Assembly (NCBI GenBank): GCA_027038175.1 | Contig: JALVYB010000079.1 | Coordinates: 1,215-65,214, forward strand | Length of the DNA stretch: 64,000 bases | Source of the DNA: a candidate division WOR-3 bacterium | Lineage (GTDB): Bacteria; Hydrothermota; Hydrothermia; UBA1063; CAJXJZ01 | Direction of reading: 5' to 3' | Shown: positions 1 through 64,000 of the stretch, in pieces | Position numbering within the stretch: the stretch's first letter is position 1 | Layout of the letters: every line of letters begins with the position of its first letter | Notes under the pieces: generated by a model | The model's database searches: none | What the model was told of the DNA's origin: nothing | What the model saw: the letters and a program-made list of their open reading frames with translations, nothing else | Made by a program: the position numbers and the translations under genes

Positions 1-5
1 TGAAA

Positions 6-584
6 ATGAGTGGTTTAAATATCCCCATATTGAGAGGTAGACGAGTTGTCTTTGAGCCTTTCAAGGAACGCAGATTCCAGAGTTACAAGAGAGATGGAGA
101 GCGTAGTTACACAAATTTCTGTGCCATGCTATCAAGAGTTGCAATAATTTCAAAGGATTACTATGTTGAAGAAGGGTTCCATTACCAGTCAATAAATTAT
201 TTTGGCCCTGATGAAATTTACCATGAGCTTGGGTTCAAAGCTGGAAGGTTTTATCATTTTTTCTACCTTTTTAAAAATAAAAAAGAGGTTCTGGGTTTTC
301 AGAGGTACAATGGACGTGATTATGCCTTTTTTGTGGTCAAAGGAGATAAGTTCAAGGTTCTTTCATCTGTTTTTAGGGGAGAGAAAGATGTAGTTGAGAC
401 TTATGCAGAGGCATTGAGAGAATTTGAAAAGCTAACAGGACTCAAGATAGTAAATCCTGAATTCAAATATGAGAATTCAGAAGTAGAGAGCATAATGAAG
501 CGTTTGCTTATGCAGAAGGGTTTTGAGGATGTTGTTGAATTTTTGAAAAATATCAAAAAGGAGGTTGAGTTAGATGATGTGTAG
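6..584 (+). CDS. hypothetical protein (may extend upstream of the window)
   Basis: 192-aa ORF opening at the window edge, so the true start is uncertain. No recognisable motifs. Confidence 0.35.
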   Translation: MSGLNIPILRGRRVVFEPFKERRFQSYKRDGERSYTNFCAMLSRVAIISKDYYVEEGFHYQSINYFGPDEIYHELGFKAGRFYHFFYLFKNKKEVLGFQRYNGRDYAFFVVKGDKFKVLSSVFRGEKDVVETYAEALREFEKLTGLKIVNPEFKYENSEVESIMKRLLMQKGFEDVVEFLKNIKKEVELDDV

Positions 585-924
585 AGATTTGGGAGATAGA
601 TGGGTATGCGAATTTTCGGAAAGTGATATGCTGGACAAGGTTTTTAGGGAAGGGTTGAGAGGATTATATGATATGATTTTGAGGCACACCATAAACAAAG
701 GCTATGACGAATTAAAAGGATATATCGTTCCGTGGAGAATCAAAACCTCAGAGCAATTCGGGCATGAACTTGCAAAAATACTGCAAACCAAGTATGGAGT
801 GTCAGAAGGTTCTTTGGAATTTGCAAACCACGCACCTTCCTCAAGTAAAGAGGTAAGGGACAACACGATGGTAATTTACAAAGACGCAATAAAAGAAGAG
901 GAGCCAGAAATGGAACTAATGTAG
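574..924 (+). CDS. hypothetical protein
   Basis: 116-aa ORF overlapping the preceding stop, co-directional. No motifs. Confidence 0.3.
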   Translation: MMCRDLGDRWVCEFSESDMLDKVFREGLRGLYDMILRHTINKGYDELKGYIVPWRIKTSEQFGHELAKILQTKYGVSEGSLEFANHAPSSSKEVRDNTMVIYKDAIKEEEPEMELM

Positions 925-930
925 CACTTG

Positions 931-2439
931 CTACTTCTCCAAATCCATTTCATTTCCATAAATTTTTGAGAGGTATTTATCCACAATTTCTTCAATACTT
1001 TTTCTGAACCCGTTTTCGGTGCTTATTAAACGTTTCCAACCATCCTCATCCTTGCGAAATATCGTGATGAACATATGCTTGTGTGAGCCGTCTTTTGACA
1101 CAAGCAAAGTTCCGTTCTCTTCTGGTATTCCATCCACAACCAGTCTTGCATTCGCACCACTTCTTGTGAAATCCTCCCTTTGTGAGATGAAATCCAAGGT
1201 AAGTTCTTTGTTTTCATCAAGTTTAATCAATGCCACGAATTGCCTTTTTATGTGATTCCAGCTTTGTGGTAAAGATTCAAGCAGTTGCTCATCAGAAAGC
1301 GGTTCGCCATCCACATCCACTTTTTGCAGTATCTGGTATACCTTTTCACCATTAGATAACATTTTATGTATATCCTTGACATTTCTTGCATCATCTCTTG
1401 TCGTGAAAAATATGTACTCTTCTTCTTTTGAAACGTAATATTTACATTTCGTATATTTCTTCAGCATATTTATCTCAAGCCAGTCTGGATTTCCTCTAAA
1501 AACTTCAACGTATTCTTCTTTTGGGTTTATAAGCCCTTTGTTTACCATACGCATGAGTGTAGCATCATCTATTTCTAAAATCTTTTTAAAAAACTTGAGA
1601 GTTCGGGGGTTGAATGATTTATAAAATTCCTTCCATATTCTATCTTGCTCATCTAAAATTTCCAGTACTCTACTGCTATATTCCTTGTAGCCCTCAATAT
1701 CGCCTTTGAGCTTGAGTTTTTTAATTAACGCATCAATCTCCTTTAAATATTCTGTATTGTACATATAACCTCTTGCTTTTACAGATTCTTCAAATCTCTC
1801 AATTCTTCTATTCAAGGTTTTTTTGATTTCTCTTATTTCTGCCTCCTTCAGTTTCTCATTATACGTTTCCTCAAACTGCTCTAAATCTTCTTTCAAATCC
1901 TTGTAATTCTCGGCTAACTTTTTCATATTTTCAAACTTGATTTTTAAGTATTCGGTTGGTAAATTTCCCTCTAAAATGTCTTTTTTTAGGTTATGATACT
2001 TCTTCCCATCCTTTATTTTCTGGGCTTTTCTCATGCTTTCCTCTAAAAATTTTGAAGTTTCATTCTCAATATTTTTTATGCCCAGCTCTTCCAGTTCAGT
2101 AGCGATATGAACGCATTTAGTTGCTTTATTAGTGGGATACCACCCGCTCTCAACATTTCTTTTTATTTCCTCCTTCAATTGATTAAGCAGTTGCGTCTTT
2201 TTTTCAATACGTTCTTTTTTGAGTTCCTCCTCGGAACATGGATAAACCTTTACCTTCGTTCCGTACCTGCATCTCTCAACATCCACTCTCGCAGGGAATG
2301 TAATTGTTTCTCCCACGCTCCATCCTTCTGAAAATTCGTTAATGAGAATCTTTGCCTTCCAGTTTTTTTCGGGAACTATACCCTCATACCATTTCCGCCC
2401 TTTTTTTGTAATTTGATAGGTTACGTTTTTGATAGTCAT
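931..2439 (-). CDS. hypothetical 502-aa protein with a central coiled-coil region
   Basis: Long ORF. The K/E-rich heptad-like central segment (KLKEAEIREIKKTL...) suggests coiled coil. No catalytic motif. Confidence 0.5.
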   Translation of the reverse strand: MTIKNVTYQITKKGRKWYEGIVPEKNWKAKILINEFSEGWSVGETITFPARVDVERCRYGTKVKVYPCSEEELKKERIEKKTQLLNQLKEEIKRNVESGWYPTNKATKCVHIATELEELGIKNIENETSKFLEESMRKAQKIKDGKKYHNLKKDILEGNLPTEYLKIKFENMKKLAENYKDLKEDLEQFEETYNEKLKEAEIREIKKTLNRRIERFEESVKARGYMYNTEYLKEIDALIKKLKLKGDIEGYKEYSSRVLEILDEQDRIWKEFYKSFNPRTLKFFKKILEIDDATLMRMVNKGLINPKEEYVEVFRGNPDWLEINMLKKYTKCKYYVSKEEEYIFFTTRDDARNVKDIHKMLSNGEKVYQILQKVDVDGEPLSDEQLLESLPQSWNHIKRQFVALIKLDENKELTLDFISQREDFTRSGANARLVVDGIPEENGTLLVSKDGSHKHMFITIFRKDEDGWKRLISTENGFRKSIEEIVDKYLSKIYGNEMDLEK

Positions 2440-2442
2440 TGC

Positions 2443-2979
2443 TCACACCTCTACGCTTGAAAGGAGTTGATCTATCAATGCACTTGCAATTTTACTATTG
2501 CTCACGTTGTAAGTTGATGAAAGCCTGTTAATTTTATTAAAGCTTTCTAAACTTATATTGATAGTCATCGCTTTTCTTAATTCTCCTCTTTTTGGTATGT
2601 AATCAGTATCGAAATTGAGAAAGTGACTAACTTCCCTATGCTCAAAGATATTTTCAAGTTCTTTTTTTGAGAGCAGATATATCTTGAAGCCATTTTTTAT
2701 TTCTTTAATGTAAGAAATATCAAAGCCCTTGTTGGTGTAATCCCTGCAAATATGCGATGGAATGTACAATAGATGCCCAGCCTTAACATTCTTTTTAGAT
2801 GTTGCCTTAGAGGTGTTTACTTTTTTGCATTTTTGATTTTGTGTGTAAGAGACTATCACTCTATCGCTCTTGTAACAAGCGTACATATTCTCCCTCACAA
2901 GATAATAAGGGATGTACAACGCACACAGGTTGTTCTTTCTTTCTATTGAGTAAATAGGTATCTTCTTCATATTCAACAC
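2443..2979 (-). CDS. hypothetical protein, possible C-terminal ribbon-helix-helix-like segment
   Basis: 178-aa ORF directly downstream of 931-2439 on the same strand. The C-terminus MTINISLESFNKINRLS...ASALIDQLL resembles an RHH DNA-binding pattern (weak). Confidence 0.4.
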   Translation of the reverse strand: MLNMKKIPIYSIERKNNLCALYIPYYLVRENMYACYKSDRVIVSYTQNQKCKKVNTSKATSKKNVKAGHLLYIPSHICRDYTNKGFDISYIKEIKNGFKIYLLSKKELENIFEHREVSHFLNFDTDYIPKRGELRKAMTINISLESFNKINRLSSTYNVSNSKIASALIDQLLSSVEV

Positions 2980-3170
2980 CTCTTTTTGTCATTAGTGAAG
3001 ATATTGTAGTTATAATACTTAAATTTTTTGCTGAACTTTCACACTCTTATAAAGGGCAAATAACTTTTGCGTAAATGTTTAAATAGGAAAAATACATATT
3101 TAATTTCATCGTATTAAAGTCGTGATGGGAGGTGTGAATATGTATCGGTGTGGTTGTGTAAAAGTATATA

Positions 3171-3470
3171 GTGCAAGTAGGAAATATAGAGGATTCTATG
3201 GAGTTGGTTCAATCTACACGTTATGGGGTGATAACCTTGTATGATATAAATGAAATACGAAATAAAATCATACAAGGAGATGTTTTGGAGGTTTTGAAGA
3301 AAATCCCAGACGAGAGCGTAAACACGATTATTACTTCGCCACCTTACTGGTGTTTGACAGAAGGACATGAAGTCTTTTCCCAAGGCCATAGCCGAAGCCC
3401 TGAACCTCGAAGGAAAGAGCCTCGAAGTGAAACTTCAAGGCAGCAAAATCATCTTGGAGGTAGAGGATGA
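3171..3470 (+). pseudogene. N-terminal fragment of a beta-class N6/N4 DNA methyltransferase (motif IV SPPY)
   Basis: GDVLEVLKKIPDESVNTIITSPPYW is a textbook beta-class MTase motif IV context. The reading frame then degenerates (FSQGHSRSPEPRRKEP...) and ends after 99 aa. Confidence 0.4.
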
Positions 3471-3985
3471 AGCATGAATTAAAAGCAGAACCAGACACGC
3501 CACCAGAACTTGCAGAGTATCTACTGTGGATAATCTTGGAGAAATACTACGAAGAAGGAGACAGATTTTACGAACCATTCAAGGGTAAGGGTGCATTCTA
3601 TAACGCAATGCCAGAACCAAAGGACTGGGCAGAAATAGAAGAAGGAAGAGATTTCTTTGAATACTTGCCTTTTGATGGACATTGCGAACACATAGTAACC
3701 AATCCCCCATTCAGAACATACATAGATGGCAAATGGAAGAACGCATACATTCCCGTGCTGGAGAGAAGCATGAGCATAGCAACGAAAACGATAGGTTTGC
3801 TCATAAATCATAAAATCTTCAACTCCTTAACCCCTCACCGCCTTGAAAAATATAGGAAAAATGGCTGGACAATATCTCACATACACATAGTGAGCGTGAA
3901 GAAGTGGTTTGGCAGGTATTATTTCATAGTTTTCAGGAAAAACAATGGAAAATCATTGATAGAGTTTGATTTAAGAAATTGGTAA
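3467..3985 (+). CDS. DNA adenine-methyltransferase-like protein (gamma-class motif I EPFKGKGAF plus motif IV NPPF), short and possibly truncated
   Basis: LAEYLLWIILE...YEPFKGKGAFYNAM resembles the N6-MTase AdoMet motif I. HIVTNPPF resembles the catalytic motif IV. At only 172 aa there is no room for a target-recognition domain. Confidence 0.45.
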   Translation: MKHELKAEPDTPPELAEYLLWIILEKYYEEGDRFYEPFKGKGAFYNAMPEPKDWAEIEEGRDFFEYLPFDGHCEHIVTNPPFRTYIDGKWKNAYIPVLERSMSIATKTIGLLINHKIFNSLTPHRLEKYRKNGWTISHIHIVSVKKWFGRYYFIVFRKNNGKSLIEFDLRNW

Positions 3986-4023
3986 CTCTTTGCATTGGTG
4001 ATCTCCAACTTCTCACGGGGAAC

Positions 4024-4060
4024 TTCCCCTCATAAGTGAGGGGAAAATTTCAATTTATTA
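4024..4060 (+). terminator. stem-loop TTCCCCTCA-TAAG-TGAGGGGAA followed by a T-rich tract
   Basis: Perfect inverted repeat immediately downstream of the ORF ending at 3985, followed by aaaatttcaatttatt. Confidence 0.45.
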
Positions 4061-4078
4061 CGTTTTACCCTAAAACAT
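4061..4078. repeat. 18-bp exact direct repeat CGTTTTACCCTAAAACAT, copy 1 (contains the palindrome GTTTTACCCTAAAAC)
   Basis: Identical 18-mer at 49261-49278. This copy is intergenic, about 900 bp upstream of an integrase paralog. Confidence 0.6.
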
Positions 4079-4210
4079 AATAAATAATTGCACAAATAGG
4101 TGAGTTTTAGGGGTGGGATTTATATACTCCATTACAAAAATTGTTATGTATAAACTCAACAAAACAATTAAATATGATGATTACATAACAATTAATGTGG
4201 TGATGAAGAA

Positions 4211-4756
4211 ATGGTAAAAGATGAAAGAGAAATGATAAAAGAAGTCGAAGAGGTTATCAAAATAGCGTTTCCAACAGCCGAGTATAAGGAGGATGATGAA
4301 GGAATATCAGTTGAAGTGCCAACATCTGAACCATACTTTTCTGCAAACCAGTTGGGTTTTCTTTCGGAAATGTTTAGAATCATTCAAGAATTTTTAGATG
4401 AAAAACAAAGACATAGCGGATTTGTAAAGATAGAAAGTGTAGATGCAGAAAAGGGTATAAAGTTCAAGATAGTTCTCTTTGTCAAGAAATTATCTTCGGT
4501 GCCTGATGAAAGTACAGAGGCTGAAAACGAAGAAGAGGGAGAAACTGAGTGGAAGAAAATAGAGGAAAAAGTTAAGAATTTGAGTGATGTGCTAATATTA
4601 GTTGGCTACGATAGTTTTTCGCATGAGGTAGAGGTAAAAGTCAAGGAATGCGACGATGACACCTTTAAAAGCACAATAGCACTATTGAGGGAGAAAAGAG
4701 GAAGGTTTGACAAGAACACGAAGACATGGATATTAAAGAAGGAGGTTTTAGAATGA
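4211..4756 (+). CDS. hypothetical acidic protein
   Basis: 181-aa E/D-rich ORF. No motifs. Confidence 0.4.
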   Translation: MVKDEREMIKEVEEVIKIAFPTAEYKEDDEGISVEVPTSEPYFSANQLGFLSEMFRIIQEFLDEKQRHSGFVKIESVDAEKGIKFKIVLFVKKLSSVPDESTEAENEEEGETEWKKIEEKVKNLSDVLILVGYDSFSHEVEVKVKECDDDTFKSTIALLREKRGRFDKNTKTWILKKEVLE

Positions 4757-4968
4757 AGGTAGATTTAGACACGAAAATTTACATCCAACACTATTTCTGG
4801 AGAGAGATTTATTTTGCCTACAAGCCGTCCTATTACGACGATGTGAAAGAGTTAAGAGAAATCATAAACGAAAAAAAGAGGGCTGGTAGAGAGAAGATCT
4901 ACATAAATGGTTTAGGGACTATTTACATAAAAGATATGAACAAAGAGGGAAAAGAGATAGAAATGTGA
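4726..4968 (+). CDS. hypothetical protein
   Basis: 80-aa ORF overlapping the previous gene. Confidence 0.3.
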   Translation: MDIKEGGFRMKVDLDTKIYIQHYFWREIYFAYKPSYYDDVKELREIINEKKRAGREKIYINGLGTIYIKDMNKEGKEIEM

Positions 4969-5111
4969 GGTGATGAAATACGCAACCAATAATAAAGAAT
5001 GGGATAAGGATACTTCGCCCAAGAGAATATGACACACTTCTAGACACCATACACCGCAAAAACACGAAATACAGGTATAGGGAGATACTAAATGCCCTTC
5101 TTTACACGGGA

Positions 5112-5573
5112 ATGAGATATGTAGAGCTGCAAAGATTTCAAAAACACCCAGAGTGGTTTGACAAGAAAACGAGGAGCATTTATCTCCCTCCTGAAGCATC
5201 CAGAAAGAAGAAAAGAACGATGAGAGAGAGGTATGTATATCTCTCTACACAAGGATTGATTCATGTGGAGAACTTTATCCTCTATGTAGATGCTACACCA
5301 ACGAGAGAAGTTCTTGACAACACTTTATCTTTCTGGGGAAAGAAGGCAGGATTGGGAAAGATAAGCGTAAAAACATTCCGAAAAACTTGGGAATCGTGGC
5401 TCGTGGTTAGCTATCCAAATGCACTATCCTTGATAGCAATGTCTCAAGGGCATACTCTTTTCACCGCAATGAACCACTATCTAAACCTACCTTTCACGGA
5501 TGAGGATGTGAAGGAAATAAAGGTAAGGACTGCTGGATGGAGCGGATTTAGAGGTGATGAGAATGTATTATGA
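5112..5573 (+). CDS. small tyrosine recombinase/integrase paralog (XerC/D-like catalytic domain). The homologous frame is open from 4977 but has no in-frame start, so it may be frameshifted or a pseudogene.
   Basis: LNALLYTGMRYVELQ fits box I with Arg-I. KTFRKTWESWLV carries Arg-II. SQGHTLFTAMNHYLN fits the LGH...Y motif with the catalytic Tyr. About 85 percent identical to the 27195 copy. Upstream ATG at 4973 is in another frame (MKYATNNKEWDKDTSPKRI stop). Confidence 0.6.
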   Translation: MRYVELQRFQKHPEWFDKKTRSIYLPPEASRKKKRTMRERYVYLSTQGLIHVENFILYVDATPTREVLDNTLSFWGKKAGLGKISVKTFRKTWESWLVVSYPNALSLIAMSQGHTLFTAMNHYLNLPFTDEDVKEIKVRTAGWSGFRGDENVL

Positions 5574-6387
5574 TGAATGGGATTGGAGTGAGTATAAAGG
5601 AGATATAGTTTGGGTTGGAGGTAATTTGTTCAGAGGAGCGAAGATAACACTCAAACCGCAAAGGCACGGCGAAGACCCATTCCTCTACGGAACCATAGAG
5701 ATGGAATCTCTGGTATGCTTGGATTGTGTAGAACCTTGGAGAAAGAGAGTGTTTGTTGGAGAGTTCCTTCCACACATAGAAGGTGAGAAGGGAATAATCC
5801 TCGTAAAGAACAGGTTGCTTGGAGGAGAAATCAACTACGAGGTCATACACATAAACGATACCTTCGCAAAGAGCGATTGGCTTGAGTGGATTACGAAAGA
5901 TGAGAAATTTTATCACATATCCACAAGGAAAGCGAGATACTTGGTTGATAACGAGACCCTCTGGAAGCTCCATGCGGGGTTGATAGACAAGGTAGAGTTG
6001 AAGAACGGGACTTTGAGAGTTGTTGGCTGGGGTTATCCCGTGAAAGAATACAAGGGAGAGATAAGGATGAAGAAAGATAGCGAGGAATTGAAAGGAGACA
6101 TGATAAGGTTGCACCCTAAAATGCCACCCGTTCTCAAAAAGCACATCTATGGTTTCGTTGAGTTATACAGGAATGGAAAGGTAATTGACAAGGTTGAGGG
6201 AGAGCTGTTCTGGTATGTTGAGCGTGGAAAGGGAATGGTTGTTGTGGCAGATAGAGAACATCCAGAGAAATTGACTTTGAGCAAGGAGGATTTGAAAGCG
6301 GTAATCTACATAAATATGAAAGATAAGGAAGAATGGGAGATACCGAAGATGGAAGGTGGAGCGATAATCTACGGAGGTGTAGGATGA
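5554..6387 (+). CDS. hypothetical protein
   Basis: 277-aa ORF with an ATGA-type overlap with the integrase stop. Confidence 0.45.
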   Translation: MMRMYYDEWDWSEYKGDIVWVGGNLFRGAKITLKPQRHGEDPFLYGTIEMESLVCLDCVEPWRKRVFVGEFLPHIEGEKGIILVKNRLLGGEINYEVIHINDTFAKSDWLEWITKDEKFYHISTRKARYLVDNETLWKLHAGLIDKVELKNGTLRVVGWGYPVKEYKGEIRMKKDSEELKGDMIRLHPKMPPVLKKHIYGFVELYRNGKVIDKVEGELFWYVERGKGMVVVADREHPEKLTLSKEDLKAVIYINMKDKEEWEIPKMEGGAIIYGGVG

Positions 6388-6398
6388 GGTGGTAGATA

Positions 6399-6605
6399 GT
6401 GAGTGATAACTATTATGAGAAATATGTATTACGTGGTGATTTTAAGGAATGGCTTGGAGATACGAAAAATTTGAAAGAGTTAAGCGATGAAATTGGGGCA
6501 AACTGGGTTCTTGTGCAGAGGTTTTTAACTGAAACGTTAGCAGAGAACGGCTTTTTTGTGTTGAGTGAGCAGGAGATTGAAAAACTCAAGGAGGTAAGAG
6601 AATGA
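6399..6605 (+). CDS. hypothetical small protein
   Basis: 68-aa ORF in a co-directional tight array. Confidence 0.3.
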   Translation: MSDNYYEKYVLRGDFKEWLGDTKNLKELSDEIGANWVLVQRFLTETLAENGFFVLSEQEIEKLKEVRE

Positions 6606-6790
6606 CGATAGTGGAGGAAGTAATAGATTTCATAGAGCGAAAAGCAGCGAAGGAAGCGTTTGATTGGGCTAAGGAGAAAGAAATATTCGATAACAAATAT
6701 CCCAGTACAGAGGATATATTGAGGATGAAAGAAAAATACTACAACGCATATATGAGCCACTTGAAGAGGTGGTTAGATGAAAATTTATGA
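6602..6790 (+). CDS. hypothetical small protein
   Basis: 62-aa ORF with overlapping stop/start. Confidence 0.3.
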   Translation: MTIVEEVIDFIERKAAKEAFDWAKEKEIFDNKYPSTEDILRMKEKYYNAYMSHLKRWLDENL

Positions 6791-7064
6791 AGCGTTAGTA
6801 AGGGTATATGCAGATGGAAAGCAGAAGGTGGTTTTTAAGGACTTGCACGAAGCCACATCTTTTTACAGCGAGTTATTGCTTATAAAAAAGATTCGTGAAA
6901 AGGGTATGCACAATAGAGGTGCATTCATTTACTTATTAGTTCTTCCATTTGGAACCTACATAACGAGATATGAAAATGGGATAAAGGATGGCAAGACATG
7001 GTACATATCAGCAGAAATGGTAAATCTCTTACAAGAAATGCTGGAGGTGGTGCGGGATGCCTGA
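6777..7064 (+). CDS. small protein, member of a tandem paralog family (C-terminal ...EVVRDA)
   Basis: RVYADGKQKVVFKDL N-terminus and C-terminal EVVRDA shared with 7057-7359 and 8447-8749. Conserved junction GAGGTGGTGCGGGATGC at its 3' end. Confidence 0.45.
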   Translation: MKIYEALVRVYADGKQKVVFKDLHEATSFYSELLLIKKIREKGMHNRGAFIYLLVLPFGTYITRYENGIKDGKTWYISAEMVNLLQEMLEVVRDA

Positions 7065-7359
7065 TGTAATTGTAATTAAGATTTATTCGACTGGGAAGAA
7101 AAAAATAATGTGCGGAGAGAGGAGAGAAGGTGAAATTGTAGAATTTACGGCAGAGCGAATAATCAAGGAGCATGGGATGAGGAACAGAGGAGAGTTCATA
7201 GTGATTAGCCGCAGCGGGAATGAGGGGGCATTTATATCACAGTTTATGGATGGTATTTTTTTGAATGGTAATAATAGCACAATTTGGGTTGATGATACGC
7301 AGGTGCTGGTTGATGCGTTGAGAAAATTAAACGAGGAGGTGGTGCGGGATGCGGATTAA
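7057..7359 (+). CDS. small protein, tandem paralog (C-terminal EEVVRDAD)
   Basis: KIYSTGKKKIM...RNRGEF parallels the 6777 copy. Same junction sequence at 7336-7352. Confidence 0.45.
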   Translation: MPDVIVIKIYSTGKKKIMCGERREGEIVEFTAERIIKEHGMRNRGEFIVISRSGNEGAFISQFMDGIFLNGNNSTIWVDDTQVLVDALRKLNEEVVRDAD

Positions 7360-7537
7360 ATACTTTAAAGAATCTGATGATATACATGAAATTCTAAAAG
7401 AGCTGAACAGAATAAAGAGAAAAGCAAAAAAGCTTGATGATGAATGCAGCAAGATAATCAACGAACTCATAGATGTTATTGTGCGCATAGCATATGAAAT
7501 TGAGTATATAGAAGAGACGGCGGAGGTGCACGAATGA
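7349..7537 (+). CDS. hypothetical small protein
   Basis: 62-aa ORF. Confidence 0.3.
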   Translation: MRIKYFKESDDIHEILKELNRIKRKAKKLDDECSKIINELIDVIVRIAYEIEYIEETAEVHE

Positions 7538-7809
7538 GTAAGTGGATAAACATAGGGATAACTGATAAAGGAAAGATACTAGTATTCAAGGGGAAACGCT
7601 GCGAACCTAAACAACTAATTCGACTTGATAATTTTGAAAGTGATGGAATATACTTTCCAATTCTGAATATCGAAGGAACATCTTTCGACGACCTCATCAA
7701 GATCAAGGAGAATGTTAAGTTTATGCTTCAATTGTTCAAAAAAACCCTCGAAAATGAGGGTTATATAATTAAGAAGAAGGATGCAAGTAGAGGTGAGATT
7801 AATGAATGA
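7534..7809 (+). CDS. hypothetical protein
   Basis: 91-aa ORF. Confidence 0.35.
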   Translation: MSKWINIGITDKGKILVFKGKRCEPKQLIRLDNFESDGIYFPILNIEGTSFDDLIKIKENVKFMLQLFKKTLENEGYIIKKKDASRGEINE

Positions 7810-8068
7810 AGAATTTGAGAAGAAAACAGAGTTTATTAATGAGAGGCTGTTGGGAGATAGGTATGTAAAATTAAGGGAATATCTTTTAGTTCCAATATAT
7901 GCAGTGGAGTTTAGGAACGAATTGGTAGAGAAATATAATATGTTGTTAGATGACTTCGTTTTATATTATTATGGGAATAGTTTTGATAGTTCAAGATGGT
8001 ATGGAGTTGCAGTTAAAAAGAGATTATACAACAAACTAATAAGCAAAATTAGGGGTGAGGCAAGATGA
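7781..8068 (+). CDS. hypothetical protein
   Basis: 95-aa ORF. Confidence 0.35.
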   Translation: MQVEVRLMNEEFEKKTEFINERLLGDRYVKLREYLLVPIYAVEFRNELVEKYNMLLDDFVLYYYGNSFDSSRWYGVAVKKRLYNKLISKIRGEAR

Positions 8069-8454
8069 TAAGGAAGCAGATTGATGAAAAGGGTGTGCTT
8101 TGGGCTTCTGATGAGCAGTTGCGAATTGAAATACAAGTGCAATGTGAAATTCCTGACCCAATGATGTGCGAGGGAGACTATGAAACATATGAGAGTTTTA
8201 ACTCTGTCCTTGAGTTGTTTGAATGGGTTGTAAAGAACATAGATTTTCTTAAAGAAGTGGAGGACAGTGGTTATGAAATTCGCATCATATTTAAAAGCAG
8301 AGACGTTAAAGACAACTACTATGAGTGGGTTTTTGACACAGACAACAGGGGTTTTGTGCGGTTGTCAATTGAAGTAGGTGATTTAATAGATGATGAACAT
8401 AAACGCTGCCTTGAGAAGTTAAGGAAGATAGAAGAGGTGGTGCGGGATGCGTAA
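8065..8454 (+). CDS. hypothetical protein ending in EEVVRDA
   Basis: 129-aa ORF. Its C-terminal EEVVRDA and the 3' junction GAGGTGGTGCGGGATGCG match the paralog family. Confidence 0.4.
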   Translation: MIRKQIDEKGVLWASDEQLRIEIQVQCEIPDPMMCEGDYETYESFNSVLELFEWVVKNIDFLKEVEDSGYEIRIIFKSRDVKDNYYEWVFDTDNRGFVRLSIEVGDLIDDEHKRCLEKLRKIEEVVRDA

Positions 8455-8749
8455 GACGATAGAGATTTTAGTCAAAGTATACTCCGACGGAAGAAAAAAG
8501 AAAGTGTACGAGGAAGTCAAAGATGATTACAATTTTCCAAGCCTCGAAGAGATAAAGGAGAGGGCGGGGAAGAAGTACTATCTTGGTGAGTGGGATTATT
8601 ACATAATCACTTCTGACTTTGTGCACATTATCAGATTTTACAGAGGTATAAGGGAGGGGATGGGAGAAATATACCACATAGACAGAGATGAGTTTGAGAT
8701 GATTCTACAGAAAATGAAAGAACTTGATGAGGCGGTGCGGGATGAGTAA
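8447..8749 (+). CDS. small protein, tandem paralog (C-terminal DEAVRDE)
   Basis: KVYSDGRKKKVYEEV parallels the 6777 and 7057 copies. Confidence 0.45.
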   Translation: MRKTIEILVKVYSDGRKKKVYEEVKDDYNFPSLEEIKERAGKKYYLGEWDYYIITSDFVHIIRFYRGIREGMGEIYHIDRDEFEMILQKMKELDEAVRDE

Positions 8750-9218
8750 CACACACAAAATCAAGAATGCAATAAAGGATGGAATGCACATAGCGATAGT
8801 TTTTTCGTTCGACAAGTATATGAAAATAAGACGGGGAGATAAGATAGATTTATCAGTGGTAGATTTTCACGGAGAAATTGAGTTAAAAGAGATAGCGGAT
8901 TCCTACACGATAATCAGGGAGAAAGTGGTAAATGGCAAGCACATAAACATAGACAACTATGTAATCTTTAAAAGCAAATCCTATTCATCTTGTGTTGATT
9001 ACCCAGAACTTCAAAGAATATTAAGGACATTGAAAAATCTTACTGATTACGCATACGATATAGATAACTTTGATATATATTTATATAATAACAATTATCC
9101 AGTGGTTTTCATAGAAAACGCTGAGAAAAGTCATAGAGATTATTGCAGCGATTATTATGGATTTGTGATAGCACCTCTGAAAGTTGGGGATGAGGAGGTG
9201 GTGTGTGGTGGAGATTAA
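8724..9218 (+). CDS. hypothetical protein
   Basis: 164-aa ORF. Confidence 0.4.
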   Translation: MMRRCGMSNTHKIKNAIKDGMHIAIVFSFDKYMKIRRGDKIDLSVVDFHGEIELKEIADSYTIIREKVVNGKHINIDNYVIFKSKSYSSCVDYPELQRILRTLKNLTDYAYDIDNFDIYLYNNNYPVVFIENAEKSHRDYCSDYYGFVIAPLKVGDEEVVCGGD

Positions 9219-9441
9219 AGTAGGTAGAGATGCGAAATTTATATATGTGCAAATAGAAAACACTAATTTTGTAGCGTATGGAGATACAATTAAAGAGGCC
9301 TTTTGCAGACTCGGCGAACAGATTGAAGTTGCATATGATACTTATGCACAAGAGCTAGACGATAACCTCACAGAAACTGCGATTCGCTTAAAAAAATGGC
9401 TTTTGAGAAATTTTAAAGAGGTGATTGAGGATGGAAATTAG
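9184..9441 (+). CDS. hypothetical protein
   Basis: 85-aa ORF. Confidence 0.3.
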   Translation: MGMRRWCVVEIKVGRDAKFIYVQIENTNFVAYGDTIKEAFCRLGEQIEVAYDTYAQELDDNLTETAIRLKKWLLRNFKEVIEDGN

Positions 9442-9455
9442 GGACATAGAAGAGT

Positions 9456-9722
9456 TTGAAGAGATGCAGAGAAAATACCCGCAGGTTGCTCCTAAAGAGT
9501 TTGTCGAATTTGTTGAAGAGATGGAGGTTGGGCAGGATGAGTGAGCAAGTGCGTATTGGAGAACTAATCAAGGAGATGCGAGACAACGCATACGGCATAA
9601 AAAAGAGTTTTGAGGAGCTTGTTGAGATTGCAGGAGAGGAAAATGCGAAAAAGGAGCTTGAAGGAATAATAGATTATTTACAGGAATTGATAGCAGAGGG
9701 TAAAAGAGAATTGGGGGTGTGA
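9456..9722 (+). CDS. hypothetical protein
   Basis: 88-aa ORF. An internal start near 9538 (MSEQVRIG, preceded by GGTTGGGCAGG) is possible. Confidence 0.3.
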   Translation: MKRCRENTRRLLLKSLSNLLKRWRLGRMSEQVRIGELIKEMRDNAYGIKKSFEELVEIAGEENAKKELEGIIDYLQELIAEGKRELGV

Positions 9723-9815
9723 GAAAGATGTCTTGGTGGGTTAATTTGATAAGTGCTGTTGGTTTCTTTGTAATCTTGTTTTTGTTTTGTAGAGGATGGT
9801 GTGGATATTTGAAAG

Positions 9816-10223
9816 ATGTGGGAGGTGAATTTAGTGGTGAGAGAGAAGATTAAGTATAGAGGTAGAGGATTGAAGACTGATAGGTGGTTCTACGGGTACT
9901 TTGTAAAAAGCTACAAAAAGAACAAAAACGGAGATTGCTTCATAGTCGATAGTGATGGACGTTACCACAATGTGAGATGTGATACTATCGGGGAGTTTAT
10001 TGGCAGAAAAGATGCTAACGGAAAAGAGATATATGAAGGAGACGAGGTTCGGGTAGAAGACGTTAAAAAAGAGGGCATAGTCAGGTACAATGAAGTTTAT
10101 TGCGAGTGGTATGTTGAGTTTGAAGATGGGCTTACTTTGGATTTCGGTATGGTTGCCCTAATGAATTACAAGGTAAAAGTATTAGGAAATATCTATGAAG
10201 AGACGGGAGGGATTGAAAAATGA
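9816..10223 (+). CDS. YopX-like phage/plasmid protein
   Basis: KYRGRGLKTDRWFYGYF...IGEFIGRKDANGKEIYEGDEV...YKVKVLGNIYEE matches the YopX-domain signature (conserved IGNIYE C-terminal block). Confidence 0.5.
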   Translation: MWEVNLVVREKIKYRGRGLKTDRWFYGYFVKSYKKNKNGDCFIVDSDGRYHNVRCDTIGEFIGRKDANGKEIYEGDEVRVEDVKKEGIVRYNEVYCEWYVEFEDGLTLDFGMVALMNYKVKVLGNIYEETGGIEK

Positions 10224-11082
10224 TAATGATAATAGTTTTAGAGGATTTCCTAGAAAGTGCAAAGGTATTCGTGAGTGTTCCTCAGCCAGAAGATTTGAAT
10301 TTCCGAGGTGTAGATTTGAATGGGGAGGTATATTGATGTCAATATTATATGAGAGATACAAGGGAGTATTCTACAAAAAGATGATGGAAATAGAAAAGAA
10401 TGACAAGGTTTTCCTTGAAGTCAAATGTCCAACAAAAAGTAGAGGGATAGTGCCGATATACAAGATGAGTGCATCGGGTGGTGCTGTTTTTATAGGTTCT
10501 ATTCTGTATTCAAAGTTATCACCCATTCTCTTTAAGATGGATGAGGAAGCAATGGAAACATCATTTATGCTTGTAGATTTGCTAGAATACCTACATATTC
10601 TTATTGCCGACTACTCCGTTTACGCCGAGCTATTTATTGGTAGTGGATACCTCAACGAGATGCTATCCTACGTTGATTTATTGAAGAAATTGTATAAGTT
10701 AGGAGTGAGAGAGGTAATAGACGAACTTTTGGTTGGTGATAACCTTGTGTGTGATACCGAAGTAAAGAGTGTGAAGAACAAGGAGATGTGCAGGAAAATA
10801 ATAAAGGTTGAAGTAGAGAATCTTACTGACGATTTGAAGAAATATCTTTCAAGATTGAAAATGTATGTAAAAGGCATATCGGCTTTGATGAAAGATGACA
10901 GAATGGTAAATTTCTTAAAAAATTATTATACCTTAAAGTCACCGTGCAAAGATTTAGTTTTATTCATCAATAACTTGCTAAATCCCTTCATTGATGAAAT
11001 AGGAAAGAGGCCAGACATAAATAACCTTGAACACCACTTCAAAAGAAGCAGGGATAAGCCAGAGGATTACATTTATGGATGA
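10195..11082 (+). CDS. hypothetical protein
   Basis: 295-aa ORF. A start at about 10337 (MSILYERYKG after GGGGAGGTATATTG) is plausible. Confidence 0.4.
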   Translation: MKRREGLKNDNDNSFRGFPRKCKGIRECSSARRFEFPRCRFEWGGILMSILYERYKGVFYKKMMEIEKNDKVFLEVKCPTKSRGIVPIYKMSASGGAVFIGSILYSKLSPILFKMDEEAMETSFMLVDLLEYLHILIADYSVYAELFIGSGYLNEMLSYVDLLKKLYKLGVREVIDELLVGDNLVCDTEVKSVKNKEMCRKIIKVEVENLTDDLKKYLSRLKMYVKGISALMKDDRMVNFLKNYYTLKSPCKDLVLFINNLLNPFIDEIGKRPDINNLEHHFKRSRDKPEDYIYG

Positions 11083-11147
11083 GGAATTTTTATATAAAAT
11101 AATGCCATACATATTGATGAGGTGGTGTCAAAGGTTGTGTATTTGGG

Positions 11148-11591
11148 GTGCAGGAAATGGGATGGAAAAAGGTTGATTTGAGGTTTTTAAATGAGGGCGA
11201 TTGGGTTTACCTGAAGGAGATGAAAAATATCTTCATTCCTGCCAAAGTGGTAAAAGTAGGTAACAAGAGAGTGCTTCTAAAAAGCTATTCTTTTGGTAGT
11301 GAAAAATACAGGTGGCATCACGAGGTTTATACTAGCGATGATATTGTTGATTTAGAAAGAGAACTAAATGTGGTGAGTTCTATTCTTCGCATGAAAAAGC
11401 TCACTCCTTACAAATTAATGAAATTTATGAGGTTCAAAGGATTTGTAATGAATTCTGGAAACACGCATAGTAACTATCAAATATTTTCAAAAGACGGATT
11501 GAACGTTGCTGTTGAGTGGGTAAGAGACAAGTTTGGAGAGGAGAGAGCATTTCTGAAATCAATATATTACATAGATGGTGAGGTAAAATGA
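11148..11591 (+). CDS. hypothetical protein, paralog of 42597-43112
   Basis: WKKVDLRFLNEGDWVYL...IPAKVVKVGNKRVLL parallels WKRVGMDEVKVGDVVYF...VPAKVVKKGRKRIYL. Confidence 0.45.
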   Translation: MQEMGWKKVDLRFLNEGDWVYLKEMKNIFIPAKVVKVGNKRVLLKSYSFGSEKYRWHHEVYTSDDIVDLERELNVVSSILRMKKLTPYKLMKFMRFKGFVMNSGNTHSNYQIFSKDGLNVAVEWVRDKFGEERAFLKSIYYIDGEVK

Positions 11592-11677
11592 TGAAGTTAG
11601 CAGTTGCTATCGGTGTTATTGAGGTTCTGGTGTATGGTTTGTTGTTTTATTGGGAACTTTTTAAGAGATTTGAAGGT

Positions 11678-12017
11678 GATGAAGATGGATGGTATGAGGA
11701 AGATTGAGGTTCGTGGAGATAAGATTTCCGTGTATGGAGATACCTATCCAGTCAGGAATACATTAAAATCTTACAGGCTCAGATGGGACTCTTTTGCGAA
11801 AGAGTGGAATGGGAGCGTAGGCAAAATAGGAGTAAAAATGTTGTGGAAGTTAGGGTATGAAATTGGTGCAGAAATATTCGTATCTTCGTATTCTTTGATT
11901 GATGAGGTAAAAGGGATTTGCGAAAGGTTCGGTTCTTACGATGACGGGAGGAGAGGATGGATTTTCTCACCAGAAGAAACCATGAAAGTTTGGAAGAGTT
12001 TGAGAGGAGGAAATTAA
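11678..12017 (+). CDS. hypothetical protein (start refined to MKMDGMRKIEV)
   Basis: The ORF-track frame begins at 11604. An ATG at about 11678 preceded by GAAGGTGATG is the more likely start. Confidence 0.4.
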
Positions 12018-12018
12018 A

Positions 12019-12255
12019 GTGGATAAAGTTAAGCAGTTGCTTAAAAAAAAGGAGGAAATCGAGAGGGAAATTGAGAAAATAAAAAATGAGAGAGAAAGGT
12101 GGGGTGAAAAGTGGAGAAGTGGTGTTTCTGCGTCTTGGTATTTTTATGATAGAGATAGGAGGAGAATAAATACCCTTGAATTTGAGTTAAAAAAGATAAG
12201 AAGGGCTATTGAGATTGAAAAGAGAAAAAAGAAAGGTATGGATATGGAAAGATAA
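12019..12255 (+). CDS. small basic coiled-coil protein
   Basis: 78-aa K/E/R-rich ORF. Confidence 0.3.
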   Translation: MDKVKQLLKKKEEIEREIEKIKNERERWGEKWRSGVSASWYFYDRDRRRINTLEFELKKIRRAIEIEKRKKKGMDMER

Positions 12256-12268
12256 CGTGTGATGAGAG

Positions 12269-13009
12269 GTGATTTTGGTGTGGAGTGAGAAAATTAATGT
12301 GGGTGTGAAGGAGAACAGAAGGTTGAAGGATGCTTTGGATTTGATTTTCACGAACAAGGCAAAGGGAGAAACATTAGAGGATAGAAGGTTTGAGATACAC
12401 ATATCTGATTTGGTTAAAGAATGTCCAAGGGAGGCTTGGATTTCAAAGAAATATCCTGAAGATATTGAGCTTCAGAGGAAATCGGTACTAAAAATGTGGG
12501 GTGGCAAAAAGCTTCATGAAATAGAGTTAAGCAGGGAGCATGAAGTGGAACTGAGGTACAGGTTTGCGAAAGAGCCGTATGGGGTTATTGTTGGAACCGT
12601 TGATGAAATAATAAATGACATAGTTATAGACAAGAAATTTTATGCAAAGCTACCGAGAGTCCCTTACAAGCAACACGTGAAGCAGGTGAGTTACTATATG
12701 GCATTACTTTGGAGACATGGGAAGAAAGTACGGATGGGAGCCATATACTACATAAACAGGAGTAGCTTTGCCACAAGAGTATTTACATTCACCATGAGCC
12801 AAGAAGATTTAGAAAAAGCATTTGAAGAAATGGTAGAGAGAGCATCTTATCTGAGACAGGCTATAATTCACAACTGGGTTCCTCCTAAAACCAATAACGA
12901 AGTTGAGTGTAGCAGGTGTGCCTTCAAAGATATTTGCAAGAGTATAGACACAAAGAAAAACCTCGCCAATGCAAATAGGGAAAAAGATGAATATGAGATA
13001 GGCATATAA
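12269..13009 (+). CDS. Cas4-like / RecB-family PD-(D/E)xK nuclease with C-terminal Cys cluster
   Basis: GTVDEIINDIVIDKK is an E...D-x-K-like core. KQVSYYMALL is a QxxxY motif. C-terminal CSRCAFKDIC plus N-terminal VKECP gives four Cys, as in Cas4/DUF83 Fe-S nucleases. Confidence 0.5.
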   Translation: MILVWSEKINVGVKENRRLKDALDLIFTNKAKGETLEDRRFEIHISDLVKECPREAWISKKYPEDIELQRKSVLKMWGGKKLHEIELSREHEVELRYRFAKEPYGVIVGTVDEIINDIVIDKKFYAKLPRVPYKQHVKQVSYYMALLWRHGKKVRMGAIYYINRSSFATRVFTFTMSQEDLEKAFEEMVERASYLRQAIIHNWVPPKTNNEVECSRCAFKDICKSIDTKKNLANANREKDEYEIGI

Positions 13010-13026
13010 TACTTTGAGGGGTTAAA

Positions 13027-13383
13027 ATGCTGAAAATAGAGACAAAGAAGGTAAGAAGCAATACGCCTAGTAGGAAAACAACAATATACCTGCGTGATTA
13101 CATTTACGATGAGATAAAGCGAAGGAACATAAACTTATCTGGGACTTTGAGAAAGGTTCTTGAGAGAGAACTCTTTGTTCCCTTTCTAGTTGTAGAGCCT
13201 TCAATTATTGATGGGAAAAATATAAATGTTGGGAGTATTATTCTTATTCCTAAAAGCAAGGTAAATGTTGTGAAGAAGGACAGAAGAGGAAAATACATAC
13301 TATATAAGAGAGAGAAGGTAAGAGTCAAGGAAATACCTTGGGAAGTGGTTGATCGAAAAAAATATTTTTACGTGTTTGATTGA
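13027..13383 (+). CDS. ribbon-helix-helix (CopG-like) domain protein, paralog of 43109-43453
   Basis: N-terminal TTIYLRDYIYDEIKRR...LSGTLRKVLEREL is RHH-like. The C-terminal half aligns with 43109-43453 (PFLVVEP...GSIILIP...YFYVFD against PLFVVRV...GSVILLP...YVYVYE). Confidence 0.5.
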   Translation: MLKIETKKVRSNTPSRKTTIYLRDYIYDEIKRRNINLSGTLRKVLERELFVPFLVVEPSIIDGKNINVGSIILIPKSKVNVVKKDRRGKYILYKREKVRVKEIPWEVVDRKKYFYVFD

Positions 13384-13505
13384 TGGACGATGTATATATG
13401 TAGCAAGTGCTTTATTACGTAAATCTCTAAATATTGCAATACATCTTGCCAATAAGGAAAAAAGGAAAATCCACTCCTTTTTAGATAGCCAGACAAATTC
13501 TTCGC

Positions 13506-15653
13506 TCATATCTTTGCCTTGTGTCCTTTTTTTAGGTAGAAAACACCGAAACCGAAGAACCCTTTTTCCCTGAGTACTTTTGAAAGCCATCTAAGGTCTT
13601 TTATCATTCTCTTGAATCTTGTTATTATTGGCTTTGCTTCCCCATAGGTAAATAATCTAACCTTTTTCACACCTTCTCTGGCTATTATTAGAACCTCTCC
13701 AGCTTTCCAGAACCTTATGTCTCCTATTTCTATTGGCTTGTACTCCAATTTATTGTATTCGGAACCGATAACTTTTGAACCTCCTTTGGGATTTTCGGAA
13801 GATACTGAAACGGGTCTAATTGTCCATATATTCCTTGAGCCTACTTCTTCACTAACAAACTTCCTGCTTCGCTCATCTCCAAGAGAGAACGCAAATATGA
13901 ACCTATGCCCAGATACAACAGCGTCAGTTACCTCTTTCCCATAGGTGCTTTCTACCTGTGTTAAAGCCTGTATACCTATCACGCTGGTTACGTTCAAGCT
14001 TCTACCATAATTCACCAAGTTTTGGTAAAGTGTCAGTTGAGGTACGTTTTGGAACTCGTCAATTATGAAATACTTGCGTTGATTTTCGGTTCCTTTAGAT
14101 AAAGAGTATTCTATAAGCCTGTCTATAAGCATTCTGTAAATCGGTGCAAGAACATCTCCCTTACTGACATCGTACTCTATGAATAACCTTCTCCCGTTTG
14201 GATTCTTTATGTATTCTTTCATGCTTATTTGTTTGAACCTTCTCGATTCGGGGCCAAACGTTCCTTGGAATATTCTTCTGAACTGTGTGCCTAATACTGC
14301 CCAAACTGATGCAGCCATTTTTTCCGCTTGAGGATTTAAATACGCAGCCACCAATTTTAACTCTTTGTACTTGTTAAGCATTTCGTAAGTGGTCGCATAG
14401 TTGTTCTTCATCACCATATCATACAAATCTGCATTAGTTGGAAGATAATCTTCAAATAACGGCTTCTGGGGGGGAGTTGGCTTGTTTTTGAGCATTTCTT
14501 CTCTTTCTTTATCATCTACTGCTACTTTTAGATCCTCTTCCCATTCTTTTAACTCTTTTTCGTAATTGTCCATAGCAAGTTCCCATTCTTCGTAATCCTC
14601 TTTAAACATCTCTAAAGCATCCTTGTACATAACGTAAATTATTCCCTCTAAAACCTGCTGTGCTGCGTAGTTCCAAAACTTGTCTTGCGAACTCTTTGTC
14701 ATCTCTTTGAAAAGTTCGCCTGTAATCTGGGCTATGGAAATGTAAGGGTCTTCTGCAAGTTCTTCATCAGATATACCTTCCTCTTTTAACTTTTCAATAA
14801 CCTCATCCAAAGAAAGTGGCTCTTTTTCGTTGCTCCTCTCTTTTATCACTTCTTCCATAACATCTCGCATTTTCTCCTGCACTTTTAGAGGGTCTTTTGG
14901 TGCTATTTCCTTAAAAATATTCCAAGCGTACGTGCTTTCGTTAGGGCGTATTGAAAGAACGACATCCTCTTTTGTTCCAAATTCTTTCAGATAGTCTCCT
15001 TTTGGATCAAAAATCACCCACGCATAATTGTCTCTCGTCGGAAATTGAGCCACCAGCTGCTTTATGAATTCGGTTTTACCACTTCCAGCTGCACCCAGAA
15101 CCATTATTCCTGTATTTATCCTTCTCAGAACAATTGTTCCATCATCTCTTGTTGGAACAACCAAGTGATTTTCGTCATCTACCAAATCCCTGAACTTGTG
15201 ATGCTTAACCTTGTAGTAAGGCCTCAAAAATGCCAGAACAAAGAACATATATGGTATGGTTATGACTAAAAACATCGCTAAGTTCCACATAAAATCCCTC
15301 TGCACCAGCGGATAAAAATAAGGTAAGATGAACTCGCTCCAGAATCCCCAGAATGGTGCCTTTGCAGGTATGAATGGAAACACTAAAAACATAAAAAATA
15401 AAATATTCAAGGCTACTAACCAAACCTGCCAATATTTGTCCTTGTGCCATACCCTCTTGTAAGGGTTATCAAAGTTCGTTGGCTCTCTCTTGTACAAGTG
15501 ATTTAGAATTAGTGGCAAGGTAAAGATAATGGGGGCAAACAACAATAACCCGAAGGTGCCAAACCATGCCATCTTATTAAGCTCCCTGTTCTCCTCTATA
15601 TACTTGGCTCTCTCAACATTCACGTATTCAAGAGGTGTTTTCTCAATTTTCAC
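13506..15653 (-). CDS. TraG/VirD4-like type IV coupling protein (FtsK/HerA-superfamily ATPase) with N-terminal TM segments
   Basis: Hydrophobic N-terminus. Walker A VLGAAGSGKTEF. Walker B IIDEFQNV. Downstream GRSLNVTSVIGIQALTQVESTYG resembles the T4CP block R..G....QS..QL...YG. Confidence 0.55.
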   Translation of the reverse strand: MKIEKTPLEYVNVERAKYIEENRELNKMAWFGTFGLLLFAPIIFTLPLILNHLYKREPTNFDNPYKRVWHKDKYWQVWLVALNILFFMFLVFPFIPAKAPFWGFWSEFILPYFYPLVQRDFMWNLAMFLVITIPYMFFVLAFLRPYYKVKHHKFRDLVDDENHLVVPTRDDGTIVLRRINTGIMVLGAAGSGKTEFIKQLVAQFPTRDNYAWVIFDPKGDYLKEFGTKEDVVLSIRPNESTYAWNIFKEIAPKDPLKVQEKMRDVMEEVIKERSNEKEPLSLDEVIEKLKEEGISDEELAEDPYISIAQITGELFKEMTKSSQDKFWNYAAQQVLEGIIYVMYKDALEMFKEDYEEWELAMDNYEKELKEWEEDLKVAVDDKEREEMLKNKPTPPQKPLFEDYLPTNADLYDMVMKNNYATTYEMLNKYKELKLVAAYLNPQAEKMAASVWAVLGTQFRRIFQGTFGPESRRFKQISMKEYIKNPNGRRLFIEYDVSKGDVLAPIYRMLIDRLIEYSLSKGTENQRKYFIIDEFQNVPQLTLYQNLVNYGRSLNVTSVIGIQALTQVESTYGKEVTDAVVSGHRFIFAFSLGDERSRKFVSEEVGSRNIWTIRPVSVSSENPKGGSKVIGSEYNKLEYKPIEIGDIRFWKAGEVLIIAREGVKKVRLFTYGEAKPIITRFKRMIKDLRWLSKVLREKGFFGFGVFYLKKGHKAKI

Positions 15654-15664
15654 TTCTCATCACC

Positions 15665-16381
15665 TCAAAACAAGCTCAACTCTCCTATCAAATCTTCAAG
15701 AGTCAAATCCTTGGGTGCTTCTCTCTCAATCTCCTTTTCCTCTTCTTTTATCTCATTATCCAGCTCCTCAGACTTCTTCTTTATTATGGCTCTAATCTCA
15801 CGGCTTTTTGATTTTCCAAGTATCGCCTCGTAATGATTTACCTCCTCACCCAGCACGGAATAAGCAGATGCTCCAATTGGCTCTCCAAAAACCTCTCTTG
15901 CAACCTTGTTAAGACGATATATGTTCGCCTTGTTAAACATTATTTCAAACTTGTCATTGGCAACCATAACCACATGAGAGTGCGGGTGAGCAGTATTGTA
16001 ATGCAATCCATACGCAAATCTGGTCGTTACCAAATTTCTATCTTTTATATAACGCAACAGCGTTTCTCTCGTTTTTTCTGATAAAAAGCGTGGGTCATTG
16101 TAGTTTAACGGCGAAAAAATAATCATGCGGGTTATGTAGTTTCTCCTGTACGCCTCCTCCATATCGTAAAGGTTCTGGGCATCAAGCTTTCTCCCTGTTG
16201 CCCAAAATATAGTCTTGTATTCTGGCTTGTTGTTTTCAGTTTTTCTCTTGATGTACCACAACAACCTGAAAAGCATATTGTTCCCGTTTCTCTCTAACGT
16301 ATAAACTCTATTTTTTATAATCATCAACCCACCTCCTCTAACTTCCTTATGGCATCCACTATTGGCCCTATTTTCCTCCAT
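15665..16381 (-). CDS. HUH-type endonuclease (rolling-circle Rep / relaxase-like)
   Basis: NTAHPHSHVVMVAND contains a HuHuuu motif. Candidate Tyr segments lie downstream. Overlaps an upstream RHH-type gene in relaxosome-like order. Confidence 0.45.
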   Translation of the reverse strand: MEENRANSGCHKEVRGGGLMIIKNRVYTLERNGNNMLFRLLWYIKRKTENNKPEYKTIFWATGRKLDAQNLYDMEEAYRRNYITRMIIFSPLNYNDPRFLSEKTRETLLRYIKDRNLVTTRFAYGLHYNTAHPHSHVVMVANDKFEIMFNKANIYRLNKVAREVFGEPIGASAYSVLGEEVNHYEAILGKSKSREIRAIIKKKSEELDNEIKEEEKEIEREAPKDLTLEDLIGELSLF

Positions 16382-17154
16382 CTTTTATTGACTCTATCCC
16401 ATATAGAACCATCTGAGTACCTCACCCTCGTTTCCGTCACTTTGATGGGACTAACTCCCTTGACAAACGGCGGATCAGCCATCTCATCATAAAGCAAACT
16501 CTCTCCTTCTTCAACATTTTCATCTTCTTTGTTTTCCTTGCTTTGTGGATTGTTCTGTACCTCGTTCTGATTAGCAACTGCTTTATCGTGCGTGGCTCTT
16601 CTCCGTTCAGTACCTGTATTATTTCTGATAACTGCTTTTTGCGTTTCTTCCGTGTCGTATATGGTATAATTCTCCCTGCCATCTTGCGATTTTGCCTTGC
16701 TTTCATACTCTTCGTAGTAGCTGGAAATGTCCCCTATATCTTCCTCATCTTCATCATCTAAATAAGAAGGTTCTTCTTGTGGGAAAATATTTTCCATTAT
16801 GCTCCCATTTACAATATTTCTCTCAGAAAACGGATACGCCTCTCTTAACTCTTCGGCTGAGTTATACTCTAACAATGATATGCGTTCTTCAATATCCTCC
16901 AATAATTCTGACTTGAATTTCTCCAAAACTTCCCTCTCAAACCTGTCTAAAATATGTTGGAGTGAATTTTCAAGCCAAATCTCTATGTTGTACTTCTTTA
17001 TCTCTTTCGATTCCCTTTCCATTATCCATCCTCTTAACGCTTCAATGATTATGCTCTCTACTCCTCCCTTCCCAACCTCTTTTCTCACCTTCTCAACCAT
17101 CTCTTTGGGTATCTTTACCTTGAACTCCTCAAATTCATCATCCATGCCCTTCAC
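16324..17154 (-). CDS. acidic protein with N-terminal RHH-like domain (candidate relaxosome accessory / TraY-MobC analog)
   Basis: KIPKEMVEKVRKEVGKGGVESIIIEALRGW has an RHH pattern. A long D/E-rich linker follows. The ORF overlaps the start of the HUH gene. Confidence 0.4.
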   Translation of the reverse strand: MKGMDDEFEEFKVKIPKEMVEKVRKEVGKGGVESIIIEALRGWIMERESKEIKKYNIEIWLENSLQHILDRFEREVLEKFKSELLEDIEERISLLEYNSAEELREAYPFSERNIVNGSIMENIFPQEEPSYLDDEDEEDIGDISSYYEEYESKAKSQDGRENYTIYDTEETQKAVIRNNTGTERRRATHDKAVANQNEVQNNPQSKENKEDENVEEGESLLYDEMADPPFVKGVSPIKVTETRVRYSDGSIWDRVNKRWRKIGPIVDAIRKLEEVG

Positions 17155-17588
17155 CTCTCCTTTTCACCTTTCAAGTTATATCCAGCTTCTTTAATTAATC
17201 TCCAGATAATGTCCTCGTATGTTTCCCTCTTTTTTCCTATGTTAGCAAGTGCGTCTCTTAAAGCAACCGTGATTCTAATCGAAGTTACATCTCCTTTCAT
17301 ACTTCATAAATATGCACCATTATATTTAAACATATCTAATATGCGTAAATATGTTTGATATATTTGTTATGTATTATTATGCTCAAATATGCTTAGGTAT
17401 ATATACCTCATATACATATATATGTTTACATCAGTAAACAAGCTTATGTATAACTGCGAGGATTTTGTCTGGCTAATGGAAAGTTTCGACGAAACTTTCC
17501 ATTAAAAACCTTTATAAAAGCAATAAAAAATAAAAAGAAAAAAGGGTAATGCCTCAAAGGTGGGTCAAAGTAATTTCGTTCAGTAGAT
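17155..17588. promoter_or_regulatory. 434-bp AT-rich intergenic region containing the 29-bp palindrome AATGGAAAGTTTCG-A-CGAAACTTTCCATT (17478-17506); candidate oriT/promoter/terminator region
   Basis: 14-bp perfect arms. ATATG-rich repeats. The region lies between the pilin-like gene stop and the RHH/HUH operon start. Confidence 0.35.
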
Positions 17589-17975
17589 TTAACCACCATT
17601 AACTATCCAACCAAACCATAGGAACATTACTCCAGATACAACGGCTCCTATCACTATGTCTATTTCTATCGCTATCTTGAATATCTTTTTGCTCTTTGAT
17701 TCTGCTTGTGGCTCTTCTTCTACATGAGCCTTGAAAACATAGATAGCCCACACTATCCAAGGTAAAGCCATCAGTAATACTGAAGGAGCCACTATTACGA
17801 ACCAGTATATCCTGTTCAAAAACTCTTTCCAAGTCACATTACCTTGCTGGTCATTAGTAGCAGTTGCTGAAACGCTGTAATAACTCACTTTGGGTTGAGT
17901 AGCAGCAGAAACTTGCGTCGCTGCCACCATCCCGAACAACAATATCAATACCAATACCATCACAAACTTTTTCAT
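17589..17975 (-). CDS. pilin-like small membrane protein (signal peptide plus two TM helices; TrbC/VirB2-like architecture)
   Basis: MKKFVMVLVLILLFGMVAATQVSA signal peptide. Hydrophilic segment, then two hydrophobic helices (WFVIVAPSVLLMALPWIVWAIYVF and IVIGAVVSGVMFLWFGWIV). Stop/start is contiguous with the giant surface gene. Confidence 0.4.
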   Translation of the reverse strand: MKKFVMVLVLILLFGMVAATQVSAATQPKVSYYSVSATATNDQQGNVTWKEFLNRIYWFVIVAPSVLLMALPWIVWAIYVFKAHVEEEPQAESKSKKIFKIAIEIDIVIGAVVSGVMFLWFGWIVNGG

Positions 17976-20900
17976 TCTTTTCCACCTCCCATATCGGGTT
18001 TCTCCTCTATCTCTACATTGCTGGTAATAACCGATATGTGTGCTATGCCCTCAGAATCAATTTCCTTCGCAAGTAATCCCTTACCAACAGCGTACTCTAT
18101 CACAAACTTCACATCTTGCTTTGTGGCACCATCCACACGCTTTGTTATTACATCTAAAAGTGCCTTGTATTCAACGTTCTTCTTCCTGCCAAGATACGCC
18201 ATGACTTCATCAAGAATCTCTTTCTCCATCGCTGTTAATCCGTCCTCCTCATCCTCTTCTTTCTCCTTCTTACCTCTCATCAAAAATAACGCAGCTAACA
18301 CTCCTGCTATTATTAAAGGTAAGGCTATCGCAATTACTATAATGCCAGGGAAACCAGAATCACTTGATGGGTGATGTGTTGTACTACTTGAAGTGGGTTT
18401 TGCGAACACGCTCCAAGAATACTTCACAACATTCACACCATCGCTGATCTTCAAAATGACTTCATGCGTTCCTTGAGGTAGGCTCACTTTCAAGAACTGG
18501 TCATGCCCTACTACTCTTCCATCGATTATCCACGTGTAATTAACGGGATTTCCATTCGGATCTTTGGCATTTGCATAGAACGTGACATAATTGTTAGCGG
18601 TGACGTTCTGTGGAACATTATACTGTACCAAACGGGGTGGATAATTGTAATCAACTATTATTTTAGCAGTTGCTTCACCGACATTTCCTGCCATGTCATA
18701 AGCATAGATGTGTATGTAATACGTGTAGTTATTGGCAAATTTGAGATGTAGATAACTTGCGTTTCCTGACAAGTTATACTGCTTCCAGAATGCTAAATTC
18801 ATTTCTCCTAGCGGTGTGCGGTAAATCTTCACTATTATCTTTGCAATGAATGGGCTGTTTGGATCATTGGCACTCCAATCTATCGTGTAGTTAAAGGTCT
18901 TTGTGAGAGTGACGTTTGAACCACTCGTAATTTTCACAACTGGCTTAACCCAATCTACTATCACTTGGCCAAGAGTGACTATACCGCCGTGATTACCTGC
19001 CCTATCGTAAGCCATAGCTCCTATATGATAAACTCCCTGCTCCTTGAAAGTTACGGTTACAACTACCGTGATATTCGTTGAGTGGCTTCCATTAACGTAA
19101 TAAACTCCTATGTTCTCCCATCCTCCTCCAAGGAACCTCATATATATCTTGAAGAAGGATATTCCTGAGCCTGTATCATAGCCATTAACCTTGAACGTTA
19201 GATTGTGTTGATTTGTGTATTTGGGCAACTCGGTTGCATTAACTACTGGTGGTGTTGTATCTACTATAACCCATGTACTTGTTACATTGCTCTCCACTCC
19301 AACATTATTTATGAATATCGCTTTAATTGTATAGTTTCCATCTTGTGGTGCATCTACAACAATCTCACTTTTTAGAGCCATTGTCTCCCATGCCTTGTCT
19401 CCAATCTTAATTTTCATTTCCACTACTTTGAATACTGGGTCTGTTGCATTGATATAAACCGTGAACTTTACATTACTTGTAATGTGGGAATTCACTGTTA
19501 GCGTTCCTGATGGGCGATGCTGTATCTCATAAATCCATGTCTTAACCGATGAGATGTGTCCCCAAATGTCCTTGACATAAATTTCAATAGTGTAATTCTG
19601 TTCTTGGTCTGGGAGATTTACAACAACCTCTTTGCTACTGCCCCACACAATTTCTCCTCCATTAACTGAATATCCGTATCCTCCAACTTTCGTGTTGTCT
19701 GTGGCATTTACCACTATTGTTGTCTTATTCGTGAACGAAATGTAGTGTTGTACCCAAATGCTCTCGATTGTCGGCGGGGTTATGTCCACATAAACCTGCT
19801 TCTCTAAACTTGCCGTGGAACCAACATTATCCTTCACCGTGACATTTATGGTATATTCACCACTTTGAGAGAGATGCAGTTCGTAAGTGTCTTTGTAATC
19901 TATCCATCCGCTATTAAACACAACAGCACCTGCAAGGAGTGCCTGTATCTCCATTTGTGATATTCCTGCGTTAGCAGTTGCGTTAATGAGTAGAACCACA
20001 TTACCCCATCCAACTCCCTCGCTTGTCTCGTTCTGTATGGTGAAACTCAATTTCGGTGGCCCTAGCGTAACCTTGAATGATGCTGAATATATTTCACTAA
20101 CATGGCCAACGTAATCTTCAAACTGAACTTGAATGTAATGCTTTCCTATTGTATTGACATGAACTGTAAAGCTTGTGGTGTAGTTCAACCAATTACTCCA
20201 TGTGCTGTTGTCCAAGCTGTACCTGAAATAAGATACCCATGTGCCGTTATCCGTTGCATTCAATCCTATCGTTACATTTAGAGAATCATAAACGCTTTTC
20301 ACTATAATTCTTCCATAAGGTGGTTCAGTATCAACGTAGAAGGTCAGGGTATATGCCTTGCTCACGTGTCCTACTCCATCTTTTAATTTGATCAACAGGG
20401 TGTTCTTTCCTTCCTTACTACTCATTAACTGAAAGCTATGAGTGTAAGCAATGTCTTTCCAAGTATCACCATTAAGAGAGTAGATTATATCTTTAACTCC
20501 AGTCACATTATCCGTGGCATTTACCCAAACCACTACCTCTCCAGTCTTGCTATATTCTGGCACAACATTATAACTCGTAATATACGGTGGGTACAAATCA
20601 AGAGTAAATGCGTACGAATAAACCTGAGAGGTATTGTTAGCCACATCCATAAATTGCACGTATATGGTGTGCTGTCCCTCTTTGTTGGGCATTATTATCT
20701 TCGCTGAATAGGAGCCATCTTTGGGTGCGTTAGGTATTGCGTACCAAACACTCCAAGAACCATCATCCATCTTGTATCTGTAATATGCCACACCATAGTT
20801 ATCTGAAAGCTGCATATCTAATTTTGCGGTAGAATTTCCAACGACCGATGCACCATTATTTATACTTATGCTGCCTGTTGGAGGTGTGTTGTCTATGAAG

Positions 20901-23900
20901 AAGGAAACGTCTATCGATTTGCCTTCCATATTCCCAGCTGAATCTTCTCCAACCAAAGCAACTCCATACCATCCCTGTTGGGTCAAATTCATCCATACGT
21001 ATTGTGGAGTTCCGTTATATTTGCCATAGAGTACCCAAGTTATGTTGTCTTGGGTGTAATAAACATAAATACATTGAATGCCCGTACCTCTCTTAAGGAT
21101 TTCCACGTGGATCTTAACCGTCTTGTTAAAATATTTCCCATTTACATAGCCAGTTACTCTCGGTACTGTGGTACTGAGTTGGAAAGTCAAAACGTTGCTT
21201 TTTGCTGTGTTTCCTGCCTTATCCATAGCAACGACGTACCATGAGTAATTACCGTCGTTTAAAGATATAGAAGTCGTGTTTTCTGTTAAATTCTTGTATA
21301 TCACGTTTCCATTATCGGTATTTTTGATTACAAGCTCATAGCCTTTAAAGTTCTTATCTGTGGAAGCAGTCCAAACAAAAGTAACAACTCCATTTCCTCC
21401 CACAAGTCCTGATGGTTTGACAGCTTTCGGCGTGGTTGGTGCAACGGTATCTATGTTCAAAACATAGGTTTCATTGCTTCTTCTTGTGGCTCCATCATTA
21501 TTCACAGCAAGAACGTACCAAGTTATCGAATATTCGCCAGTAGGCAAAGAAGCATTGTATTTTGTGTTTGTCGTGGTAATGTTGTGATACGCTTCATCAT
21601 AATAAAGCACCAAAATGTAATCTTTTAACCCTACATTTTCATCAACGCTTTGCTCCCATTCAAATGTGACTGCGGTTTTGTTTGTGTATATATTATTTGA
21701 AGGCAAGATTAAATCAAATGGGGTCGGTAAAGATGTGCTAACAGTGAATTCCCAAGCCCCATTTGAGTCCGCAATCTCGTTTCCTACATTATCTACTGCT
21801 ATCATCCACCAGTACCAAACTCCATTTGCTAACTGAACCGTTATGTTATAATGGGTAGTGGATGCTTTTGTTATATTAAATATCCACCTTGCACCACTAT
21901 AATCTAAGAGATTCGTCGGCTTGGTTTCGCTCAACACTAAAATATAATGAGAGAACCCAGAACCACTATCTCCTGATGCAGTCCAATTGAACCCAGGGGA
22001 TGAGTTCTTTACAATGACATCTTGCTGCGTCTTATAATCTACACTAACCAACGAAAAGCTGTTTGGAGGTGTGGTATCTACAATAACACTCTCTTTCGAC
22101 ACTCCTTGATTTCCTGCCTTATCTTTAGCATATACATATATTGTGTAGGTTCCGTCAGAAACAACATTCCCGTTGGAGTTTTTGCCGTCCCAAACCCAAG
22201 AAAGTGATGTAGAATAACTGGTTGTAGTGTGCGTAATTACCAATGTTCCAGAGGATGAATAAATCTTAATTGTGAATGTTGCCTCTTCTGAAGCAGTTGC
22301 TGAAATTGTTAGCGTGTCTTTTATTCCATCACCATTTGGCGAAAAAGCGTTTAGGGATTCACTCACACTAACACTTGGAGGAACAGTATCCAAAGTGAAG
22401 TCAAACACGCTTGATTTTTCAGAATTCCCTACTTTATCATAAGCTACAACATACCACCAGTAAACCCCATCTCCTGCAAGAGTAACCGATTGCGAAGTTG
22501 AAGTTGTGTTAAACTCTTTCTTAAATCCACTTCCATTATAAACCACAAGTATATAATATCCTATACCAGAGCCGCTATCTGATGCTGCTTCCCAAGTGAA
22601 TGTTATAGTTGTTTCGTTTGTATAGGTATTGTTGGCAGGATAAGTTAGAACTGCTGCCGTCGGTGGTGTGTTATCCACATTAATTGTAATCTGTGCAGAA
22701 CCATTGTTCCCTACTTCGTCTGTTGAATAAACATAAATTACATACGAACCATCTGGCACCTTTGTAGTATCCCAAGAATATGATATTGAACCACTATTTG
22801 ATTTCTGAACCCAGCCAACATTCTTTATATATATGGCCATATTTGCCACGCCAGAAACACTATCGGTAGCAGTTGCTGAAATGGTTATTGTTCCTTTCAC
22901 CCATTCATTATTCGTTGGGTTTGTAATTGTAATTGTTGGGGGTGTGTTATCTACCGTGTATGTTTTACTGGCAGAGGCAGTTAAATTAACCTCATCGTAA
23001 GCAACTGCTTTAACTGTGTGGTTTCCGTCTGAATAGGATGTTGTATCCCATGTGTATGTGCATGGCGAAGATGTAAATGTTTTGATAAGAGTTCCATCAA
23101 TATACAACTCAACCTTGACTAGTTTAACATTATCACTAGCCGAAATCTGGATCGTAACATTTCCATTAATATAAGTCCCAGTTGGTGCAGTTATGCTAAC
23201 TGAAGGCGGTGTGTTATCTACATAATATGTTTTTGAAGTACTTGATGTTAGCCCTGCTCCATTATATGCTACTACTTCAACTGTGTGGTTTCCGTCTGAA
23301 TAGGATGTGGTGTCCCAACTATATGAATAAGGAGATGCAGTAGCAGTCCCTACCTCAGTTCCGTCTATATAAAACACCACTTTTGTTATCCCTGAGACAC
23401 TATCACTTGCTGATGCCTCTATGGTTACTGTGCCATGAACGTATGTTGATGTTGGAGAAGCGATTGATACACTAGGTGGAGAGTTATCAACCGTATATGT
23501 CTTGGTAACAGATGAAGATAATCCCACCCCATTATATGCTACTGCTTTAACCGTATGTGAGCCATCTGAGTAAGATGTAGTGTCCCAACTATATGAATAA
23601 GGAGATGTTGTCATAGTGGTGATTTCTGTGCCATCTATATACAACACTACTTTTGCTATTCCTGAAGTGCTATCTGATGCGGATATATCTATGGTTACTG
23701 TGCCATGAACGTATGTTGATGTTGGTGCGGTTATAGAAACTGATGGTGGGGAATTATCTATCGTTATGGTTATGCTTGTTTGTTTAGAATTCCCAGCCTT
23801 ATCATAAGCAACTGCGTAGATAGTATGTGTTCCATCACTCACAGAAGAAGTGTCCCAACTAACACTATAAGGAGATGTAGTAGATGAACCTATCTCATTT

Positions 23901-25795
23901 GAAGATGTTACTGAATCATAATAATACACAACTTTAGCCATACCAGAACCCGAATCTGAAGCGGAAACCTCAATAGTGATAGTTCCAGTTACATAAGCTC
24001 CGTTAGACGGCTGAGTGATGCGAACACTTGGGGGTGTGTTATCGATATAAATTGTTATTTTAGTAGAAGCCATATTGCCCACATTATCCGTGGCATTTAC
24101 CCAAATATAATATGTTCCATCTGATACTTGCGTGGTATCCCAACTATATGATATTGACGTAGAAGAAGATGTCTGAACCGTTCCTAACGTGGATATAGCT
24201 ATGCTCATTGAAGCCACGCCTGAACCCGTATCTGATGATGTTGCGGAAATGGTTACTGTTCCTCTATACCATGCGTTGTTGGAAGGAGAGCTAACGGATA
24301 TTGTTGGTGGTGTGTTATCTACATAATATGTTTTGGATGTGGTATATGTGTTTCCTGCACCATCCACAACAGTTACTTCCACCGTGTGAGAGCCATCGGC
24401 TACTTGCGTGGTGTCCCAGCTATACGTTTCTGAAGCACTTGCTGAATTAACAGTCCAACTATCAACTTCATTTCCATCTATGTAAAGGGTTATTGTAGAT
24501 ACTTCAAAATTGTCCGAGGCCGATATATCAATAGATACCGTGCTATGAATATAAGTACCCGTGGGAGCGGTTATACTTGCTGTTGGTGGTGTATTATCTA
24601 CCGTTACATTTTCGTATGCTTTCTGAACGTTTCCTGCTTTATCTTCAGCAACTGCTATGAGGGTATATTTTCCATCTTGGAGAGAGGTTGTATCCCAAGA
24701 AACAGAATAAGGAGATGATGTTACACTTCCTATTTCTTGCTGGGCCGTAGAACCAGCAGGTTCATAATAAAAAGTCACACTTGCAATCCCCGAGGTTGCA
24801 TCACTTGCCGTAGCTTCAACAGTAACTGTGCCTTTGACGTAAGAACCATCAGAAGGACTGGAGAACGACACGCTTGGGGGAGTATTATCAACTGTAACAT
24901 TAATGCTTGTCTGCTTTGTGTTTCCAACCTCATCGTAAGCAACTGCGTAGATAGTGTGAGAGCCATCACTCACCGCAGTAGTATCCCAAGAAACTGAGTA
25001 AGGGGATGTAGTTGATGAACCTATCTCATTTGAAGATGTTACTGAATCATAATAATACACAACCTTGGATACCCCTGAACCTGAATCTGATGCAGAGGCC
25101 TCCAACGTAATCGTGCTTCTAACATAAGCTCCATTTGAGGGAGAAGTTATACTCACCGTTGGTGGTGTGTTATCTACATAATATGTGGCATAAGCATAGG
25201 CGGGAGGTACTGGAGTTCCGTCAGGTGCATTTTGTGTATCAACCTCAACTTTAATTTTATGACTTCCATCCGAGTAAGAGGTTGTGTCCCAACTATATGT
25301 TTCGGTTGCAGTATTGCTGTTGGGACTCCATACTTTAACATTCGCTGAATCTATATAAAGGTATATAGCACTTATTTCTAATCTAACCCATGTACCTGCA
25401 CTAGAATCATAATACTCTCCCCCTGTTGCAGATATATCTATGTTTACAGTTCCACCAACCCAAGAATTGTTTGCAGGGCTGGTTATTTCTGCTGTTCCTG
25501 CTTGTGTTTCTGTGGTAGTCAAAGAGGGGGCATTCCCTGAAAATGCTGAAATATCCAACGCCGTATTTCTAATGATACCTGCATTCATCAAATTGTCTGA
25601 AATTGCTTGTGCGGACTTCTTAATGCCACCTATTGTTATATGTATTACTCCATTTTCAAAGAAGATGTGTGTTTGAGCTTTCTTTTGAGTTTGTTGGATT
25701 TGAACTGTTGTACTAGGTGAAGCAAATACCAACGCTGCAAACGGAGAAGATAACATTAGCAACACGATTATAAAAATGAGAAACTTTCCTTTCAT
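17972..25795 (-). CDS. giant (2607-aa) cell-surface protein with more than 15 Ig-like/CARDB-like repeats, N-terminal signal peptide and C-terminal TM anchor with acidic tail
   Basis: Signal peptide MKGKFLIFIIVLLMLSSPFAALVFA. Recurring roughly 90-aa units (VDNTPPSVSI..PSNGAYV.GT.TIEASASDS.SG...V.YY..). The C-terminus has the TM segment PGIIVIAIALPLIIAGVLAALFL, then KEKEEDEEDG. Confidence 0.8.
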   Translation of the reverse strand: MKGKFLIFIIVLLMLSSPFAALVFASPSTTVQIQQTQKKAQTHIFFENGVIHITIGGIKKSAQAISDNLMNAGIIRNTALDISAFSGNAPSLTTTETQAGTAEITSPANNSWVGGTVNIDISATGGEYYDSSAGTWVRLEISAIYLYIDSANVKVWSPNSNTATETYSWDTTSYSDGSHKIKVEVDTQNAPDGTPVPPAYAYATYYVDNTPPTVSITSPSNGAYVRSTITLEASASDSGSGVSKVVYYYDSVTSSNEIGSSTTSPYSVSWDTTAVSDGSHTIYAVAYDEVGNTKQTSINVTVDNTPPSVSFSSPSDGSYVKGTVTVEATASDATSGIASVTFYYEPAGSTAQQEIGSVTSSPYSVSWDTTSLQDGKYTLIAVAEDKAGNVQKAYENVTVDNTPPTASITAPTGTYIHSTVSIDISASDNFEVSTITLYIDGNEVDSWTVNSASASETYSWDTTQVADGSHTVEVTVVDGAGNTYTTSKTYYVDNTPPTISVSSPSNNAWYRGTVTISATSSDTGSGVASMSIAISTLGTVQTSSSTSISYSWDTTQVSDGTYYIWVNATDNVGNMASTKITIYIDNTPPSVRITQPSNGAYVTGTITIEVSASDSGSGMAKVVYYYDSVTSSNEIGSSTTSPYSVSWDTSSVSDGTHTIYAVAYDKAGNSKQTSITITIDNSPPSVSITAPTSTYVHGTVTIDISASDSTSGIAKVVLYIDGTEITTMTTSPYSYSWDTTSYSDGSHTVKAVAYNGVGLSSSVTKTYTVDNSPPSVSIASPTSTYVHGTVTIEASASDSVSGITKVVFYIDGTEVGTATASPYSYSWDTTSYSDGNHTVEVVAYNGAGLTSSTSKTYYVDNTPPSVSITAPTGTYINGNVTIQISASDNVKLVKVELYIDGTLIKTFTSSPCTYTWDTTSYSDGNHTVKAVAYDEVNLTASASKTYTVDNTPPTITITNPTNNEWVKGTITISATATDSVSGVANMAIYIKNVGWVQKSNSGSISYSWDTTKVPDGSYVIYVYSTDEVGNNGSAQITINVDNTPPTAAVLTYPANNTYTNETTITFTWEAASDSGSGIGYYILVVYNGSGFKKEFNTTSTSQSVTLAGDGVYWWYVVAYDKVGNSEKSSVFDFTLDTVPPSVSVSESLNAFSPNGDGIKDTLTISATASEEATFTIKIYSSSGTLVITHTTTSYSTSLSWVWDGKNSNGNVVSDGTYTIYVYAKDKAGNQGVSKESVIVDTTPPNSFSLVSVDYKTQQDVIVKNSSPGFNWTASGDSGSGFSHYILVLSETKPTNLLDYSGARWIFNITKASTTHYNITVQLANGVWYWWMIAVDNVGNEIADSNGAWEFTVSTSLPTPFDLILPSNNIYTNKTAVTFEWEQSVDENVGLKDYILVLYYDEAYHNITTTNTKYNASLPTGEYSITWYVLAVNNDGATRRSNETYVLNIDTVAPTTPKAVKPSGLVGGNGVVTFVWTASTDKNFKGYELVIKNTDNGNVIYKNLTENTTSISLNDGNYSWYVVAMDKAGNTAKSNVLTFQLSTTVPRVTGYVNGKYFNKTVKIHVEILKRGTGIQCIYVYYTQDNITWVLYGKYNGTPQYVWMNLTQQGWYGVALVGEDSAGNMEGKSIDVSFFIDNTPPTGSISINNGASVVGNSTAKLDMQLSDNYGVAYYRYKMDDGSWSVWYAIPNAPKDGSYSAKIIMPNKEGQHTIYVQFMDVANNTSQVYSYAFTLDLYPPYITSYNVVPEYSKTGEVVVWVNATDNVTGVKDIIYSLNGDTWKDIAYTHSFQLMSSKEGKNTLLIKLKDGVGHVSKAYTLTFYVDTEPPYGRIIVKSVYDSLNVTIGLNATDNGTWVSYFRYSLDNSTWSNWLNYTTSFTVHVNTIGKHYIQVQFEDYVGHVSEIYSASFKVTLGPPKLSFTIQNETSEGVGWGNVVLLINATANAGISQMEIQALLAGAVVFNSGWIDYKDTYELHLSQSGEYTINVTVKDNVGSTASLEKQVYVDITPPTIESIWVQHYISFTNKTTIVVNATDNTKVGGYGYSVNGGEIVWGSSKEVVVNLPDQEQNYTIEIYVKDIWGHISSVKTWIYEIQHRPSGTLTVNSHITSNVKFTVYINATDPVFKVVEMKIKIGDKAWETMALKSEIVVDAPQDGNYTIKAIFINNVGVESNVTSTWVIVDTTPPVVNATELPKYTNQHNLTFKVNGYDTGSGISFFKIYMRFLGGGWENIGVYYVNGSHSTNITVVVTVTFKEQGVYHIGAMAYDRAGNHGGIVTLGQVIVDWVKPVVKITSGSNVTLTKTFNYTIDWSANDPNSPFIAKIIVKIYRTPLGEMNLAFWKQYNLSGNASYLHLKFANNYTYYIHIYAYDMAGNVGEATAKIIVDYNYPPRLVQYNVPQNVTANNYVTFYANAKDPNGNPVNYTWIIDGRVVGHDQFLKVSLPQGTHEVILKISDGVNVVKYSWSVFAKPTSSSTTHHPSSDSGFPGIIVIAIALPLIIAGVLAALFLMRGKKEKEEDEEDGLTAMEKEILDEVMAYLGRKKNVEYKALLDVITKRVDGATKQDVKFVIEYAVGKGLLAKEIDSEGIAHISVITSNVEIEEKPDMGGGKE

Positions 25796-25796
25796 T

Positions 25797-25988
25797 TTAA
25801 TCTACCTCCTTTGGTATTTCAATCTTTTTCAAAACAATTTTGGATCCGCTTCCGTTGTTTTCCACTTTCAATAAGAATATGTCGTTTTGCTGGAAATTTT
25901 GCTCTTTGCGTATTTTTGATGGTATGGTAATCCTGCCCTGTGAATCCATCCTCACCCACTTTATCTTTTCATCACCTTCACCACTCAT
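25797..25988 (-). CDS. AbrB/SpoVT/MazE-type swapped-hairpin DNA-binding protein
   Basis: VRMDSQGRITIPSKIRKEQNFQQNDIFLLKV is a canonical AbrB-fold signature. Its stop abuts the giant gene start (25797 against 25795). Confidence 0.55.
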   Translation of the reverse strand: MSGEGDEKIKWVRMDSQGRITIPSKIRKEQNFQQNDIFLLKVENNGSGSKIVLKKIEIPKEVD

Positions 25989-26096
25989 GAGATTACCTCC
26001 ATATGAATATCCTTTAAGGGTGTTTTACTATTTAAACATTTTGAATAATCACTAAAAAAGCAATAATCAACTTCACCATTTCACCAAAAAGGTTTT

Positions 26097-26127
26097 TACT
26101 TCCTGTTTTAACGTAAAACAGGAAGTA
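26097..26127. promoter_or_regulatory. 31-nt perfect palindrome TACTTCCTGTTTTA-ACG-TAAAACAGGAAGTA in a divergent promoter region
   Basis: 14-bp arms with a 3-nt loop. Sits between the AbrB-like gene (minus strand) and integrase paralog 26219 (plus strand). A second inverted repeat, TAATACTTTA...TAAAGTATTA, lies at 26188-26220. Confidence 0.45.
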
Positions 26128-26218
26128 TATCTGGGTAGGAACCCTCTTTTTAGAGGAGATAAAGAGTGTTATGACGATATTAATACTTTAAATTTTAAGA
26201 AAGTAAAGTATTAATACT

Positions 26219-26836
26219 ATGAGAGCATATAATTTAAATATGAACGCCGACGGGTTAAATGGAGGTGGTGGAGCAGACGAGACTTTGCAGTTTCTCACGC
26301 CATTAGAAGTAGATATGTTGGCTGAACAGATTTACAGAAAAGAGACAAAGTACCCTTACAGAGAAATAATCTATGGATTACTATACACGGGAATGAAATA
26401 CCATGAACTTGTTGATTTCCTGAAAAATCCAAATTGGTTTGATAGAAAAAAGAAAATCATACACATGGGCGACGTTAAAAGAAACAACAGGGTAATTTCT
26501 CACGCCAGAACAATATACCTCTCATCCCAAGGGGTTATTTACGTGGATAATTTCCTCAGATATACAAAAGATTTGCCAAATGTGAATATTTTTAGTTACC
26601 TTCTAGCATACTGGGGCAAGAAGATGGGAAAGCCGTGGATTCGTGCAAGGGTTCTTCGCAATACTTGGAGTTGCTGGTTAGCAATTGCTTACCCACACCA
26701 CATCCCAAAGATTCTGGTGAGCTTGGGCTTTTCATCATCAACGCACTTGCTTAAATGCCAGAGAAGATATTTTTCGGAAGCAGATTTGAATGAAATAAAA
26801 TTAAGAACTCTTGGGTGGAGCGGTGCTGAATGGTGA
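26219..26836 (+). CDS. tyrosine-recombinase paralog, diverged (box-I Arg replaced by Lys: TGMKYHEL)
   Basis: Colinear with the 27195 copy (YREIIYGLLYTGMKYHELVDF, ...RNTWSCWLAIAYP...LRTLGWSG). Catalytic Arg-I is not conserved and the C-terminal GH..Y region is altered. Confidence 0.45.
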   Translation: MRAYNLNMNADGLNGGGGADETLQFLTPLEVDMLAEQIYRKETKYPYREIIYGLLYTGMKYHELVDFLKNPNWFDRKKKIIHMGDVKRNNRVISHARTIYLSSQGVIYVDNFLRYTKDLPNVNIFSYLLAYWGKKMGKPWIRARVLRNTWSCWLAIAYPHHIPKILVSLGFSSSTHLLKCQRRYFSEADLNEIKLRTLGWSGAEW

Positions 26837-27249
26837 AGCCTATGAAAGACGAAAAGTGGAGAGAAGTAACTTACGGATTGTGGGAAGGAAAGTGGGGTAA
26901 GATAAAGGTGGGCAAGGAGATTGTGTTTATGATTGACTATGTGGGATTGATGCAAGTTACTGACAAGTTCTATATCACGATTCACGGGAAGTTGTACGCT
27001 GAAAAGAACAAGGAGGGAAGGTGGGAGCTGAAGGTTTATTGGTATCCTTCAAAAAAGAAGCAGGTGCTTCACACGACAAGTGATTTTTGTGAGTTAATTT
27101 ACGTTGCGAACAGGCTAGTTGATTATCAGATGTACAAATATTACAAAAGATGGGACTGGAAACCAATAAAACTCAAAAAATGCTGGAAAGGTAAATGGAA
27201 GAAGGGATTTTTGACTACGGACAAGTTGATCAGGCCCAAGGAGGTGTGA
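26830..27249 (+). CDS. hypothetical basic protein
   Basis: 139-aa K/W-rich ORF between two recombinase paralogs. Confidence 0.35.
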   Translation: MVKPMKDEKWREVTYGLWEGKWGKIKVGKEIVFMIDYVGLMQVTDKFYITIHGKLYAEKNKEGRWELKVYWYPSKKKQVLHTTSDFCELIYVANRLVDYQMYKYYKRWDWKPIKLKKCWKGKWKKGFLTTDKLIRPKEV

Positions 27250-27848
27250 TTGTGAAAATCATTATGAAGCAGGGAATAAGAATTTTCAGACCCTCAGAAT
27301 TGGATTCCCTGATTGATGGTGTCGTGAACATTTGCACCAAGAGAAGTTGCGAGTATATGTGGTTTGAAATACTGAACGCTCTTCTCTACACGGGGATGAG
27401 GTACGTGGAATTGCAGAGGTTTGCTGGACATAAAGAATGGTTTGATAAAACCACAATGAGTATCTACCTGCCCAAAGAGGCATCCAGAAAGAAAAAGAGG
27501 ACGATGCCAGACAGATACGTGTATTTATCCTCACAAGGAGTGGTAATTGTTGATAACTTCCTGAGAAGAGTTAAAAAAGTTCCGCAACTGCGAAGTGCAA
27601 ATTGGATTTTGAAGAAAGCTTCTGAAAAGACTATTGGTTCAAAGGGGGTAAGTGTAAAATCCTTTCGCAAGACGTGGGAATCGTGGCTCGTAGTCAGTTA
27701 TCCAAATAGCATTCCTTTGATTTCCATGTCCCAAGGACACACAGAGCTTGTGAGTTTAAAACATTACCTCAACATTCCTTTCTCAAAAGAAGACATAAAG
27801 GAAATAAAGGTAAGAACTGCTGGGTGGGGTGGATTTAGAAGCGTGTAG
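27195..27848 (+). CDS. small tyrosine recombinase/integrase (apparently intact)
   Basis: Box I LYTGMRYVELQRF. KSFRKTWESWLV. SQGHTELVSLKHYLN, where the final Tyr is the catalytic candidate. 217 aa with an N-terminal methionine. Confidence 0.6.
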   Translation: MEEGIFDYGQVDQAQGGVIVKIIMKQGIRIFRPSELDSLIDGVVNICTKRSCEYMWFEILNALLYTGMRYVELQRFAGHKEWFDKTTMSIYLPKEASRKKKRTMPDRYVYLSSQGVVIVDNFLRRVKKVPQLRSANWILKKASEKTIGSKGVSVKSFRKTWESWLVVSYPNSIPLISMSQGHTELVSLKHYLNIPFSKEDIKEIKVRTAGWGGFRSV

Positions 27849-27923
27849 AAAAGTGATGTATATAAATGAATACCAAAATGCCTATTAGGCGATGCTAAAT
27901 TTTTTGGGATACCTTTATATACT

Positions 27924-29033
27924 TTGATGACAATGAGGTCTTCAGGGAGGTCGTGTGTGGTGATTCTGAAGACGATGAAGGTAGCAACAGCTGAAAAAAA
28001 CTTCAAATTCGTATTGACAGATGAAGATTTTAGTTTAGAGGTTGGGAGTCCAGACGTGGGAGCGAAAGTAACGAAGGATTCGCTGATTCTTCTGGAGAGA
28101 AGATGCCCTGATTGTGAGTTAAACTACAACCCGCAGGAATTCTCATTGTATAGTGCTTTTGTGGAAGGTTACTATTTTAAGTATGACCCCCACAGAACTC
28201 TAAAAAACCATTGGATAATATTAAAAACCGAGAGAAATTCAACTTTTGGCATATCAGACTTGTATTTTGGCTTAAAAGCAATGAGAGTGCATCATCCCAC
28301 GATTTTTATTTCAAAAAAGAGGCATTTATTCGCTCTTTTATTGATGAAGCAAATGCTAAAACAAGACTGGCTAAAGACGGATTTTGACGCAGAAATTAAG
28401 GATAAGGGCATAATTTTGCAAAGATTTATGAAAAACTATGCAACTTTCAGAAAGGTACTCTATTATTCCATCACGCATAACATTTTCAAAAACATTCCAT
28501 CAATAATTAATTATTTTCCGCTCTTTATAGATTTCTTGAGGATGCACTCTACACAGAAATTGTATGTGGGTGACCCTTACAGAATGGAAAAAGAGATTGA
28601 AAAATTAACATCAGAAGGATGGAAAAATCTAATTAAAAGTAATAAGGGAGATTACATATACCCAATAGGCATATATAAAAGCAAGTTGTGGGATGACAAA
28701 ATATTGTTAGTCCTGCCCAGAGGGCTGGTTTACACAAGTGGAATTGATTATAGAGATTTTGAAATTTTAGTTAGGTACGCCATAGGATTTGACAAGCTAT
28801 CTAGAATTCTCAAGACAAAGAGAGATTACAACTATTTCATTCCAACCAAGAATTTTTACAAGTTTATTACTCCTTGTCCCTCTCTTAAAAGAGTGGAGAA
28901 CGTGTTTTTCAAAACCTACAATCCATCAGATACGAAAATAAACCTGAAAAAATACAAGGGTATTGAAAACGCAACGAAGAGAGTATGGAACATGGAGAAC
29001 AAATGGTGGGAGGTTGATGAAATTGCCCTCTAA
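27924..29033 (+). CDS. hypothetical 369-aa protein, first gene of the radical-SAM operon
   Basis: ORF with a CPDC pair near the N-terminus and no other motifs. Its 3' end overlaps the radical-SAM gene. Confidence 0.4.
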   Translation: MMTMRSSGRSCVVILKTMKVATAEKNFKFVLTDEDFSLEVGSPDVGAKVTKDSLILLERRCPDCELNYNPQEFSLYSAFVEGYYFKYDPHRTLKNHWIILKTERNSTFGISDLYFGLKAMRVHHPTIFISKKRHLFALLLMKQMLKQDWLKTDFDAEIKDKGIILQRFMKNYATFRKVLYYSITHNIFKNIPSIINYFPLFIDFLRMHSTQKLYVGDPYRMEKEIEKLTSEGWKNLIKSNKGDYIYPIGIYKSKLWDDKILLVLPRGLVYTSGIDYRDFEILVRYAIGFDKLSRILKTKRDYNYFIPTKNFYKFITPCPSLKRVENVFFKTYNPSDTKINLKKYKGIENATKRVWNMENKWWEVDEIAL

Positions 29034-29883
29034 ATCCGTTGTATGTGATGTTTGCCCTCACAAATGCGTGTTGGAGGAGGGAGAAGTTGGATTATGTGGA
29101 GTTAGAAAAAATGTTGGAGGTAAAATCGTCAACCTGACTTACGGGAAGGTAAGCATCGTGGCCGTGGAAAGCATAATGAAGAGACCTATATTTCATTATC
29201 ATCCAGAATCAATGTTGCTCTCCCTTGGCTCAATCGGGTGCAATTTGAAATGTAAATATTGCCAGAACTACATGATTTCCCAGTTAAAAGCAGATGAGTA
29301 CAGGCACTTCCTTGAGCTACCACCTGAGAAAGTAGCAGAACTTTCGGCAAAGTACGATGGTGTTGCATTCACTTACAACGAACCGCTGATTAATTATGAG
29401 TATGTTAGAGATTCTGCAAAAATGGTGAAAGATGCTGGAAAGATTGTTGCTGTTTCAACGAATGGATTTGTTGAAAAATGGGTTTTAGATGAGGTTTTGC
29501 CTTATGCTGATGCTTGGAACGTGGATGTCAAAGCATTTACGGATGATTTTTACAAGAGATACACGGGTGCTTGGCTCAAACCAGTTCTTGATAATATTGA
29601 CTACCTGCTAAGCAAGGGAAAGCACGTGGAGATAACTTATCTAATGGTTCCAGATTTGAATGATGGTGTGAGTGAGCTTGAGAGGTTTGCAGAGTGGGTA
29701 GCGAGTAGGAACGTTAAAGCGGTTCACATACCGAGGTTTTATCCCCACTACAAGATGATGAACAAGGAGCCAACGAAAATGGAGAAAATAGAGCAATTTG
29801 CTGACATATTGCACGATGCAGGTGTGAAGAACGTTCATGGAGGATGGGAAGAGTATTATGGGTTGTGGGAGGTAAAGAGATGA
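29017..29883 (+). CDS. radical SAM enzyme, PflA-like activating-enzyme family, AmmeMemoRadiSam-type N-terminus
   Basis: CDVCPHKCVLEEGEVGLCGVRKN is the N-terminal Cys cluster. GCNLKCKYCQNYMIS is a CX3CX2C radical-SAM cluster. ...VSTNGF...WNVDVKAF... is typical of the PflA/NrdG family. Start refined to ATG 29017 after GGTGGGAGG; the ORF-track frame opens at 28963. Confidence 0.65.
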   Translation: MKLPSKSVVCDVCPHKCVLEEGEVGLCGVRKNVGGKIVNLTYGKVSIVAVESIMKRPIFHYHPESMLLSLGSIGCNLKCKYCQNYMISQLKADEYRHFLELPPEKVAELSAKYDGVAFTYNEPLINYEYVRDSAKMVKDAGKIVAVSTNGFVEKWVLDEVLPYADAWNVDVKAFTDDFYKRYTGAWLKPVLDNIDYLLSKGKHVEITYLMVPDLNDGVSELERFAEWVASRNVKAVHIPRFYPHYKMMNKEPTKMEKIEQFADILHDAGVKNVHGGWEEYYGLWEVKR

Positions 29884-31262
29884 GTATGGTAATTGAGAAC
29901 GAAAAAGAGTTGATAAAACGCCTTAAAAAAAGTGCAAATTACACAGTTGCTAAATTAAAAGATAGAATAAATAGAGCATTGGAGAGTTACGATATTGAAA
30001 AGGAGATGAATGATGCGGTTAGCAAGGTAGAAATTACCAGAGGTATTTTGAAAAGTATGCTAAAACTAATAAAGGACACAAAAGATAACGTTAAAAAAGA
30101 GGAAAATTTTGATTTAAATTACGTTTATGGCATTGCTAGAGATTTTGCAAATTTGATGTACATGATGTCTAAAAGGGATTATGATGTTAGGTTCTCAATA
30201 AGTGACAAAATCTCAAACACAATCTACCAAAACAACGCAAATGAGGAAAAAATAAAGGAAATGAATGCATACAAAGATGGTTTCATAAACATACTGAACT
30301 TTTTGGAACAAAGCATAATCAAAATTTTGGATGATTTTGACAAGAAGGTTGCAAAAGCGTTTGACAAGATGAACAAAAAGTCAGATGAGATAGATGATTT
30401 CTATAAAAAACACCCTAAATTTTTTGAAGAGTTGAAAAAAGTGTTCAAAGATGATGCTGAAAATTTTGAACTAAAGGGAAAAATAATGGACAAACTCAAA
30501 AAAGAGAAAATAGAAAATCCTCGTTTCGTTCCCTTCCCAACTGGAGACAGGTACCCTGACTCAGATGACTTTGGAAGAGCTAAATTCATACATATTTTTG
30601 CAGAAGACCCTAATACCAAAGCGTTCTTACTCAGGGTGTTGGGTGGAATAACGACTATTGGTGCGTTCTTGGATGAGCAACTGCTTAACAAATTGGATAA
30701 AATCTGGAGCCAAATAAAAAGGATTAAAATTCTGTCGTTGCTCAAAGAGAGTGTCAAAAACGAAAGGCCCAAACCTTTTGTCGAAACTCCCGTATTCAAA
30801 ATAAAGGAGTTTAATGAAAACGATTTAAATGACTTGAGAATAGACGAGTTCTGCTCCACCTCAAAACTCTTTGATTTAAAGAAGCTCAAAAGTTGGGATT
30901 ACGAAGTAAAAAACAGCCACAAAACCCTTGGAGAAGTTTTAAGAGATGTTGAAAACATAGTTTCTGACGGAAATTTAGTCGTGGCCTTTTTTGGTTTTCA
31001 TTGGATAAATAATGTATGGAGTACGAATCTTGGTGATTACATACAAGAACACGAATATAATAGTGGATATGCACTTTTCAAGAAGGAGGAAAATACTCTC
31101 AAACCTATTGTGTTTTTAGTTAAAGATCATAATTATCGTTACTCAAATGACCCACCCTTGTATGTTATCAATGATTTATTAAAAGTAGTCATAACTGATT
31201 ATGCTAAATCAATTTTGAAAAAGATGAAGAAAAATATGTCAATAGATGATATGGGGAGGTGA
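29880..31262 (+). CDS. hypothetical 460-aa K/E/N-rich protein
   Basis: ATGA overlap with the radical-SAM stop suggests translational coupling. No motifs. Confidence 0.45.
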   Translation: MSMVIENEKELIKRLKKSANYTVAKLKDRINRALESYDIEKEMNDAVSKVEITRGILKSMLKLIKDTKDNVKKEENFDLNYVYGIARDFANLMYMMSKRDYDVRFSISDKISNTIYQNNANEEKIKEMNAYKDGFINILNFLEQSIIKILDDFDKKVAKAFDKMNKKSDEIDDFYKKHPKFFEELKKVFKDDAENFELKGKIMDKLKKEKIENPRFVPFPTGDRYPDSDDFGRAKFIHIFAEDPNTKAFLLRVLGGITTIGAFLDEQLLNKLDKIWSQIKRIKILSLLKESVKNERPKPFVETPVFKIKEFNENDLNDLRIDEFCSTSKLFDLKKLKSWDYEVKNSHKTLGEVLRDVENIVSDGNLVVAFFGFHWINNVWSTNLGDYIQEHEYNSGYALFKKEENTLKPIVFLVKDHNYRYSNDPPLYVINDLLKVVITDYAKSILKKMKKNMSIDDMGR

Positions 31263-31319
31263 TGATAAACGGCAAGTTCAAAGCAAGGAATATCGCTAAG
31301 AGCAAAAAACACTACAAAG

Positions 31320-33467
31320 TTGTTTGATAGCTTTGTTTCCGAACTTCTCTACCTTTTGGAAGATAGTACATCCCTTGACCGCATAACTCAAAGCGTTAAA
31401 AATATGGACTACAAAACGTTTTCAGACGTTATAAATGAGATAGCATCCACAAAGTATAACTCTCTGAAAATGACTTTGGAGGTTCTTTATTCATTCTTCA
31501 ATAAAATAAAGAAAGACGTGTCGGATTTAAAGATTATGTCTCGCAGCGAGGGAGAAAAGGCAAATGACGAACTTTTAGAGAGCATACGTCTTTACACCGA
31601 AAAATTGAACGCTTACCTAGAAAAAAGTGGGCATAGGCATTTTCTCAGGTTCATTTTAAATTACATTTTTAAAACGCAGTTGCTACCTCTCTACCTTTTT
31701 ACTGGTAGTTTGTTCCGTGGCGATTATGATTCGTTGTTGGTTCTTGTTGCAAAGAGTCAGCGTCTCTACTTGGGCAGGGAATACTTCCCGTTGATAACAG
31801 ATTTTTATTATATACAGGATCTTGATATAAAACCAAATCACATATTTGTAGATGGAATTGTATCCTTTTTTTCAATGCTAAAAGTTGTGGCTCCAGACTT
31901 GTATGACAAATTCGCAGAAAGGATAACCGAAGCTGGAAAAAGAATTGAGATGGAGATGGAAGAAGTCAGAAAAGAGTTGGGTAACGATGTTCTTTCAATA
32001 CCATCAAAAGAAATCTTTGATTTCAATTGGCACGTTGAACAAATGCTATCAAAATCAAAAGAAGATAGGAAAAGTAAATACTTATGGAAAGTCGTAAAAA
32101 ATGAGATATTGTCCCAAATGCTGTTTGAAGGCGATGCGGGTATAAAACCCAGAATACACGTATGGAACGCTTTAAAATACATGATGAGAAATCCTCAAGA
32201 AGTCGTGTTTGTTGAAGATAGGGGGGCAAGTTTTGAGCTGGTGTCAAATCAACAGAATGCCATGTATTACATCCACAAAGCCAATTACGAAAATCCGTCT
32301 CTTGTTTTATGGAGCAGTAGAGAACACGATTTTGATTATGCGAGTGTCAGAAATGCGTTCTTGAGCAAAACCACAAGCTATCTGAGGTTCAAAACCGAGG
32401 CAATAAACTATCTCTTACACCCTGAAAAAGCACAACCAATCAAATTTATAGAGCCTGAAAAAGTTATCACAACTCCATTTTCCAATAAAAAATATGAAAT
32501 ATTCAAGACGCCTTTCTCAAACTTGTTCAGAAAATGCGTACCTGATTCTTTAAACATATCCATTCGTGCATACTCCATTTTCCCTTTCAGTTCAAAAATT
32601 TACCATCATCCCTTACTTAGCACCCATAATTTTGAGAGTAGGAAAAACACGCTAAACGTCTCTCCAATCCCGAAAAAGGTATTGAGTGTAGCAGCAGAAA
32701 ACTTTAATGAATATATGAGCTATAAAAAAATACACGAAGAGTTTTGGAAATTCTTGAGAAGAGAGATGGTTGAAGAGAATTTGGTGAAACCAAACGATGA
32801 AGAGATGATTTATAAAGCAAGTGCTACACTAAAAAATTATAGAGGAACAACCAGAAAAAGCTTTGTTGTCCTGCTCATAAAAGACTTCAAATCCGTTCTC
32901 AAAGAGATAGATGAAGAAAACACCTATCTCCCTCAATCTTTGAAGGAAATTTACCATCAATACGCACCTGTTCCTACAAGTTGTCAAGAATCTGCCACTT
33001 GCCAAGAAATTCCTCTAAACGACCCTTTGTACACTACTGATAAATTTAACAAAATATCTTACTTGAGATTCTTTGATGATTTAGTTATAATACTCCAAGG
33101 AGCCAAAAACAAAGAAGAAATAAAGAAAAAAACCAACCTCATCCGCTCTCTTGTAAAATATGCTCAGGTAATAGAATTTTACGAATACAAAAAAACGAGA
33201 GAGGCTATCGCTATAGGAGAACTATACGTGAAAGATGGGGACAGGTTCAAGCGAATAAATGAAATATATGAAAGAGGGGGATTATATTTTCAGCCGACCT
33301 CAACTCACATCCTTGAAGAACTCTTCAAAAAATTCTTTGCAAATTACTTGGAGACGGTGAAAGAGAAGCTAAAAAGGAAAATTGACGAGGCATATCTTGA
33401 TTATATGAAAGAGAAGGGATTTGTTATTGAAGAGGCAAATAAAAGAGGTGGTGAGATTGAATTATAA
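31320..33467 (+). CDS. hypothetical 715-aa protein
   Basis: Long ORF with no in-frame ATG upstream (TTG start in the track). No motifs. Confidence 0.45.
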   Translation: MFDSFVSELLYLLEDSTSLDRITQSVKNMDYKTFSDVINEIASTKYNSLKMTLEVLYSFFNKIKKDVSDLKIMSRSEGEKANDELLESIRLYTEKLNAYLEKSGHRHFLRFILNYIFKTQLLPLYLFTGSLFRGDYDSLLVLVAKSQRLYLGREYFPLITDFYYIQDLDIKPNHIFVDGIVSFFSMLKVVAPDLYDKFAERITEAGKRIEMEMEEVRKELGNDVLSIPSKEIFDFNWHVEQMLSKSKEDRKSKYLWKVVKNEILSQMLFEGDAGIKPRIHVWNALKYMMRNPQEVVFVEDRGASFELVSNQQNAMYYIHKANYENPSLVLWSSREHDFDYASVRNAFLSKTTSYLRFKTEAINYLLHPEKAQPIKFIEPEKVITTPFSNKKYEIFKTPFSNLFRKCVPDSLNISIRAYSIFPFSSKIYHHPLLSTHNFESRKNTLNVSPIPKKVLSVAAENFNEYMSYKKIHEEFWKFLRREMVEENLVKPNDEEMIYKASATLKNYRGTTRKSFVVLLIKDFKSVLKEIDEENTYLPQSLKEIYHQYAPVPTSCQESATCQEIPLNDPLYTTDKFNKISYLRFFDDLVIILQGAKNKEEIKKKTNLIRSLVKYAQVIEFYEYKKTREAIAIGELYVKDGDRFKRINEIYERGGLYFQPTSTHILEELFKKFFANYLETVKEKLKRKIDEAYLDYMKEKGFVIEEANKRGGEIEL

Positions 33468-35370
33468 AGGTGGGGCAAAGATAATAGCCAAAAACAGAGG
33501 AAAAGAATTTAAATATGTTCTGAAAGATATTCTGAAAGTAGTTGGTGAAGACGTAGAGGAAGCAAAGAAACTGATGAAAGACCCTTACAAAGCAGCCATG
33601 ATAATGTATGGAGGAGATGAATACGATTACTCATTTGGTTATTCTTTTGAGAATTTCATAAATAATATTAAAGACGATATGAGAAAATTAAAGCAAAATT
33701 CCCTAAAAGCAAAAGAGAGAGGGCTTACTGATGATGTTAATAGTTTTTACTTTGAGCTTTTGAAAACGTACAGAGATGCCCTCAGAGAAGAACTTGAGAA
33801 AGAGGGTTCCTTGGAGATTTTTGACTCAATACTCAAAAGCCTGTTCTACACGCACATTCTCTCCTTTCTCTACATTAATGGCTTCTTTTATGAACCCCAC
33901 CTTTCAAACTACGTTATAAAACGTCCCAGAGACTCCATTATCAAATTTGCAAATAGAGTTTTGTTTGATAATCCTTTTTGTTTAAATTTATTTAATGGTT
34001 GGAGTGATATGAACTTTGCAATTAGATTCATCTCGCTGTTTATGAAAGAAGGGGAAATAGATTTTCTCAAAGAGTTTCAAAAAACACAAGAAAAAGTCCA
34101 GAGGGAAATCAAAGAGATAGAAAATGAGCTTCCAGAAGGGTTTTGGGAATATGGGAAATTCTTTTTGAATAAAGATGAGCCTCCTTTCTTCAAAGATTAC
34201 AAACTTGCATTAAAATACGTAACAAGAATCACAAAACTATACTTCACAAAGTTATTTGAAGAAACCAAAAAAAATTTAGAGAAATATCGTACAAATCCGA
34301 ATTATGAAAATTGGTACGTGGTAAACTGGTGGGATGTTTTTAAAAAACTGGTATGGGATATAGAGAAGAAGGGGGCAATAATGGCTTACGAAGAGAGTGC
34401 AACTTATGGTAACGGAGTAAATGACGTTTTATCACAGGTAGGTTTTGGGTATTATGTAAAAAACAAGGAAGTATTCGATTTTCTGTTCAAAACAGACACT
34501 TTCCCCAAAATTAAGGGTTTTGAAAAGATAGAAAGGGAGGGAATCAGTTATGTTTCTCCTCTTATAAGTGGGTTACTTTACGATCCCCATATTGATATTT
34601 GTTATGATTGTCCATTACGAGATGATAAAGCAATTCTTTCTCCCATTCCCAAGGTACTAAACTACACTATTTATTCTGGAGATGAAATATACTTTTACAA
34701 GTTCAGGTTCCCGCTATTTCCTGTTAATAAAGACATAATTGATATTGCAGACAAGAAGGTTAATGAGACGATTCAGGTTGTGTTGGGTAAAATAAGAGAA
34801 ATGGTGTGGGAAAAAATCAAAAGACGAATGACACAAAGGGATGGAAAAACCAAGGAGGAAATTTTTAGAAAAATACTGAATATTCTAAACACCAAACATC
34901 CTCCAACTAAACCATCAAGCATCTACTTTTATTTTAAAGACGAAAGCATCTTTCACAAAAAGGATTTATCCATCGAACTGAGGCAACCGCTACCAAAAAT
35001 AACTGGAAATTTGCTAGAAGATATTAAAAAATACCTAGAACACGCAGACGTGGTTGCAATTAGTGAGTATTACATGACACGTGAATATGAGGGTTACATA
35101 AACATTTATTTTAAAGGATATGATGGACGTTTTCACCTAATAGAATCCGTGAACAAGTTTGGAGGTAGAAATAAACCTTTGATTAGTGATTATAATGTGT
35201 ATCCAGAATGGTTTACTGAAAACACACATGATGCAATCGAAAGCGAGTTAAAAAAGGTGCAAAAATTAATTAGAGTAGAGTTCAAGAAATTTCTGGAGAG
35301 AGAGGGTTTGATTTTGCGTGTTAAAGATTTGAACGAAGAAAAGGCCCATTCACAGGGGGTGGAGATGTGA
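33421..35370 (+). CDS. hypothetical 649-aa protein
   Basis: Long ORF overlapping the previous stop. Confidence 0.45.
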   Translation: MLLKRQIKEVVRLNYKGGAKIIAKNRGKEFKYVLKDILKVVGEDVEEAKKLMKDPYKAAMIMYGGDEYDYSFGYSFENFINNIKDDMRKLKQNSLKAKERGLTDDVNSFYFELLKTYRDALREELEKEGSLEIFDSILKSLFYTHILSFLYINGFFYEPHLSNYVIKRPRDSIIKFANRVLFDNPFCLNLFNGWSDMNFAIRFISLFMKEGEIDFLKEFQKTQEKVQREIKEIENELPEGFWEYGKFFLNKDEPPFFKDYKLALKYVTRITKLYFTKLFEETKKNLEKYRTNPNYENWYVVNWWDVFKKLVWDIEKKGAIMAYEESATYGNGVNDVLSQVGFGYYVKNKEVFDFLFKTDTFPKIKGFEKIEREGISYVSPLISGLLYDPHIDICYDCPLRDDKAILSPIPKVLNYTIYSGDEIYFYKFRFPLFPVNKDIIDIADKKVNETIQVVLGKIREMVWEKIKRRMTQRDGKTKEEIFRKILNILNTKHPPTKPSSIYFYFKDESIFHKKDLSIELRQPLPKITGNLLEDIKKYLEHADVVAISEYYMTREYEGYINIYFKGYDGRFHLIESVNKFGGRNKPLISDYNVYPEWFTENTHDAIESELKKVQKLIRVEFKKFLEREGLILRVKDLNEEKAHSQGVEM

Positions 35371-37388
35371 CAAAAAACAAAAATATCGAGAGGGGCCTTG
35401 AAAAAAAGAGATACGAAAGAAGTATAAAAAAATATTCATCCCAGATTGCCAAACGCCTTGAAGAGGTTTCAAACATCATTTTTAAGGATAAAGATTTGAT
35501 AAAAGATGAGTTTAAATCTTCGGTGCTGATTGTAAAAAATGTAGATTTGCTGGGGTCTGCGTTTGATGTCTTTTTTAAAAAGTTAAGTCTTTTCAAAAAG
35601 ATGTTGATTGAGAGTGAGCCTGATAGGCGTGAGCAGTTGCTTAATGGCTTTATTGCTGAATTAAGGGAGGAATTCAAAAAGAGGGGCATTTACAACGCTG
35701 TTGAGAGATTTTTCCAGTTTATTGTGGATTCAGTAATCATTCCAGAATATTACTATATGGGGGTGTTTCCTTACAACTTCTATGACAACATAAATGATTT
35801 TTCAAAGAGGATGATATATAGCAACAGAGATTCATTAGAAGGAAGGGGAACTTATTACATCTCTGGAAAATGGGATAGCGGTGGTTCTGAAAAAAGGTGG
35901 GTTAAAGGCAAAAAGTTGAAAATAGGAAAAAGAACCTACGACCCAACTTTCAGAACGGTAGAATACACCAATTACTTTTTTTTCAAAATGAAGAATGCCA
36001 TGATAACTTCTTCAACTATTAGTCGCATAGTTGATAGTGTTTTCCCATCCATCCACTACTACGACAAAATCAAAGAGTCGGGAGAGGTAATATCCAAAGA
36101 GGTAGAGGAGATAAAAAAAGAGATTCCAGAAGATTTCGTCAATCACTTTCTAGACTACGTGGCGTTATCAAAGGACTACTTTATGTTTAAAGATTTCGTG
36201 AGTGAGCGTATAGCAAAAGGGGAGTACTCGTTAAACTACAATGACCTTTCAAATGAATACAGGGACATTTTGAAAGAGCGTTTTTATCTCTTGTTAAGGG
36301 CCATGAAGGTAAGGATGATTAGGGACGGAAAGGCTGATGAGTGGAGAAAGATAGTGAGCTGGGGGAAAAAAGACAATTTGATTCTTATAGGCAAGAGTGA
36401 TTTGGCATCCACACGCAACATACATATTGGCTCACCAAGATGGTTAGTTACCGATATACATTTAAATAATGTGAAAGAATATTTGAAGAGGGGGACAAGC
36501 ATAAAAAACCAGAAATATCCTCATAGCCCCAACATCACTCCTTTGATTGATTGGTACAGATACAAGAACAAGGGTTCAAAGAAATCAATGAAAATATACA
36601 AATTAAGGTTCTTCATTCCAGAAATGGAAAACCTGCTCACCAGAGAGTCTTATCTTCACGAGGGGTTATATGAGTTTAACTTTTACATTGCAAACAAAAG
36701 AAGGTTTGAAAAATTCGTGGAGATGTTAAATGAAAGGCTCAACTGGTGGGTTTTACTGGAGAAGAGCAAAGAATGGATAGCAAAATCAAAAGGAAATAAA
36801 GCAACTGCTGAAAATATTATAAAAACGCTGAAAGACGGAATTGCGGATTCAAAGGCAATTATTGAAAAATACAAGAATGATACTCACCTTGCAAGTTCTG
36901 CTTTAGAGAGCTTGTCTGATGACTATGACATATATGTTCAAAAGATGGCTTCCACAAATTCCATAACCTTAATAGATATAAAGAACAAGAGGGTTCTAAT
37001 AGGCACATACAAAACCATCGAACAAAACCCTTCTAAACTTTTAGAAGCCATGAAAAATGCAGATTTGATTTTAACTAGCACTTATGATTATTCTAAACCA
37101 GAGTTTTCAACTATCACAACTTTCATAAAATTGAATGTGTACGTAAATAAAGGGGATGGTTTATTTGTTAAACGTTCATTGGGCAGCACTTACTGGCCAA
37201 TAAGAATCACATATTATCGACAATACCGCATATATTTCCCACAAAATGGCCCAGATGGGTTCGGCTCTATTTTCGAACTCTATTCAGACAAATTATACGC
37301 ATTTATTCAAGACGAAGTTAGGAAGATAATTAAGGAAATCATGTCAGCAACTGCTAAAAAAGAGGAGGTGATGGAAGTTGGAGAATAA
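35367..37388 (+). CDS. hypothetical 673-aa protein
   Basis: Long ORF with a 4-nt overlap to the previous stop. Confidence 0.45.
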   Translation: MTKNKNIERGLEKKRYERSIKKYSSQIAKRLEEVSNIIFKDKDLIKDEFKSSVLIVKNVDLLGSAFDVFFKKLSLFKKMLIESEPDRREQLLNGFIAELREEFKKRGIYNAVERFFQFIVDSVIIPEYYYMGVFPYNFYDNINDFSKRMIYSNRDSLEGRGTYYISGKWDSGGSEKRWVKGKKLKIGKRTYDPTFRTVEYTNYFFFKMKNAMITSSTISRIVDSVFPSIHYYDKIKESGEVISKEVEEIKKEIPEDFVNHFLDYVALSKDYFMFKDFVSERIAKGEYSLNYNDLSNEYRDILKERFYLLLRAMKVRMIRDGKADEWRKIVSWGKKDNLILIGKSDLASTRNIHIGSPRWLVTDIHLNNVKEYLKRGTSIKNQKYPHSPNITPLIDWYRYKNKGSKKSMKIYKLRFFIPEMENLLTRESYLHEGLYEFNFYIANKRRFEKFVEMLNERLNWWVLLEKSKEWIAKSKGNKATAENIIKTLKDGIADSKAIIEKYKNDTHLASSALESLSDDYDIYVQKMASTNSITLIDIKNKRVLIGTYKTIEQNPSKLLEAMKNADLILTSTYDYSKPEFSTITTFIKLNVYVNKGDGLFVKRSLGSTYWPIRITYYRQYRIYFPQNGPDGFGSIFELYSDKLYAFIQDEVRKIIKEIMSATAKKEEVMEVGE

Positions 37389-39300
37389 AAGCGTAGCGTT
37401 TTTATTGGGCAAAGCATTGCGAACTGCCAGAAAGATAAGTTATTTTTCAAATGGAGGTCAATTCGTGATAAATAAAGATGTATACAGGGAGATGAAGAAA
37501 TTTTTTGAAGATAGAGAAATGCAAAGATTTGTGAAAAAAAACCATCTAGATGTTCTTGAGATAATGAACGAGTGCGTGACTGAGGACTTTGAGATTGCAT
37601 ATCCTATTTATGGATACCCGACACTCGAAGACTTCAAAGAATATGTGAGAGATGTAATCGCATTGTTTGACAGAATAAAGGAAACGCAAATCGAAGGAAT
37701 AGAAAACATGGATAAATTCACCTTTCTGAAGGATTTTACACACGGGTTCGTGGATGAAAAGGACTGGGGTAAACTCAGAGGTTTAGTTTATGATGAAGTG
37801 ATGAAAATTGAAGAATACTCAAGAGAATTTGGCATAATATCTATTCTCACAAGTCGGATGAGGAAAGCACGTCCCAAGGATTTAGAAACTTTACTTTTAG
37901 CTGTAAAGATATTCGCACCAGAGCTTATGAATAAGATAAGCAATGTGATGATAAAAGCATTCATCAAAAACGATACCGAAGCCTTGGAGAGAGCTTCAAA
38001 ATACAAAAACATAATCGGTTTGAGCGATGTTGCCAGAGCAAACCTTTACATTTTCGTGGAGAGCTTGGTAACGTTTCTTGTAGAAAACTACTTGGTGAAA
38101 GATAAAAACCCAGACAAGATGAAATACCTTCTCAATGCGTTCTATTTGAACATTGAAGGAGTTGAAAAATCCTCAACCGTGGAAAACTACGGTAGGGAAA
38201 TACTCAAATTTAGCATAGCGTTCTTGCTGTCTTTAAAAGATGCTTTTAAAAGGAATGGTTTTGATATTGAGAAATTTTTGGGCGAGTTAGACAAAGATGC
38301 GGAGCATGGGTGGGTTGCGGTAGTGAGAGAGAGATACGAATCAGCCAGATTGTCTACTGTCATGCTTCTTCCTCATTACTCTACCCCCACACTATCCCTA
38401 GAAAAGCTTGAAATAGAAAAAACACCGAACTATCTCCTGCCCAAAATTAACCTTGAACATTTTAAAATGTTCAAGGTATCAAACAATTCAATAATAATAC
38501 CAAAAAAAGTAATGGCAGAAACCTTGAAAAAAACAAAAAACGGATTAAACTTCAAATACTTTCTGGAAATCTACAATGCGTTTATGGATTTGCTATATGC
38601 AAAGCCATTTGAGGAGAATTGGGATGAGAAAACCTTGCAAAGCCACGGCTTATCAAAAGACACGACTTTCCTTGATTTGATGCTCAATTATATGCCTCTT
38701 AATATGGAGATTGTTGATGATGAGAAATTCCTTGATTTCCTAAACAATGATTTTAAAAGAATCCCAATAGACAAAACCTCTAGGAAAATCTATATACTGA
38801 CTGACAAGGGAGAGGCATTTATTTGGAGTAAAAATTGCAGCAGCAAGATTAATGAGATAAAGCAACTGCTACCTCACGCATTAGTAATTGGTTACTTTAA
38901 AGAAGGTTCACGCTACACCAACAAGATTGGTTTAATCAGGATAAACGATAAATTCCTCGAAGTGAAAAATATTAAAGATCCTCTTGAAAATCTTGTATTT
39001 CCCTTTTGGTTAAGAAAGTTGAGTATGCTTGGAGACCTAATTAGCATTACCATCATAAAATACGCCTTCCGTACTTTCAATAAGGCAACTACCGAGATGG
39101 GTGAATATGAAAAATTGCCCACAATCAATGGAAAAAGGTTCAACAATTGGAATCATTACTGCAACTACATCAGAGATGAAAAATTGGAGGATGTTTCCAA
39201 CGAGAAATTTAGCCTCGTGGAATCCGAGATGCGTAAATGGCTCCATGAACTTACAGAAAAAGCAAAAATAAAAGAAAAAGAAATGGGGGTGGAATTTTGA
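37378..39300 (+). CDS. hypothetical 640-aa protein, paralog of 39297-41309
   Basis: Shared blocks: IFAPEL, KYKNII, RNGFDIEKFLGELD against NRGIDITKFLNELD, FKYFLEIYNAF against FDYFLEIYNSF, EIKQLLPHALVIGYF against EIEQLLPHALVVARF. Confidence 0.5.
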   Translation: MENKSVAFLLGKALRTARKISYFSNGGQFVINKDVYREMKKFFEDREMQRFVKKNHLDVLEIMNECVTEDFEIAYPIYGYPTLEDFKEYVRDVIALFDRIKETQIEGIENMDKFTFLKDFTHGFVDEKDWGKLRGLVYDEVMKIEEYSREFGIISILTSRMRKARPKDLETLLLAVKIFAPELMNKISNVMIKAFIKNDTEALERASKYKNIIGLSDVARANLYIFVESLVTFLVENYLVKDKNPDKMKYLLNAFYLNIEGVEKSSTVENYGREILKFSIAFLLSLKDAFKRNGFDIEKFLGELDKDAEHGWVAVVRERYESARLSTVMLLPHYSTPTLSLEKLEIEKTPNYLLPKINLEHFKMFKVSNNSIIIPKKVMAETLKKTKNGLNFKYFLEIYNAFMDLLYAKPFEENWDEKTLQSHGLSKDTTFLDLMLNYMPLNMEIVDDEKFLDFLNNDFKRIPIDKTSRKIYILTDKGEAFIWSKNCSSKINEIKQLLPHALVIGYFKEGSRYTNKIGLIRINDKFLEVKNIKDPLENLVFPFWLRKLSMLGDLISITIIKYAFRTFNKATTEMGEYEKLPTINGKRFNNWNHYCNYIRDEKLEDVSNEKFSLVESEMRKWLHELTEKAKIKEKEMGVEF

Positions 39301-41309
39301 GTGTTGAGGAAAAAGATTTGGAAACTTTGGGAAAAATACTGCGAATTTTAGAGGATACTCCGTATGTAGAGAGAGAGCGAAGATTTCACGAGGACGAAAG
39401 AATTAAGATTTTATTAAACAAAATCCCAGAATTAAAAGATATGGTTTTGGATTTTTTGGAATTTAAAGAAAATTCGATAGACATTCAACTAAACACAAAG
39501 AACCCAGCAGAGTTTTTTGAGTTTTTCTCACATTACATAAAAGCCATGACAAAATTATATACTTCCTTCAAAAATAATCATGCAAATGAATTTAAAACCA
39601 TAAACAAGACTGATTTTCTGAAATATGTTACTTATGGGTTCTTCAGGGAAAATGAGAAAATGAGAATCAAAAACATGGTGACTAATGAAATAAGATTGAT
39701 GAACAAATATTTTAGAAAATATGGGTTTGTATCGATGGTAACTTTTGTTAAGTTTCCAAAATACTATTTCAAGATGTATGGGGATAAATACGAAGAATGG
39801 GATATTTGGGAGGCTGATTATGAAAAGCTGTCATGGATTATAAATATATTTGCACCAGAACTTGGAAAAGAGGTAGCCAATATGGTAAAAAACCTATTTA
39901 ACAAAAGAATAGACGAGAATATTGCTACCGCAGAAAAATACAAAAATATAATAAATGCGTTCCGCTCCAATATATGTACTGATGAATCCTTTACCATTGC
40001 CAGAAACATTATAAAGTTCTTCATGAACTATATAACTAATGATGACAATACAGAACTGACAAGCAACTATATAGATGGAATAATTCATCTAAACATTTTA
40101 TATGAGCCATACAAAACACGCACCTCTTATGATTCATTAGGAACTGAAGTAGTCAAACGAACAATTGCATTTTTATTAACAATTTCCAATTATTTAAAAA
40201 ATAGAGGTATTGACATTACAAAGTTTTTGAATGAACTAGATAGTGCTTTAGAAAAGGGTTTTGTAGCAGTACAAAAATCCCAAAAACACACTCAGATAGA
40301 TAGAATAATGACCACAACTATGCTAGTGCCTAACAAACTATTCCCTACTATAATCAGTTATATGTGGAGGCCTATGTATTCTATGAACATTAATGATGTG
40401 GATTTCCCGTTTTTCGTGTTGAATAACTGGGATTCTGAGAATTTCACAGAGTATACTTACTTTGTAATACCAAAAAAATGGTTCTTGGAGGCTTTTAACA
40501 CAAATAGTGGGAAGAAAAACTTTGATTACTTTCTGGAAATTTACAATTCTTTCAAAAAACTTTTAGCATACAAAATTGAATTCGGCTATACTGAAAACTC
40601 AAAAATAAACACCGATGTATACACCTTAATTAAAGCACTTGACTCCCCTCAAATAAAAATCCAAAAAAATGAAGAGGTGCTGGATAATCTGAAAAACAAA
40701 ATAGAAAAACACGCTTCAGATGAAAATACACACACAGAGATTGTGATGCTAACAGATGATGGGAGATTGTTTATTTGCAGAGGTAAGTGTAGTAAAAGGA
40801 TAAAAGAAATTGAGCAGTTGCTACCTCACGCATTAGTGGTTGCAAGATTTTTCTTCATCAAAGGGAAAGACGAACATGATAAAGAAGTTATAGAGCTTAC
40901 CGATGAGTGTGCGTGGATTAGAACTGAGCAGAACGAATTTCTAAAGCTTCCGCCCCGTAATATCTACGATGATGTCTCCTATGAATCCATCATAATAAGA
41001 ATGAATGAAATTTCAGAAGGGCTACGTTTAGACTTCCCAGAGAATCTTATAAATGCCACAAACAAGTTTAACAAGATGGTAAACTACATTTTTGATGTTT
41101 TAAATAAAACTTCACAGGGAAATTTGAAAATAGGTAAAAACACAGAATTAACATTAGAAAAGATAGTACATTCTTGGGAAAAAACCGTCGAAGAAATTGC
41201 CATAAAATTCCAGAATGAGACGTCAAAACATTTTTTATCAGTAATCAAAAAGTGTTACACAGAACTGTTGGAGAGTGCAAAAATAAAAGATGTGGATCTT
41301 GAATTGTAG
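39297..41309 (+). CDS. hypothetical 670-aa protein, paralog of 37378-39300
   Basis: See the paralog blocks listed for 37378-39300. 4-nt overlap with the previous stop. Confidence 0.5.
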   Translation: MSVEEKDLETLGKILRILEDTPYVERERRFHEDERIKILLNKIPELKDMVLDFLEFKENSIDIQLNTKNPAEFFEFFSHYIKAMTKLYTSFKNNHANEFKTINKTDFLKYVTYGFFRENEKMRIKNMVTNEIRLMNKYFRKYGFVSMVTFVKFPKYYFKMYGDKYEEWDIWEADYEKLSWIINIFAPELGKEVANMVKNLFNKRIDENIATAEKYKNIINAFRSNICTDESFTIARNIIKFFMNYITNDDNTELTSNYIDGIIHLNILYEPYKTRTSYDSLGTEVVKRTIAFLLTISNYLKNRGIDITKFLNELDSALEKGFVAVQKSQKHTQIDRIMTTTMLVPNKLFPTIISYMWRPMYSMNINDVDFPFFVLNNWDSENFTEYTYFVIPKKWFLEAFNTNSGKKNFDYFLEIYNSFKKLLAYKIEFGYTENSKINTDVYTLIKALDSPQIKIQKNEEVLDNLKNKIEKHASDENTHTEIVMLTDDGRLFICRGKCSKRIKEIEQLLPHALVVARFFFIKGKDEHDKEVIELTDECAWIRTEQNEFLKLPPRNIYDDVSYESIIIRMNEISEGLRLDFPENLINATNKFNKMVNYIFDVLNKTSQGNLKIGKNTELTLEKIVHSWEKTVEEIAIKFQNETSKHFLSVIKKCYTELLESAKIKDVDLEL

Positions 41310-41586
41310 AACATGAATGTAATCTTACATTTTTAACATTTAAACTTTTCGAGTTTTCTCAAAAAAACGTTTTTTAATTTGGAGCAAAATCAAAAGCAAA
41401 GCGTTATTTTTACGTGTTCTGCTAAAAAATAATCACTTACGAAATAAAATCCTTGCGTGAAATTTCAAAAGATTTAAATAGTATATATGAAAAACCGTTG
41501 TTTTTGGTTATACAAAAATATGTTAAAATGGTAATTTCAGCAATACATTTAAATAGTTTTATTATATAACGTTATATGGTGAGAAG

Positions 41587-41847
41587 ATGAAAACTGCAAT
41601 AATAAATCTTTCCGAGATAGAGAAGTCGGGAAACTTCTGTCTATCGACCCTGCGGTACGTGGAAGAGTGCCACAAATGTTCAATTTTCAAAATGGCGTTG
41701 GAGAAGCATAAAGGAGATGTTGAGAAAGCAATTGCTTCCCTGCGGTGCAATCCCCGTGTTAATGAGAAGTGGATTGAACTCTATAAGGAGAAGAGAAAGC
41801 ATCTTAACGCAATAAGGGAAATTGAGAAAGAAATGGAGGTGGTGTGA
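41587..41847 (+). CDS. hypothetical small protein
   Basis: 86-aa ORF following a 280-bp AT-rich intergenic region. Confidence 0.3.
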   Translation: MKTAIINLSEIEKSGNFCLSTLRYVEECHKCSIFKMALEKHKGDVEKAIASLRCNPRVNEKWIELYKEKRKHLNAIREIEKEMEVV

Positions 41848-42000
41848 ATGGATTTTTGGGAAGAAATGATGTATGAAGAATACGTGAAGATGACGGATGA
41901 TGAGAGAAAGATGTTGGAATTTTGCCTGTGGCATGGTTGTGAAGGGTTGGAATGAAGGAAGGGTTTACAAGCACGAGGTAGTGAGAAGAAGAGGGGGAGA

Positions 42001-42600
42001 ATGAAAATGAAAGCTCCAGACGAGGAGGTAAAGGAAAAACTTGACGATTTCCTGCGGGATTGGGTAAATGCAGAAGAGCGGGGGTTAAAGAGAGAAGAGA
42101 ACGTGAAAGTGAAAGAACACGGAAAGGAATATCATCTGCGATATGCTCTCTACACAAAAGGAAGATATGCGTGGGTTAGTGGAAGAAGGCGTTATTTCCC
42201 GCCAAGGCTTTATGGAGGCATAACCGTTGAGAAATACGAGGAGTATAAGGAATACATAGACCGCAGGATGTATGAAATAGAGATAGAGGAAAGTTGGATT
42301 ACGCAGGTGCTGAAAAAGGGAGAAAAACTCTTTACAGACCAAGGACACGGATTATATTCTATGAGGGTAAGGGTTCCCAAGGATGTATGGGAGAAGATAA
42401 AGGAGTATTTCTTCTACGTGAACAAGGACTGGTACGAAGACATGGACATATTCACTAATGGATACTGGGATACTTACTATGGCTGGGCTACGAGAGAGCC
42501 AGAGAATGTCGTGGAGATACTGCGGGAAGAAGCGGAAAAGAGGGCAACGGAAGAACACAGAAAAGTTGCTGGTATTAAAGATGAGGTGATAGAGAAATGA
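42001..42600 (+). CDS. hypothetical protein
   Basis: 199-aa ORF. Confidence 0.45.
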   Translation: MKMKAPDEEVKEKLDDFLRDWVNAEERGLKREENVKVKEHGKEYHLRYALYTKGRYAWVSGRRRYFPPRLYGGITVEKYEEYKEYIDRRMYEIEIEESWITQVLKKGEKLFTDQGHGLYSMRVRVPKDVWEKIKEYFFYVNKDWYEDMDIFTNGYWDTYYGWATREPENVVEILREEAEKRATEEHRKVAGIKDEVIEK

Positions 42601-43112
42601 AAGCATGGAAAAGAGTAGGTATGGATGAGGTAAAGGTTGGAGATGTGGTTTATTTTATGAGATATGGGACATACGGGGACTATGTTCCTGCGAAGGTTGT
42701 GAAGAAAGGAAGGAAAAGGATATACCTTGAATACACAATTGGGTTGATGAAGAAGAATTTAGTCGTAAATAACGTTTTCATACCTTACGAGTGGGACATA
42801 AACTTAGAGAAGGAGATGAGATTTCTCTACTACGATGTTCCAAAGGCGGGAGGTAGGGAAGGAACGAGAAAATTGCTACGAGAGAATGGCTACAACCTTG
42901 TTGATAGTGGAGAGAAGCATGATATTTTCAGGAAGGAGAATTTAAATGTAGGAATATACTACAACGGGAATATGCCAATAGTAGAATTCGTTGAGGACAC
43001 GGAGACAGGAGTTCAGTATTACAGGGTCGGGTGGAACATAGAGAGAGCGATAGAAATGGTAAAGGAAGTAGCAAGTGCTAAAAATAGCGAAATGGAAGAA
43101 CAGGAGGTTTGA
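42597..43112 (+). CDS. hypothetical protein, paralog of 11148-11591
   Basis: See the paralog evidence given for 11148-11591. Confidence 0.45.
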   Translation: MKAWKRVGMDEVKVGDVVYFMRYGTYGDYVPAKVVKKGRKRIYLEYTIGLMKKNLVVNNVFIPYEWDINLEKEMRFLYYDVPKAGGREGTRKLLRENGYNLVDSGEKHDIFRKENLNVGIYYNGNMPIVEFVEDTETGVQYYRVGWNIERAIEMVKEVASAKNSEMEEQEV

Positions 43113-43453
43113 ATATGAAAAAGATAGATAGAAAGAGGTTTGATTGGGTTCGTGTGAGCGTGATAATAAGAGAGGATCAAAAAGAGAATTTGTTGAAACT
43201 GGGCATAAACTTTTCAGAATTTGTGAGGGAGAAGATTGACGAACTTCTTTACATTCCTCTCTTTGTTGTTAGAGTGGAAGGAGAGAGTAGCATACCAGAA
43301 GGTTCAGTAATACTTCTACCAGTTGAGGAGAGAAACAAAATAAAAGTTGTGCGGGGAAAGGAATACATTAGAGATGGAGCGGTCAAATACTACGTTAAAG
43401 AAGTCGGGTGGGAAGGAGTGAAAAGAAGGAGGTATGTATATGTTTACGAATAA
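43109..43453 (+). CDS. RHH-domain protein, paralog of 13027-13383
   Basis: RVSVIIREDQKENLLKLGINFSEFVREKI is RHH-like. The C-terminal half aligns with 13027-13383. Confidence 0.5.
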   Translation: MNMKKIDRKRFDWVRVSVIIREDQKENLLKLGINFSEFVREKIDELLYIPLFVVRVEGESSIPEGSVILLPVEERNKIKVVRGKEYIRDGAVKYYVKEVGWEGVKRRRYVYVYE

Positions 43454-43707
43454 TCAGAAAGTCCCCAATGAAGTAGAAAATCCGCCTTCGCCAAATTTAA
43501 AAGAGCAAGACAAAGTCCACGCAAACGGGGTTCAGCACATTTTCAACAAACAAAATTTGTTAGTAAATTTTAATACAAAAATTTAAATAGGAGTAATCTA
43601 TTAAGTATTTGGTGGCGGGAGATGGTGTATGAATGGAGGTGGAACATATATGCGTCTTGAAGGTTCTTGTTTTAGGTGGGGCTCTCTCTCTATGATGATA
43701 GAAAGGG

Positions 43708-44796
43708 GTGCAGGAAATGAAGTGGAAAGATGAGATAAACAAGGGATTGATATTTTTTGGGAGTTTGGATGAGGCTGTTAGAAGAATAAGTGAGCTGAAA
43801 GCGAGTTTAGACATAGCTAGTGAAGAGTTAAAAGCCAAGGAAGAGAAGATAGATATGCTTGTGGAGAGAGACCTGCACGATATGTATGAGAAAGTTGAAA
43901 AAGCGAAGCAAAGGTATTTATCTCTCAAGAGGGAATACGATGAGGTGTTTGAAAAGCGGAAGAACGAGTATTTATCCGAGCTTTTCAATGCTGTGAAAGG
44001 AGCAAAAACTTCGCTGTATTCTAACTTTATACGCTATTCCAAGTTTGCGTATGCTGTATTCCTGCGTAAGATTTTAAAATACACCAACAATGGTTATTCA
44101 ATAGTAGAGGTGAGGATGAAATACGTGTATGGTGGTGGGGTAAAATTAAAGCTTGGGAAGAACAGGGCAAAAGAAAGTGTAAAGGACATCATCGGGTTCG
44201 GAGTGGATGATGACGGATTGTTCTACATATACCGAGAGGAAAACATAAATTACAAGGATTACCTTCCTTTAAAAGAGGATGAGAGATTTCTGGGAGATTT
44301 AGGAGTTCCGTATTATGCCAAGGTTAAGATGGTGATGGGAAGCAAGGCTGTTGTAATCACCTTCAGGGTTCTGGACAACTTCAATGAAATTTACGAGCAA
44401 CCCATCAGGATAACAAAGATGAATGCAGGAGAAGACATGAATGGGGAAATCACGAAGCTCAAAGAACACATTTATCAGGTAGTCAAGGACGCAAAGAGGT
44501 TACCCATCACCCATCTGTTGAAATTTGGAGAGGGGCCTAGCATTCTGCGTTCAAAAAATTATCCTCACCTTTACTACATTAAAGGCATAAGGTTAGACGT
44601 TGCACGGGCAGTCGAAGAGTTAATAAAAGAGGGAAAAGTGGGTGTTGCACCCGAGAACTTTGTTAATTTAATATCAGAGGGATACGCTCCAAATATGCCT
44701 CTTGCCACCGATTACAGAGAATACTCAGAAGACCGATGGTTTCCTGTAAGTTTGGTGGTGGAAGGGGGGACTGACGACATAGAGGTGATAGAATGA
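43708..44796 (+). CDS. hypothetical 362-aa protein
   Basis: Long ORF with an N-terminal coiled-coil-like segment. Confidence 0.45.
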   Translation: MQEMKWKDEINKGLIFFGSLDEAVRRISELKASLDIASEELKAKEEKIDMLVERDLHDMYEKVEKAKQRYLSLKREYDEVFEKRKNEYLSELFNAVKGAKTSLYSNFIRYSKFAYAVFLRKILKYTNNGYSIVEVRMKYVYGGGVKLKLGKNRAKESVKDIIGFGVDDDGLFYIYREENINYKDYLPLKEDERFLGDLGVPYYAKVKMVMGSKAVVITFRVLDNFNEIYEQPIRITKMNAGEDMNGEITKLKEHIYQVVKDAKRLPITHLLKFGEGPSILRSKNYPHLYYIKGIRLDVARAVEELIKEGKVGVAPENFVNLISEGYAPNMPLATDYREYSEDRWFPVSLVVEGGTDDIEVIE

Positions 44797-44815
44797 ATGG
44801 TTTTGTTGGTGTTTT

Positions 44816-45166
44816 TTGTGGAGGTGGGGTGGTTTGACGTCTTGTGTAGCAAAGCACCACAAGTGTGCGGAAGTAGGAGATGATGAGAAGGAGAAGATAA
44901 AAAACATAGTTGGTGAGGCTTTAAGGGAAAGCCACAGAGCCAGAGATGATGATAGATATTTGGTATGGTATGTCTGGCATAAGCTTTCCAGAAGGACATT
45001 TATTCCGTTTGAAGACTTTGAGAAGTTGCCTTCGCCAGAAACAATCACCAGATGGCGAAGGTATTACCAGAACACTTTGGGCTTGTATGTTGGAAGGAGG
45101 CAGAAAGCGAGGAAGAAGTTAAAGGAGCAAAAGAAGAAGTTTTGGAGGCAGATGAAGATTTCGTAA
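44816..45166 (+). CDS. hypothetical basic protein
   Basis: 116-aa ORF with a K/R-rich C-terminus. Confidence 0.35.
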   Translation: MWRWGGLTSCVAKHHKCAEVGDDEKEKIKNIVGEALRESHRARDDDRYLVWYVWHKLSRRTFIPFEDFEKLPSPETITRWRRYYQNTLGLYVGRRQKARKKLKEQKKKFWRQMKIS

Positions 45167-45178
45167 AAGGAGGGTTAG

Positions 45179-45802
45179 GTGATGAAAAATATGATAAAAG
45201 ATGATGAGGTACGAGCGGTTGGGTTCATAGATGGAAAAGAGGTTCAGCTGGAACTACCAAAAAAGTATTTCAGGCCCAGAATTAGTAGTAGTGTTTTTGT
45301 AGTAAGTGATGGAATGGTAAGCATGGCTCTATTCAGGATAAAGTATGGGAAAAACAGGATGCTGGTACCAAAAAGCCCAGAGTTGTACATAAAAGGTGAT
45401 GAAGTTGAATATGCAAGGGATTTCTTGAGGAGGTTAGAGGGTAACGGAGGAATAAAGATAATACGCTATGTTGTGGGATGGAGGGATTTTTCCTATGCTC
45501 TTGTTCCAGAGACGATGAAAGAATACGACAAGGAAGTTATAGAAATCCTAGGAATACAGGGTAGAAAAATAGGGGATGATTTCATAACAAGAATGTCCAG
45601 TTATGCTTGGAAGTACAAGGCAGAGATAATTATGAGCGAGATACTCAAAAAAGATGTTGAAATTTCCAACGGTGCTTTTATCTGGGCAGTCATAGAGGAG
45701 ATAAAGGAAGGGAGTGATAGATTCATAATTGAGATGGTGGAAAATACCTCTATAATTAAAATCAGAATGGGAGTTGAGGTGGTGGGTATTGGAAAAATAT
45801 GA
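45179..45802 (+). CDS. hypothetical protein
   Basis: 207-aa ORF. Confidence 0.4.
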   Translation: MMKNMIKDDEVRAVGFIDGKEVQLELPKKYFRPRISSSVFVVSDGMVSMALFRIKYGKNRMLVPKSPELYIKGDEVEYARDFLRRLEGNGGIKIIRYVVGWRDFSYALVPETMKEYDKEVIEILGIQGRKIGDDFITRMSSYAWKYKAEIIMSEILKKDVEISNGAFIWAVIEEIKEGSDRFIIEMVENTSIIKIRMGVEVVGIGKI

Positions 45803-46280
45803 AATATCTAAGTGTGTGATACAGGGAATTCGTGGAAAGAGCGTTGTGTATTACGAAGGGTTAGAAACCACCAGTGGTAAGAAGGTGTTGATTGTCAGGA
45901 ATGCCATTAGTTTTGGTTGGAAAGTTGGGCAAGAGGTTCACTTCTATTCCAGAGCAGAATACAAAAAAGATGGAAGAAAAATCCTCACACCAGTGCCGAG
46001 AGATGTTTTCATCAGGGTTATGAAGCCATTGTGGGTAAGCGAACTTGAAGATTATGTAAAGATAATAACGGATGACCCGACAATCATCAAAAAAAGGCTC
46101 AAACTCATTGTGCCAAGGATGATAGAGCTTTCGTTGTATCTTGACTCATTCGATGAGGTAGAGGAAGTATTGAAACAAGCCGTCGCAAGGATTAATGATG
46201 ACACAGTTGCTAAACAAGTTGAAGCGGAAATTGAGCTTGGAAGACACATATCTGAAAAGATGGGCAAAGGTGATGCTTAA
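45774..46280 (+). CDS. hypothetical protein
   Basis: 168-aa ORF. Confidence 0.4.
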   Translation: MRWWVLEKYEISKCVIQGIRGKSVVYYEGLETTSGKKVLIVRNAISFGWKVGQEVHFYSRAEYKKDGRKILTPVPRDVFIRVMKPLWVSELEDYVKIITDDPTIIKKRLKLIVPRMIELSLYLDSFDEVEEVLKQAVARINDDTVAKQVEAEIELGRHISEKMGKGDA

Positions 46281-46696
46281 TGGTGAGGGAGGAAGAGTTG
46301 CTGGATGGGGTGCGTGTAAAAGATATAGCAAGGCAGCAAAACATTGTGTTGCGTGTGATGGGGTTTGAAGAAAAAGCCACCAAAGAGTTTGAGGTGTGGT
46401 TATATTCTTTATTTCCTCCCTCACCAAGATGGTACATTAGCAAGATTTTCTCTATCTACAATGTTAATGAGGATTGCTACGTTGTTTTTGAGAACGGAAA
46501 GGGAGAAGCGATGAACAAAGTATCTCTTGTTGAGTTTTTAAAAAGTTTAAAAAATTCTCTAAAAAATAGCGAAAGGTATTCCATCAAGGTCAAGAATGGA
46601 GAAGTTGGTGTGCTTTGGGATTCTCTAACGAAGGAGCGCATCAAACCTCCAGAGGGAATCAAATTGTGGAGAAGGGGGTATGTCAGAAATGAGTGA
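46280..46696 (+). CDS. hypothetical protein
   Basis: 138-aa ORF. Confidence 0.4.
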   Translation: MVREEELLDGVRVKDIARQQNIVLRVMGFEEKATKEFEVWLYSLFPPSPRWYISKIFSIYNVNEDCYVVFENGKGEAMNKVSLVEFLKSLKNSLKNSERYSIKVKNGEVGVLWDSLTKERIKPPEGIKLWRRGYVRNE

Positions 46697-47651
46697 AGCG
46701 GTTGCTAAAAAGGTTTTGCTTTCGTACCTCGTGGATGTTTATGACGATACTGCTGAGTTGCACAAGAAGATGAAGATAAGGTTAAGGGATTTAGATAACG
46801 TTGAGTTTGCCGAGACGGGCTTTGTAAGGGAACTCATGAAAAGCAGGGCAGAAGCTTTAAACAAAACAAAAGAGTTGTTAAAAAAAGAAATTATGAAAAT
46901 AGCCAAAGATTTTCCTCTCTACAACAGGTGGTGTGCTTATGTTCATGGCTTCTCTCCTTTATTTTTCGGGTATTTTATGAGGTACATAGATTTTGACAAA
47001 GCCAAGCACGTTTCGTCTCTCTACTCTTACGCTGGGTTAGTGGTGGATGATAAAACAGGGTTGGCAGCCAAGAGGGGCATAAAATACAACCCAAAATTCA
47101 AGTCGTTTCTCTATACTGTTGGAACTTCATTCGAGAGAAGAGGGAGAGGGTACAGAAAAATCTATGAAGAGTTCAAGGCGGAAGAGATGAGCAAGGCAAA
47201 GATAATAGTGAAAGTCAAAGAACTAGACAAATACAAGGGCTATTACTTGGGAGACAAAGTCCTGAACAGCAAGATCATTGAAAAGATAAAAAGAGAAGAG
47301 AAGGGTTTTGTCGAGGTAAGAAGGTCTTATGCACACATCAGAATGAGGACTTTGAGAAAGCTAGAGAAAGTGTTTCTGGCACATATGTTCATAGTTCATA
47401 AATGGCTTTCTGAAAAGAAAGTTGAGGTACATTATCAAGGTTTAAAGGATGGTTGGACATATATGCCTGTAATAGACGTGCCGAAGATTCTTCTTGAAGG
47501 TGATGACAGGTTTGCTTGGTGGTTTGAATTAAAGGATGCTTATGTAGATGAGGGCATAAAGCCAATACCTGTTTTTTATGAAGCGAGGCAAAGCAATAGC
47601 GACCACTCATACAACGTTAAAGAGCAAATTGGGGGTGAAGTAGATGAGTAA
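46680..47651 (+). CDS. hypothetical 323-aa protein with a helix-hairpin-helix-like segment (remote resemblance to the IS110-family C-terminal DNA-binding module)
   Basis: HVSSLYSYAGLVVDDKTGLAAKRGIKYNPKFKSFLYTVG loosely follows the pattern L.SYAGL.P...SG....I.K.GN..LR..LY. No DEDD N-terminal domain is seen. Confidence 0.35.
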   Translation: MSEMSEAVAKKVLLSYLVDVYDDTAELHKKMKIRLRDLDNVEFAETGFVRELMKSRAEALNKTKELLKKEIMKIAKDFPLYNRWCAYVHGFSPLFFGYFMRYIDFDKAKHVSSLYSYAGLVVDDKTGLAAKRGIKYNPKFKSFLYTVGTSFERRGRGYRKIYEEFKAEEMSKAKIIVKVKELDKYKGYYLGDKVLNSKIIEKIKREEKGFVEVRRSYAHIRMRTLRKLEKVFLAHMFIVHKWLSEKKVEVHYQGLKDGWTYMPVIDVPKILLEGDDRFAWWFELKDAYVDEGIKPIPVFYEARQSNSDHSYNVKEQIGGEVDE

Positions 47652-48456
47652 TAAGTTATCGAAAAATGAGATGAACCAAATTGTGAGAGAAAGAAATTAC
47701 GCAAGGTATGCGGTGAAGAAATATATTGGTGGAGATGTAAAAGAGGTACTTGCAGAGCTGGTGATGAGAGACAGGATAGAGGCAGAGATAGATGGTAGAA
47801 AACTACTGCTATCCTCAAAACCACTATTCATTGGGATATACAAAGGGCCTGACGGAAACTTATACATATACAACAACGGGACGGTTGGGTTTGGCACGAA
47901 GAAAGTTACAGATGATCTCAGAATGTTAAAAGCAAAAAGTAAAGAGAGAGGAAAGAAGCTCTTAGTTATTGAAGCAAGTGAAGAAGGAAAGAAGCTCGTA
48001 GGGGATGTAGAAAAGATGGATAATGGGACGGAGGTTCTGAAGAGTGAAGTTAAACTGTACGAGGTAATGGATTTAATGTTGGAACTTACGTTAAAGAGAG
48101 TGTGGAACGGTAACGAGAACAAAGCTCTTCGCTATGACATCTATGACGCTGTTGCTACGCACAAACCAGACATATACACAATATACAAAGGAAAGAGAGA
48201 TAAATGGGAGGGCTATTACTTTGTGTTTAAAAACGGGTTGAATGAGCTTGTACTTCATGGTGATGAACAAGTGAAGAACTACGTTGGGCGTTTGATGGGT
48301 GTTGATTCCATAAAGGGAGTGACAAAAGAGATAAAGATAATGAGGTATGCAGAAGAGTTTAAACCCTTGGTTGAGAGAATTAAGGATGAGGCAAGGAGAA
48401 GTGAAGTGGTGAAAATTGAGGATAAAACTTTGGGAGATGATTTGATAGAACTTTAA
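47644..48456 (+). CDS. hypothetical protein
   Basis: 270-aa ORF. Confidence 0.4.
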   Translation: MSNKLSKNEMNQIVRERNYARYAVKKYIGGDVKEVLAELVMRDRIEAEIDGRKLLLSSKPLFIGIYKGPDGNLYIYNNGTVGFGTKKVTDDLRMLKAKSKERGKKLLVIEASEEGKKLVGDVEKMDNGTEVLKSEVKLYEVMDLMLELTLKRVWNGNENKALRYDIYDAVATHKPDIYTIYKGKRDKWEGYYFVFKNGLNELVLHGDEQVKNYVGRLMGVDSIKGVTKEIKIMRYAEEFKPLVERIKDEARRSEVVKIEDKTLGDDLIEL

Positions 48457-48463
48457 AAGTTGT

Positions 48464-48883
48464 GTGAGGTGGTGTGGTGTGGTAAAAGTAAAAGGAATTA
48501 AAGGAGAGATAAAAAGCAAGGAAAGAATGTTGCTAGTGTTGAGCGAGAAAATAGAGTCTATCAATCAAGCGATTGGTGACAAGTATGTCATACTCTTTGA
48601 GGATGACGAACCTTTTACCAGACTCAAGTTGCTTGATACGGAGTACGGCATTCCTCTCTATGTTCGTACAATGGAAGGAGCCAGTTTGAAAGAGTTGGCT
48701 TGGCTTTATGAGAAAGGGATAAGAGATATGCTATCTATGATTAAGCAATACGAAAGTGGTAAAGTTGTAAAAGAACCTTACATTTTCAACAAGTTAAGGG
48801 GCAAAGCTTGGGCAAGTCATAACGTTTATGAAAAGAGTCACTTGATGGGTAAGGAAGGAATAAGGACGGGGGTGATGGTATAA
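48464..48883 (+). CDS. hypothetical protein
   Basis: 139-aa ORF. Confidence 0.35.
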   Translation: MRWCGVVKVKGIKGEIKSKERMLLVLSEKIESINQAIGDKYVILFEDDEPFTRLKLLDTEYGIPLYVRTMEGASLKELAWLYEKGIRDMLSMIKQYESGKVVKEPYIFNKLRGKAWASHNVYEKSHLMGKEGIRTGVMV

Positions 48884-48894
48884 TAGACTACACT

Positions 48895-49194
48895 ATGATT
48901 ATGGTGATATATTTCGGAAAAGAAGGCACAAAGAAGATGTCTGGTTTAATGAGAGGAGATGAAAATCCCACGAAGTTAGCACTAGATTTTCTGAGAAATG
49001 AGAACTTGGATGCGAAGAATCCTGTGTTTCTATTTTACAGAGACCCTGTTGCAGAGTCTTTGTTGCGTTTTGTCTATTACAGAGATGGTTTGGTTGATGA
49101 AAAGGGCAACTGGATAAATCCCACGGATGTGATTACGATTCCTCTAAACCATGCCAGAGATTTGGTAGAAATGATGGAGAAGGTGATAAAATGA
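48895..49194 (+). CDS. hypothetical protein
   Basis: 99-aa ORF. Confidence 0.35.
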   Translation: MIMVIYFGKEGTKKMSGLMRGDENPTKLALDFLRNENLDAKNPVFLFYRDPVAESLLRFVYYRDGLVDEKGNWINPTDVITIPLNHARDLVEMMEKVIK

Positions 49195-49772
49195 GATTAA
49201 AAGTATTGCACAACTGGGATGCACCTTACAGGTACATAGACAAGGTTCCTGCCTTTTGTCCGTTTTACCCTAAAACATCCATGATTGCGACCATAGGATA
49301 CAAGAAGACGCACAAAAGCATTCACTTCATTTTTAGCAGGTGTGTTGATACGAAGAAAGAGTTGAGAGAATTGCAGCCAGAGGTTGCTTACTGGAATCGC
49401 AGCGGGTTAATGGCAATGGCTCTTTCGGAATCTGATAAAAACGTGTCTTCGATACTTTTCAATCTGAACTATTTAGGAGAGGGGATACAGATAATTCCCT
49501 ATGATTATCCAGAAAGTGATGAACAGGTGAAAGATATTGTGGAGGCTATGCGGGAGACGAAGGAGGAAGAGGGAGAAGAATATAAAGAACTATATGGGGA
49601 CATTGAGGTTCTGGAAAAAAGGATGCTAGAACTCAAAACCATTTATCCATTGATAAAAAAGGTATGGGAAAAAGACGAGAAAGAGATGATAAAAAATATG
49701 AAAAAATACAAAATGAAACCCACGAAGCAAGTGCTATCTTGGGCGGTGGGTATAGAGGTAAACCGCTCATAA
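49191..49772 (+). CDS. hypothetical protein (contains copy 2 of the 18-bp repeat near its 5' end)
   Basis: 193-aa ORF. The repeat encodes CPFYPKT. Confidence 0.4.
   Translation: MRLKVLHNWDAPYRYIDKVPAFCPFYPKTSMIATIGYKKTHKSIHFIFSRCVDTKKELRELQPEVAYWNRSGLMAMALSESDKNVSSILFNLNYLGEGIQIIPYDYPESDEQVKDIVEAMRETKEEEGEEYKELYGDIEVLEKRMLELKTIYPLIKKVWEKDEKEMIKNMKKYKMKPTKQVLSWAVGIEVNRS
49261..49278. repeat. 18-bp exact direct repeat CGTTTTACCCTAAAACAT, copy 2
   Basis: Identical to 4061-4078. This copy lies inside ORF 49191-49772. Confidence 0.6.
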
Positions 49773-49774
49773 TA

Positions 49775-49824
49775 CCCCGTTCCACGCATCGTGGCGAGAA
49801 CGGGGGCTACTCCCAAAAGGGAGT
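49775..49824 (+). terminator. two adjacent hairpins (CCCCGTTC-N15-GAACGGGG and CTCCC-AAAA-GGGAG) downstream of ORF 49191-49772
   Basis: Inverted repeats immediately after the stop codon. Followed by AAGGAGGTG for the next gene. Confidence 0.4.
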
Positions 49825-49840
49825 AAGGAGGTGAGAAAAG

Positions 49841-50251
49841 GTGAAAAAGACAATATATCACACAGGAAAAGAGGAAGGCGAATACAAAGTGCTGGAGATG
49901 GAGAAAAACGACAAGGGAGAGATATTTTTACGCATGAAGCACGGGATGAAAGGGGAGAAAGAGAACATAAAGCAAAAAGCTTTGAGACTGAGGGACGAAG
50001 AACTGGCCCACATGGTGCTTGGTCTTGAATCTATGTTGCTCTTTGACAAGAACAAGGTTTCACTCATTCACACAAGAGAAGAGAACAAATACAAGGTAGC
50101 AGAGATAGAGAGAAGCGAGAACGGCATATTCTTCCGCATGGTTGAAGGGATACAGGGTGATAAAGAGAGTAGGGATATGCTTGTTACGAGGCTAAATGAA
50201 GATGAATTGGCTGGGTTGTACTTTGCAGGGAAGAAAATCCTCTTTTCCTGA
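49841..50251 (+). CDS. hypothetical protein built from two roughly 60-aa tandem repeats
   Basis: EYKVLEMEKNDKGEIFLRMKHGMKGEKEN...DEELAHMVLGLESMLLF parallels KYKVAEIERSENGIFFRMVEGIQGDKES...EDELAGLYFAGKKILF. Confidence 0.4.
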   Translation: MKKTIYHTGKEEGEYKVLEMEKNDKGEIFLRMKHGMKGEKENIKQKALRLRDEELAHMVLGLESMLLFDKNKVSLIHTREENKYKVAEIERSENGIFFRMVEGIQGDKESRDMLVTRLNEDELAGLYFAGKKILFS

Positions 50252-50269
50252 CTCTTTTATTTTTGGGAG

Positions 50270-50623
50270 GTGGTAATGTTGAAAATCGTATGCACGAAGG
50301 CGGGAGATGGTTGGATATGTGAGTACGACGAAAGAGAGATGAAAATGTTTGTGTGGGATAATGGTTTAGATGGATTTTACAAAGAGCTGCTGAAAGCAAC
50401 GCATCCAAACATAGAACCATCGGAAGAAAAACTTTCGCTTTGGAAGATAAACCCAGAAAAAATCTACATTCCCGTGGAATTAAAAAACCACATTGAAAAG
50501 GTAGTAAAGGTAAAGGATGGAGAAAAGGCACTTGAGAACGCATTAATAAAAAATTTAAGAGATGAAGAATTTGTTAAAAGCGGGTTTGTTGTGATAAATA
50601 AAGGTGCATTTGAGAGAAGGTGA
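50270..50623 (+). CDS. hypothetical protein
   Basis: 117-aa ORF. Confidence 0.35.
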   Translation: MVMLKIVCTKAGDGWICEYDEREMKMFVWDNGLDGFYKELLKATHPNIEPSEEKLSLWKINPEKIYIPVELKNHIEKVVKVKDGEKALENALIKNLRDEEFVKSGFVVINKGAFERR

Positions 50624-50630
50624 TCTCAAG

Positions 50631-51413
50631 ATGGTAGTCCTAAGCAACGATGCCAGTACTATACTTGGAAAGAAGGTGTTTTCGTGGAACCCGCTGAAAG
50701 GTTCATGCAAGTATAAGTGCAGGTATTGTCTAGCCAAAGAAATGATGAAAAAGTATCCTCACATTAAAAAGAAGTATTCGGGAGAGATTGATATTGATGA
50801 GGAGGCTTTGTCTGTAAAGTTCCCAAAGGGAGCAGCTATTCTAATTTCTTCCATGAACGATTTGTTTGCTGATTATGTGGATGATGAGAAAATAGAGAGA
50901 GTAATTGACGTCACGAAGAAATGGGATGAGAAAGAAAGAGAGTTCATATTCATCACGAAAAACCCAAAAAGGTACTTTGAGTTCATAGACCTTTTTCCAT
51001 CGCACACTTACCTGTCTACCATCATAGAATCCACAAAAAATATCAACAAGACAAAAGCCCCGCACCCAAAAGATAGGTACGCTTATATCAGGGATTTATC
51101 CTTTAAGCTCAATTTACACATGATTGAAGGCATCCATACGGGATTGTTCTTGCATCCCTTGCTTGATTTTGATTTAGAGACTATGTCAAAGTGGATTAAA
51201 AATGTAAGCCCAAAGTTTGTAGTAATTGGTGGAGCAAACATAAAAAATGCACCAAAGCCAGAGGGAGAGAAAGCATACAGGCTCGTAATGGCAATTTTGG
51301 ATGCCAAAATCCCTTGTATCAAATTGAGAAAAGGGTTAAAGTTGGTTATTGGTAAAGAGTATTACAAAGAGTTAATGGGTTATGCCGAAGCAGTTGCTGA
51401 AATGAGGGTATGA
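50631..51413 (+). CDS. three-Cys-motif radical-SAM-like protein (phage Gp37/Gp68, DUF5131-like)
   Basis: SWNPLKGSCKYKCRYCLA fits the WNP..GC...C..CYA signature. Start refined to ATG 50631 after GAAGGTGATC; the ORF-track frame opens at 50604. Confidence 0.45.
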   Translation: MVVLSNDASTILGKKVFSWNPLKGSCKYKCRYCLAKEMMKKYPHIKKKYSGEIDIDEEALSVKFPKGAAILISSMNDLFADYVDDEKIERVIDVTKKWDEKEREFIFITKNPKRYFEFIDLFPSHTYLSTIIESTKNINKTKAPHPKDRYAYIRDLSFKLNLHMIEGIHTGLFLHPLLDFDLETMSKWIKNVSPKFVVIGGANIKNAPKPEGEKAYRLVMAILDAKIPCIKLRKGLKLVIGKEYYKELMGYAEAVAEMRV

Positions 51414-51597
51414 GGTTTGTGAGGGGTGTGTGTTTATGAAGGTTAAATATATGGAGAGAAAAATTGTTCTTGATGTAAGCGATTTGGATGAGTTTGAAAA
51501 GAACGTTGTTATGGAAGAAATAAAAATGTTGGAAGAAACAATGAACAGATTTAAAAAATGGAAAGGAAGTAATCTTGGCGTTGCTTAGGGGGGTGAT

Positions 51598-51876
51598 GTG
51601 GTGAACGAGATAAAAAAAGTAATGATGAGCATAATAATGACGTGGGAAAGAGAGGGAAAAGGTACAAAATTCACAAATCTTGAGATGTACAGAGAAATCG
51701 AAAAAGTAATCAACAGAAAGTTAAACAAAAGGGAGAAAATGTCCGTCGGGAACTGGTTAAGATACCATGCAGTCGTTGTCAATGCCACACCTATAAAGAA
51801 AAAGGGTGCGAAAGAGATAACTTACGTGCTTCCATTAACAAAATATAGGTTTCCAAGGAAAAAATCATCAAGGTAG
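51598..51876 (+). CDS. hypothetical small basic protein
   Basis: 92-aa K/R-rich ORF. Confidence 0.35.
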   Translation: MVNEIKKVMMSIIMTWEREGKGTKFTNLEMYREIEKVINRKLNKREKMSVGNWLRYHAVVVNATPIKKKGAKEITYVLPLTKYRFPRKKSSR

Positions 51877-51886
51877 CAACTGCTTA

Positions 51887-51918
51887 ATTATTGTTCCCTG
51901 CACTGGGCTTAGCCCAGT
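51887..51918. terminator. 32-nt perfect palindrome CCCTGCACTGGGCT-TA-GCCCAGTGCAGGG
   Basis: 14-bp arms, GC-rich in an AT-rich context. Sits between convergent genes 51598-51876 (plus) and 52074-53675 (minus), so it is likely a bidirectional terminator. Confidence 0.5.
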
Positions 51919-52073
51919 GCAGGGTTCCTCTTTGCCACCAAAAAGATTTAACGCCGACGGGAGGTGGTGTGGTGGGGTCGTGCATCTTTTCTTTCTGGGG
52001 GCAGGAACATTTACATTATTGAATTACTCATATATAAAATTATCTTCAACGTGGCCAAGATGGCTATCGGTAC

Positions 52074-53675
52074 CTAAATCAGCGAAACTATCGCATAGTA
52101 TCTCTCTTTACCATCATCATCCACATCCCTTATGTACACTATGCCCTCTTCAATAAGACGTTGTAAAAGTCTTGAAGCTTTTGCTTCATCGCTCTCTATA
52201 TCCCTAGCTAATGCCTCTCTAACAAAAGATTCCTCATACCACCCGTCTGGATTCCGCATATTTAAAGATTGCAGCATTTCATTGATCCTTATTGTCTTCA
52301 GAAAATTTCTCCTTTCAAGCAGGATAGTTGATGCTATGTTATGCTCATTTCTAATCCTGTTAATATTTGCGTCGTAGAACCTATCAAGCATAACTTGAAG
52401 GTACTCTTCCCAGAAAACGCTGTCTGTGTTCTGAATGCCCAATCTATCTAATGAGTCAACCACCCTCATTATATGCTCTCCAAACCCTCCCGCCTCACGC
52501 AAAGAAAACAACCTCATTCTCAATCCTTCGTTATGAGCAACATCATCTGGAATTAACGTCAAGTTGTAAATTTCTGGGTAATTCTCCTTGATTTTTTCGA
52601 TTATTTTTGGTATGACTATCTCCCTCCCGCTAGTGTCTATAAGAGGCGATTTAACATAATTGTAAAACGAAAAATAGGCAATATCAAAAATTTCCTCTTG
52701 CAATATGTCCTCTTCTATAAATATCGCCTCGCTTCTTTCAGGCACGTATATTAAATCAGACATGGTAGTTATGCCAACCTCTTCATTAAAGGCCTTGGAA
52801 TAATCAACCTGTGTGATTTCGCTGTGTTCCACCCTGCTCTTATCCGACCTGTGCCACAAAAATGAGAAGTATTCTAAGGGTTTTTTCACAAAATAACCTA
52901 CTGGGTGAGTGTAAGTAGCAGTTGCTACATTAAGTTTGTCATAGATTCTTACCTTGGGCTTGAATCTCTTGTAGAGGTGGGATGGTATGATGCTTTTGAG
53001 TGTGTTCCACTCTTCGTTTTTTACGGAATAAGACTCTCCAAAAGTGAGAAGGCTAGTGGTTATCCCACCCACTCTTCCGTAAATTGTTGAAGAAGCGGTG
53101 AGTTTCAGTAAAAGAGGTTTGGCCAAATCTTCCGAAGCAGAACGATAAACGATAGCACGGACATTTCTCCCGTTGAGTTTTGGCGGAACAAAGTTGAGAT
53201 ATTCGTTTCTACTTACCTTTGAAATGTCTTCCGCCAGAATAAACACTCCTTGAAGTGAACTTGCCTTATAAGGCAGGTATTCTCCAAAGTGCATTAATTT
53301 ACCTTGAACACGAAAAATATTACCTTTCATCTCGCTCTTCAATTTTCCTATACTACCCACCTTGCTTTCAAGAAGCAGAACGAACACTCCATTATTTTTT
53401 AACTTAGAAACACTGCCCAAGGCATTCACGTCAAAAGAAGGTGTTAAGATAGCAAGTGCGTATTTTTCTCTACCCCTGAACAGATAACTGAGTGCATTTT
53501 CATAGTTTTGTATTCCTCTTACTCTAAACAGATAGCCTATCAAATCAACCTCTTTCCTATCTCTAACTGAATAATTTGAGAGCTTTTCGACAAATTTGCG
53601 ATACTCTCTCTCCATATAGGATTCTTCTGAAATCAGATAGTCGTCTAACCTTATGTCCCACAACTCTTTAGACAC
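52074..53675 (-). CDS. hypothetical 533-aa protein with C-terminal winged-helix-like segment, transcribed away from the iteron region
   Basis: Long ORF. The C-terminus RLLQRLIEEGIVYIRDVDDDGKERYYAI is wH-like. Its promoter would lie in the repeat region. Confidence 0.45.
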   Translation of the reverse strand: MSKELWDIRLDDYLISEESYMEREYRKFVEKLSNYSVRDRKEVDLIGYLFRVRGIQNYENALSYLFRGREKYALAILTPSFDVNALGSVSKLKNNGVFVLLLESKVGSIGKLKSEMKGNIFRVQGKLMHFGEYLPYKASSLQGVFILAEDISKVSRNEYLNFVPPKLNGRNVRAIVYRSASEDLAKPLLLKLTASSTIYGRVGGITTSLLTFGESYSVKNEEWNTLKSIIPSHLYKRFKPKVRIYDKLNVATATYTHPVGYFVKKPLEYFSFLWHRSDKSRVEHSEITQVDYSKAFNEEVGITTMSDLIYVPERSEAIFIEEDILQEEIFDIAYFSFYNYVKSPLIDTSGREIVIPKIIEKIKENYPEIYNLTLIPDDVAHNEGLRMRLFSLREAGGFGEHIMRVVDSLDRLGIQNTDSVFWEEYLQVMLDRFYDANINRIRNEHNIASTILLERRNFLKTIRINEMLQSLNMRNPDGWYEESFVREALARDIESDEAKASRLLQRLIEEGIVYIRDVDDDGKERYYAIVSLI

Positions 53676-53780
53676 ATAAACTTAATGTTTTTTAAAATAT
53701 ATTAATTTTGCGTTGCTTTAAATACTCATGATAAGGGCAAAAAATCAATTGCCGAAGGGTAGCAATCGTCGAACTTTGTT

Positions 53781-54370
53781 AATTTCCGCTCCAAAGTGAT
53801 GCAAAAATTCGTGTATTACTTGTTCGGGAGATAAATTTTACCTCCTTTCACATATATATATTCGATTTCCGCTCCAAAGGGGTAAGAAGGCAAACCCTCT
53901 TTAACCATTTTTATAAGACACATGATATTGAACAGAATAAGGGTCATTCTACCCAATATCGTGTAATATATCTTATTTGTGTTTAGATATTTATGCCTTT
54001 TCATTTTTATTTAAATGATAAAGATATACTATATATATATTCCGAAAAATACTTAAAAAGAAAATATACTCCCTCATTTTTTGTCAATTCGTTGATTAAC
54101 GAAATGTTAAATTAAACATATCGGTTTTGAGAGCAATATGGGGATACCCTTTTCACATTTTAGAGCGGAAATTGAATATATAAGACAAATTTCCGCTTTT
54201 TTTGACGCAAAATTAGTGTAGAACTCAATTTCACAATTTTTAGAGCGGAAATTAACGGTAAAACGTTGCTTTCAAGCAAAATTAGTGTAGAACTAAAAAA
54301 CTACATTTAGAGCGGAAATTAACGGGCGGTTTTTTCCGTCACTCTATACACTATTAATTTCCGCTCTAAA
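53781..54370. repeat. iteron cluster: at least 7 copies in both orientations of TTTAGAGCGGAAATT(AACGG), plus 2 copies of CAAAATTAGTGTAGAACT, in a 700-bp AT-rich intergenic region; candidate replication origin and/or centromere
   Basis: Copies at 53781, 53864, 54158, 54187, 54238, 54306 and 54355. Tandem roughly 67-bp units at 54238 and 54306. Adjacent to an Orc1/Cdc6 gene and a ParA operon. Confidence 0.55.
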
Positions 54371-54391
54371 CACTTTCACAATTGCCGAAAA

Positions 54392-55021
54392 TCATCTTTC
54401 TGGTGAGTGTTCCCACCATCCATCCCTGTCCAGCTTCTTCACGAAACTTAACATTTGAGAACCAAACCTCTTCGCATAGCTGAACAGTTTTCCCTTGTCC
54501 AGTTCCTCCAAGAACATATCGTCCAGATCGGAGAGTAGGCTATTCAAGGAATACTTGCCTTTGAAATAGCGGAAGTAAATCATGTCCAGTACTGCCTTTT
54601 CAGGTTCGGCGAAGGCAACGCCAGAAGGATGTTCCGTGTATCCAAAGAACAGCACGGGTGAGATTTGATGGTACTCCACGAAGTAATTTCCCAGAACCAA
54701 GGGCTTCGTTTTGACATTCTTCAAAGTCACGATGGTGAACGTGTAAATGTTCTGCTTGTAGATGTCTCCAGATAACGCATACTCCATGGATGCGTAAGAG
54801 GGCTTTTTGTAATCCAAGGCAATTTTGAGGTAGTTTTGAGGCACAAAAGGGTTCAAGTACTGCCCACGCAATCCTTTTGAAACCACTCCGCTCTTCACCA
54901 GACGGCTCAGGGCAGTTGATAGAGTTTCTCTTTTCATGTTTAAAGCACCTGCTAACTCACTCACGGTGAATACTTTTTTTCCACTCTTACGCATATATGC
55001 CAGAATTCTCACGGCACTCAT
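54392..55021 (-). CDS. winged-helix regulator with AbiEi-antitoxin-like architecture
   Basis: N-terminal FTVSELAGALNMKRETLSTALSRLVKSGVV is a wH/HTH. The C-terminal domain resembles AbiEi_4-type proteins (weak). Confidence 0.4.
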   Translation of the reverse strand: MSAVRILAYMRKSGKKVFTVSELAGALNMKRETLSTALSRLVKSGVVSKGLRGQYLNPFVPQNYLKIALDYKKPSYASMEYALSGDIYKQNIYTFTIVTLKNVKTKPLVLGNYFVEYHQISPVLFFGYTEHPSGVAFAEPEKAVLDMIYFRYFKGKYSLNSLLSDLDDMFLEELDKGKLFSYAKRFGSQMLSFVKKLDRDGWWEHSPER

Positions 55022-55119
55022 CTCTTCACCTTCAAATTCTTACATATATGTTATATATAGCCGTAAAATATATAAACATTTCTGTTTAGAGTGGAAAATT
55101 TAATATAACAAAAATGTAG

Positions 55120-55151
55120 TTTTTGATACAAGATGATTATTTTTGATACAA
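55120..55151. promoter_or_regulatory. two direct copies of TTTTTGATACAA in the AT-rich cdc6 upstream region
   Basis: Copies at 55120-55131 and 55140-55151. A degenerate iteron (TTTAGAGTGGAAAATT) lies at 55087. Confidence 0.35.
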
Positions 55152-55191
55152 TTACAAAAAAGTTATATACAATTATAGCAATACCCTAAGT

Positions 55192-56613
55192 ATGTGTGCT
55201 GACGGGTTTGGTGGGGACGATAACTATCTTCTAAAAATACTCAAAGAAAGAGATAAGGGATTCTCTTATAACTTGAGCGTGTTTGATGACTACAATATAC
55301 CTCCCAAGATTCTTCATAGAAAAAAAGAGATTGAAACGTTGCTTGGATATGTTCTGGGAATAATAAGAGGAGAGTTGAATAAGGTTGATTTGAACATTTA
55401 CGGGCTAACAGGAACGGGGAAAACAGTTACCACCAAAAAGATAATGAGAGACACAAAAGAGTTTATGAAAAGGAAAGACTATAAACAGCAAGGTTTTAGG
55501 AAAATTGATTTCCTTTATTTCCACGTCTATTCCGAGATGTTACCAGCATCTTTTTTTAGTGAGATGAACAAGTGGTTGTTCAAGAAAACATATAGCCCAA
55601 AAAAAGGCCTGTCTTCTCTCGTGAGTTTATTTATGGGCAACTTAGATAAATACATGAAATCAAACGGCTTGGACGCTTTAATTCTTGTTATTGATGATAT
55701 TCACAGGGTTAAAAATATGGATTATTCTGCTTTTGCGGGAATACTGAGAAACACGTATAACAACAACGTTTCCCTGTGGCTCATATCCAATAGTGCCATC
55801 AAACCGCATCTTCCGTTAGAACTTCAAGCGAACCTTTTAGGAATGAAATTCAGGAGATACGATGTGGGAGAGCTTCTGGAAATATTTGCGATGTACGTTC
55901 AGAACGCAGGTGCTGAACAATGTTTTAGTGATTTGACTGCGTTTATGAGGGATTTGGCCAGTTGGGTGGAAGTTCATGCAAAGTCAAGTGTGAGGGCTGG
56001 ACTAATTGTTCTGAAACACGCATTGCTCTCTATGATTAATGACGGTAGAAACACAATCACTCAGGAAGATATGGAAAAGGGCAAAGAGATGGTTAAAATA
56101 GTTGATATTACAGAAATGTTAGAGACGATGAGGAGCGAGTTAGTTTTGACTCTTGTCCTTGCATTAAGGAGAATGGCAATTGAAGGGAAGGAAGGCATAA
56201 ACACCATCCAGTTATACAAAGATTTCAGGAACTATGTGTCTTACTACATACCTTTTTCAAGATCAAAGGATTTGAGCATGAGGGAGTTCAGGAACTTTAT
56301 AGCCGATTTGGAAGAGCTTGGTTTAATTATGAGAGAGCAGGTTGGTAAAGGAAGGGGCAAAGGGAGTGAGAGTTTGTTGTATGTGCAGGAAGGATTAAGT
56401 ATTGTTCAAGCTTTTGTGGATTTGATAGAAGGAAACAAGAACACTTCTTGGGTTTTTGAAGACCCGAAGTTACTGGTGAGCATATCAAAGAGCAATGCAC
56501 CGCTTGTTCTCTACGATAGCTTCACGCAGAAAATAAGAGGCATGGTGGATATGTTTGAGAAGGATGGGAAAGTGTATGTTTCTTATTCAAAGCCTTATGA
56601 ATTCGGGGGGTGA
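55192..56613 (+). CDS. Orc1/Cdc6-family AAA+ initiator protein
   Basis: HRKKEIETLLGYVL...NIYGLTGTGKTVTTKKI is the Orc1/Cdc6 N-terminal arrangement with Walker A. Walker B LILVIDDIH. The length (473 aa) allows a C-terminal wH domain. Confidence 0.6.
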   Translation: MCADGFGGDDNYLLKILKERDKGFSYNLSVFDDYNIPPKILHRKKEIETLLGYVLGIIRGELNKVDLNIYGLTGTGKTVTTKKIMRDTKEFMKRKDYKQQGFRKIDFLYFHVYSEMLPASFFSEMNKWLFKKTYSPKKGLSSLVSLFMGNLDKYMKSNGLDALILVIDDIHRVKNMDYSAFAGILRNTYNNNVSLWLISNSAIKPHLPLELQANLLGMKFRRYDVGELLEIFAMYVQNAGAEQCFSDLTAFMRDLASWVEVHAKSSVRAGLIVLKHALLSMINDGRNTITQEDMEKGKEMVKIVDITEMLETMRSELVLTLVLALRRMAIEGKEGINTIQLYKDFRNYVSYYIPFSRSKDLSMREFRNFIADLEELGLIMREQVGKGRGKGSESLLYVQEGLSIVQAFVDLIEGNKNTSWVFEDPKLLVSISKSNAPLVLYDSFTQKIRGMVDMFEKDGKVYVSYSKPYEFGG

Positions 56614-57107
56614 TTCGTGTGCGTTTAGAGAAGGAGGAGAGAATATTGCTCATTCAAAACAACATACTTAGGAAAAAAGAGGATTTGTTTGCCTTCAAAG
56701 CAACCGTTAGAAAGAGGGGCAATGGATGGGTTTTTTTTGTACCCAGTTATATAGTCAAGAAGTTTAACATAAGAGAGGGTTCTGTTTTGAGTTTTTATAT
56801 TTTAGAGCTTTGGCAGTCGGTTAAATCACTAAAAGGGAAGGAGATAATCAAAACGGAACTTTTGAGCGAGATGGGAAAACCGATAATAAAATTCAAAGAT
56901 TATGAAGTTTCTTTCTTAAAAGTTAAAAGTTTTGGAAAAAGATACAAGTATGCGGTTATATACATACCAAAGGATTATATATCAAGATATAATATTAAGT
57001 CTGGAGATGCAATAGGCGTTCACATAACGTCTGTCGGGGGTGGTGGTATTCGTGAACATTATGACTCAGAAGGATATGATAGAAGCGATAAAGAAGGCAA
57101 AACCTGA
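56610..57107 (+). CDS. protein with two AbrB/MazE-like swapped-hairpin repeats
   Basis: FKATVRKRGNGWVFFVPSYIVKKFNIREGSVLSF and KRYKYAVIYIPKDYISRYNIKSGDAIGVHI both fit the pattern ..IPK.....I..GD.V. Overlaps the cdc6 stop. Confidence 0.4.
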   Translation: MIRVRLEKEERILLIQNNILRKKEDLFAFKATVRKRGNGWVFFVPSYIVKKFNIREGSVLSFYILELWQSVKSLKGKEIIKTELLSEMGKPIIKFKDYEVSFLKVKSFGKRYKYAVIYIPKDYISRYNIKSGDAIGVHITSVGGGGIREHYDSEGYDRSDKEGKT

Positions 57108-58143
57108 AGAAAGGTACAAGTTCGCAGGAGACGAACTTTTGTATGAGAATTGCCCTGAATGCTTTTTTATGTTGGCGATGGATGAAAACAACAGGGTTCG
57201 CATGGAACTTGCAAAGAGGTTTTATGTTTACAAAGACAGAATGAGATTTCTCACGATTGCTACTGACCCCAACCCAGGGGTTAGGAGAATTATGTTTGAA
57301 GAGATAATGAAGTTCAAGCCACATTTTATGGAATTGTTTGTTGAGAATCCACCTCTTGCAGTTATGTATTCGCTTGGAAGAGACAAGGCTTTGGTGAAAA
57401 AGTTTTGGCTGTCTTGGTATAGCTATTTGAGACATAGGGTTGGGTATTTCATAGAGACTCCTGAAGAAGAAAAGACCCGTGGCAAGATGGGGTTAGCGAA
57501 GTGGTTGCATCTATATGAGGAGGAGCCAGAAGAATACGAGAATATGTTAGCAACTGCTAAAAAGGCAGTATTGATACAATTGTTATCTAGGCCTGATGTT
57601 GGGTTGGTGTTGCGGAAGTTATCCAAAGATGAGATGAACTTTTACGAAAGGGCGAATGGGTTTGGGGCTTATTTGGACAGGTTACAATTAAGTATGCACC
57701 CGTACTTTGCTTACTACTCTCCATTTAGCAAAGCGGTATTTTATATTAATGAAATCAACAGGGCTGTAAAGAAGGTGTGGAAGAAATGCGGGAGGTACAA
57801 TTCAGAAGTAGGTTATTTTCTGGTGCCAAAAAGAAGCAGTAAAGATGTTTTAAAAAATCCGATGGTTATTTGGGAAATGTTGCAGTTGAATTTTGTAGGA
57901 ATTCACAAAATTTTGTTTGACTTGAACGCAATAAAGGGCAAATGGACAAAGAACGATTTTGTAAGGAGAGTTATGAAGAAAGAAATATTTGAAGATAGAG
58001 AAGTCATAGAATCGATATTCACGCTGCTTCTTTCAAGGGCGTCTCTGGTTGAATTTTTTGATGGTAAATATTCTGCTGTCAATCTTCATTTGGGTCTCAA
58101 TAGTTTTGTGAGGGAAGGAAGTTTTGACATAGATATTAGTTAA
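57040..58143 (+). CDS. hypothetical 367-aa protein
   Basis: Long ORF. A start at about 57067 is possible. Confidence 0.4.
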   Translation: MVVFVNIMTQKDMIEAIKKAKPEERYKFAGDELLYENCPECFFMLAMDENNRVRMELAKRFYVYKDRMRFLTIATDPNPGVRRIMFEEIMKFKPHFMELFVENPPLAVMYSLGRDKALVKKFWLSWYSYLRHRVGYFIETPEEEKTRGKMGLAKWLHLYEEEPEEYENMLATAKKAVLIQLLSRPDVGLVLRKLSKDEMNFYERANGFGAYLDRLQLSMHPYFAYYSPFSKAVFYINEINRAVKKVWKKCGRYNSEVGYFLVPKRSSKDVLKNPMVIWEMLQLNFVGIHKILFDLNAIKGKWTKNDFVRRVMKKEIFEDREVIESIFTLLLSRASLVEFFDGKYSAVNLHLGLNSFVREGSFDIDIS

Positions 58144-58150
58144 GAAGTAT

Positions 58151-58195
58151 TAATTTCCGCTCTAAAACCATTAACGGTTAACCATTAACCGTTAA
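58151..58195. promoter_or_regulatory. iteron copy TAATTTCCGCTCTAAAACC followed by the perfect palindrome TTAACGGTTAA-CCA-TTAACCGTTAA upstream of parA; candidate operator/centromere
   Basis: The same 15-mer as the ori-region iterons. 11-bp perfect arms. The TTAACGG core is also the 3' part of the iteron unit. Confidence 0.5.
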
Positions 58196-58235
58196 AAGAT
58201 AATTTTATATACTTACAATACATATCGTCATACAG

Positions 58236-58970
58236 ATGTCGGACATAAAATATGTTGGGATTTTTACAACGAAGGGGGGCGTTGGGAAGACAACAATATC
58301 CGTGAACGTGGCGGAGATGGTTGGCTGGAGGGAGAAAGTTCTCCTGCTTGAGATGGATACGAATCACTCAATAACCTCACTTCTCAAGGTTCGGGCAACC
58401 AAAATTAGTGAGATAAAGAAAGGTGTTTCTCCTCGCAAGGTTGGTAATTTTTATCTAGTTTCTATGGATGGAGAAACACAGAAAGTTGAGAGAACCATTC
58501 CACCAGAAAAGATTATGAATGGGATTGGCAAAGCACTTGCTGATTTTGATAAAGTGATAGTTGATTTTCCCAGTACTATTTCGCCTTTGGTTCTTTATTT
58601 AATGGACAGGATGGATTTTGTTGCGGTTCCGTTTGTTCCTTCTTTCTTGGGTTTGGGTGCATGGTATTACACTAAAAACATTTTTAAAATTTTAGGGTAT
58701 GATTCTTATGGTTTGTTTTTGAATATGTGTAAGTTTTCCCTATTTAGATCCAAGGAGGAGAGAGAGTTAATGGAGAGGTTAAATAGGGAGGAGAAGTTCA
58801 TGAAGGGTTTGGCTATTCCTTATGACAGGCGGGTTTTAAGAGCGGAAAAGCTCCATGTACCCGCAGTTGCTGAATTTCCCAAGTCAAGGTTCTCCAAAGG
58901 TATTGAAAAGTTTGTTAAACGTGTTTTTGGGGGTGATATGGTTGCCAACGATAGGATTAAAAGTAGATGA
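58236..58970 (+). CDS. parA: ParA/MinD-family partition ATPase
   Basis: Deviant Walker A GIFTTKGGVGKTTIS. A short ORF follows immediately. Confidence 0.65.
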   Translation: MSDIKYVGIFTTKGGVGKTTISVNVAEMVGWREKVLLLEMDTNHSITSLLKVRATKISEIKKGVSPRKVGNFYLVSMDGETQKVERTIPPEKIMNGIGKALADFDKVIVDFPSTISPLVLYLMDRMDFVAVPFVPSFLGLGAWYYTKNIFKILGYDSYGLFLNMCKFSLFRSKEERELMERLNREEKFMKGLAIPYDRRVLRAEKLHVPAVAEFPKSRFSKGIEKFVKRVFGGDMVANDRIKSR

Positions 58971-59184
58971 TGAAACGAAAAAGTTATGGGATATACTGAA
59001 CAAGCATCCAGATAGGGTAGGTACTGCTGAATTGAGAAAGGCTTTGAAGCGGATTATAGAAGAATACAGGTGGTGGATTGAAAGGTACGAATCCATAACG
59101 GAGAAAAAGGGGATTGAAGAAGGGTTGGATATTTCAGAAGTATTCGTCATGGCTGAAAAGGACATATTAAAAGAATTTGAGTGA
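58933..59184 (+). CDS. small protein downstream of parA (candidate partition adaptor / centromere-binding partner)
   Basis: The frame overlaps the parA 3' end. The likely GTG/TTG start near 58933-58942 gives about 83 aa. Confidence 0.35.
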   Translation: MIWLPTIGLKVDDETKKLWDILNKHPDRVGTAELRKALKRIIEEYRWWIERYESITEKKGIEEGLDISEVFVMAEKDILKEFE

Positions 59185-59258
59185 GCAGCTGCAAAACTAT
59201 TATGAACTAATAAAAACATTTATAAATCATTTTCGCATTTACTACAATAGGTGAATGG

Positions 59259-59777
59259 ATGATAGTCTGTGAGAGTGAATCTTGCCTGATGAAATGTCGG
59301 TTTTGTGGCAAAGTGGTTAAGCCACCTGATTCGTGTCGTGGGTGTGGGCAAGAGAGTTTTGTTTTTGTAGAGAGGGGTTCGTTAGAAAGTTATGTTGCAA
59401 GGAACGTTCATTCCAGTGTCTTGATTCCAAGGGCAGTTTATGACAGGTTTTGGATAGTTGAACGTTACAATTTTAATGCCCATTATCTTGATAGAACCAA
59501 GAGAATAATATACTATGCAAGTAAAAAGATTCCAAGCGAAATAGTGGAGAAAGCGTTGGATAAGATACAAGCGTATTACCTTCTTTACCCTGATTTAATC
59601 CCAAATATTGTGGAGACACATATGATTTCCGCAGATTTTAAAAAGGATTATACCATACATAACTATATGGTGACTTATCCCGTTCACCAAACGATAAAAA
59701 ACATAGCAAATGCTTACGGGATAACGGTTTTGGATTTAGTGACTGCGTTTTTGATTTACGTTTACGGGGGTGTGTGA
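59259..59777 (+). CDS. zinc-ribbon-containing hypothetical protein
   Basis: N-terminal CESESCLMKCRFCGK...CRGCG is a Cys4 zinc ribbon. Confidence 0.4.
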   Translation: MIVCESESCLMKCRFCGKVVKPPDSCRGCGQESFVFVERGSLESYVARNVHSSVLIPRAVYDRFWIVERYNFNAHYLDRTKRIIYYASKKIPSEIVEKALDKIQAYYLLYPDLIPNIVETHMISADFKKDYTIHNYMVTYPVHQTIKNIANAYGITVLDLVTAFLIYVYGGV

Positions 59778-61956
59778 TGTGTGGAGTAAAATAAGATTGT
59801 TTGTGGTTATGGGCATAATATTGGCAATCTTGTTTGGTGTTTGGGCAACAACCACGTATGTCAATCTCGGTGCTTTGACTGCTTTGGGAGTTGCCAATAC
59901 TCCTTTTGACATAAAAAGCACCAGCTCAAAAGTTACGCCGTTGGGTGATGAAATGTCCAGCTATTCTGGTGAAATGATGTCTTTAACTTTCAATTCTTTG
60001 CAGGATTTGGAAAAATTTTACTCAACCAATTATTTTGTTTACTACCATTACAAATCTCCATCAAATCCGTGGGTTGGTTATTCTGTTTCTGCACAGTTGA
60101 AAACATCATCTCTTCATTACTTCTTTGGGGGGAAGGAATATTTTGTAATTTTGCCCATGGGTGTTGTAAACAAGAACACTAACGAGCTGAGAACGATTAC
60201 TCCTAAAACGCAGATTTCTATATCAAACCTCCCTAAGAACGTTGTAGTAATACTCACGGGCTTTTCATCATCCCAGATAACATTAAACAATATTCAAGGT
60301 ACAGTTTTGATCGGAGTTCTTGTCCAGCCTGAAGTGGAGTATCACACAACAGTTCTATGGTTTTTCCATACCACAACGATTTCAAAGGCAGCAGGTACTT
60401 CTGGAATACAGAACACAGCCATCATTTCCAAAAACGTAAATAAACTGATGATAACGTCTTATCTTTCAGATAGTGGCACAAGCAATATAATAACCGTGCA
60501 ACATTCTAATGAAGTTATATTAAGTGGTGTCTCCACTTTTGCGTGGGCTACAAAAAACAAGGGATGGCAAACCAATGTTCCAGTGGTGATAAAGCACGTT
60601 CATAATTTCATAATAAAAGATAGTATCGGGGTGTATTTTGACGAAAATAACAGGACAACAGAGGGTGTGTTTGGATATTATTCAAGAGGTTATGGAGTTG
60701 GGTTATACTTGCAGTATATTGATAATTTTTACCTCAATGGTACGTTATATTTAAGTGGGTTCTCACCGAATAACAATACAGGGCTATTTGCGGATCACGT
60801 CTATCATTTTGGAAGTAATCTAAAAAATAATGAGATACAGTTCAACGGGGATGAGGGAGATTTGTATATGTATTACAACGTGACGGAAAGTTACAAGGTT
60901 GGAACCAAGAGGAATGGGGATACTGTGGTATTTGACAGAAAGAACACCACCAGATATTATTTCTTTGTTCTCAGTAGTAGTAGGATTAATAAGGGAAATC
61001 CTTTTGATTATGCGGTAATTTCAAAATTTTATGGGAATTATGGATTGAATGGTAGTTTTTTCTCATATAAGAGATATGGAGAAATTGAAGGCGGAGTTGA
61101 TTTAAACGAGATGAAATGGAATGATTCAAGTCAGAGTGGGAACTCTTTTGTTCCATCAGATAAGAATTATCTTTTAAACAATCCAAAACTTGTAAAAGAC
61201 TATCTTACTTTTTACATCTATTACAAAGCACACCATATAACCCACCATTTCTATTATTTTGAGGATGTGAAGGTTCTGCTTGTTGGAAAAACATATACAT
61301 ATAGTTCAGCTATATTCGAGAGAACGCACAACGGAATCACTTACTATTACACTACTGAGTTCTCCCCTACAAATGTCTTTATTTACAAGCATTTGTTATC
61401 AAACACAACACTTGTTTTGAAGAATGGAGGAAATGGAGGAAATGCAAGTATCAACGGGACTTCTGGAAACATATATCCTGAGTATGTTCGTGTAATTGAA
61501 CATCAATACAAATGGGATGGCTTCGTGCATTTCAAGGTTTTAGTGTGGGCTAACGTGACGATGAACGGCTTTATAAAGTTAGACAATTTAAATTATGGTA
61601 TATCTGTTCCAGATAATGGGGGTAATGAATCTTCACTGGTGGCGTACGTTAAACAGCTAAACGGAACACCAGCAGCGCAGAACGTGAAACAAATCGTGCA
61701 GTATTATGCAGCATATAATTCATATTACACACCTTTGAATTTTCTCTTTCCTTACTTGTCTTTAAGCACGTTTATGGTTTTCCTAGTGTCTTTTGCATTT
61801 GTGAGGTGGGCTTATTTGATGATTCTACACAACGACACGCCAGAAGAAGTGGCAAAGAATAAGCAACTGCTTAAACACATATTTATAGGGGCGGTAATAA
61901 TTTTCTTTGTGTTGTACAATTATGGGGTGATTCTCAATGTTTTTAGCTTTCCGTGA
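59770..61956 (+). CDS. membrane-anchored surface protein with many N-glycosylation sequons
   Basis: N-terminal TM helix IRLFVVMGIILAILFGVWA. A roughly 600-aa S/T/N/Y-rich ectodomain with numerous N-x-S/T sites. C-terminal TM helices. ATGA-type overlap with the next genes. Confidence 0.5.
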   Translation: MCDVWSKIRLFVVMGIILAILFGVWATTTYVNLGALTALGVANTPFDIKSTSSKVTPLGDEMSSYSGEMMSLTFNSLQDLEKFYSTNYFVYYHYKSPSNPWVGYSVSAQLKTSSLHYFFGGKEYFVILPMGVVNKNTNELRTITPKTQISISNLPKNVVVILTGFSSSQITLNNIQGTVLIGVLVQPEVEYHTTVLWFFHTTTISKAAGTSGIQNTAIISKNVNKLMITSYLSDSGTSNIITVQHSNEVILSGVSTFAWATKNKGWQTNVPVVIKHVHNFIIKDSIGVYFDENNRTTEGVFGYYSRGYGVGLYLQYIDNFYLNGTLYLSGFSPNNNTGLFADHVYHFGSNLKNNEIQFNGDEGDLYMYYNVTESYKVGTKRNGDTVVFDRKNTTRYYFFVLSSSRINKGNPFDYAVISKFYGNYGLNGSFFSYKRYGEIEGGVDLNEMKWNDSSQSGNSFVPSDKNYLLNNPKLVKDYLTFYIYYKAHHITHHFYYFEDVKVLLVGKTYTYSSAIFERTHNGITYYYTTEFSPTNVFIYKHLLSNTTLVLKNGGNGGNASINGTSGNIYPEYVRVIEHQYKWDGFVHFKVLVWANVTMNGFIKLDNLNYGISVPDNGGNESSLVAYVKQLNGTPAAQNVKQIVQYYAAYNSYYTPLNFLFPYLSLSTFMVFLVSFAFVRWAYLMILHNDTPEEVAKNKQLLKHIFIGAVIIFFVLYNYGVILNVFSFP

Positions 61957-61968
61957 GAGGTGGTGTGA

Positions 61969-63129
61969 GTGAGAGTCGTGCTGAACAAAAAGGAAGAAGG
62001 TCAGTTTGGTGTTGCGACGATACTCTTTGCCATAGCTGCCTTTATTTTAGTTATTGCAATCAATAGGGGGCTTGTGTATTATTCATGGCTTGGATTTGTA
62101 ACGAATATGAAACCCGATGCACTTTATCCATCACTACTGAACTCCAAAGGATTTCCCATATCAGAAATTGTGCAAAATGATGGTTTTAGGTCTATTTTAT
62201 ACGGTTCAATATGGTTACAGCAGAATATTGTAATGAGGTATATAGTGAATGTTCTGTTTTTGTTGCTTTTGCTATTTGTGGGAATAGCTTATCTCTACTT
62301 CGATTTGTTTGAAAGGTTTTTAAATACGAGGCTCAAAGAGTTCATTCCAAGGATTGTGTTTGGTTTAATTTTAGCTTACGGAGGAATTTATATCTTGGAA
62401 GCACTTATGTATTTTGCAAAGGGAGGATACGTGTTGTTTTATGATTTGCCATATCCGTTTAAAGCTTGGCAAGACCCTGGCTTTTTAGAAGGGATTGGTT
62501 TACCGCAATTATCTTCGCCAGAAGGTGGAATGTGGGGAAATTTGCTCTCAGGTTTGGCATCACATTATATTTGGTTTATTTGGGTATTTATCGCTGGTTC
62601 AGAGGCAATAATACTTCTTGTTCTGGTTGCGGTTAGAGATATGCTGTTTGGGGTTGTGTTGGTATTATTGCCGATAGCTTCGCTTTTGCTAATTCACCCG
62701 TGGACAGAACGCATAGGTTCAAGGTTGTGGTGGCTCTCAATTGATTTGTTGTTTTTGCCGATAGTGATGATTATTCCTCTTTCTTTGATGGGTTTGGTTC
62801 ATAATTCTGTTTCGTTTACTATTGCTGGGCTTACAATAACCATAGGTACGCTTTACCTCATTTCGAGGGAGCCTATGGTTTTGAGTGGAGCTGGTTTCAC
62901 CAGAGGAGGAGAAGTGTTGAGAGGTGGTGTGCAGGGAGGTATGTTGGGTGGCAGTATCATAACCCCTGGGGGATTGGAGAGACGAGGTTCGGAATCTCTT
63001 GTTGGGGCCCACAGGGCAGGAGCAGCATCTCTTGCCAATTGGGCAGGAGAGAAGTGGAAGCAGAGATCGGGTGGTCAAACGTTTCTCCAATTTGTTTCTA
63101 ACGCTGTCCGCTTAAAGAATAAGAGGTGA
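61969..63129 (+). CDS. polytopic membrane protein (VirB6/TrbL-like topology) with Gly-rich C-terminal tail
   Basis: At least 6 predicted TM helices followed by the hydrophilic tail GGEVLRGGVQGGMLGG. Confidence 0.4.
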   Translation: MRVVLNKKEEGQFGVATILFAIAAFILVIAINRGLVYYSWLGFVTNMKPDALYPSLLNSKGFPISEIVQNDGFRSILYGSIWLQQNIVMRYIVNVLFLLLLLFVGIAYLYFDLFERFLNTRLKEFIPRIVFGLILAYGGIYILEALMYFAKGGYVLFYDLPYPFKAWQDPGFLEGIGLPQLSSPEGGMWGNLLSGLASHYIWFIWVFIAGSEAIILLVLVAVRDMLFGVVLVLLPIASLLLIHPWTERIGSRLWWLSIDLLFLPIVMIIPLSLMGLVHNSVSFTIAGLTITIGTLYLISREPMVLSGAGFTRGGEVLRGGVQGGMLGGSIITPGGLERRGSESLVGAHRAGAASLANWAGEKWKQRSGGQTFLQFVSNAVRLKNKR

Positions 63130-63914
63130 TGAAAATGGCAAGTGACACAGATATAAATGTAAATTTACCAGAGAAGCTGGGCAGAAAAGTATCTTTTGGA
63201 GTTTACACAATAGAAGATATTTTGAGAGGCGGTGCCTTTCTCTTGGTTTTTGTAATTCTTGCAGCGGTATCTGGTAATATTTTTGTTGCTATGTTTTTAG
63301 TGTTTGTTGGCTTTGTGCTTTTTTGGTTATTTGGATTTGTAAAAATTGACGGGGTGAATTTTCACAATTACCTCATGCTGAAATTTGGAGAGGGCAGGAA
63401 AAACCCAACTCTTAACGTTCCATACTTGAAAGTTTATGAGAACGGAATCGTGTTTAACGGGGAGTATTGGTTCAAGATACTATCGGCGGAAACCGTGGTT
63501 TCTTTGGATTTTATGAGTAGGGAAGACAAAGAGTATGTTTTCTCTCAATTTCAGCAGATGCTTAATTCGGCACCATTCCCCATACAGTTCATCGTGCATA
63601 GTTGGAAAGTAAATCCAAACGCTTTTGATGAATACATTAAAGCGGAGGGAAAACTTGCAGAAGGATACAGGAATTTAATAAAAAAACACACGCAGAACTT
63701 GTATTTACAATCCTATTACATTGTTCCTCTTGTGAGCAAGTATGAAGTCAGAAGTGGAAACGAGATGTTAAGTTGGAAGAGAGCCAACGAGATACTAAGC
63801 GTCTATGTTGACCATATCAAGAAATCTCTTTTCTCAATTGGTATAAGGGTATCAGAGGTTAATAGAACTTCGGAGATATTCGATGTGATAAGTGAAATAA
63901 TGGGAGGTGAATGA
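63126..63914 (+). CDS. membrane protein with two N-terminal TM helices and a soluble C-terminal domain
   Basis: TM helices LLVFVILAAVSGNIFVAMFLVFVGFVLFWLFGF. Overlapping start suggests coupling with the upstream membrane genes. Confidence 0.4.
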   Translation: MMKMASDTDINVNLPEKLGRKVSFGVYTIEDILRGGAFLLVFVILAAVSGNIFVAMFLVFVGFVLFWLFGFVKIDGVNFHNYLMLKFGEGRKNPTLNVPYLKVYENGIVFNGEYWFKILSAETVVSLDFMSREDKEYVFSQFQQMLNSAPFPIQFIVHSWKVNPNAFDEYIKAEGKLAEGYRNLIKKHTQNLYLQSYYIVPLVSKYEVRSGNEMLSWKRANEILSVYVDHIKKSLFSIGIRVSEVNRTSEIFDVISEIMGGE

Positions 63915-64000
63915 GTTGGCAAAAAAGGAAAAAACTCAAAGATACATAGCAATTGATTACAATACCACACCAATACAACTTTTTAAAGCTCTTCGCTTTA

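Follow-up and report, generated by a model that had tools for sequence, protein, structure and literature searches.

A highly iterated word, possibly a recognition site, along a circular archaeal conjugative plasmid

A circular conjugative plasmid of ~94 kb from a deep-sea-vent archaeon carries a ten-letter word of the form AGCA-NN-TGCT, usually AGCAACTGCT in either orientation, at a density of about 1 copy per kb (one per 1.1 kb) over the whole molecule. What keeps this word in place is selection on the sequence of the double-stranded DNA, which has bent codon choice and amino-acid sequence alike. We tentatively consider it a highly iterated recognition word. The window analysed here, 64,000 nucleotides in length, is part of this plasmid, which is related to the Aciduliprofundum ICE and whose gene set includes relaxase, TraG, VirB4, Orc1/Cdc6 and ParA. 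The element is conjugative because it bears genes for TraG/T4CP (13506-15653), a relaxase-like protein (15665-16381) and a ribbon-helix-helix-like accessory protein (16324-17154), all on the minus strand; these conjugation genes (13506-17154) were the marker used to find relatives.

Exact searches reveal 29 copies of the octamer GCAGTTGC/GCAACTGC in the window, compared with 0.89 ± 1.0 in dinucleotide shuffles and 1.28 under a third-order Markov model. Counting both orientations, the decamer AGCAGTTGCT is present 21 times, with 0.10 expected (0.16 by the third-order model), and the word ranks top in over-representation among the window's 8-, 9- and 10-mers. A sequence-only reading had called the octamer about 10-fold over-represented. 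The excess is real and stronger than claimed, with the octamer at ~20-30-fold and the decamer above 100-fold, and both counts fall far outside the Markov expectation proposed as a check. Each of the 22 positions then listed is a true copy (offset by 0-5 nt), and seven others (16574, 19974, 23001, 23808, 24648, 24939 and 27584) were missing from that list.

The true unit is wider than the octamer. The pattern GCA-NN-TGC occurs 55 times in the window (7.4 ± 2.7 expected), 36 of these as AGCA-NN-TGCT, and only a spacer of 2 nt is enriched, as spacers of 0, 1 and 3-6 nt yield 0-7 copies. Flanking preferences widen the unit to an approximate 16-bp dyad, TTaAGCA-NN-TGCTtAA, in which T makes up about 50-69% of the letters at -3 and -4 of both half-sites, compared with 28-31% in the background. 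Extending the count to 83 kb of the plasmid gives 74 copies, which lie in both orientations, within and between genes.

Selection at the DNA level, as the sequence-only reading proposed, is borne out by shuffling tests. Genes in the window contain 49 GCA-NN-TGC copies, compared with 11.6 ± 3.1 after synonymous-codon shuffling, which rejects codon usage as the cause, and 7.1 ± 2.8 after codon-order shuffling; for the decamer form the genic count is 32 versus 2.3 after synonymous shuffling. Peptide motifs also fail as the cause, because their spelling is forced towards the word: GCA ACT GCT encodes 9 of 13 Ala-Thr-Ala tripeptides and GCA GTT GCT 7 of 11 Ala-Val-Ala tripeptides, where ~3-4% would be expected, and Gln-Leu codon pairs are coupled (CAA-CTG 7, CAG-TTG 8, CAA-TTG 3, CAG-CTG 2). 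The peptides themselves are in excess (A[TV]A 24 versus 5.6; QLL 11 versus 2.6). Six copies lie in ~4 kb of intergenic DNA, where enrichment is about equal to that in coding DNA. With octamers marked + where the plus strand reads GCAGTTGC and - where it reads GCAACTGC, these are GCACTTGC with flanks A..T (924-931), a decamer that is intergenic by our gene calls (11600-11607, +), GCAAGTGC with flanks A..T (13403-13410), GCAAGTGC adjoining the relaxase operon (17245-17252), another decamer (51876-51883, -) and GCAGCTGC, the sole copy with centre GC (59185-59192).

Copies had been described as falling in all three reading frames, but only two are used: 30 of the 49 in-ORF copies encode Ala-X-Ala, 19 encode Gln/His-Leu/Val/Met, and none occupies the third frame, in which Cys would be required. 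In the first frame, octamers specify Ala-Thr-Ala at 17860-17867 (+, decamer) in ORF 17589-17975(-); at 18666-18673, 22293-22300 and 22869-22876 (each +, decamer) and 19974-19981 (+, flanks A..G) in ORF 17972-25795(-); at 36801-36808 and 37347-37354 (each -, decamer) in ORF 35367-37388(+); at 52918-52925 (+, decamer) in ORF 52074-53675(-); and at 57550-57557 (-, decamer) in ORF 57040-58143(+). Ala-Val-Ala is specified at 16574-16581 (-, decamer) in ORF 16324-17154(-), 51390-51397 (+, decamer) in ORF 50604-51413(+), 58863-58870 (+, flanks C..T) in parA, 58236-58970(+), and 23001-23008 (-, decamer) in ORF 17972-25795(-). The last of these and the copies at 23808-23815 (-; YAVAYD), 24648-24655 (-, decamer; IAVAED) and 24939-24946 (-; YAVAYD) are non-independent because all four fall within Ig-like repeats, paralogous to one another, of a single 2607-aa protein; duplicated domains were nevertheless rejected as the cause of the word. 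Ala-Ser-Ala is read from GCACTTGC at 2480-2487 in ORF 2443-2979(-) and at 24435-24442 (flanks A..T) in ORF 17972-25795(-), and from GCAAGTGC at 32817-32824 (flanks A..T) in ORF 31320-33467(+); Ala-Gly-Ala is read from GCACCTGC at 19926-19933 in ORF 17972-25795(-).

In the second frame, Gln-Leu octamers are located at 1281-1288 (+, decamer) and 2187-2194 (+, flanks A..G) in ORF 931-2439(-), 8115-8122 (+, flanks A..G) in ORF 8065-8454(+), 12033-12040 (+, decamer) in ORF 12019-12255(+), 27584-27591 (-, flanks C..G) in integrase-like ORF 27195-27848(+), 30677-30684 (-, decamer) in ORF 29844-31262(+), 31676-31683 (+, flanks C..T) in ORF 31320-33467(+), 35633-35640 (+, decamer) in ORF 35367-37388(+) and 61863-61870 (-, decamer) in ORF 59770-61956(+). 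Two paralogues share the peptide QLLPHALV, which is spelled CAA CTG CT at 38862-38869 (-, decamer) in ORF 37378-39300(+) and CAG TTG CT at 40814-40821 (+, decamer) in ORF 39297-41309(+), so that the word is kept in both, in opposite orientations. Gln-Val is encoded by GCAGGTGC at 7299-7306 in ORF 7057-7359(+), 27060-27067 (flanks A..T) in ORF 26830-27249(+) and 42303-42310 in ORF 42001-42600(+), and by GCAAGTGC at 9545-9552 in ORF 9456-9722(+). Gln-Met is encoded by GCAAATGC at 28349-28356 (flanks A..T) in ORF 27924-29033(+) and by GCAGATGC at 63554-63561 (flanks A..T) in ORF 63126-63914(+). Integrase-like ORF 26219-26836(+) has GCACTTGC as His-Leu at 26743-26750.

The other genic copies are GCAATTGC, a rare perfect palindrome, in the integrase-like ORF 26219-26836(+) (26681-26688), GCAGATGC in the relaxase-like ORF 15665-16381(-) (15864-15871), GCATTTGC in ORF 17972-25795(-) (18567-18574), GCAATTGC in ORF 41587-41847(+) (41728-41735, flanks A..T), GCAAGTGC in ORFs 42597-43112(+) (43071-43078, flanks A..T), 49191-49772(+) (49727-49734, flanks A..T) and 52074-53675(-) (53452-53459), GCACCTGC in the wHTH ORF 54392-55021(-) (54945-54952, flanks A..T), GCAGGTGC in the orc1/cdc6-like ORF 55192-56613(+) (55906-55913), GCACTTGC in parA (58533-58540, flanks A..T) and GCAAATGC in ORF 59259-59777(+) (59706-59713, flanks A..T).

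Conservation of the word was assessed in L203, a variant plasmid from another study with 88.8% nucleotide identity to the window plasmid. Fourteen of 16 copies are in place, those at 15864 and 18567 being lost, and every one of the 10 canonical copies is unchanged over 12 nt, whereas only 27.8% of all 12-nt windows are identical and the 60-nt flanks of the copies are 85.5% identical. Identical copies include those at 16574, 17245, 17860, 18666, 19974, 22293 and 22869; at 13403 the arms are kept and the centre changes from AG to GG.

A Chi-like or architecture-type signal had also been suggested. Copies do occur on both strands relative to transcription, as had been noted, and their orientation is unbiased with respect to the putative origin, any split point or gene strand; this lack of strand polarity excludes a Chi- or KOPS-like signal and a polar signal of the architecture type. 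The word is also unlikely to serve as a restriction or methyltransferase site, a further suggestion. The only methyltransferase-like gene detected is a 172-aa ORF with FxGxG and NPPF motifs at 3467-3985(+), which matches PHROG 799 'DNA methyltransferase' (E 2e-17) and has no Pfam, NCBIfam or PDB match. This gene could not be tied to the word, its homologue is absent from the sequenced parts of related word-bearing plasmids, and the scanned ORFs yielded no restriction enzyme. Restriction-type palindromes are cut to 0-1 copies on the plasmid while the word is enriched instead, which argues against a restriction target.

Related plasmids bear their own versions, or dialects, of the word. L002 and L004 have a spacer-specific GCA-N2-TGC with flanks C..G (TTCC..GGAA). 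L011/L080 carries a strict GCAACCGC(Y), with 31 copies in 21.8 kb versus 0.6 expected (1.4 per kb), which encodes Gln-Pro-Pro seven times. In L021 there are 5 copies over 13 kb, and none occurs in L012 or the A. boonei ICE. Chromosomal loci L062-L079, sampled at 10-21 kb each from four Aciduliprofundum-type lineages of the likely host group other than the window plasmid's own host, show no enrichment. These data suggest that the word characterises the plasmid family and not host genomes, at least among the chromosomes sampled. A host- or habitat-determined factor that sets word type would also fit, since word type departs from the TraG tree, where T-type L002 has the C-type L021 as its nearest relative, and plasmids found in one sample have a common dialect. 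The palindrome-avoidance profiles of L002 and L011 resemble those of Aciduliprofundum-type chromosomes (r = 0.92 and 0.82), and that of the window plasmid matches none of the chromosomes obtained.

As a recognition word, TTaAGCA-NN-TGCTtAA with its core GCAACTGC/GCAGTTGC (e.g. TTAAGCAACTGCTTAA) would be the putative site for preferential binding of a sequence-specific protein, which may read a pair of dissimilar inverted half-sites, GCAA and GCAG. The L011 version, which lacks dyad symmetry, is a poor fit to a simple homodimer site, and the Poisson-like spacing without regularity and the 6.6-kb word-free stretch before the copy at 49727 also weigh against this explanation; no candidate reader protein and no gene co-occurring with the word was found. 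Bound copies would mark plasmid DNA for some process that involves the entire molecule. We keep uptake or recognition, among the functions first suggested, as a live reading, now tied to the plasmid family. The process we favour, by analogy with DUS/USS or HIP1, is recognition of plasmid DNA in transfer, uptake or recombination between related plasmids; such a process would reward each extra copy and would explain the dialects.

The octamer GCAGTTGC and its reverse complement occur 29 times in the window by exact search, against 0.89 ± 1.0 (maximum 5) in dinucleotide shuffles, and the decamer AGCAGTTGCT or AGCAACTGCT occurs 21 times where such shuffles predict 0.10. Under Markov models of order 1-3, 0.75-1.28 copies of the octamer and 0.07-0.16 of the decamer would be expected. 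The octamer is over-represented approximately 25-fold and the decamer more than 100-fold, and the word ranks first among the 8-, 9- and 10-mers of the window. A count against a Markov background had been proposed in a sequence-only reading of this DNA, and because the octamer lies far above the third-order expectation, the concern raised there that background composition might explain the enrichment falls away. All 22 positions listed in that reading are real, to within 0-5 nt, but seven copies were missed. A literature search for the word matched primers only.

Enrichment is confined to arms at one fixed distance. With GCA and TGC separated by 0 to 6 nucleotides, the window holds 0, 5, 55, 4, 6, 6 and 7 copies, respectively, and the corresponding counts for AGCA and TGCT are 0, 0, 36, 1, 0, 0 and 0. 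The null expectation for GCA/TGC is 7.4 ± 2.7 at a spacing of two and 7.3 at a spacing of three, where 55 and 4 are observed. Word density is unchanged in 19 kb beside the window, bringing the total to 74 copies in 83 kb. Copies are found in every module of the plasmid with random orientation, and their spacing is Poisson-like rather than regular. No copy is present in the 6.6-kb stretch 43071-49727, a gap that alone is not significant (P = 0.15) and in which CCGG and CGCG are lacking just as they are elsewhere on the plasmid.

Among the 74 centres, AC/GT is favoured (36), followed by AG/CT (16), GG/CC (9), AA/TT (5) and GA/TC (4), while CA/TG is absent and the self-complementary centres AT, GC, TA and CG are the rarest (3, 1, 0 and 0). 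Free pairing of half-sites would give approximately 32 AT and 10 GC centres. Because palindromic centres are rare although CAATTG and CAGCTG themselves are not avoided in plasmid DNA, the word appears to be composed of two unlike half-sites, GCAA and GCAG. Single-mismatch profiling indicates that the GCA/TGC arms are near invariant, whereas the centre and the outermost A/T are tolerant. Folding both flanks onto one half-site yields T(0.50) T(0.51) a/t A(0.78) GCA, and the whole site is therefore approximately a 16-bp dyad, TTaAGCA-NN-TGCTtAA. The dyad arms span 14-16 bp, with flank positions that differ from plasmid to plasmid.

The same DNA is present on a 94,105-bp NCBI contig and a 94,018-bp ENA scaffold (scaffold_82) from a deep-sea vent metagenome, and Logan contigs of another run are 100% identical. 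The two independent assemblies of ~94 kb are circularly permuted, as judged with window 1-5740 against scaffold_82 and the NCBI contig, and therefore the replicon is circular. No chromosomal genes were found in the window, and tRNA and Rfam searches of it gave no match. Conjugation genes include those for a TraG/TrwB coupling protein (13506-15653) and, by a weak match, a MobA/VirD2-like relaxase (15665-16381), and VirB4-like and AAA ATPase genes lie just past the window end. A perfect inverted repeat with 14-bp arms, AATGGAAAGTTTCG-A-CGAAACTTTCCATT, in AT-rich non-coding DNA beside the relaxase operon (17475-17503) is a candidate oriT hairpin or terminator. Orc1/Cdc6 is encoded at 55192-56613, near seven inverted copies of GAGCGGAAAT at 53782-54365. 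These are exact copies of (G)AGCGGAAAT in both orientations, in non-coding DNA between an ORF at 52074-53675(-) and a wHTH gene at 54392-55021(-), and the segment is probably a replication origin with ORB-like boxes. The partition locus (58166-59184) carries a 14-bp tandem repeat, AACCATTAACCGTT (58166-58195), upstream of parA (58236-58970), which is followed by an 80-aa ribbon-helix-helix-like ORF (58942-59184).

Other genes of the window encode a Cas4-like nuclease, a 2607-aa protein with Big domains, an AmmeMemoRadiSam-type radical-SAM enzyme (28963-29883; 233 bits versus a cut-off of 220) and a DUF5131 (Gp37/Gp68-like) protein (50604-51413), the last two being common to the window plasmid and the related plasmid L002 at 62% and 38% identity. 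Three tyrosine-recombinase-like genes of 153-217 aa (5112-5573, 26219-26836 and 27195-27848) have homologues, found in DHVE2 and Archaeoglobus MAGs, that match PF00589, and the product of the first is 86% identical to a copy in L012, a word-free element from an Aciduliprofundum MAG. Five consecutive paralogous ORFs of 640-715 aa occupy ~10 kb at 31320-41309 (+) and belong to no Pfam, PHROG or PADLOC family. A Tas-like 323-aa protein (46680-47651 (+)), with a paralogue in the flanking DNA (L006 7668-8555), matches the NCBIfam model NF052498 "TIGR-Tas system RNA-guided endonuclease" (E 5e-28, 98.4 bits, cut-off 100) and also a PHROG "transposase" family. A link between TIGR-Tas and the word was rejected, as no array was found in the window or flanks and no homologue of the Tas-like gene occurs in the other word-bearing loci.

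By simple non-overlapping ORF calls (93.6% coding), 49 of the 55 GCA-NN-TGC copies in the window (89%) fall within ORFs and six are in ~4 kb of non-coding DNA, where ~0.5 would be expected. The genic copies use two frames, of which one encodes Ala-X-Ala (30 copies) and the other Gln/His-Leu/Val/Met (19 copies). None is in the frame that requires Cys, and therefore the statement in the sequence-only reading that all three frames are used is wrong. The same reading held that copies occur on both strands relative to transcription, and indeed the canonical form is found on coding strands in 15 and 12 cases for the two orientations.

This restriction to two frames that specify common peptides, together with four copies in paralogous Ig-like repeats of the 2607-aa protein, could be taken to mean that codon bias, frequent Ala-X-Ala and Gln-Leu peptides or repeated domains create the word as an artefact. 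However, both shuffling nulls are exceeded by 4- to 50-fold. The 49 genic GCA-NN-TGC copies compare with 11.6 ± 3.1 after synonymous shuffling, which keeps proteins and codon usage, and 7.1 ± 2.8 after codon order is shuffled inside each gene; for AGCA-NN-TGCT, 32 are observed against 2.3 and 0.7, respectively. Moreover, codon spelling is forced. GCA ACT GCT spells nine of 13 Ala-Thr-Ala and GCA GTT GCT seven of 11 Ala-Val-Ala, where ~3-4% would be expected in each case. Gln-Leu codons are likewise coupled, with seven CAA-CTG and eight CAG-TTG against three CAA-TTG and two CAG-CTG. CTG is a rare Leu codon in this plasmid (11%). The peptide QLLPHALV in two paralogous genes is spelled with CAA CTG CT at 38862 and with CAG TTG CT at 40814, placing the word in opposite orientations. 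Even peptide content is distorted, with A[TV]A found 24 times versus 5.6 ± 2.4 and QLL 11 times versus 2.6 ± 1.5. The four copies in Ig-like repeats are non-independent, and dropping them alters nothing. Since non-coding copies are equally enriched, and synonymous third positions inside the word are fully kept in a variant plasmid (L203), a codon, peptide or duplicated-domain artefact is ruled out by these nulls, codon tables and non-coding copies, and we assign it a negligible probability. The view in the sequence-only reading that selection acts on DNA rather than on peptides is borne out by the same observations. The word is an iterated, dyad-armed sequence under selection at the DNA level, plasmid-wide and independent of orientation.

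L203, a variant plasmid from a different study, is collinear with window positions 12187-25665 at 88.8% nucleotide identity, and no rearrangements were seen over these 13.5 kb. Fourteen of 16 GCA-NN-TGC copies are in place, whereas 51% would be expected for six arm positions, and in one copy the centre alone is altered. The two plasmids differ by two losses and two gains, every one with a non-canonical centre. All ten canonical copies are identical over 12 nt, synonymous third positions included, whereas full identity holds for only 27.8% of 12-nt windows, and identity in the 60-nt flanks of copies is 85.5%. The TraG proteins of L203 (10001-12148) and the window (13506-15653) are 95% identical, with an identical middle and all differences at the two ends, a mosaic that suggests recombination between plasmid variants.

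Such conservation bears on the idea that biased repair or gene conversion, perhaps coupled to a methyltransferase, turns near-matches into a functionless word. Methyltransferase-coupled, sequence-biased repair was once proposed for HIP1, and neutral drive of this kind would fit the Poisson-like spacing, the random orientation, the presence of the word in every module, the concentration of one-mismatch variants at the outermost and central positions, and the small methyltransferase-like ORF of the plasmid. However, the ORFs scanned yielded no Vsr-like or m5C methyltransferase gene, there is no clear depletion of near-cognate words (24 observed versus 30 expected), and canonical copies are kept in position far above background. 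For HIP1, conservation of copies beyond background was taken by Xu et al. as selection rather than replenishment (PMC5861425), and the L203 comparison is the same argument. We therefore consider neutral drive quite unlikely.

Versions of the word, or dialects, are carried by related plasmids. The nearest TraG relatives all come from DHVE2, Aciduliprofundum or Thermoplasmata MAGs, and these loci were sampled as pieces of 13-31 kb. L002 (TraG 46% identical to that of the window) has 18 GCA-N2-TGC copies in 22 kb with TTCC..GGAA flanks (dialect form TTCCGCAGTTGCGGAA), and L004 (50%) has 17 in 14 kb with tT(a/c)C flanks. In L011/L080 (38%), the strict form GCAACCGC(Y) occurs 31 times in 21.8 kb against 0.6 expected, in both orientations, and Gln-Pro-Pro is encoded at seven of the copies. 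Spacing in L011/L080 is evener than random (CV 0.65, P = 0.009), a feature of L011 only. L021 (47%) has five copies of GCAACCGC in 13 kb and no GCA-N2-TGC. The word is absent from L012, L010, L013 and the integrative element (ICE) of A. boonei, whose TraG proteins are 32-39% identical to that of the window. This ICE, the only archaeal one found by Guglielmini et al. 2011 (PMC3158045), resides in strain T469 and has the same conjugation backbone as the window element (TraG 32% identical, a relaxase-like gene common to both), but it lacks the iterated word. The window element is a ~94-kb circular plasmid with Orc1/Cdc6 and ParA.

The core common to the dialects is GCAAC(T/C)GC. The TraG tree and word type disagree: L002, which has the T-type word, is closest (60.7% identity) to L021, which has the C-type. 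Within TraG itself there are no copies in the window, one in L004, five in L002 and one in L011, and copy positions are mostly non-homologous among distant relatives. Thus, the word is kept in place over a short evolutionary distance and turns over across a larger one. A comparison of word-bearing and word-free relatives revealed no convincing genetic determinant, because only 13-31 kb of each was available. An Eco57I-type methyltransferase of L080 was rejected as a common determinant, being absent from the other loci. Its 759-aa N6_Mtase/Eco57I-type gene (L080 16167-18446) lies in a word-free region of low G+C content (0.32), and the low-G+C cargo of L080 as a whole, this gene included, holds few or no copies. 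A 1.4-Mb contig (L005, GC 28%) reached via a 43-aa fragment proved unrelated. Wider searches were unproductive: megablast of 25 kb against phage and plasmid collections gave no match, tblastn of TraG against plasmids gave distant haloarchaeal and bacterial matches only, and queries of IMG/VR by TraG, by the Tas-like protein and by a double-word pattern gave nothing, or chance and tandem-repeat matches only.

The word could instead be a signature of the host genome, hyper-abundant across its chromosome in the manner of HIP1 or USS/DUS, to which the plasmid has merely adapted. The grouping of dialects, which goes with sample or study and not with TraG phylogeny, agrees with this proposal, as does the nearly word-free cargo of L080, since recent arrivals would be expected to lack the word. 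With a chromosomal A. boonei gene as bait, we retrieved chromosomal loci of 10-21 kb each from four Aciduliprofundum-type lineages (the A. boonei flank of L062; L063, G+C 0.37; L065-L069, G+C 0.41; L070-L079, G+C 0.30), with L065 coming from a sister sample of the same study. Neither dialect is enriched in these loci, nor is there any spacer-specific excess, although the window plasmid's own host is not among them.

Host assignment was approached indirectly by comparing avoidance of the sixteen 4-nt palindromes. Profiles of L002, L011, L021 and L012 correlate with those of the chromosomes at r = 0.59-0.94 (for example, L002 with L065, r = 0.92, and L011 with L063, r = 0.82). Because the word-bearing L002 and L011 share the avoidance profile of exactly those chromosomes that lack enrichment, the chromosomes of their likely host group lack the word. 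The profile of the window plasmid is unlike all sampled chromosomes (r about 0) and unlike the related plasmids, so its true host would lie outside the sample, which leaves some room for a host signature. In the window and flanks (L006 1-9995 and L008 12033-21161), CCGG is seen 0 times versus 93 expected, CGCG 0 versus 37, GCGC 3 versus 53, GATC 43 versus 314 and CTAG 58 versus 226. Many hexamer palindromes are likewise found 0-1 times where 10-38 are expected, including GATATC (0 versus 29), GAGCTC (0 versus 19), AGATCT (1 versus 38), ATGCAT (1 versus 33) and CTTAAG (1 versus 25). Avoidance this extreme, in so distinct a profile, implies that the host is a different one or else has very many restriction systems. 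The word is probably not a by-product of such avoidance, on the argument that CAATTG and CAGCTG are not avoided and that banning the avoided words still leaves most synonymous Ala-Thr-Ala spellings.

The same core, GCAAC(T/C)GC, is thus carried by plasmids with quite different host exposure, which favours a property of the plasmid family. We infer that the word belongs to this family and not to the host, and we regard a host signature as possible but doubtful. Should the word nevertheless prove host-wide, this would be the first description in an archaeon of a word of the HIP or USS type.

A polar signal like Chi, KOPS or SRS, which gives a translocase or nuclease its direction with respect to replication or transfer, would suit the length and density of the octamer and the FtsK/HerA-type ATPases (TraG, VirB4) encoded by the plasmid. 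Those signals are also over-represented octamers read by DNA-processing motors, but they show strong strand bias relative to replication, which is absent here. Orientations number 21 versus 15 and are unrelated to the halves defined by the putative origin at 53782-54365 (Fisher P = 0.72). The best split point is no better than permutation (P = 0.57), and the 15 and 12 canonical copies on coding strands are similarly balanced. With no polarity seen relative to origin, transfer direction or transcription, the Chi-like option of the sequence-only reading is scarcely credible.

Another of its options, that a restriction-modification system or the methyltransferase of the element acts on the word as its target, has in its favour the resemblance of GCA-NN-TGC to a type II site, a methyltransferase-like ORF of 172 aa at 3467-3985 and the Eco57I-type enzyme of L080. 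However, mobile elements are poor in restriction targets, and palindromes of the restriction type have been purged from this one, yet the word is enriched 10- to 100-fold. Perfect palindromic centres are disfavoured, and no restriction enzyme or defence match was found among the ORFs scanned. Moreover, the two methyltransferases are unrelated and neither is common to the word-bearing plasmids; the 172-aa ORF was not seen in the sequenced parts of the others. This role is very unlikely.

Copies show no positional bias inside genes, where they are uniformly distributed, and do not cluster at promoters. An operator, centromere or origin repeat was rejected on the grounds that 49 of 55 copies are in ORFs and that the par repeat AACCATTAACCGTT and origin repeat GAGCGGAAAT differ from the word. 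A dispersed repeat of the REP or MITE type was likewise set aside, given that likeness between copies stops after ~16 nt and no Rfam match was obtained. A plasmid-encoded DNA-binding protein could nonetheless coat or mark the plasmid at these sites with no part in transfer, serving in compaction, silencing, heat protection or as a shield from host nuclease or a plasmid-restriction system. Consistent with such chromatin or protection sites are the 14-16-bp dyad arms with flanks varying between plasmids, the orientation independence and strong retention of copies, and several small ribbon-helix-helix and winged-helix proteins encoded by the plasmid. Its small DNA-binding proteins include those encoded at 13027-13383, 16324-17154, 54392-55021 and 58942-59184. 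However, 89% of copies lie in genes without clustering at promoters, the partition and origin repeats are of other sequence, and ~74 redundant sites should each be under weak selection unless some drive operates. On balance this explanation seems rather unlikely.

The word has a close parallel in HIP1 (GCGATCGC) of cyanobacteria, copies of which are conserved between genomes beyond background (PMC5861425) and for which alternative versions exist in some lineages (PMC4390886). Both are G+C-rich 8-nt sequences with palindromic arms that occur about once per gene, in and between genes (six of our copies are intergenic), and often encode Ala-X-Ala. HIP1 is over-represented 15- to 300-fold, which spans our values of ~25-fold for the octamer and >100-fold for the decamer, and in-place conservation is matched by our ten of ten canonical copies against 27.8% of background windows. 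However, HIP1 is a perfect palindrome, whereas palindromic centres are disfavoured here, and it is chromosomal and phylum-wide rather than carried by an archaeal plasmid family without enrichment in sampled chromosomes. HIP1 also has known cognate methyltransferases, while the plasmid has the 172-aa methyltransferase-like ORF. Recent proposals connect HIP1 with transformation and T4SS genes (bioRxiv 10.64898/2026.06.24.733823, 10.1101/2024.09.10.611283).

The word also resembles uptake sequences in that it is found in about equal orientations (21 versus 15) without replication polarity, lies inside genes in tolerable frames only (two of three) and distorts peptide content. DUS of Neisseria and USS of Pasteurellaceae occur approximately once per kb, equally in both orientations, in genes whose peptides they shape; they form one-base "dialects" among related lineages and are maintained by transfer-linked drive. 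They differ from the word in being asymmetric, often placed as inverted pairs in terminators, and chromosomal, in bacteria that are naturally competent and whose uptake receptor is known or inferred. We know of no uptake sequence in Archaea. Conjugative plasmids of Sulfolobus reportedly carry a repeated "recombination motif", TAAACTGGGGAGTTTA, which is said to be present in few copies per plasmid at the borders of variable regions and to have been read as recombination sites. Like the word, it is a 16-bp sequence with inverted arms and an asymmetric centre, repeated in archaeal conjugative plasmids, but its few copies contrast with ~74 here, mostly in genes, and the window and L203 show no rearrangement over 13.5 kb.

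Given flanks that are symmetric and differ from plasmid to plasmid, a sequence-specific protein presumably reads the word on double-stranded DNA, and the process acting on it would reward copy number. By analogy with DUS/USS and with ideas on HIP1, we favour recognition of the word in transfer, uptake or recombination among related plasmids. If DNA of the right dialect were preferentially moved or recombined, the word could be driven to approximately one copy per kb, and dialect preference would divide related plasmids into exchange groups. The specific form of this proposal, a transfer or uptake signal owned by the plasmid in which a conjugation or DNA-import protein would recognise TTNNGCA-NN-TGCNNAA, is put forward tentatively, as a possibility with the odds against it. 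If true, Archaea would gain their first DUS/USS-like system, and for the first time such a system would be linked to a conjugative element instead of a competent host.

High-copy DNA words under selection at the DNA level are rare, and USS/DUS, Chi, KOPS and HIP1 have each exposed a DNA-handling machine. To our knowledge, all of these cases are bacterial and chromosomal. The word described here occurs on related conjugative plasmids of archaea from hydrothermal vents, exists in one-base and flank dialects, and is apparently absent from the chromosomes of the likely host group. If it is read by machinery for transfer, uptake or maintenance, it would offer a direct handle on DNA recognition in archaeal conjugation, and also a sequence marker by which exchange groups of plasmids could be followed in metagenomes.

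Follow-up and report, generated by a model that had tools for sequence, protein, structure and literature searches.

Transfer has been shown experimentally for the archaeal conjugative plasmids pT33-3 of Thermococcus and of the pNOB8 type in Sulfolobus (PMC12857230), which encode VirB4- and VirD4-like ATPases and no recognisable relaxase. Archaeal conjugative plasmids in general have been described as encoding neither a recognisable relaxase nor a recognisable pilin (Beltran et al.), and according to recent reviews archaeal conjugation has no identified DNA-nicking enzyme, although a survey published in 2011 did find one. Guglielmini et al. (2011; PMC3158045) listed one archaeal integrative conjugative element (ICE), in Aciduliprofundum boonei, and counted the Haloarcula marismortui plasmid pNG500 as conjugative.

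The locus described here lies in the window, the whole 64,000-nucleotide stretch of DNA that was analysed (Table 1); unlike pT33-3 and the pNOB8-type plasmids, it encodes a relaxase and a pilin candidate. With a probability of about 80%, we read it as the DNA-transfer-and-replication (Dtr) module and the surface module of a predicted self-transmissible, bacterial-type (relaxase-dependent, single-strand) conjugation system, carried by a circular plasmid of ~94 kb in DHVE2/Aciduliprofundum-type Thermoplasmatota. A conjugation-like module had been proposed by a first-pass annotation, and each test that it named favoured conjugation.

The integrated locus of A. boonei T469, a member of the DHVE2 archaeal lineage, may be the ICE listed by Guglielmini et al. 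(2011). It encodes a ribbon-helix-helix (RHH) accessory protein (163 aa), a relaxase (172 aa) and a type IV coupling protein (T4CP; 593 aa, 32% identity) in identical order, but it is integrated beside a tyrosine integrase whereas the present element is a circular Orc1/ParA plasmid, and neither a giant adhesin nor a pilin-like gene nor VirB4 lies within 10 kb of it. The Cdc6 plasmid backbone recurs in haloarchaeal plasmids that have a relaxase-TraD pair annotated, for example pNYT1 of Haloarcula taiwanensis. The order in pNYT1 is VirB4-like gene, two small ORFs, relaxase and T4CP; read by eye, the small ORFs have an N-terminal strand-helix-helix pattern resembling RHH proteins, and the relaxase carries an LVDYIRR Tyr motif and an H-x-N-T-x-x-P-H-x-H motif. 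This relative is very distant (identity ~27% for the relaxase, ~28% for the T4CP and ~23% for VirB4) and has no adhesin-pilin operon upstream; its Dtr genes abut VirB4, whereas about 44 kb separate the Dtr module from the mating-pair-formation cluster in the present element.

Among bacteria, the enterococcal plasmid pCF10 encodes the PcfF accessory protein, the PcfG relaxase, the PcfC T4CP, the PrgB adhesin and the VirB3-like PrgI. The present element follows a similar monoderm-envelope logic: a relaxosome with a small DNA-binding accessory protein, a membrane T4CP, VirB4/VirB6/VirB3 analogues and a large surface protein that may serve as a dedicated adhesin for mating aggregates. It differs in the Ig repeats and transmembrane (TM) anchor of that protein, which replace an LPXTG wall anchor, in its VirB2-like pilin candidate and in its archaeal replication and partition backbone.

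Table 1. Features of the predicted conjugative element, in window coordinates
Feature	Coordinates	Strand	Size	Description
Type IV coupling protein, VirD4/TraD/TrwB family	13506..15653	-	715 aa	three N-terminal TM helices; Walker A GAAGSGKT; Walker B YFIIDEF
Small HUH relaxase, MobA/VirD2 (MOBQ/MOBP)-like	15665..16324	-	219 aa (from M20)	putative catalytic Tyr24 (LLWYIKRK); His triad; acidic helical tail
Relaxosome accessory candidate	16324..17145	-	273 aa	RHH-like N-terminus; long acidic variable linker; conserved C-terminal domain of ~45 aa
Small predicted RHH protein	17151..17300	-	49 aa	gene-called in Logan contig L001; MKGDVTSIRITVALRDALANIGKKRETYEDIIWRLIKEAG shows a strand-helix-helix pattern
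Spacer, candidate promoter and origin of transfer	17301..17588	.	288 bp	AT-rich; perfect inverted repeat with 15-bp arms (17474-17504); three 20-nt AT-rich repeats (17337-17427); TTTAAATATA box
VirB2-like T4SS pilin candidate	17589..17975	-	128 aa	signal peptide, TM helix, charged loop (EEEPQAESKSKK), TM helix
Giant surface protein, candidate mating adhesin	17972..25795	-	2607 aa	signal peptide; extended array of Ig-like domains; single C-terminal TM helix; ~100-aa cytoplasmic tail
AbrB/SpoVT-type small DNA-binding regulator	25797..25988	-	63 aa	opens the adhesin-pilin operon
Orc1/Cdc6 replication initiator of the plasmid	55192..56613	+		TIGR02928 1.8e-26; archaeal marker
ParA	58236-58970			ParA/AAA_31 about 3e-10
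Large membrane protein	59770..61956	+	728 aa (longest ORF), 725 aa (gene-called)	big extracellular part; two C-terminal TM helices; first gene of the cluster
Polytopic membrane protein	61969..63129	+	386 aa	7 predicted TM helices; VirB6-like by topology and position only
VirB3/PrgI-like and VirB4-N-terminal-like protein	63126..63914	+	259 aa	two-TM segment, then VirB4-N-terminal-like domain
VirB4 ATPase	64286-66133 (window-equivalent)		615 aa	~300 bp past the window end; same replicon, after the VirB6-like and VirB3-like genes

The DNA-processing genes

The first-pass annotation had described AbrB-like, giant Ig-repeat, pilin-like, acidic and HUH genes running head to tail on the minus strand next to an ATPase gene, and all six ORFs are present as placed. 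Its listing was incomplete, as it omitted the 49-aa RHH gene, and two starts needed correction: the gene caller begins the HUH gene, first given as 15665-16381, at M20, and the acidic gene, first given as 16324-17154, at 17145. An ORF at 13300-13590 is unlikely to be real. The genes are packed into two operons, AbrB-adhesin-pilin and RHH-RHH-relaxase-T4CP, within each of which stops and starts overlap or nearly abut.

The ATPase is a genuine type IV coupling protein. It contains the T4CP-like block already singled out in the first pass (NYGRSLNVTSVIGIQALTQVESTYG), with hydrophobic segments at 28, 74 and 121, the Walker A motif at 187-194 and the Walker B motif, invariant in nine homologs, at 528-534. 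It groups with coupling proteins and not with HerA/FtsK packaging ATPases: TrwB_AAD_bind reaches 122.5 bits (2.6e-35; cut-off 20.5), TraG-D_C 54.1 bits (cut-off 22) and T4SS-DNA_transf 43.4 bits (cut-off 20.1), against 41.5 bits for DUF87/HerA in the P-loop region only. The NCBIfam matches are VirD4-like CD1115 (1.1e-24), TraD (5.9e-19) and, on the P-loop only, CedB (6e-5), and TrwB (8e-15) is the only match among PDB sequences, i.e. the sole solved relative. The gene lies 11 bp from the relaxase stop, an adjacency kept in all related loci.

The neighbouring gene product is an HUH relaxase by its fold and motifs. Its putative metal triad, H108, H115 and H117, sits within LHYNTAHPHSHVV. All six closest orthologs keep Y24 (alignment A2); among 12 representatives including one haloarchaeal sequence (A5), R66, H108, P114, H115, H117 and E148 do not vary, Asn or Asp occupies position 110, and Y24 is missing only from one N-truncated sequence. 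Downstream of the His motif there is no conserved Tyr (Y155, Y173 and Y184 all vary). The conserved Tyr precedes the His motif, as in relaxases and permuted relative to Rep proteins, a point that the first-pass annotation had raised about its HUH endonuclease. Profile scores are low: PF03432 Relaxase is matched at 1.0e-3 and 19.8 bits, under the Pfam gathering cut-off of 24.6, and MobL at 0.017, while all six orthologs match both families (best 1.6e-5 and 1.8e-6, respectively) at sub-threshold or marginal level; NCBIfam gives RlxS at 1.7e-5 and MobP1 at 3e-3. The best match of a PDB profile search is 9qq7 Relaxase, which bears HYNTDNIHVH and shares the string HYNTD..H.H with the window protein. 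The AF2 model (pLDDT 86.3) finds MobA in Foldseek at E 0.04 only. MOBQ relaxases such as MobA (R1162/RSF1010) and NES (pLW1043) are built on a comparable plan, a minimal domain of about 180-200 aa in which the catalytic Tyr is N-terminal and a three-His metal site comes after it. Identity to them is only 10-14%, and the window protein differs in its sub-threshold Pfam score, in an Asn for the usual Asp of H-x-D and in an acidic helical tail in place of a fused primase/helicase domain.

Two predicted RHH proteins are encoded upstream of the relaxase. The 49-aa protein has no significant match in Pfam and the 273-aa protein none to PF01402 RHH_1, but both can be aligned and show the strand-helix-helix pattern; the ortholog of the 273-aa protein in locus L009 matches RHH_1 (CopG) at 3.7e-6, above the cut-off. 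Seven orthologs (alignment A4), each immediately upstream of a relaxase and including that of A. boonei T469, share the C-terminal motif P-x-V-x-G...Y-E/S-D-G-S-I-W...W. In the comparison of gene order called for in the first pass, RHH-relaxase-T4CP is kept in L002, L007, L008, L009, L010 and A. boonei T469, and beside VirB4 on pNYT1. The inverted repeat of the spacer is not conserved in the related loci in which it was sought, so that an origin of transfer can only be inferred.

The surface operon and the mating-pair-formation cluster

The regulator that opens the second operon is AbrB-like, as first annotated (PF04014 MazE_antitoxin/AbrB, E 4.2e-6, 27.1 bits, cut-off 24.7), and its stop lies 1 nt ahead of the adhesin start. 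The giant protein matches Big_7 (2.3e-153, 10 significant stretches), Big_3_3 (3.8e-60) and Big_13 (6.7e-53), E-values that chance would not give, has predicted TM helices at residues 1 and 2477 and 57 N-x-S/T sequons, and is rich in Thr, Ser and Val. In the equivalent position L002 encodes a homolog of 956 aa and L008 one of 2189 aa, the latter aligned to the last residue. The giant Ig-repeat protein of the first-pass annotation therefore stands, while a mating role goes beyond this evidence; conserved synteny and analogy make the protein a candidate mating adhesin.

The 128-aa protein has the topology of a pilin, being small, with a signal peptide and two hydrophobic helices around a short charged loop. 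Its start codon and the adhesin stop run into each other in an ATGA, an arrangement suggestive of translational coupling. The pilin-like topology noted in the first pass thus holds, whereas the identity as a VirB2-like pilin is reached only transitively, through sequence relatives. The window protein does not match PF18895 T4SS_pilin; two of the five members of its family (P0030-P0034) do, the better at 2.3e-6, and the window subfamily aligns with these two in hhalign at 81% probability (E 1.2e-5, 116 columns), with a BLASTP link of 1e-3 between subfamilies. The AF2 model is a helical hairpin (49-86/89-125, pLDDT 62).

It is possible, though we consider it doubtful, that only the RHH-RHH-relaxase-T4CP operon serves transfer, with the AbrB-adhesin-small membrane protein operon travelling beside it as unrelated surface cargo. 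Such cargo could, for example, attach to mineral surfaces or other cells, benefiting the host. Large Ig-repeat surface proteins are common cargo, the 288-bp spacer with its own promoter-like box parts the operons, the pilin-like protein of the window is not matched directly by a Pfam pilin model, and the core occurs without an upstream adhesin or pilin-like gene in A. boonei T469 and in the Aciduliprofundum MAG loci L020, L009 and L010. Against this, adhesin and pilin-like genes adjoin each other immediately ahead of the core in three elements with T4CPs of only 38-46% identity (with a 67-aa gene at the AbrB position in L002), the two genes overlap, and two members of the pilin family match T4SS_pilin at 2.3e-6. 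Conjugation in monoderm bacteria also makes use of dedicated adhesins; PrgB of pCF10 is one.

The conjugation reading further draws on the mating-pair-formation cluster. Its VirB4, one of the homologs to be sought according to the first pass, is present on the same replicon and matches PF19044 P-loop_TraG at 1.5e-11 (44 bits, cut-off 25.8) and the PDB VirB4 4ag5 at 1.4e-9. The 259-aa protein aligns to positions 33-272 of the 894 of NCBIfam VirB4_plasma (E 6.4e-6), to CD1110 VirB4-like (2.6e-3) and weakly to PrgI (0.019). Weak NCBIfam matches to Mycoplasma ICE VirB4 and Clostridioides CD1110/CD1115 hint indirectly that the apparatus may be of the MPF_FATA/FA class. The polytopic protein, called VirB6-like in the first pass, keeps that label by topology and gene position, with no match in a family search. 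The first protein of the cluster has TM helices at 1, 656 and 698, 14 N-x-S/T sequons and weak C-terminal matches to PF18895 T4SS_pilin (E 0.013) and the NCBIfam Mbov_0395 pilin-like family (E 0.73).

Ced and Ted, the best-characterised of the VirB2/VirB4/VirB6-like systems in archaea, import DNA without relaxases (PMC9905601), and the genes of the present element might likewise form a DNA-import or a protein-secretion apparatus. This is improbable: the combination of a relaxase with RHH accessories and a VirD4-type coupling protein typifies an element exporting its own DNA, the genes are plasmid-borne and not chromosomal, and the CedB match is confined to the P-loop against 1e-24 for VirD4-like.

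Replicon and host

Two assemblies are circular permutations of one another, which makes the element a circular replicon of ~94 kb. Its backbone with Orc1/Cdc6 and ParA indicates theta-type replication. Relatives of the module occur only in DHVE2/Aciduliprofundum, the cultured isolate A. boonei T469 among them, and in other Thermoplasmata, with more distant ones on haloarchaeal plasmids. These relatives and the Orc1/Cdc6 match bear out the archaeal host proposed in the first pass from the initiator. The hosts are probably deep-sea-vent archaea, an assignment based on MAG binning and on one isolate, which has the integrated relaxase-T4CP core only.

A bacterial element, e.g. a Firmicutes-type plasmid wrongly assigned to archaea, is very unlikely. 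The nearest named families do come from monoderm bacteria (CD1115, CD1110, Mycoplasma ICE VirB4, MobL), and more distant T4CP relatives are found in Lachnospiraceae and Oscillospiraceae MAGs; against this stand the initiator, close T4CP and relaxase relatives that all belong to DHVE2/Thermoplasmata and Halobacteria (including A. boonei T469 and complete haloarchaeal plasmids), and relaxase matches in PLSDB that are haloarchaeal only. A viral or rolling-circle module with a HerA/FtsK-type packaging ATPase and an RC-Rep initiator, to which weak P-loop-only matches (DUF87/HerA 2.1e-10, PHROG terminase 3.6e-7) and a nearby YopX and Cas4-like nuclease might point, is effectively refuted by the far higher-scoring T4CP domains, the relaxase topology and fold, VirB4, the theta-type backbone, and a PHROGs scan of 16 proteins that found no capsid or portal and, for terminase, only the weak P-loop matches of the T4CP.

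Proposed transfer route

In the conjugation reading, the two RHH proteins would bind and bend oriT, probably in the spacer, and the relaxase, with its metal held by H108, H115 and H117, would nick one strand and become covalently joined to the 5' end through Tyr24. The membrane-anchored coupling ATPase would recognise this nucleoprotein, possibly by the conserved C-terminal tails of the relaxase and the accessory protein, and hand it to a VirB4/VirB6/VirB3-like channel encoded at 59.8-66 kb. The upstream operon would supply the VirB2-like pilin and the membrane-anchored giant Ig-repeat adhesin, which may make and stabilise contact with the recipient cell under AbrB-type control.

We infer that the ~94-kb element transfers itself as a plasmid. 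With an A. boonei ICE on record since 2011 and haloarchaeal homologs that already carry a relaxase annotation, systems of this kind were known but overlooked; the AbrB-adhesin-pilin operon joined to the transfer core is an uncommon extension.

Relaxase, coupling protein and accessories of the probable transfer module

The region at 13506-25988, read by the first-pass annotation as an archaeal conjugation-like module, probably represents a conjugative DNA-transfer-and-replication (Dtr) module, to which we assign a probability of about 0.8; the conjugation interpretation is supported. All six minus-strand ORFs initially proposed were found in place and their annotations stand. Stop/start junctions define two tight operons, AbrB-adhesin-pilin and RHH-RHH-relaxase-T4CP (RHH, ribbon-helix-helix; T4CP, type IV coupling protein), separated by an AT-rich spacer of 288 bp. 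The second operon, hereafter the core, includes a gene missing from the initial annotation; flanked by the pilin-like gene on one side and the 273-aa accessory gene on the other, it encodes a product with an RHH sequence pattern. Over the whole window, a strong GC skew (up to 0.45 in 2-kb windows) tracks the coding strand, and the GC content is 33-41%.

Coordinates of the genes and other features discussed in the text
Feature	Position	Strand	Description
YopX-family protein	9816-10223	+
Cas4-like PD-(D/E)XK nuclease	12269-13009	+
ATPase	13506-15653	-	three N-terminal TM segments, Walker A and B, GRS...QALTQ...YG block
HUH protein	15665-16324	-	219 aa; start M20 according to the gene caller on the identical Logan contig
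acidic protein	start 17145	-	273 aa according to the gene caller on the identical Logan contig
extra RHH-like gene	17151-17300	-	49 aa; gene-called on the Logan contig
candidate oriT spacer	17301-17588
inverted repeat and 20-nt repeats	17327-17504
small membrane protein	17589-17975	-	128 aa, signal peptide and two hydrophobic helices
giant surface protein	17972-25795	-	2607 aa, signal peptide, many Ig-like domains
cytoplasmic tail of surface protein	17972-18300	-	residues ~2507-2607
AbrB-like regulator	25797-25988	-	AbrB/SpoVT (PF04014) match above threshold
two related ORFs	26219-26836 and 27195-27848	+
radical SAM protein	28963-29883	+	PF04055 3.4e-21; neighbours 27924-31262
five overlapping ORFs	31320-41309	+	consecutive, 640-715 aa
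PHROG transposase-family ORF	46680-47651	+	323 aa
DUF5131-type gene	50604-51413	+	assigned by precomputed matches
protein with weak C-terminal pilin match	59770-61956
VirB6-like candidate	61969-63129		seven predicted TM helices
protein with weak VirB4 and PrgI matches	63126-63914

Taken alone, the HUH protein gave weak matches to PF03432 (1e-3, under the cut-off), NCBIfam RlxS (1.7e-5) and MobP1 (3e-3). Six orthologs gathered from syntenic loci all match both Pfam Relaxase (best 1.6e-5) and MobL (best 1.8e-6), and the top match of the ortholog profile in the PDB is the relaxase 9qq7, with a common HYNTD..H.H string and an N-terminal Y-I-x-R motif. An exhaustive phmmer search with the relaxase recovered just 12 representatives at E <=1e-3 among 1.84 billion, one of which, from the haloarchaeon Halorientalis brevis, is annotated as a relaxase domain protein; a word-indexed homolog search returned nothing beyond the query. 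Wherever the source organism is identifiable the family is archaeal, being found in loci of Thermoplasmata and of DHVE2, the lineage of the cultured isolate Aciduliprofundum boonei T469, and in one haloarchaeon.

The first-pass annotation had left undecided whether the nuclease, then delimited at 15665-16381, carries the tyrosine arrangement of a relaxase or of a Rep. In a 12-sequence alignment, the invariant positions are R66, H108, P114, H115, H117 and E148; Y24 is absent from an N-truncated sequence only, and no conserved tyrosine occurs C-terminal to the histidine motif. Since Y24 precedes this motif and no conserved tyrosine follows it, the permutation is that of a relaxase and not of a Rep, and the HUH protein is a relaxase. 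Its ranked matches are headed by MobA of R1162 (10.0), followed by NES (9.6), MobM (8.4), TrwC (8.0), the F TraI relaxase domain (7.5), F TraI in the relaxosome (7.2) and, in seventh position, a Rep engineered to a relaxase-like circular permutation (7.1). MobA is also the top Foldseek match, although a weak one (E 0.042). Rep-Arvir (PMC13107129), considered as an identity for the nuclease, was rejected: it has a Rep_trans fold unrelated to the HUH protein.

The neighboring ATPase, initially described as T4CP-like, is confirmed as a coupling protein and not a HerA by its Pfam, NCBIfam and PDB-sequence matches. It matches TrwB_AAD_bind (2.6e-35), TraG-D_C (1.9e-14) and T4SS-DNA_transf (2.7e-11) in Pfam, whereas the match to the HerA-type DUF87 is far weaker and covers the P-loop only. 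The NCBIfam ranking is topped by VirD4-like CD1115 (1.1e-24) and TraD (5.9e-19), and TrwB entries are its sole solved relatives by sequence (8e-15). Only 13 relatives were found in an index of 5.8 billion proteins, A. boonei T469 being among them (32% identity). Just downstream of the T4CP gene, on the opposite strand, the YopX-family protein and the Cas4-like nuclease are encoded by phage- or plasmid-type accessory genes.

The 273-aa protein is one of a family always encoded immediately upstream of the relaxase. Its N-terminus is RHH-like, its C-terminal Y-E/S-D-G-S-I-W domain is conserved, and the acidic linker between them is variable. The Aciduliprofundum ortholog matches RHH_1 (3.7e-6); the 273-aa and 49-aa proteins of the window gave no significant match. 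Two small ORFs, whose N-termini look RHH-like by eye, also precede the relaxase gene in pNYT1, a plasmid of Haloarcula taiwanensis. Within the spacer upstream of the core lie three AT-rich repeats of 20 nt as well as an inverted repeat whose 15-bp arms, TAATGGAAAGTTTCG/CGAAACTTTCCATTA, match perfectly. Because the hairpin is not conserved in related loci, it is only by inference that we place a candidate oriT in this spacer.

Surface proteins and mating-pair-formation cluster

The giant surface protein matches Big_7 (2.3e-153, 10 stretches), Big_3_3 (3.8e-60) and Big_13 (6.7e-53) and ends with a single C-terminal TM helix followed by a cytoplasmic tail of ~100 aa. The Ig domains are diverged; no tandem repeats were found in the adhesin DNA, and BLASTP self-comparison yielded the full-length self-match alone. 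The tail, which has no Pfam match, is kept to the last residue in the homolog of L008, a related locus with the same core, and might link the adhesin to partners in the cytoplasm.

The signal peptide and the two hydrophobic helices of the 128-aa protein, initially labelled pilin-like, were confirmed; a direct family match was not obtained, and the connection is instead provided by its relatives. In the family collected with a three-sequence profile, two members match PF18895 T4SS_pilin (best 2.3e-6). The two subfamilies can be aligned from end to end (hhalign probability 81%, E 1.2e-5; BLASTP 1e-3), and in both the gene stands at the identical place behind that of the adhesin. The 128-aa protein is modelled, with low confidence, as a signal helix and a helical hairpin. 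Judging from these family relationships, the 128-aa protein is probably a T4SS pilin. The odds that adhesin and pilin act in mating appear to us about even.

The first-pass annotation had tied its reading to the presence of a VirB4 homolog nearby. On the same contig, reached through the ParA gene and read beyond the window end, a VirB4 ATPase of 615 aa is encoded just past that end (PF19044 1.5e-11; PDB VirB4 4ag5 1.4e-9). It is directly followed by a 556-aa AAA+ ATPase (PF00004 3e-26; 17910-19580 of this contig, L004, equivalent to about 66145-67815 of the window), which is conserved in L008 with 34% identity and may be an extra energising or unfolding part of the transfer apparatus. Inside the window, the product of 63126-63914 weakly matches the N-terminal part of a monoderm-ICE VirB4 (6.4e-6) and PrgI, and the C-terminus of that of 59770-61956 weakly matches a pilin (E 0.013). 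As for the protein proposed to be VirB6-like, its polytopic nature holds, and it is by topology only that it may bear this name.

A circular plasmid and its relatives

Two independent assemblies of 94,105 and 94,018 bp are circularly permuted relative to each other. The shorter one, an ENA scaffold, is a permuted form of the window's contig: its first 55 bases (L018 1-55) reproduce window 5686-5740 exactly in reverse complement, and coordinate arithmetic assuming collinearity places its last base at window 5686. These positions imply that the scaffold ends overlap by 55 bp and that the circle measures about 93,963 bp. The replicon carries Orc1/Cdc6 (1.8e-26) and ParA. A viral reading was rejected, as neither a capsid nor a portal nor any credible terminase emerged when the module and the 42-54 kb block were scanned against PHROGs. 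A search of the window for tRNA genes was negative, and the roughly 57 of its ORFs that were scanned with Pfam include no integrase, which fits a plasmid rather than an integrated element. From these absences and the presence of Orc1/Cdc6 and ParA, we conclude that the element is a plasmid. In A. boonei T469, on the other hand, the core is located ~3.5 kb from a tyrosine integrase.

The closest loci in a scan of species-representative genomes belong to DHVE2, Aciduliprofundum and Thermoplasmata MAGs, and all those found keep the relaxase-T4CP adjacency. The adhesin and pilin-like genes lie immediately upstream of the core in L002 and L008, an AbrB-sized gene precedes the adhesin in L002, and a VirB4 homolog is present in L009, an Aciduliprofundum contig. 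In PLSDB, the relaxase matches haloarchaeal plasmids only, where the gene is annotated 'relaxase' and stands beside TraD and a VirB4-like gene.

Several other window genes recur in these loci. The radical SAM protein is 62% identical to that of L002, whose gene lies upstream of the adhesin operon there and is carried by the opposite strand; this region is a conserved backbone or cargo block. A DUF5131 gene also exists in L002. The two related ORFs (26219-26836 and 27195-27848) both match one same ORF in L008 and L009 (Thermoplasmata and Aciduliprofundum; 41% and 60% identity) and therefore form a paralogous pair, neither member of which has an assigned family. None of the five overlapping ORFs has any Pfam match, and paralogy is detectable only between the last two (29% identity). 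The 323-aa ORF matches a PHROG family labelled transposase (2.3e-19) and has no Pfam match.

Significance for archaeal conjugation

The literature since 2011, including Beltran et al. 2023 (PMC9905601), describes archaeal conjugative plasmids as having neither a recognisable relaxase nor a recognisable pilin. An earlier survey listed exactly one archaeal ICE, that of A. boonei, and one conjugative haloarchaeal plasmid (Guglielmini et al. 2011, PMC3158045), and haloarchaeal homologs are already labelled 'relaxase' in GenBank. In view of these reports, the element is not categorically new and belongs to a known but barely described kind, of which it is the most complete found in this analysis. 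Unusual are the joining of AbrB, adhesin and pilin genes in one operon and the relaxase clade, which is sub-threshold and confined to archaea. An almost full set of bacterial type is encoded on the replicon, namely a relaxase with RHH accessories, the T4CP, VirB4, proteins resembling VirB3 and VirB6, a candidate VirB2-like pilin and a giant adhesin. Transfer would proceed from a classical relaxosome to the T4CP and a VirB4-type channel, and a VirB2-like pilin together with the giant TM-anchored adhesin would provide donor-recipient contact, by analogy with the adhesin-assisted mating of monoderm bacteria.

We consider it an evenly balanced proposition that the plasmid and its DHVE2 and haloarchaeal relatives constitute an archaea-specific clade of minimal MOBQ-like relaxases, accompanied by paired RHH proteins, VirD4 and a VirB2-like pilin, to which some members add a giant Ig-repeat mating adhesin. 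If true, this would answer which relaxases are used by archaeal systems, a question still raised in 2025 reviews, and at least part of the Euryarchaeota would conjugate by the classical relaxase-piloted single-strand mechanism. With Y24, H108, H115 and H117 as concrete residues and a cultured relative, A. boonei T469, as a possible test bed, this classical mechanism becomes testable in archaea.

Follow-up and report, generated by a model that had tools for sequence, protein, structure and literature searches.

We describe an operon of eight same-strand genes in which an AmrS-type (AmmeMemoRadiSam) radical-SAM enzyme and the preceding gene, A, are followed by six large genes, B to G, on a replicon predicted to be a conjugative plasmid. 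We propose that the operon is composite, with a plasmid-backbone module of A and the enzyme leading into a hot spot that carries lineage-specific orphan cargo, a reading that we hold to be probable, if only modestly so. The radical-SAM gene is common to related plasmids and B-G are found nowhere else, so that B-G look like cargo and not like partners of the enzyme. The features described are listed in Table 1 by their positions in the window, which is the whole 64,000-nucleotide stretch analysed (contig JALVYB010000079.1).

Table 1. Features of the operon and of the plasmid backbone, in window coordinates.
Feature	Position	Strand	Remarks
Protein X, 502 aa	931..2439	-	ortholog of the L003 489-aa protein; 27 kb from the radical-SAM gene
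Backbone conjugation gene pair (coupling protein and relaxase-like)	13506..16381	-	
VirD4/TraG-type coupling protein	13506-15653	-	TrwB_AAD_bind E 3e-35; TraG-D_C E 2e-14
Relaxase-like protein	15665-16381	-	weak matches below cutoffs: Pfam E 1e-3, NCBIfam RlxS E 2e-5
Candidate archaeal TATA promoter, TTTATATA box	27914..27921	+	36 nt 5' of the GTG start of A; promoter function predicted
Gene A, 358 aa, basic soluble protein	27957..29033	+	GTG start; SD GGGAGGT; public gene call
AmrS-type (AmmeMemoRadiSam) radical-SAM enzyme, 288 aa	29017..29883	+	TIGR04337; Pfam Radical_SAM E 3e-21
Gene B, 460 aa, K-rich soluble orphan	29880..31262	+	coupled to the radical-SAM gene via ATGA
Micro-ORF, 21 codons, MINGKFKARNIAKSKKHYKVV	31262..31327	+	bridges the B stop and the TTG start of C; read from the sequence
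Gene C, 715 aa, soluble orphan, D paralog	31320..33467	+	TTG start
Gene D, 647 aa, C paralog	33427..35370	+	may start instead at TTG 33457, just 3' of SD AGAGGTGGTGAG
Gene E, 673 aa, orphan	35367..37388	+	
Gene F, 640 aa, orphan, G paralog	37378..39300	+	
Gene G, 670 aa, orphan, F paralog	39297..41309	+	last gene of the operon
T-rich candidate archaeal terminator, ..acatttttaacatttaaacttttcgagttttctcaaaaaaacgttttttaatt..	41310..41400	+	terminator function predicted
Orc1/Cdc6-type replication initiator	55192..56613	+	TIGR02928 E 1.8e-26, full length, under family cutoff; Cdc6_C

The plasmid and the layout of the operon

The locus is carried by a circular replicon of ~93,963 bp, of metagenome origin; the study names on the sample labels (St. 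John 2019, Reysenbach 2020) hint at a deep-sea hydrothermal vent as the probable habitat. Its circularity is deduced from a permuted assembly whose ends overlap: ENA scaffold_82 (94,018 bp) can be placed on the window at two offsets 93,963 apart, which implies a 55-bp terminal overlap, and the window spans that junction. From its gene content, the replicon is a predicted conjugative plasmid of ~94 kb, and its host is probably archaeal. Like conjugative plasmids that encode VirB4 and a VirD4-type coupling protein (e.g. those of haloarchaea) it is circular and encodes a VirD4/TraG-like protein, a relaxase-like nuclease, Orc1/Cdc6, ParA, and a VirB4-like ATPase, of which the N-terminal part lies at the window edge (E 6e-6). 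It differs from these plasmids in that its coupling protein is only 25-30% identical to any PLSDB plasmid, and in having an Ig-repeat protein of 2607 aa and an AmrS-type enzyme in the backbone. Orphans make up the majority of its genes, a further difference. An earlier note on this DNA had placed the operon beside integrases within a mobile element; the mobile element stands, as a plasmid with ParA, Orc1/Cdc6 and a coupling protein, but the two ORFs taken for integrases (26219-26836 and 27195-27848) have no Pfam, NCBIfam or PDB recombinase match. Judged by eye, these two ORFs resemble tyrosine recombinases at the motif level alone.

The positions of the operon ORFs agree with public gene calls on identical DNA, and the ATGA at 29880 and the two cysteine clusters of the enzyme are as the earlier note had reported. 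The TTTATATA box upstream of A is the sole exact plus-strand copy within 27914-58204, and the window as a whole contains more copies of this motif than expected (15 against 5.2). Genes A and radical-SAM overlap by 17 nt, radical-SAM and B share an ATGA (29880-29883), D starts (33427) before C ends (33467), D and E share a GTGA, E and F overlap by 11 nt, and F and G share a TTGA. The only junction with a gap (57 nt) is that of B to C; the overlaps noted earlier at the ATGA and at the C/D, D/E, E/F and F/G junctions are real. Gene C has no Shine-Dalgarno (SD) sequence of its own; a micro-ORF with a strong SD, GGGGAGGTGATG, at its start overlaps the TGA of B, ends 8 nt within C, and may serve in termination-reinitiation coupling of B to C. 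Beyond gene G come 277 nt of AT-rich spacer with runs of T, a new TATA-like box at ~41558 and, at 41587, the next ATG. The eight genes are predicted to be read as a single transcript. Chance is excluded as the origin of six ORFs of 460-715 codons at 34% GC, since about 7% of random codons are stops at this composition and p is about 1e-21 for an ORF of 640 codons.

The AmrS-type enzyme and its relatives

The enzyme scores 233.3 bits with the AmrS model TIGR04337 (curated cutoff 220; E 3.6e-69), with residues 23-294 aligned to profile positions 9-284 of 349, in keeping with the AmmeMemoRadiSam/PflA-type identity first proposed for it. Both cysteine clusters are present (VVCDVCPHKC...LCGVR and GCNLKCKYCQN), and an alignment with 14 AmrS proteins outside its clade, which include one or more from a canonical Memo-AMMECR1-rSAM operon, shows all of the family motifs to be kept. 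It thus shares with the AmrS system (TIGR04337; partners AMMECR1/AmrA and Memo/AmrB) the motifs CxxCPxxC...C, GCNLxCxYCQN, AFTYNEP, TNG, DAxNVDVK and HxPRFYPHY, and its length is like that of the AmrS short form (e.g. P0047, 285 aa, from a Memo-AMMECR1-rSAM operon). Because all catalytic motifs of the family are retained, the enzyme most likely still cleaves SAM at the CxxxCxxC [4Fe-4S] cluster and, like its PflA-like relatives, removes a hydrogen atom from a substrate that is a macromolecule. Its closest solved structure is PflA (PDB 3c8f, E 2e-12), and the half-barrel radical-SAM core common to glycyl-radical activases (PflA, TIGR02493) suggests, by analogy, a protein substrate. It differs from PflA in its additional N-terminal cysteine cluster, in scoring far below the activase cutoffs (TIGR02493, 74.5 against 231.75 bits; TIGR02494, 67.1 against 174.35 bits), and in that no glycyl-radical enzyme is encoded nearby. 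Prokaryotic viperin (pVip) was rejected as an identity, as the match reaches only 19 bits, over residues 75-163, which form the generic radical-SAM core.

The enzyme also departs from the AmrS system in being plasmid-borne, in being coupled to the new upstream protein A, and in lacking the usual partners nearby: AMMECR1 (PF01871) and Memo (PF01875) are absent from window ORFs of >=170 aa and from 9 kb of the remaining plasmid, and the same window ORFs contain no glycyl-radical domain (Gly_radical, PFL-like), which agrees with what had been noted before. It has three close relatives (58-63% identity, all metagenomic), the next being <=46% identical, and scans of genomes and metagenomes gave no further members. 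The resulting clade of four, <=46% identical to chromosomal AmrS, has ESIxKRPIFHY near the N-terminus in place of the canonical DPIEKKPL and a C-terminal ending HGGWEEYYGLW of its own.

Only one relative, at locus L003, has long context, and it lies in a syntenic conjugative element. Common to L003 and the window is the order coupling protein, relaxase-like protein, 283-aa gene, 128-aa gene, Ig protein, small gene, A-like gene, radical-SAM gene and, later, Orc1/Cdc6. The coupling proteins are 47% and the relaxase-like proteins 44% identical, and the window Orc1/Cdc6 is 37% identical to the gene after protein X in L003. In L003 a 319-aa gene overlaps the radical-SAM start, and protein A has weak full-length homology to its product (Smith-Waterman z 6.0-8.4, p 1e-5 to 3e-4); this counterpart is detectable by Smith-Waterman alone, so that tblastn is uninformative for A. 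Of the three loci that can be read 5' of the radical-SAM gene, two have A or an A-like gene there, and L005 has a different gene. We thus propose A and the enzyme as a plasmid-backbone module, a claim that rests on two elements because L003 alone has long context. The likeliest targets of the enzyme would be protein A, or the AMMECR1/Memo proteins of the host itself.

The gene could instead be an extra housekeeping amrS copy that boosts or hijacks the host AMMECR1/Memo pathway, with A and B-G uninvolved, which we regard as rather unlikely. The enzyme does pass the AmrS model with its motifs intact, and its neighbours vary on both sides among the relatives; moreover, chromosomal AMMECR1/Memo genes are often unlinked from amrS (as in the P0014 and P0010 contexts), so that a lone amrS is not unusual. 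The separate clade with its sequence changes argues against such a copy, as does A, conserved and overlapping the radical-SAM start in two elements. The displaced housekeeping copy that the earlier note raised against its own reading is not what we find: the enzyme has a clade of its own, and its place in the backbone is shared by two related conjugative elements.

The genes downstream differ. The radical-SAM gene is followed by that for the 489-aa protein X in L003, by a 508-aa orphan and then X in L004, and by no large gene in L005; in three of the four loci, L003 and L004 included, a large gene (460-508 aa, no known domain) overlaps its stop. The window encodes protein X as well (by tblastn 35% identical to the L003 protein over 494 aa, E 9e-79, and 33% to L004 2487-3833), far from the radical-SAM gene, and its placement directly after that gene in L003 and second after it in L004 shows gene content 3' of the radical-SAM gene to be fluid. 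Searches of the fetched loci with tblastn found B-G in none of the three relatives.

Genes B-G as orphans

Proteins F and G are clear paralogs, as had been noted (29% identity over 530 aa, E 1e-47), and C and D are related along both proteins (Smith-Waterman z 7.6-7.8, p ~3e-5). Protein E gives Smith-Waterman p values of 0.007-0.016 with C and D, and a C+D profile aligns to it at a colinear position (hhalign, P 0.01), but two-sequence HMMs do not recover it; these signals are suggestive only of a third, more diverged family member. A weak pairwise signal between B and protein X (p 2e-4 to 2e-3) was not reproduced with an HMM of the X family.

None of A-G has a match in Pfam, NCBIfam, PHROGs, PADLOC or PDB sequences, and the large proteins are as unassignable as they first appeared. 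Against PADLOC-DB 2.0 nothing was significant, the best match being that of C to PDC-S28 (E 0.0024, 14 bits). The exhaustive homolog search covered F and G, which have no other homolog in 5.8 billion clusters (word-indexed) or 1.84 billion representative proteins (full HMMER); for A-E, neither the plasmid collection nor IMG/VR contains a relative, and distant homologs of these could exist. Proteins A-G lack a transmembrane segment (no 19-residue window with a Kyte-Doolittle mean >1.5). The structural comparison called for earlier yielded no assignment: the AlphaFold2 model of F (pLDDT 53.6) is helical over residues 1-310 and mixed alpha/beta beyond, with no Foldseek match to the PDB below E 0.35, and that of C (pLDDT 33.6) is unusable. 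Proteins B, C/D with perhaps E, and F/G would thus be lineage-specific, soluble, partly helical orphans that arose in part through local duplication.

Cargo, partnership or export

The earlier note had joined the enzyme and the six large proteins in one dedicated system, in which the enzyme might mature or crosslink them for a joint role in defence, modification or structure. The layout lends this some support, with eight genes on one strand, overlapping stops and starts, and a single TATA-like box upstream, and in L003 and L004 too a large domainless gene overlaps the radical-SAM stop. AmrS-related radical-SAM domains are, moreover, predicted to modify adjacently encoded proteins or peptides in conflict-type loci (Kaur et al. 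2020, PMC7159879). The enzyme is likewise an AmrS-like domain outside an AMMECR1/Memo context, a likeness by description, and the vWA, MoxR and FtsH components and short precursor peptide of those systems were not found here. The conserved linkage sought elsewhere is missing, however, as B-G accompany none of the enzyme's relatives, the downstream gene varies by locus and is lacking in L005, and protein X, the downstream partner in L003, sits 27 kb away on the opposite strand in the window. Nor did a search for conserved Cys, Gly or Tyr target positions reveal a motif shared by B-G; protein E contains no cysteine at all, and PADLOC gave no match. We consider a dedicated system distinctly unlikely.

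Another proposal, very improbable in our view, is that B-G and other plasmid proteins are exported through the conjugation channel, recognised by an acidic-hydrophobic C-terminal tail, and that the radical-SAM enzyme is unrelated. The motif [DE][LIVMF][DEG][LIVMF] occurs in the last eight residues of 9 of the 71 window ORFs (C, F, G and X among them) and in 5 of 43 ORFs of the related loci (including the L003 relaxase-like protein), as compared with ~1% of internal 8-mers and none of 131 control ORFs; the plasmid encodes VirD4-like and VirB4-like proteins, and A-G are without transmembrane segments by hydropathy. The tail motif was defined post hoc, however, after the data had been seen; it corresponds in part to SD sequences that lie within the ends of upstream genes (a close downstream gene is present in 4 of the 9 cases), and B, D and E do not match its strict form. 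We also know of no archaeal type IV secretion signal for comparison. That the element is a virus, with B-G as virion or other structural proteins, is extremely improbable: rows of large domainless proteins are common in archaeal viruses, and the GC content of the B-G block (0.32-0.36) is somewhat lower than that of the backbone (0.39-0.41), but there is no PHROGs, capsid, portal or terminase match and no IMG/VR relative, A-G have no hydrophobic (transmembrane-like) segment, and the replicon encodes a coupling protein, relaxase-like and VirB4-like proteins, ParA and Orc1/Cdc6.

We therefore return to a backbone module followed by cargo. Genes B-G would occupy a variable slot whose content changes from one related plasmid to the next, and we propose that their insertion site, and not a dedicated partnership, accounts for their co-transcription with the enzyme. 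Their role would most likely lie in plasmid-host conflict or in establishment in a new host. Tight coupling of the ATGA, GTGA and TTGA type usually marks functional operons, which weighs against the cargo reading, as does the large domainless protein that follows the enzyme in three of the four loci, with which a generic relationship between the enzyme and the following protein is possible.

A more speculative and improbable extension is that large soluble proteins that evolve fast are taken up at a cassette site directly behind the AmrS-type enzyme, namely B-G in the window, X in L003 and the 508-aa orphan in L004. These would be modified by the enzyme through radical chemistry, delivered to recipients via the conjugation channel by the acidic-hydrophobic C-terminal tail common to many proteins of this plasmid family, or both. 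If true, this would be a protein-directed radical-SAM system of a new class, and effector-like cargo has, to our knowledge, not been described before for such a conjugative element.

Layout of the operon

Gene A, the radical-SAM gene and the six large genes downstream of it (B to G) are all encoded on the forward strand, and the ORF map drawn in the earlier note agrees both with our ORF reading and with public gene calls on identical DNA. ORFs of such length cannot arise by chance in DNA of 34% GC. A overlaps the radical-SAM gene by 17 nt, the radical-SAM gene meets B in an ATGA, C overlaps D, D and E are joined by a GTGA, E overlaps F by 11 nt, and F and G are joined by a TTGA. A 57-nt gap between B and C is spanned by a lysine-rich micro-ORF of 21 codons (31262-31327) with a strong Shine-Dalgarno site at its start; it overlaps the stop of B and ends inside C, whose TTG start has no Shine-Dalgarno sequence, and looks like a candidate translational relay between the two genes. 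A TTTATATA box is located 36 nt upstream of A, with the next exact plus-strand copy not before 58204, and G is followed by a 277-nt AT-rich spacer with T-runs and then a new TATA-like box. With this single box in front and such a boundary behind, A to G are likely to be one transcription unit.

The operon had been described as adjoining integrases. Three integrase-like paralogs do have tyrosine-recombinase-like motifs that can be read by eye, but none has a recombinase match in Pfam, NCBIfam or PDB. The Logan assembly of this plasmid is interrupted at 27675, within one of these genes. A 27-nt inverted repeat (26026-26052 and 41457-41483; 81% complementary) lies in two AT-rich spacers that bracket integrase-like genes and the entire A-G operon; it was the only candidate for terminal repeats of an inserted cassette, is not convincing as such, and could be either chance in AT-rich DNA or the remnant of a cassette boundary.

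Genes and features of the window and of L003, the locus of one of the enzyme's close relatives (X, a 502-aa window protein; tail, acidic-hydrophobic C-terminus)
Feature	Coordinates	Strand	Remarks
Gene A	27957-29033	+	358 aa; public gene call
Radical-SAM gene	29017-29883	+	288 aa; public gene call
Gene B	29880-31262	+	460 aa; public gene call
Gene C	31320-33467	+	715 aa; public gene call; tail
Gene D	33427-35370	+	647 aa; public gene call
Gene E	35367-37388	+	673 aa; public gene call
Gene F	37378-39300	+	640 aa; public gene call; tail
Gene G	39297-41309	+	670 aa; public gene call; tail
Integrase-like paralogs	5112-5573, 26219-26836, 27195-27848		roughly 150-220 aa; motifs LLYTGMRYxEL ... GH..(x)..Y
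X	931-2439	-	tail
Other window examples of tail	574-924, 12269-13009
L003 examples of tail	L003 3813-4418	-
	L003 10887-12356

The radical-SAM enzyme and the loci of its relatives

The enzyme carries both of the cysteine clusters reported previously (CDVCPHKC...LCGVR and GCNLKCKYCQN) and scores 233.3 bits against NCBIfam TIGR04337 (AmrS), passing the cutoff of 220, while falling far below the cutoffs of glycyl-radical activase models; its closest solved relative is PflA. When it is aligned with 14 AmrS proteins that lie outside its clade, every family motif proves to be retained, and two features are clade-specific: a change of DPIEKKPL to ESIxKRPIFHY and a C-terminal HGGWEEYYGLW. Judging from its sequence, SAM-dependent hydrogen abstraction from a macromolecule is probably retained. 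A second radical-SAM-superfamily gene in the window (50604-51413; DUF5131, E 6e-12, and a weak Radical_SAM match) has a counterpart at L003 1-519 (36% identity).

AmrS forms the AmmeMemoRadiSam trio with AMMECR1 and Memo, both of which are conserved from archaea to humans; to our knowledge, the biochemical role of the trio is still unknown. The reported absence of an AMMECR1, Memo or glycyl-radical partner holds, with no such domain in window ORFs of at least 170 aa. P0047, a 285-aa AmrS protein from outside the clade with 44% identity to the enzyme, is part of a textbook Memo-AMMECR1-rSAM operon, and two other AmrS relatives from outside the clade are solitary on chromosomes. A search of 5.8 billion protein clusters gave three close relatives of the enzyme (58-63% identity), the next being at no more than 46%, and genome and metagenome scans yielded no further clade members, only distant AmrS proteins (22-40% identity). 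The enzyme is of a known family; its plasmid-borne form and its partner A are new.

The locus of one close relative, L003 (NCBI MAG contig JALTHT010000173.1, 57.6 kb), shares synteny with the window: it has, in this order, genes for a coupling protein, a relaxase-like protein, 283-aa and 128-aa products and an Ig-repeat protein, and a small gene; these are followed in L003 by a 319-aa gene overlapping the start of the radical-SAM gene, the radical-SAM gene itself, a 489-aa gene overlapping its stop, Orc1/Cdc6, and two more shared genes. A and the 319-aa protein have weak, full-length homology (Smith-Waterman z 6.0-8.4, p 1e-5 to 3e-4 versus shuffles). The 489-aa protein is unrelated to B-G, and its window ortholog is X (35% identity, E 9e-79), encoded on the other strand at a distance of 27 kb from the operon. 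At L004, the locus of another close relative, the radical-SAM gene is followed by an unrelated 508-aa orphan and then X; at L005, that of the third, the upstream gene is a different one and no large gene lies downstream. Because tblastn detects no B-G homologs in the other fetched loci, the enzyme is the conserved element – with A in its position in two of the three loci with a readable upstream gene – and the six-gene string is unique to the window plasmid.

The only other X homolog, P0124 (L006 10001-11476; 32% identity), is on a bacterial-looking contig with SLH, flagellin and GyrA genes and without a radical-SAM gene, which suggests that the X family extends beyond one domain and has no fixed link to the enzyme.

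The six large proteins

Proteins A to G have no match in Pfam, NCBIfam, PADLOC, PHROGs or PDB sequences. The plasmid collection PLSDB gave no match to A-F (tblastn queries: F, and A-E in concatenated form) or to a 15-kb DNA query, and the virus collection IMG/VR none to A-E, each used as a query. A word-indexed search with F returned F alone, and an F+G profile matched only F and G in a full HMMER search of 1.84 billion representatives. B-G are true orphans and, on present evidence, not a conserved system.

All six proteins are soluble, K/E/I/N-rich and mostly basic, with no hydrophobic segment and few cysteines (zero in E). Structure prediction, named as a check in the earlier note, gave poor AlphaFold2 models: F, with G in the alignment, reached a pLDDT of 53.6 with a helical N-terminal half, and C, with D in the alignment, reached 33.6, too poor for a structure search. 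Foldseek of the F model against PDB gave no match below E 0.35.

F and G are clear paralogs, as had been proposed (E 1e-47), and C and D form a second paralogous pair, similar along their entire length (z about 7.7, p about 3e-5). E may belong to the C/D family as its third protein, with p about 0.01 against C/D in three related tests and no recovery by small HMMs. B is a singleton; its derivation from a diverged X (Smith-Waterman p 2e-4 with global and 2e-3 with local shuffles, and 0.09 against the L003 X) was not accepted, and the X-family HMM does not match it. A single superfamily uniting B-G with X and with the 508-aa protein of L004, based on by-eye VAPDL/FAPEL motifs and a 'DG' hairpin close to the C-terminus, was set aside as unproven, with hhalign and HMM tests of C/D against F/G, X and the 508-aa protein finding nothing. 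GC3 is slightly lower in B-G (0.34-0.41 versus 0.40-0.47). Because the GC drop is mostly at codon position 2, it reflects amino-acid composition and is not conclusive for a foreign origin.

Of the 71 window ORFs, 9 carry an acidic-hydrophobic tail, defined post hoc as [DE][LIVMF][DEG][LIVMF] in the last 8 residues; C, F, G and X are among them. In related loci it is carried by 5 of 43 ORFs, one being that of the L003 relaxase-like protein, relative to about 1% of internal 8-mers and none of 131 control ORFs. Such similar C-termini are Shine-Dalgarno artefacts only in part: embedded Shine-Dalgarno sequences contribute to the signal, and for five of the nine carriers in the window no gene follows within 90 nt. 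The tail may be a putative recognition or export signal. Tandem small paralogous genes at 6777-9218 (about 95-165 aa) also have near-identical product ends (..EEVVRDA / ..EAVRDE).

Make-up of the operon and its replicon

The best-supported reading is that of a composite operon, in which A and the AmrS-type enzyme would form a backbone module, placed first, and a variable slot behind it would be filled in the window plasmid by six orphan genes, some of them products of local duplication. The most plausible targets of the enzyme are predicted to be A and host AMMECR1/Memo. The single system of enzyme and six giant proteins envisaged in the earlier note is unsupported, the loci of close relatives having no B-G by tblastn. 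It keeps some probability: in three of four loci the radical-SAM stop has translational coupling to a gene for a large protein without known domain, and AmrS-like domains are predicted to be peptide modifiers in conflict systems (PMC7159879).

The assemblies indicate that the replicon is a circle of about 93,963 bp. ENA scaffold_82 (94,018 bp) can be placed on window 1-5740 and 19017-39883 with offsets that differ by 93,963, assuming colinearity of window 5741-19016 with the scaffold. This corresponds to a 55-bp overlap of the scaffold ends, and because the window also crosses the junction (5686-5740), the molecule is taken to be circular. The NCBI contig (94,105 bp) is an independent assembly, apparently permuted differently.

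The replicon codes for a VirD4/TraG-type coupling protein, a relaxase-like nuclease, ParA, an Orc1/Cdc6-type initiator (TIGR02928, E 2e-26) and, at the window edge, the start of a VirB4-like ATPase (E 6e-6). Judging from the initiator and from the enrichment in TATA boxes, the host is probably archaeal. Adjoining the coupling protein and relaxase-like genes is that of a 2607-aa protein (17972-25795, minus strand) with about 10 Big_7 and other bacterial-Ig repeats, a candidate mating adhesin of variable repeat number whose L003 counterpart has only 956 aa. A likely mating-pore module (59770-63914) consists of genes for a 728-aa protein that is rich in Asn, Tyr and Thr and has hydrophobic segments at its termini, for a multi-pass membrane protein of 386 aa, and for the VirB4-like N-terminus.

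As a large circular plasmid, probably both conjugative and archaeal, that carries VirD4-like and VirB4-like genes, the replicon is a rare example, and almost all of its genes are of unknown kind; B-G show how far plasmid cargo extends beyond current homology and structure-prediction methods. Its lineage keeps the radical-SAM member of the trio alone, in an operon with the new partner A, and in such a two-gene system the substrate of the enzyme might be easier to find.
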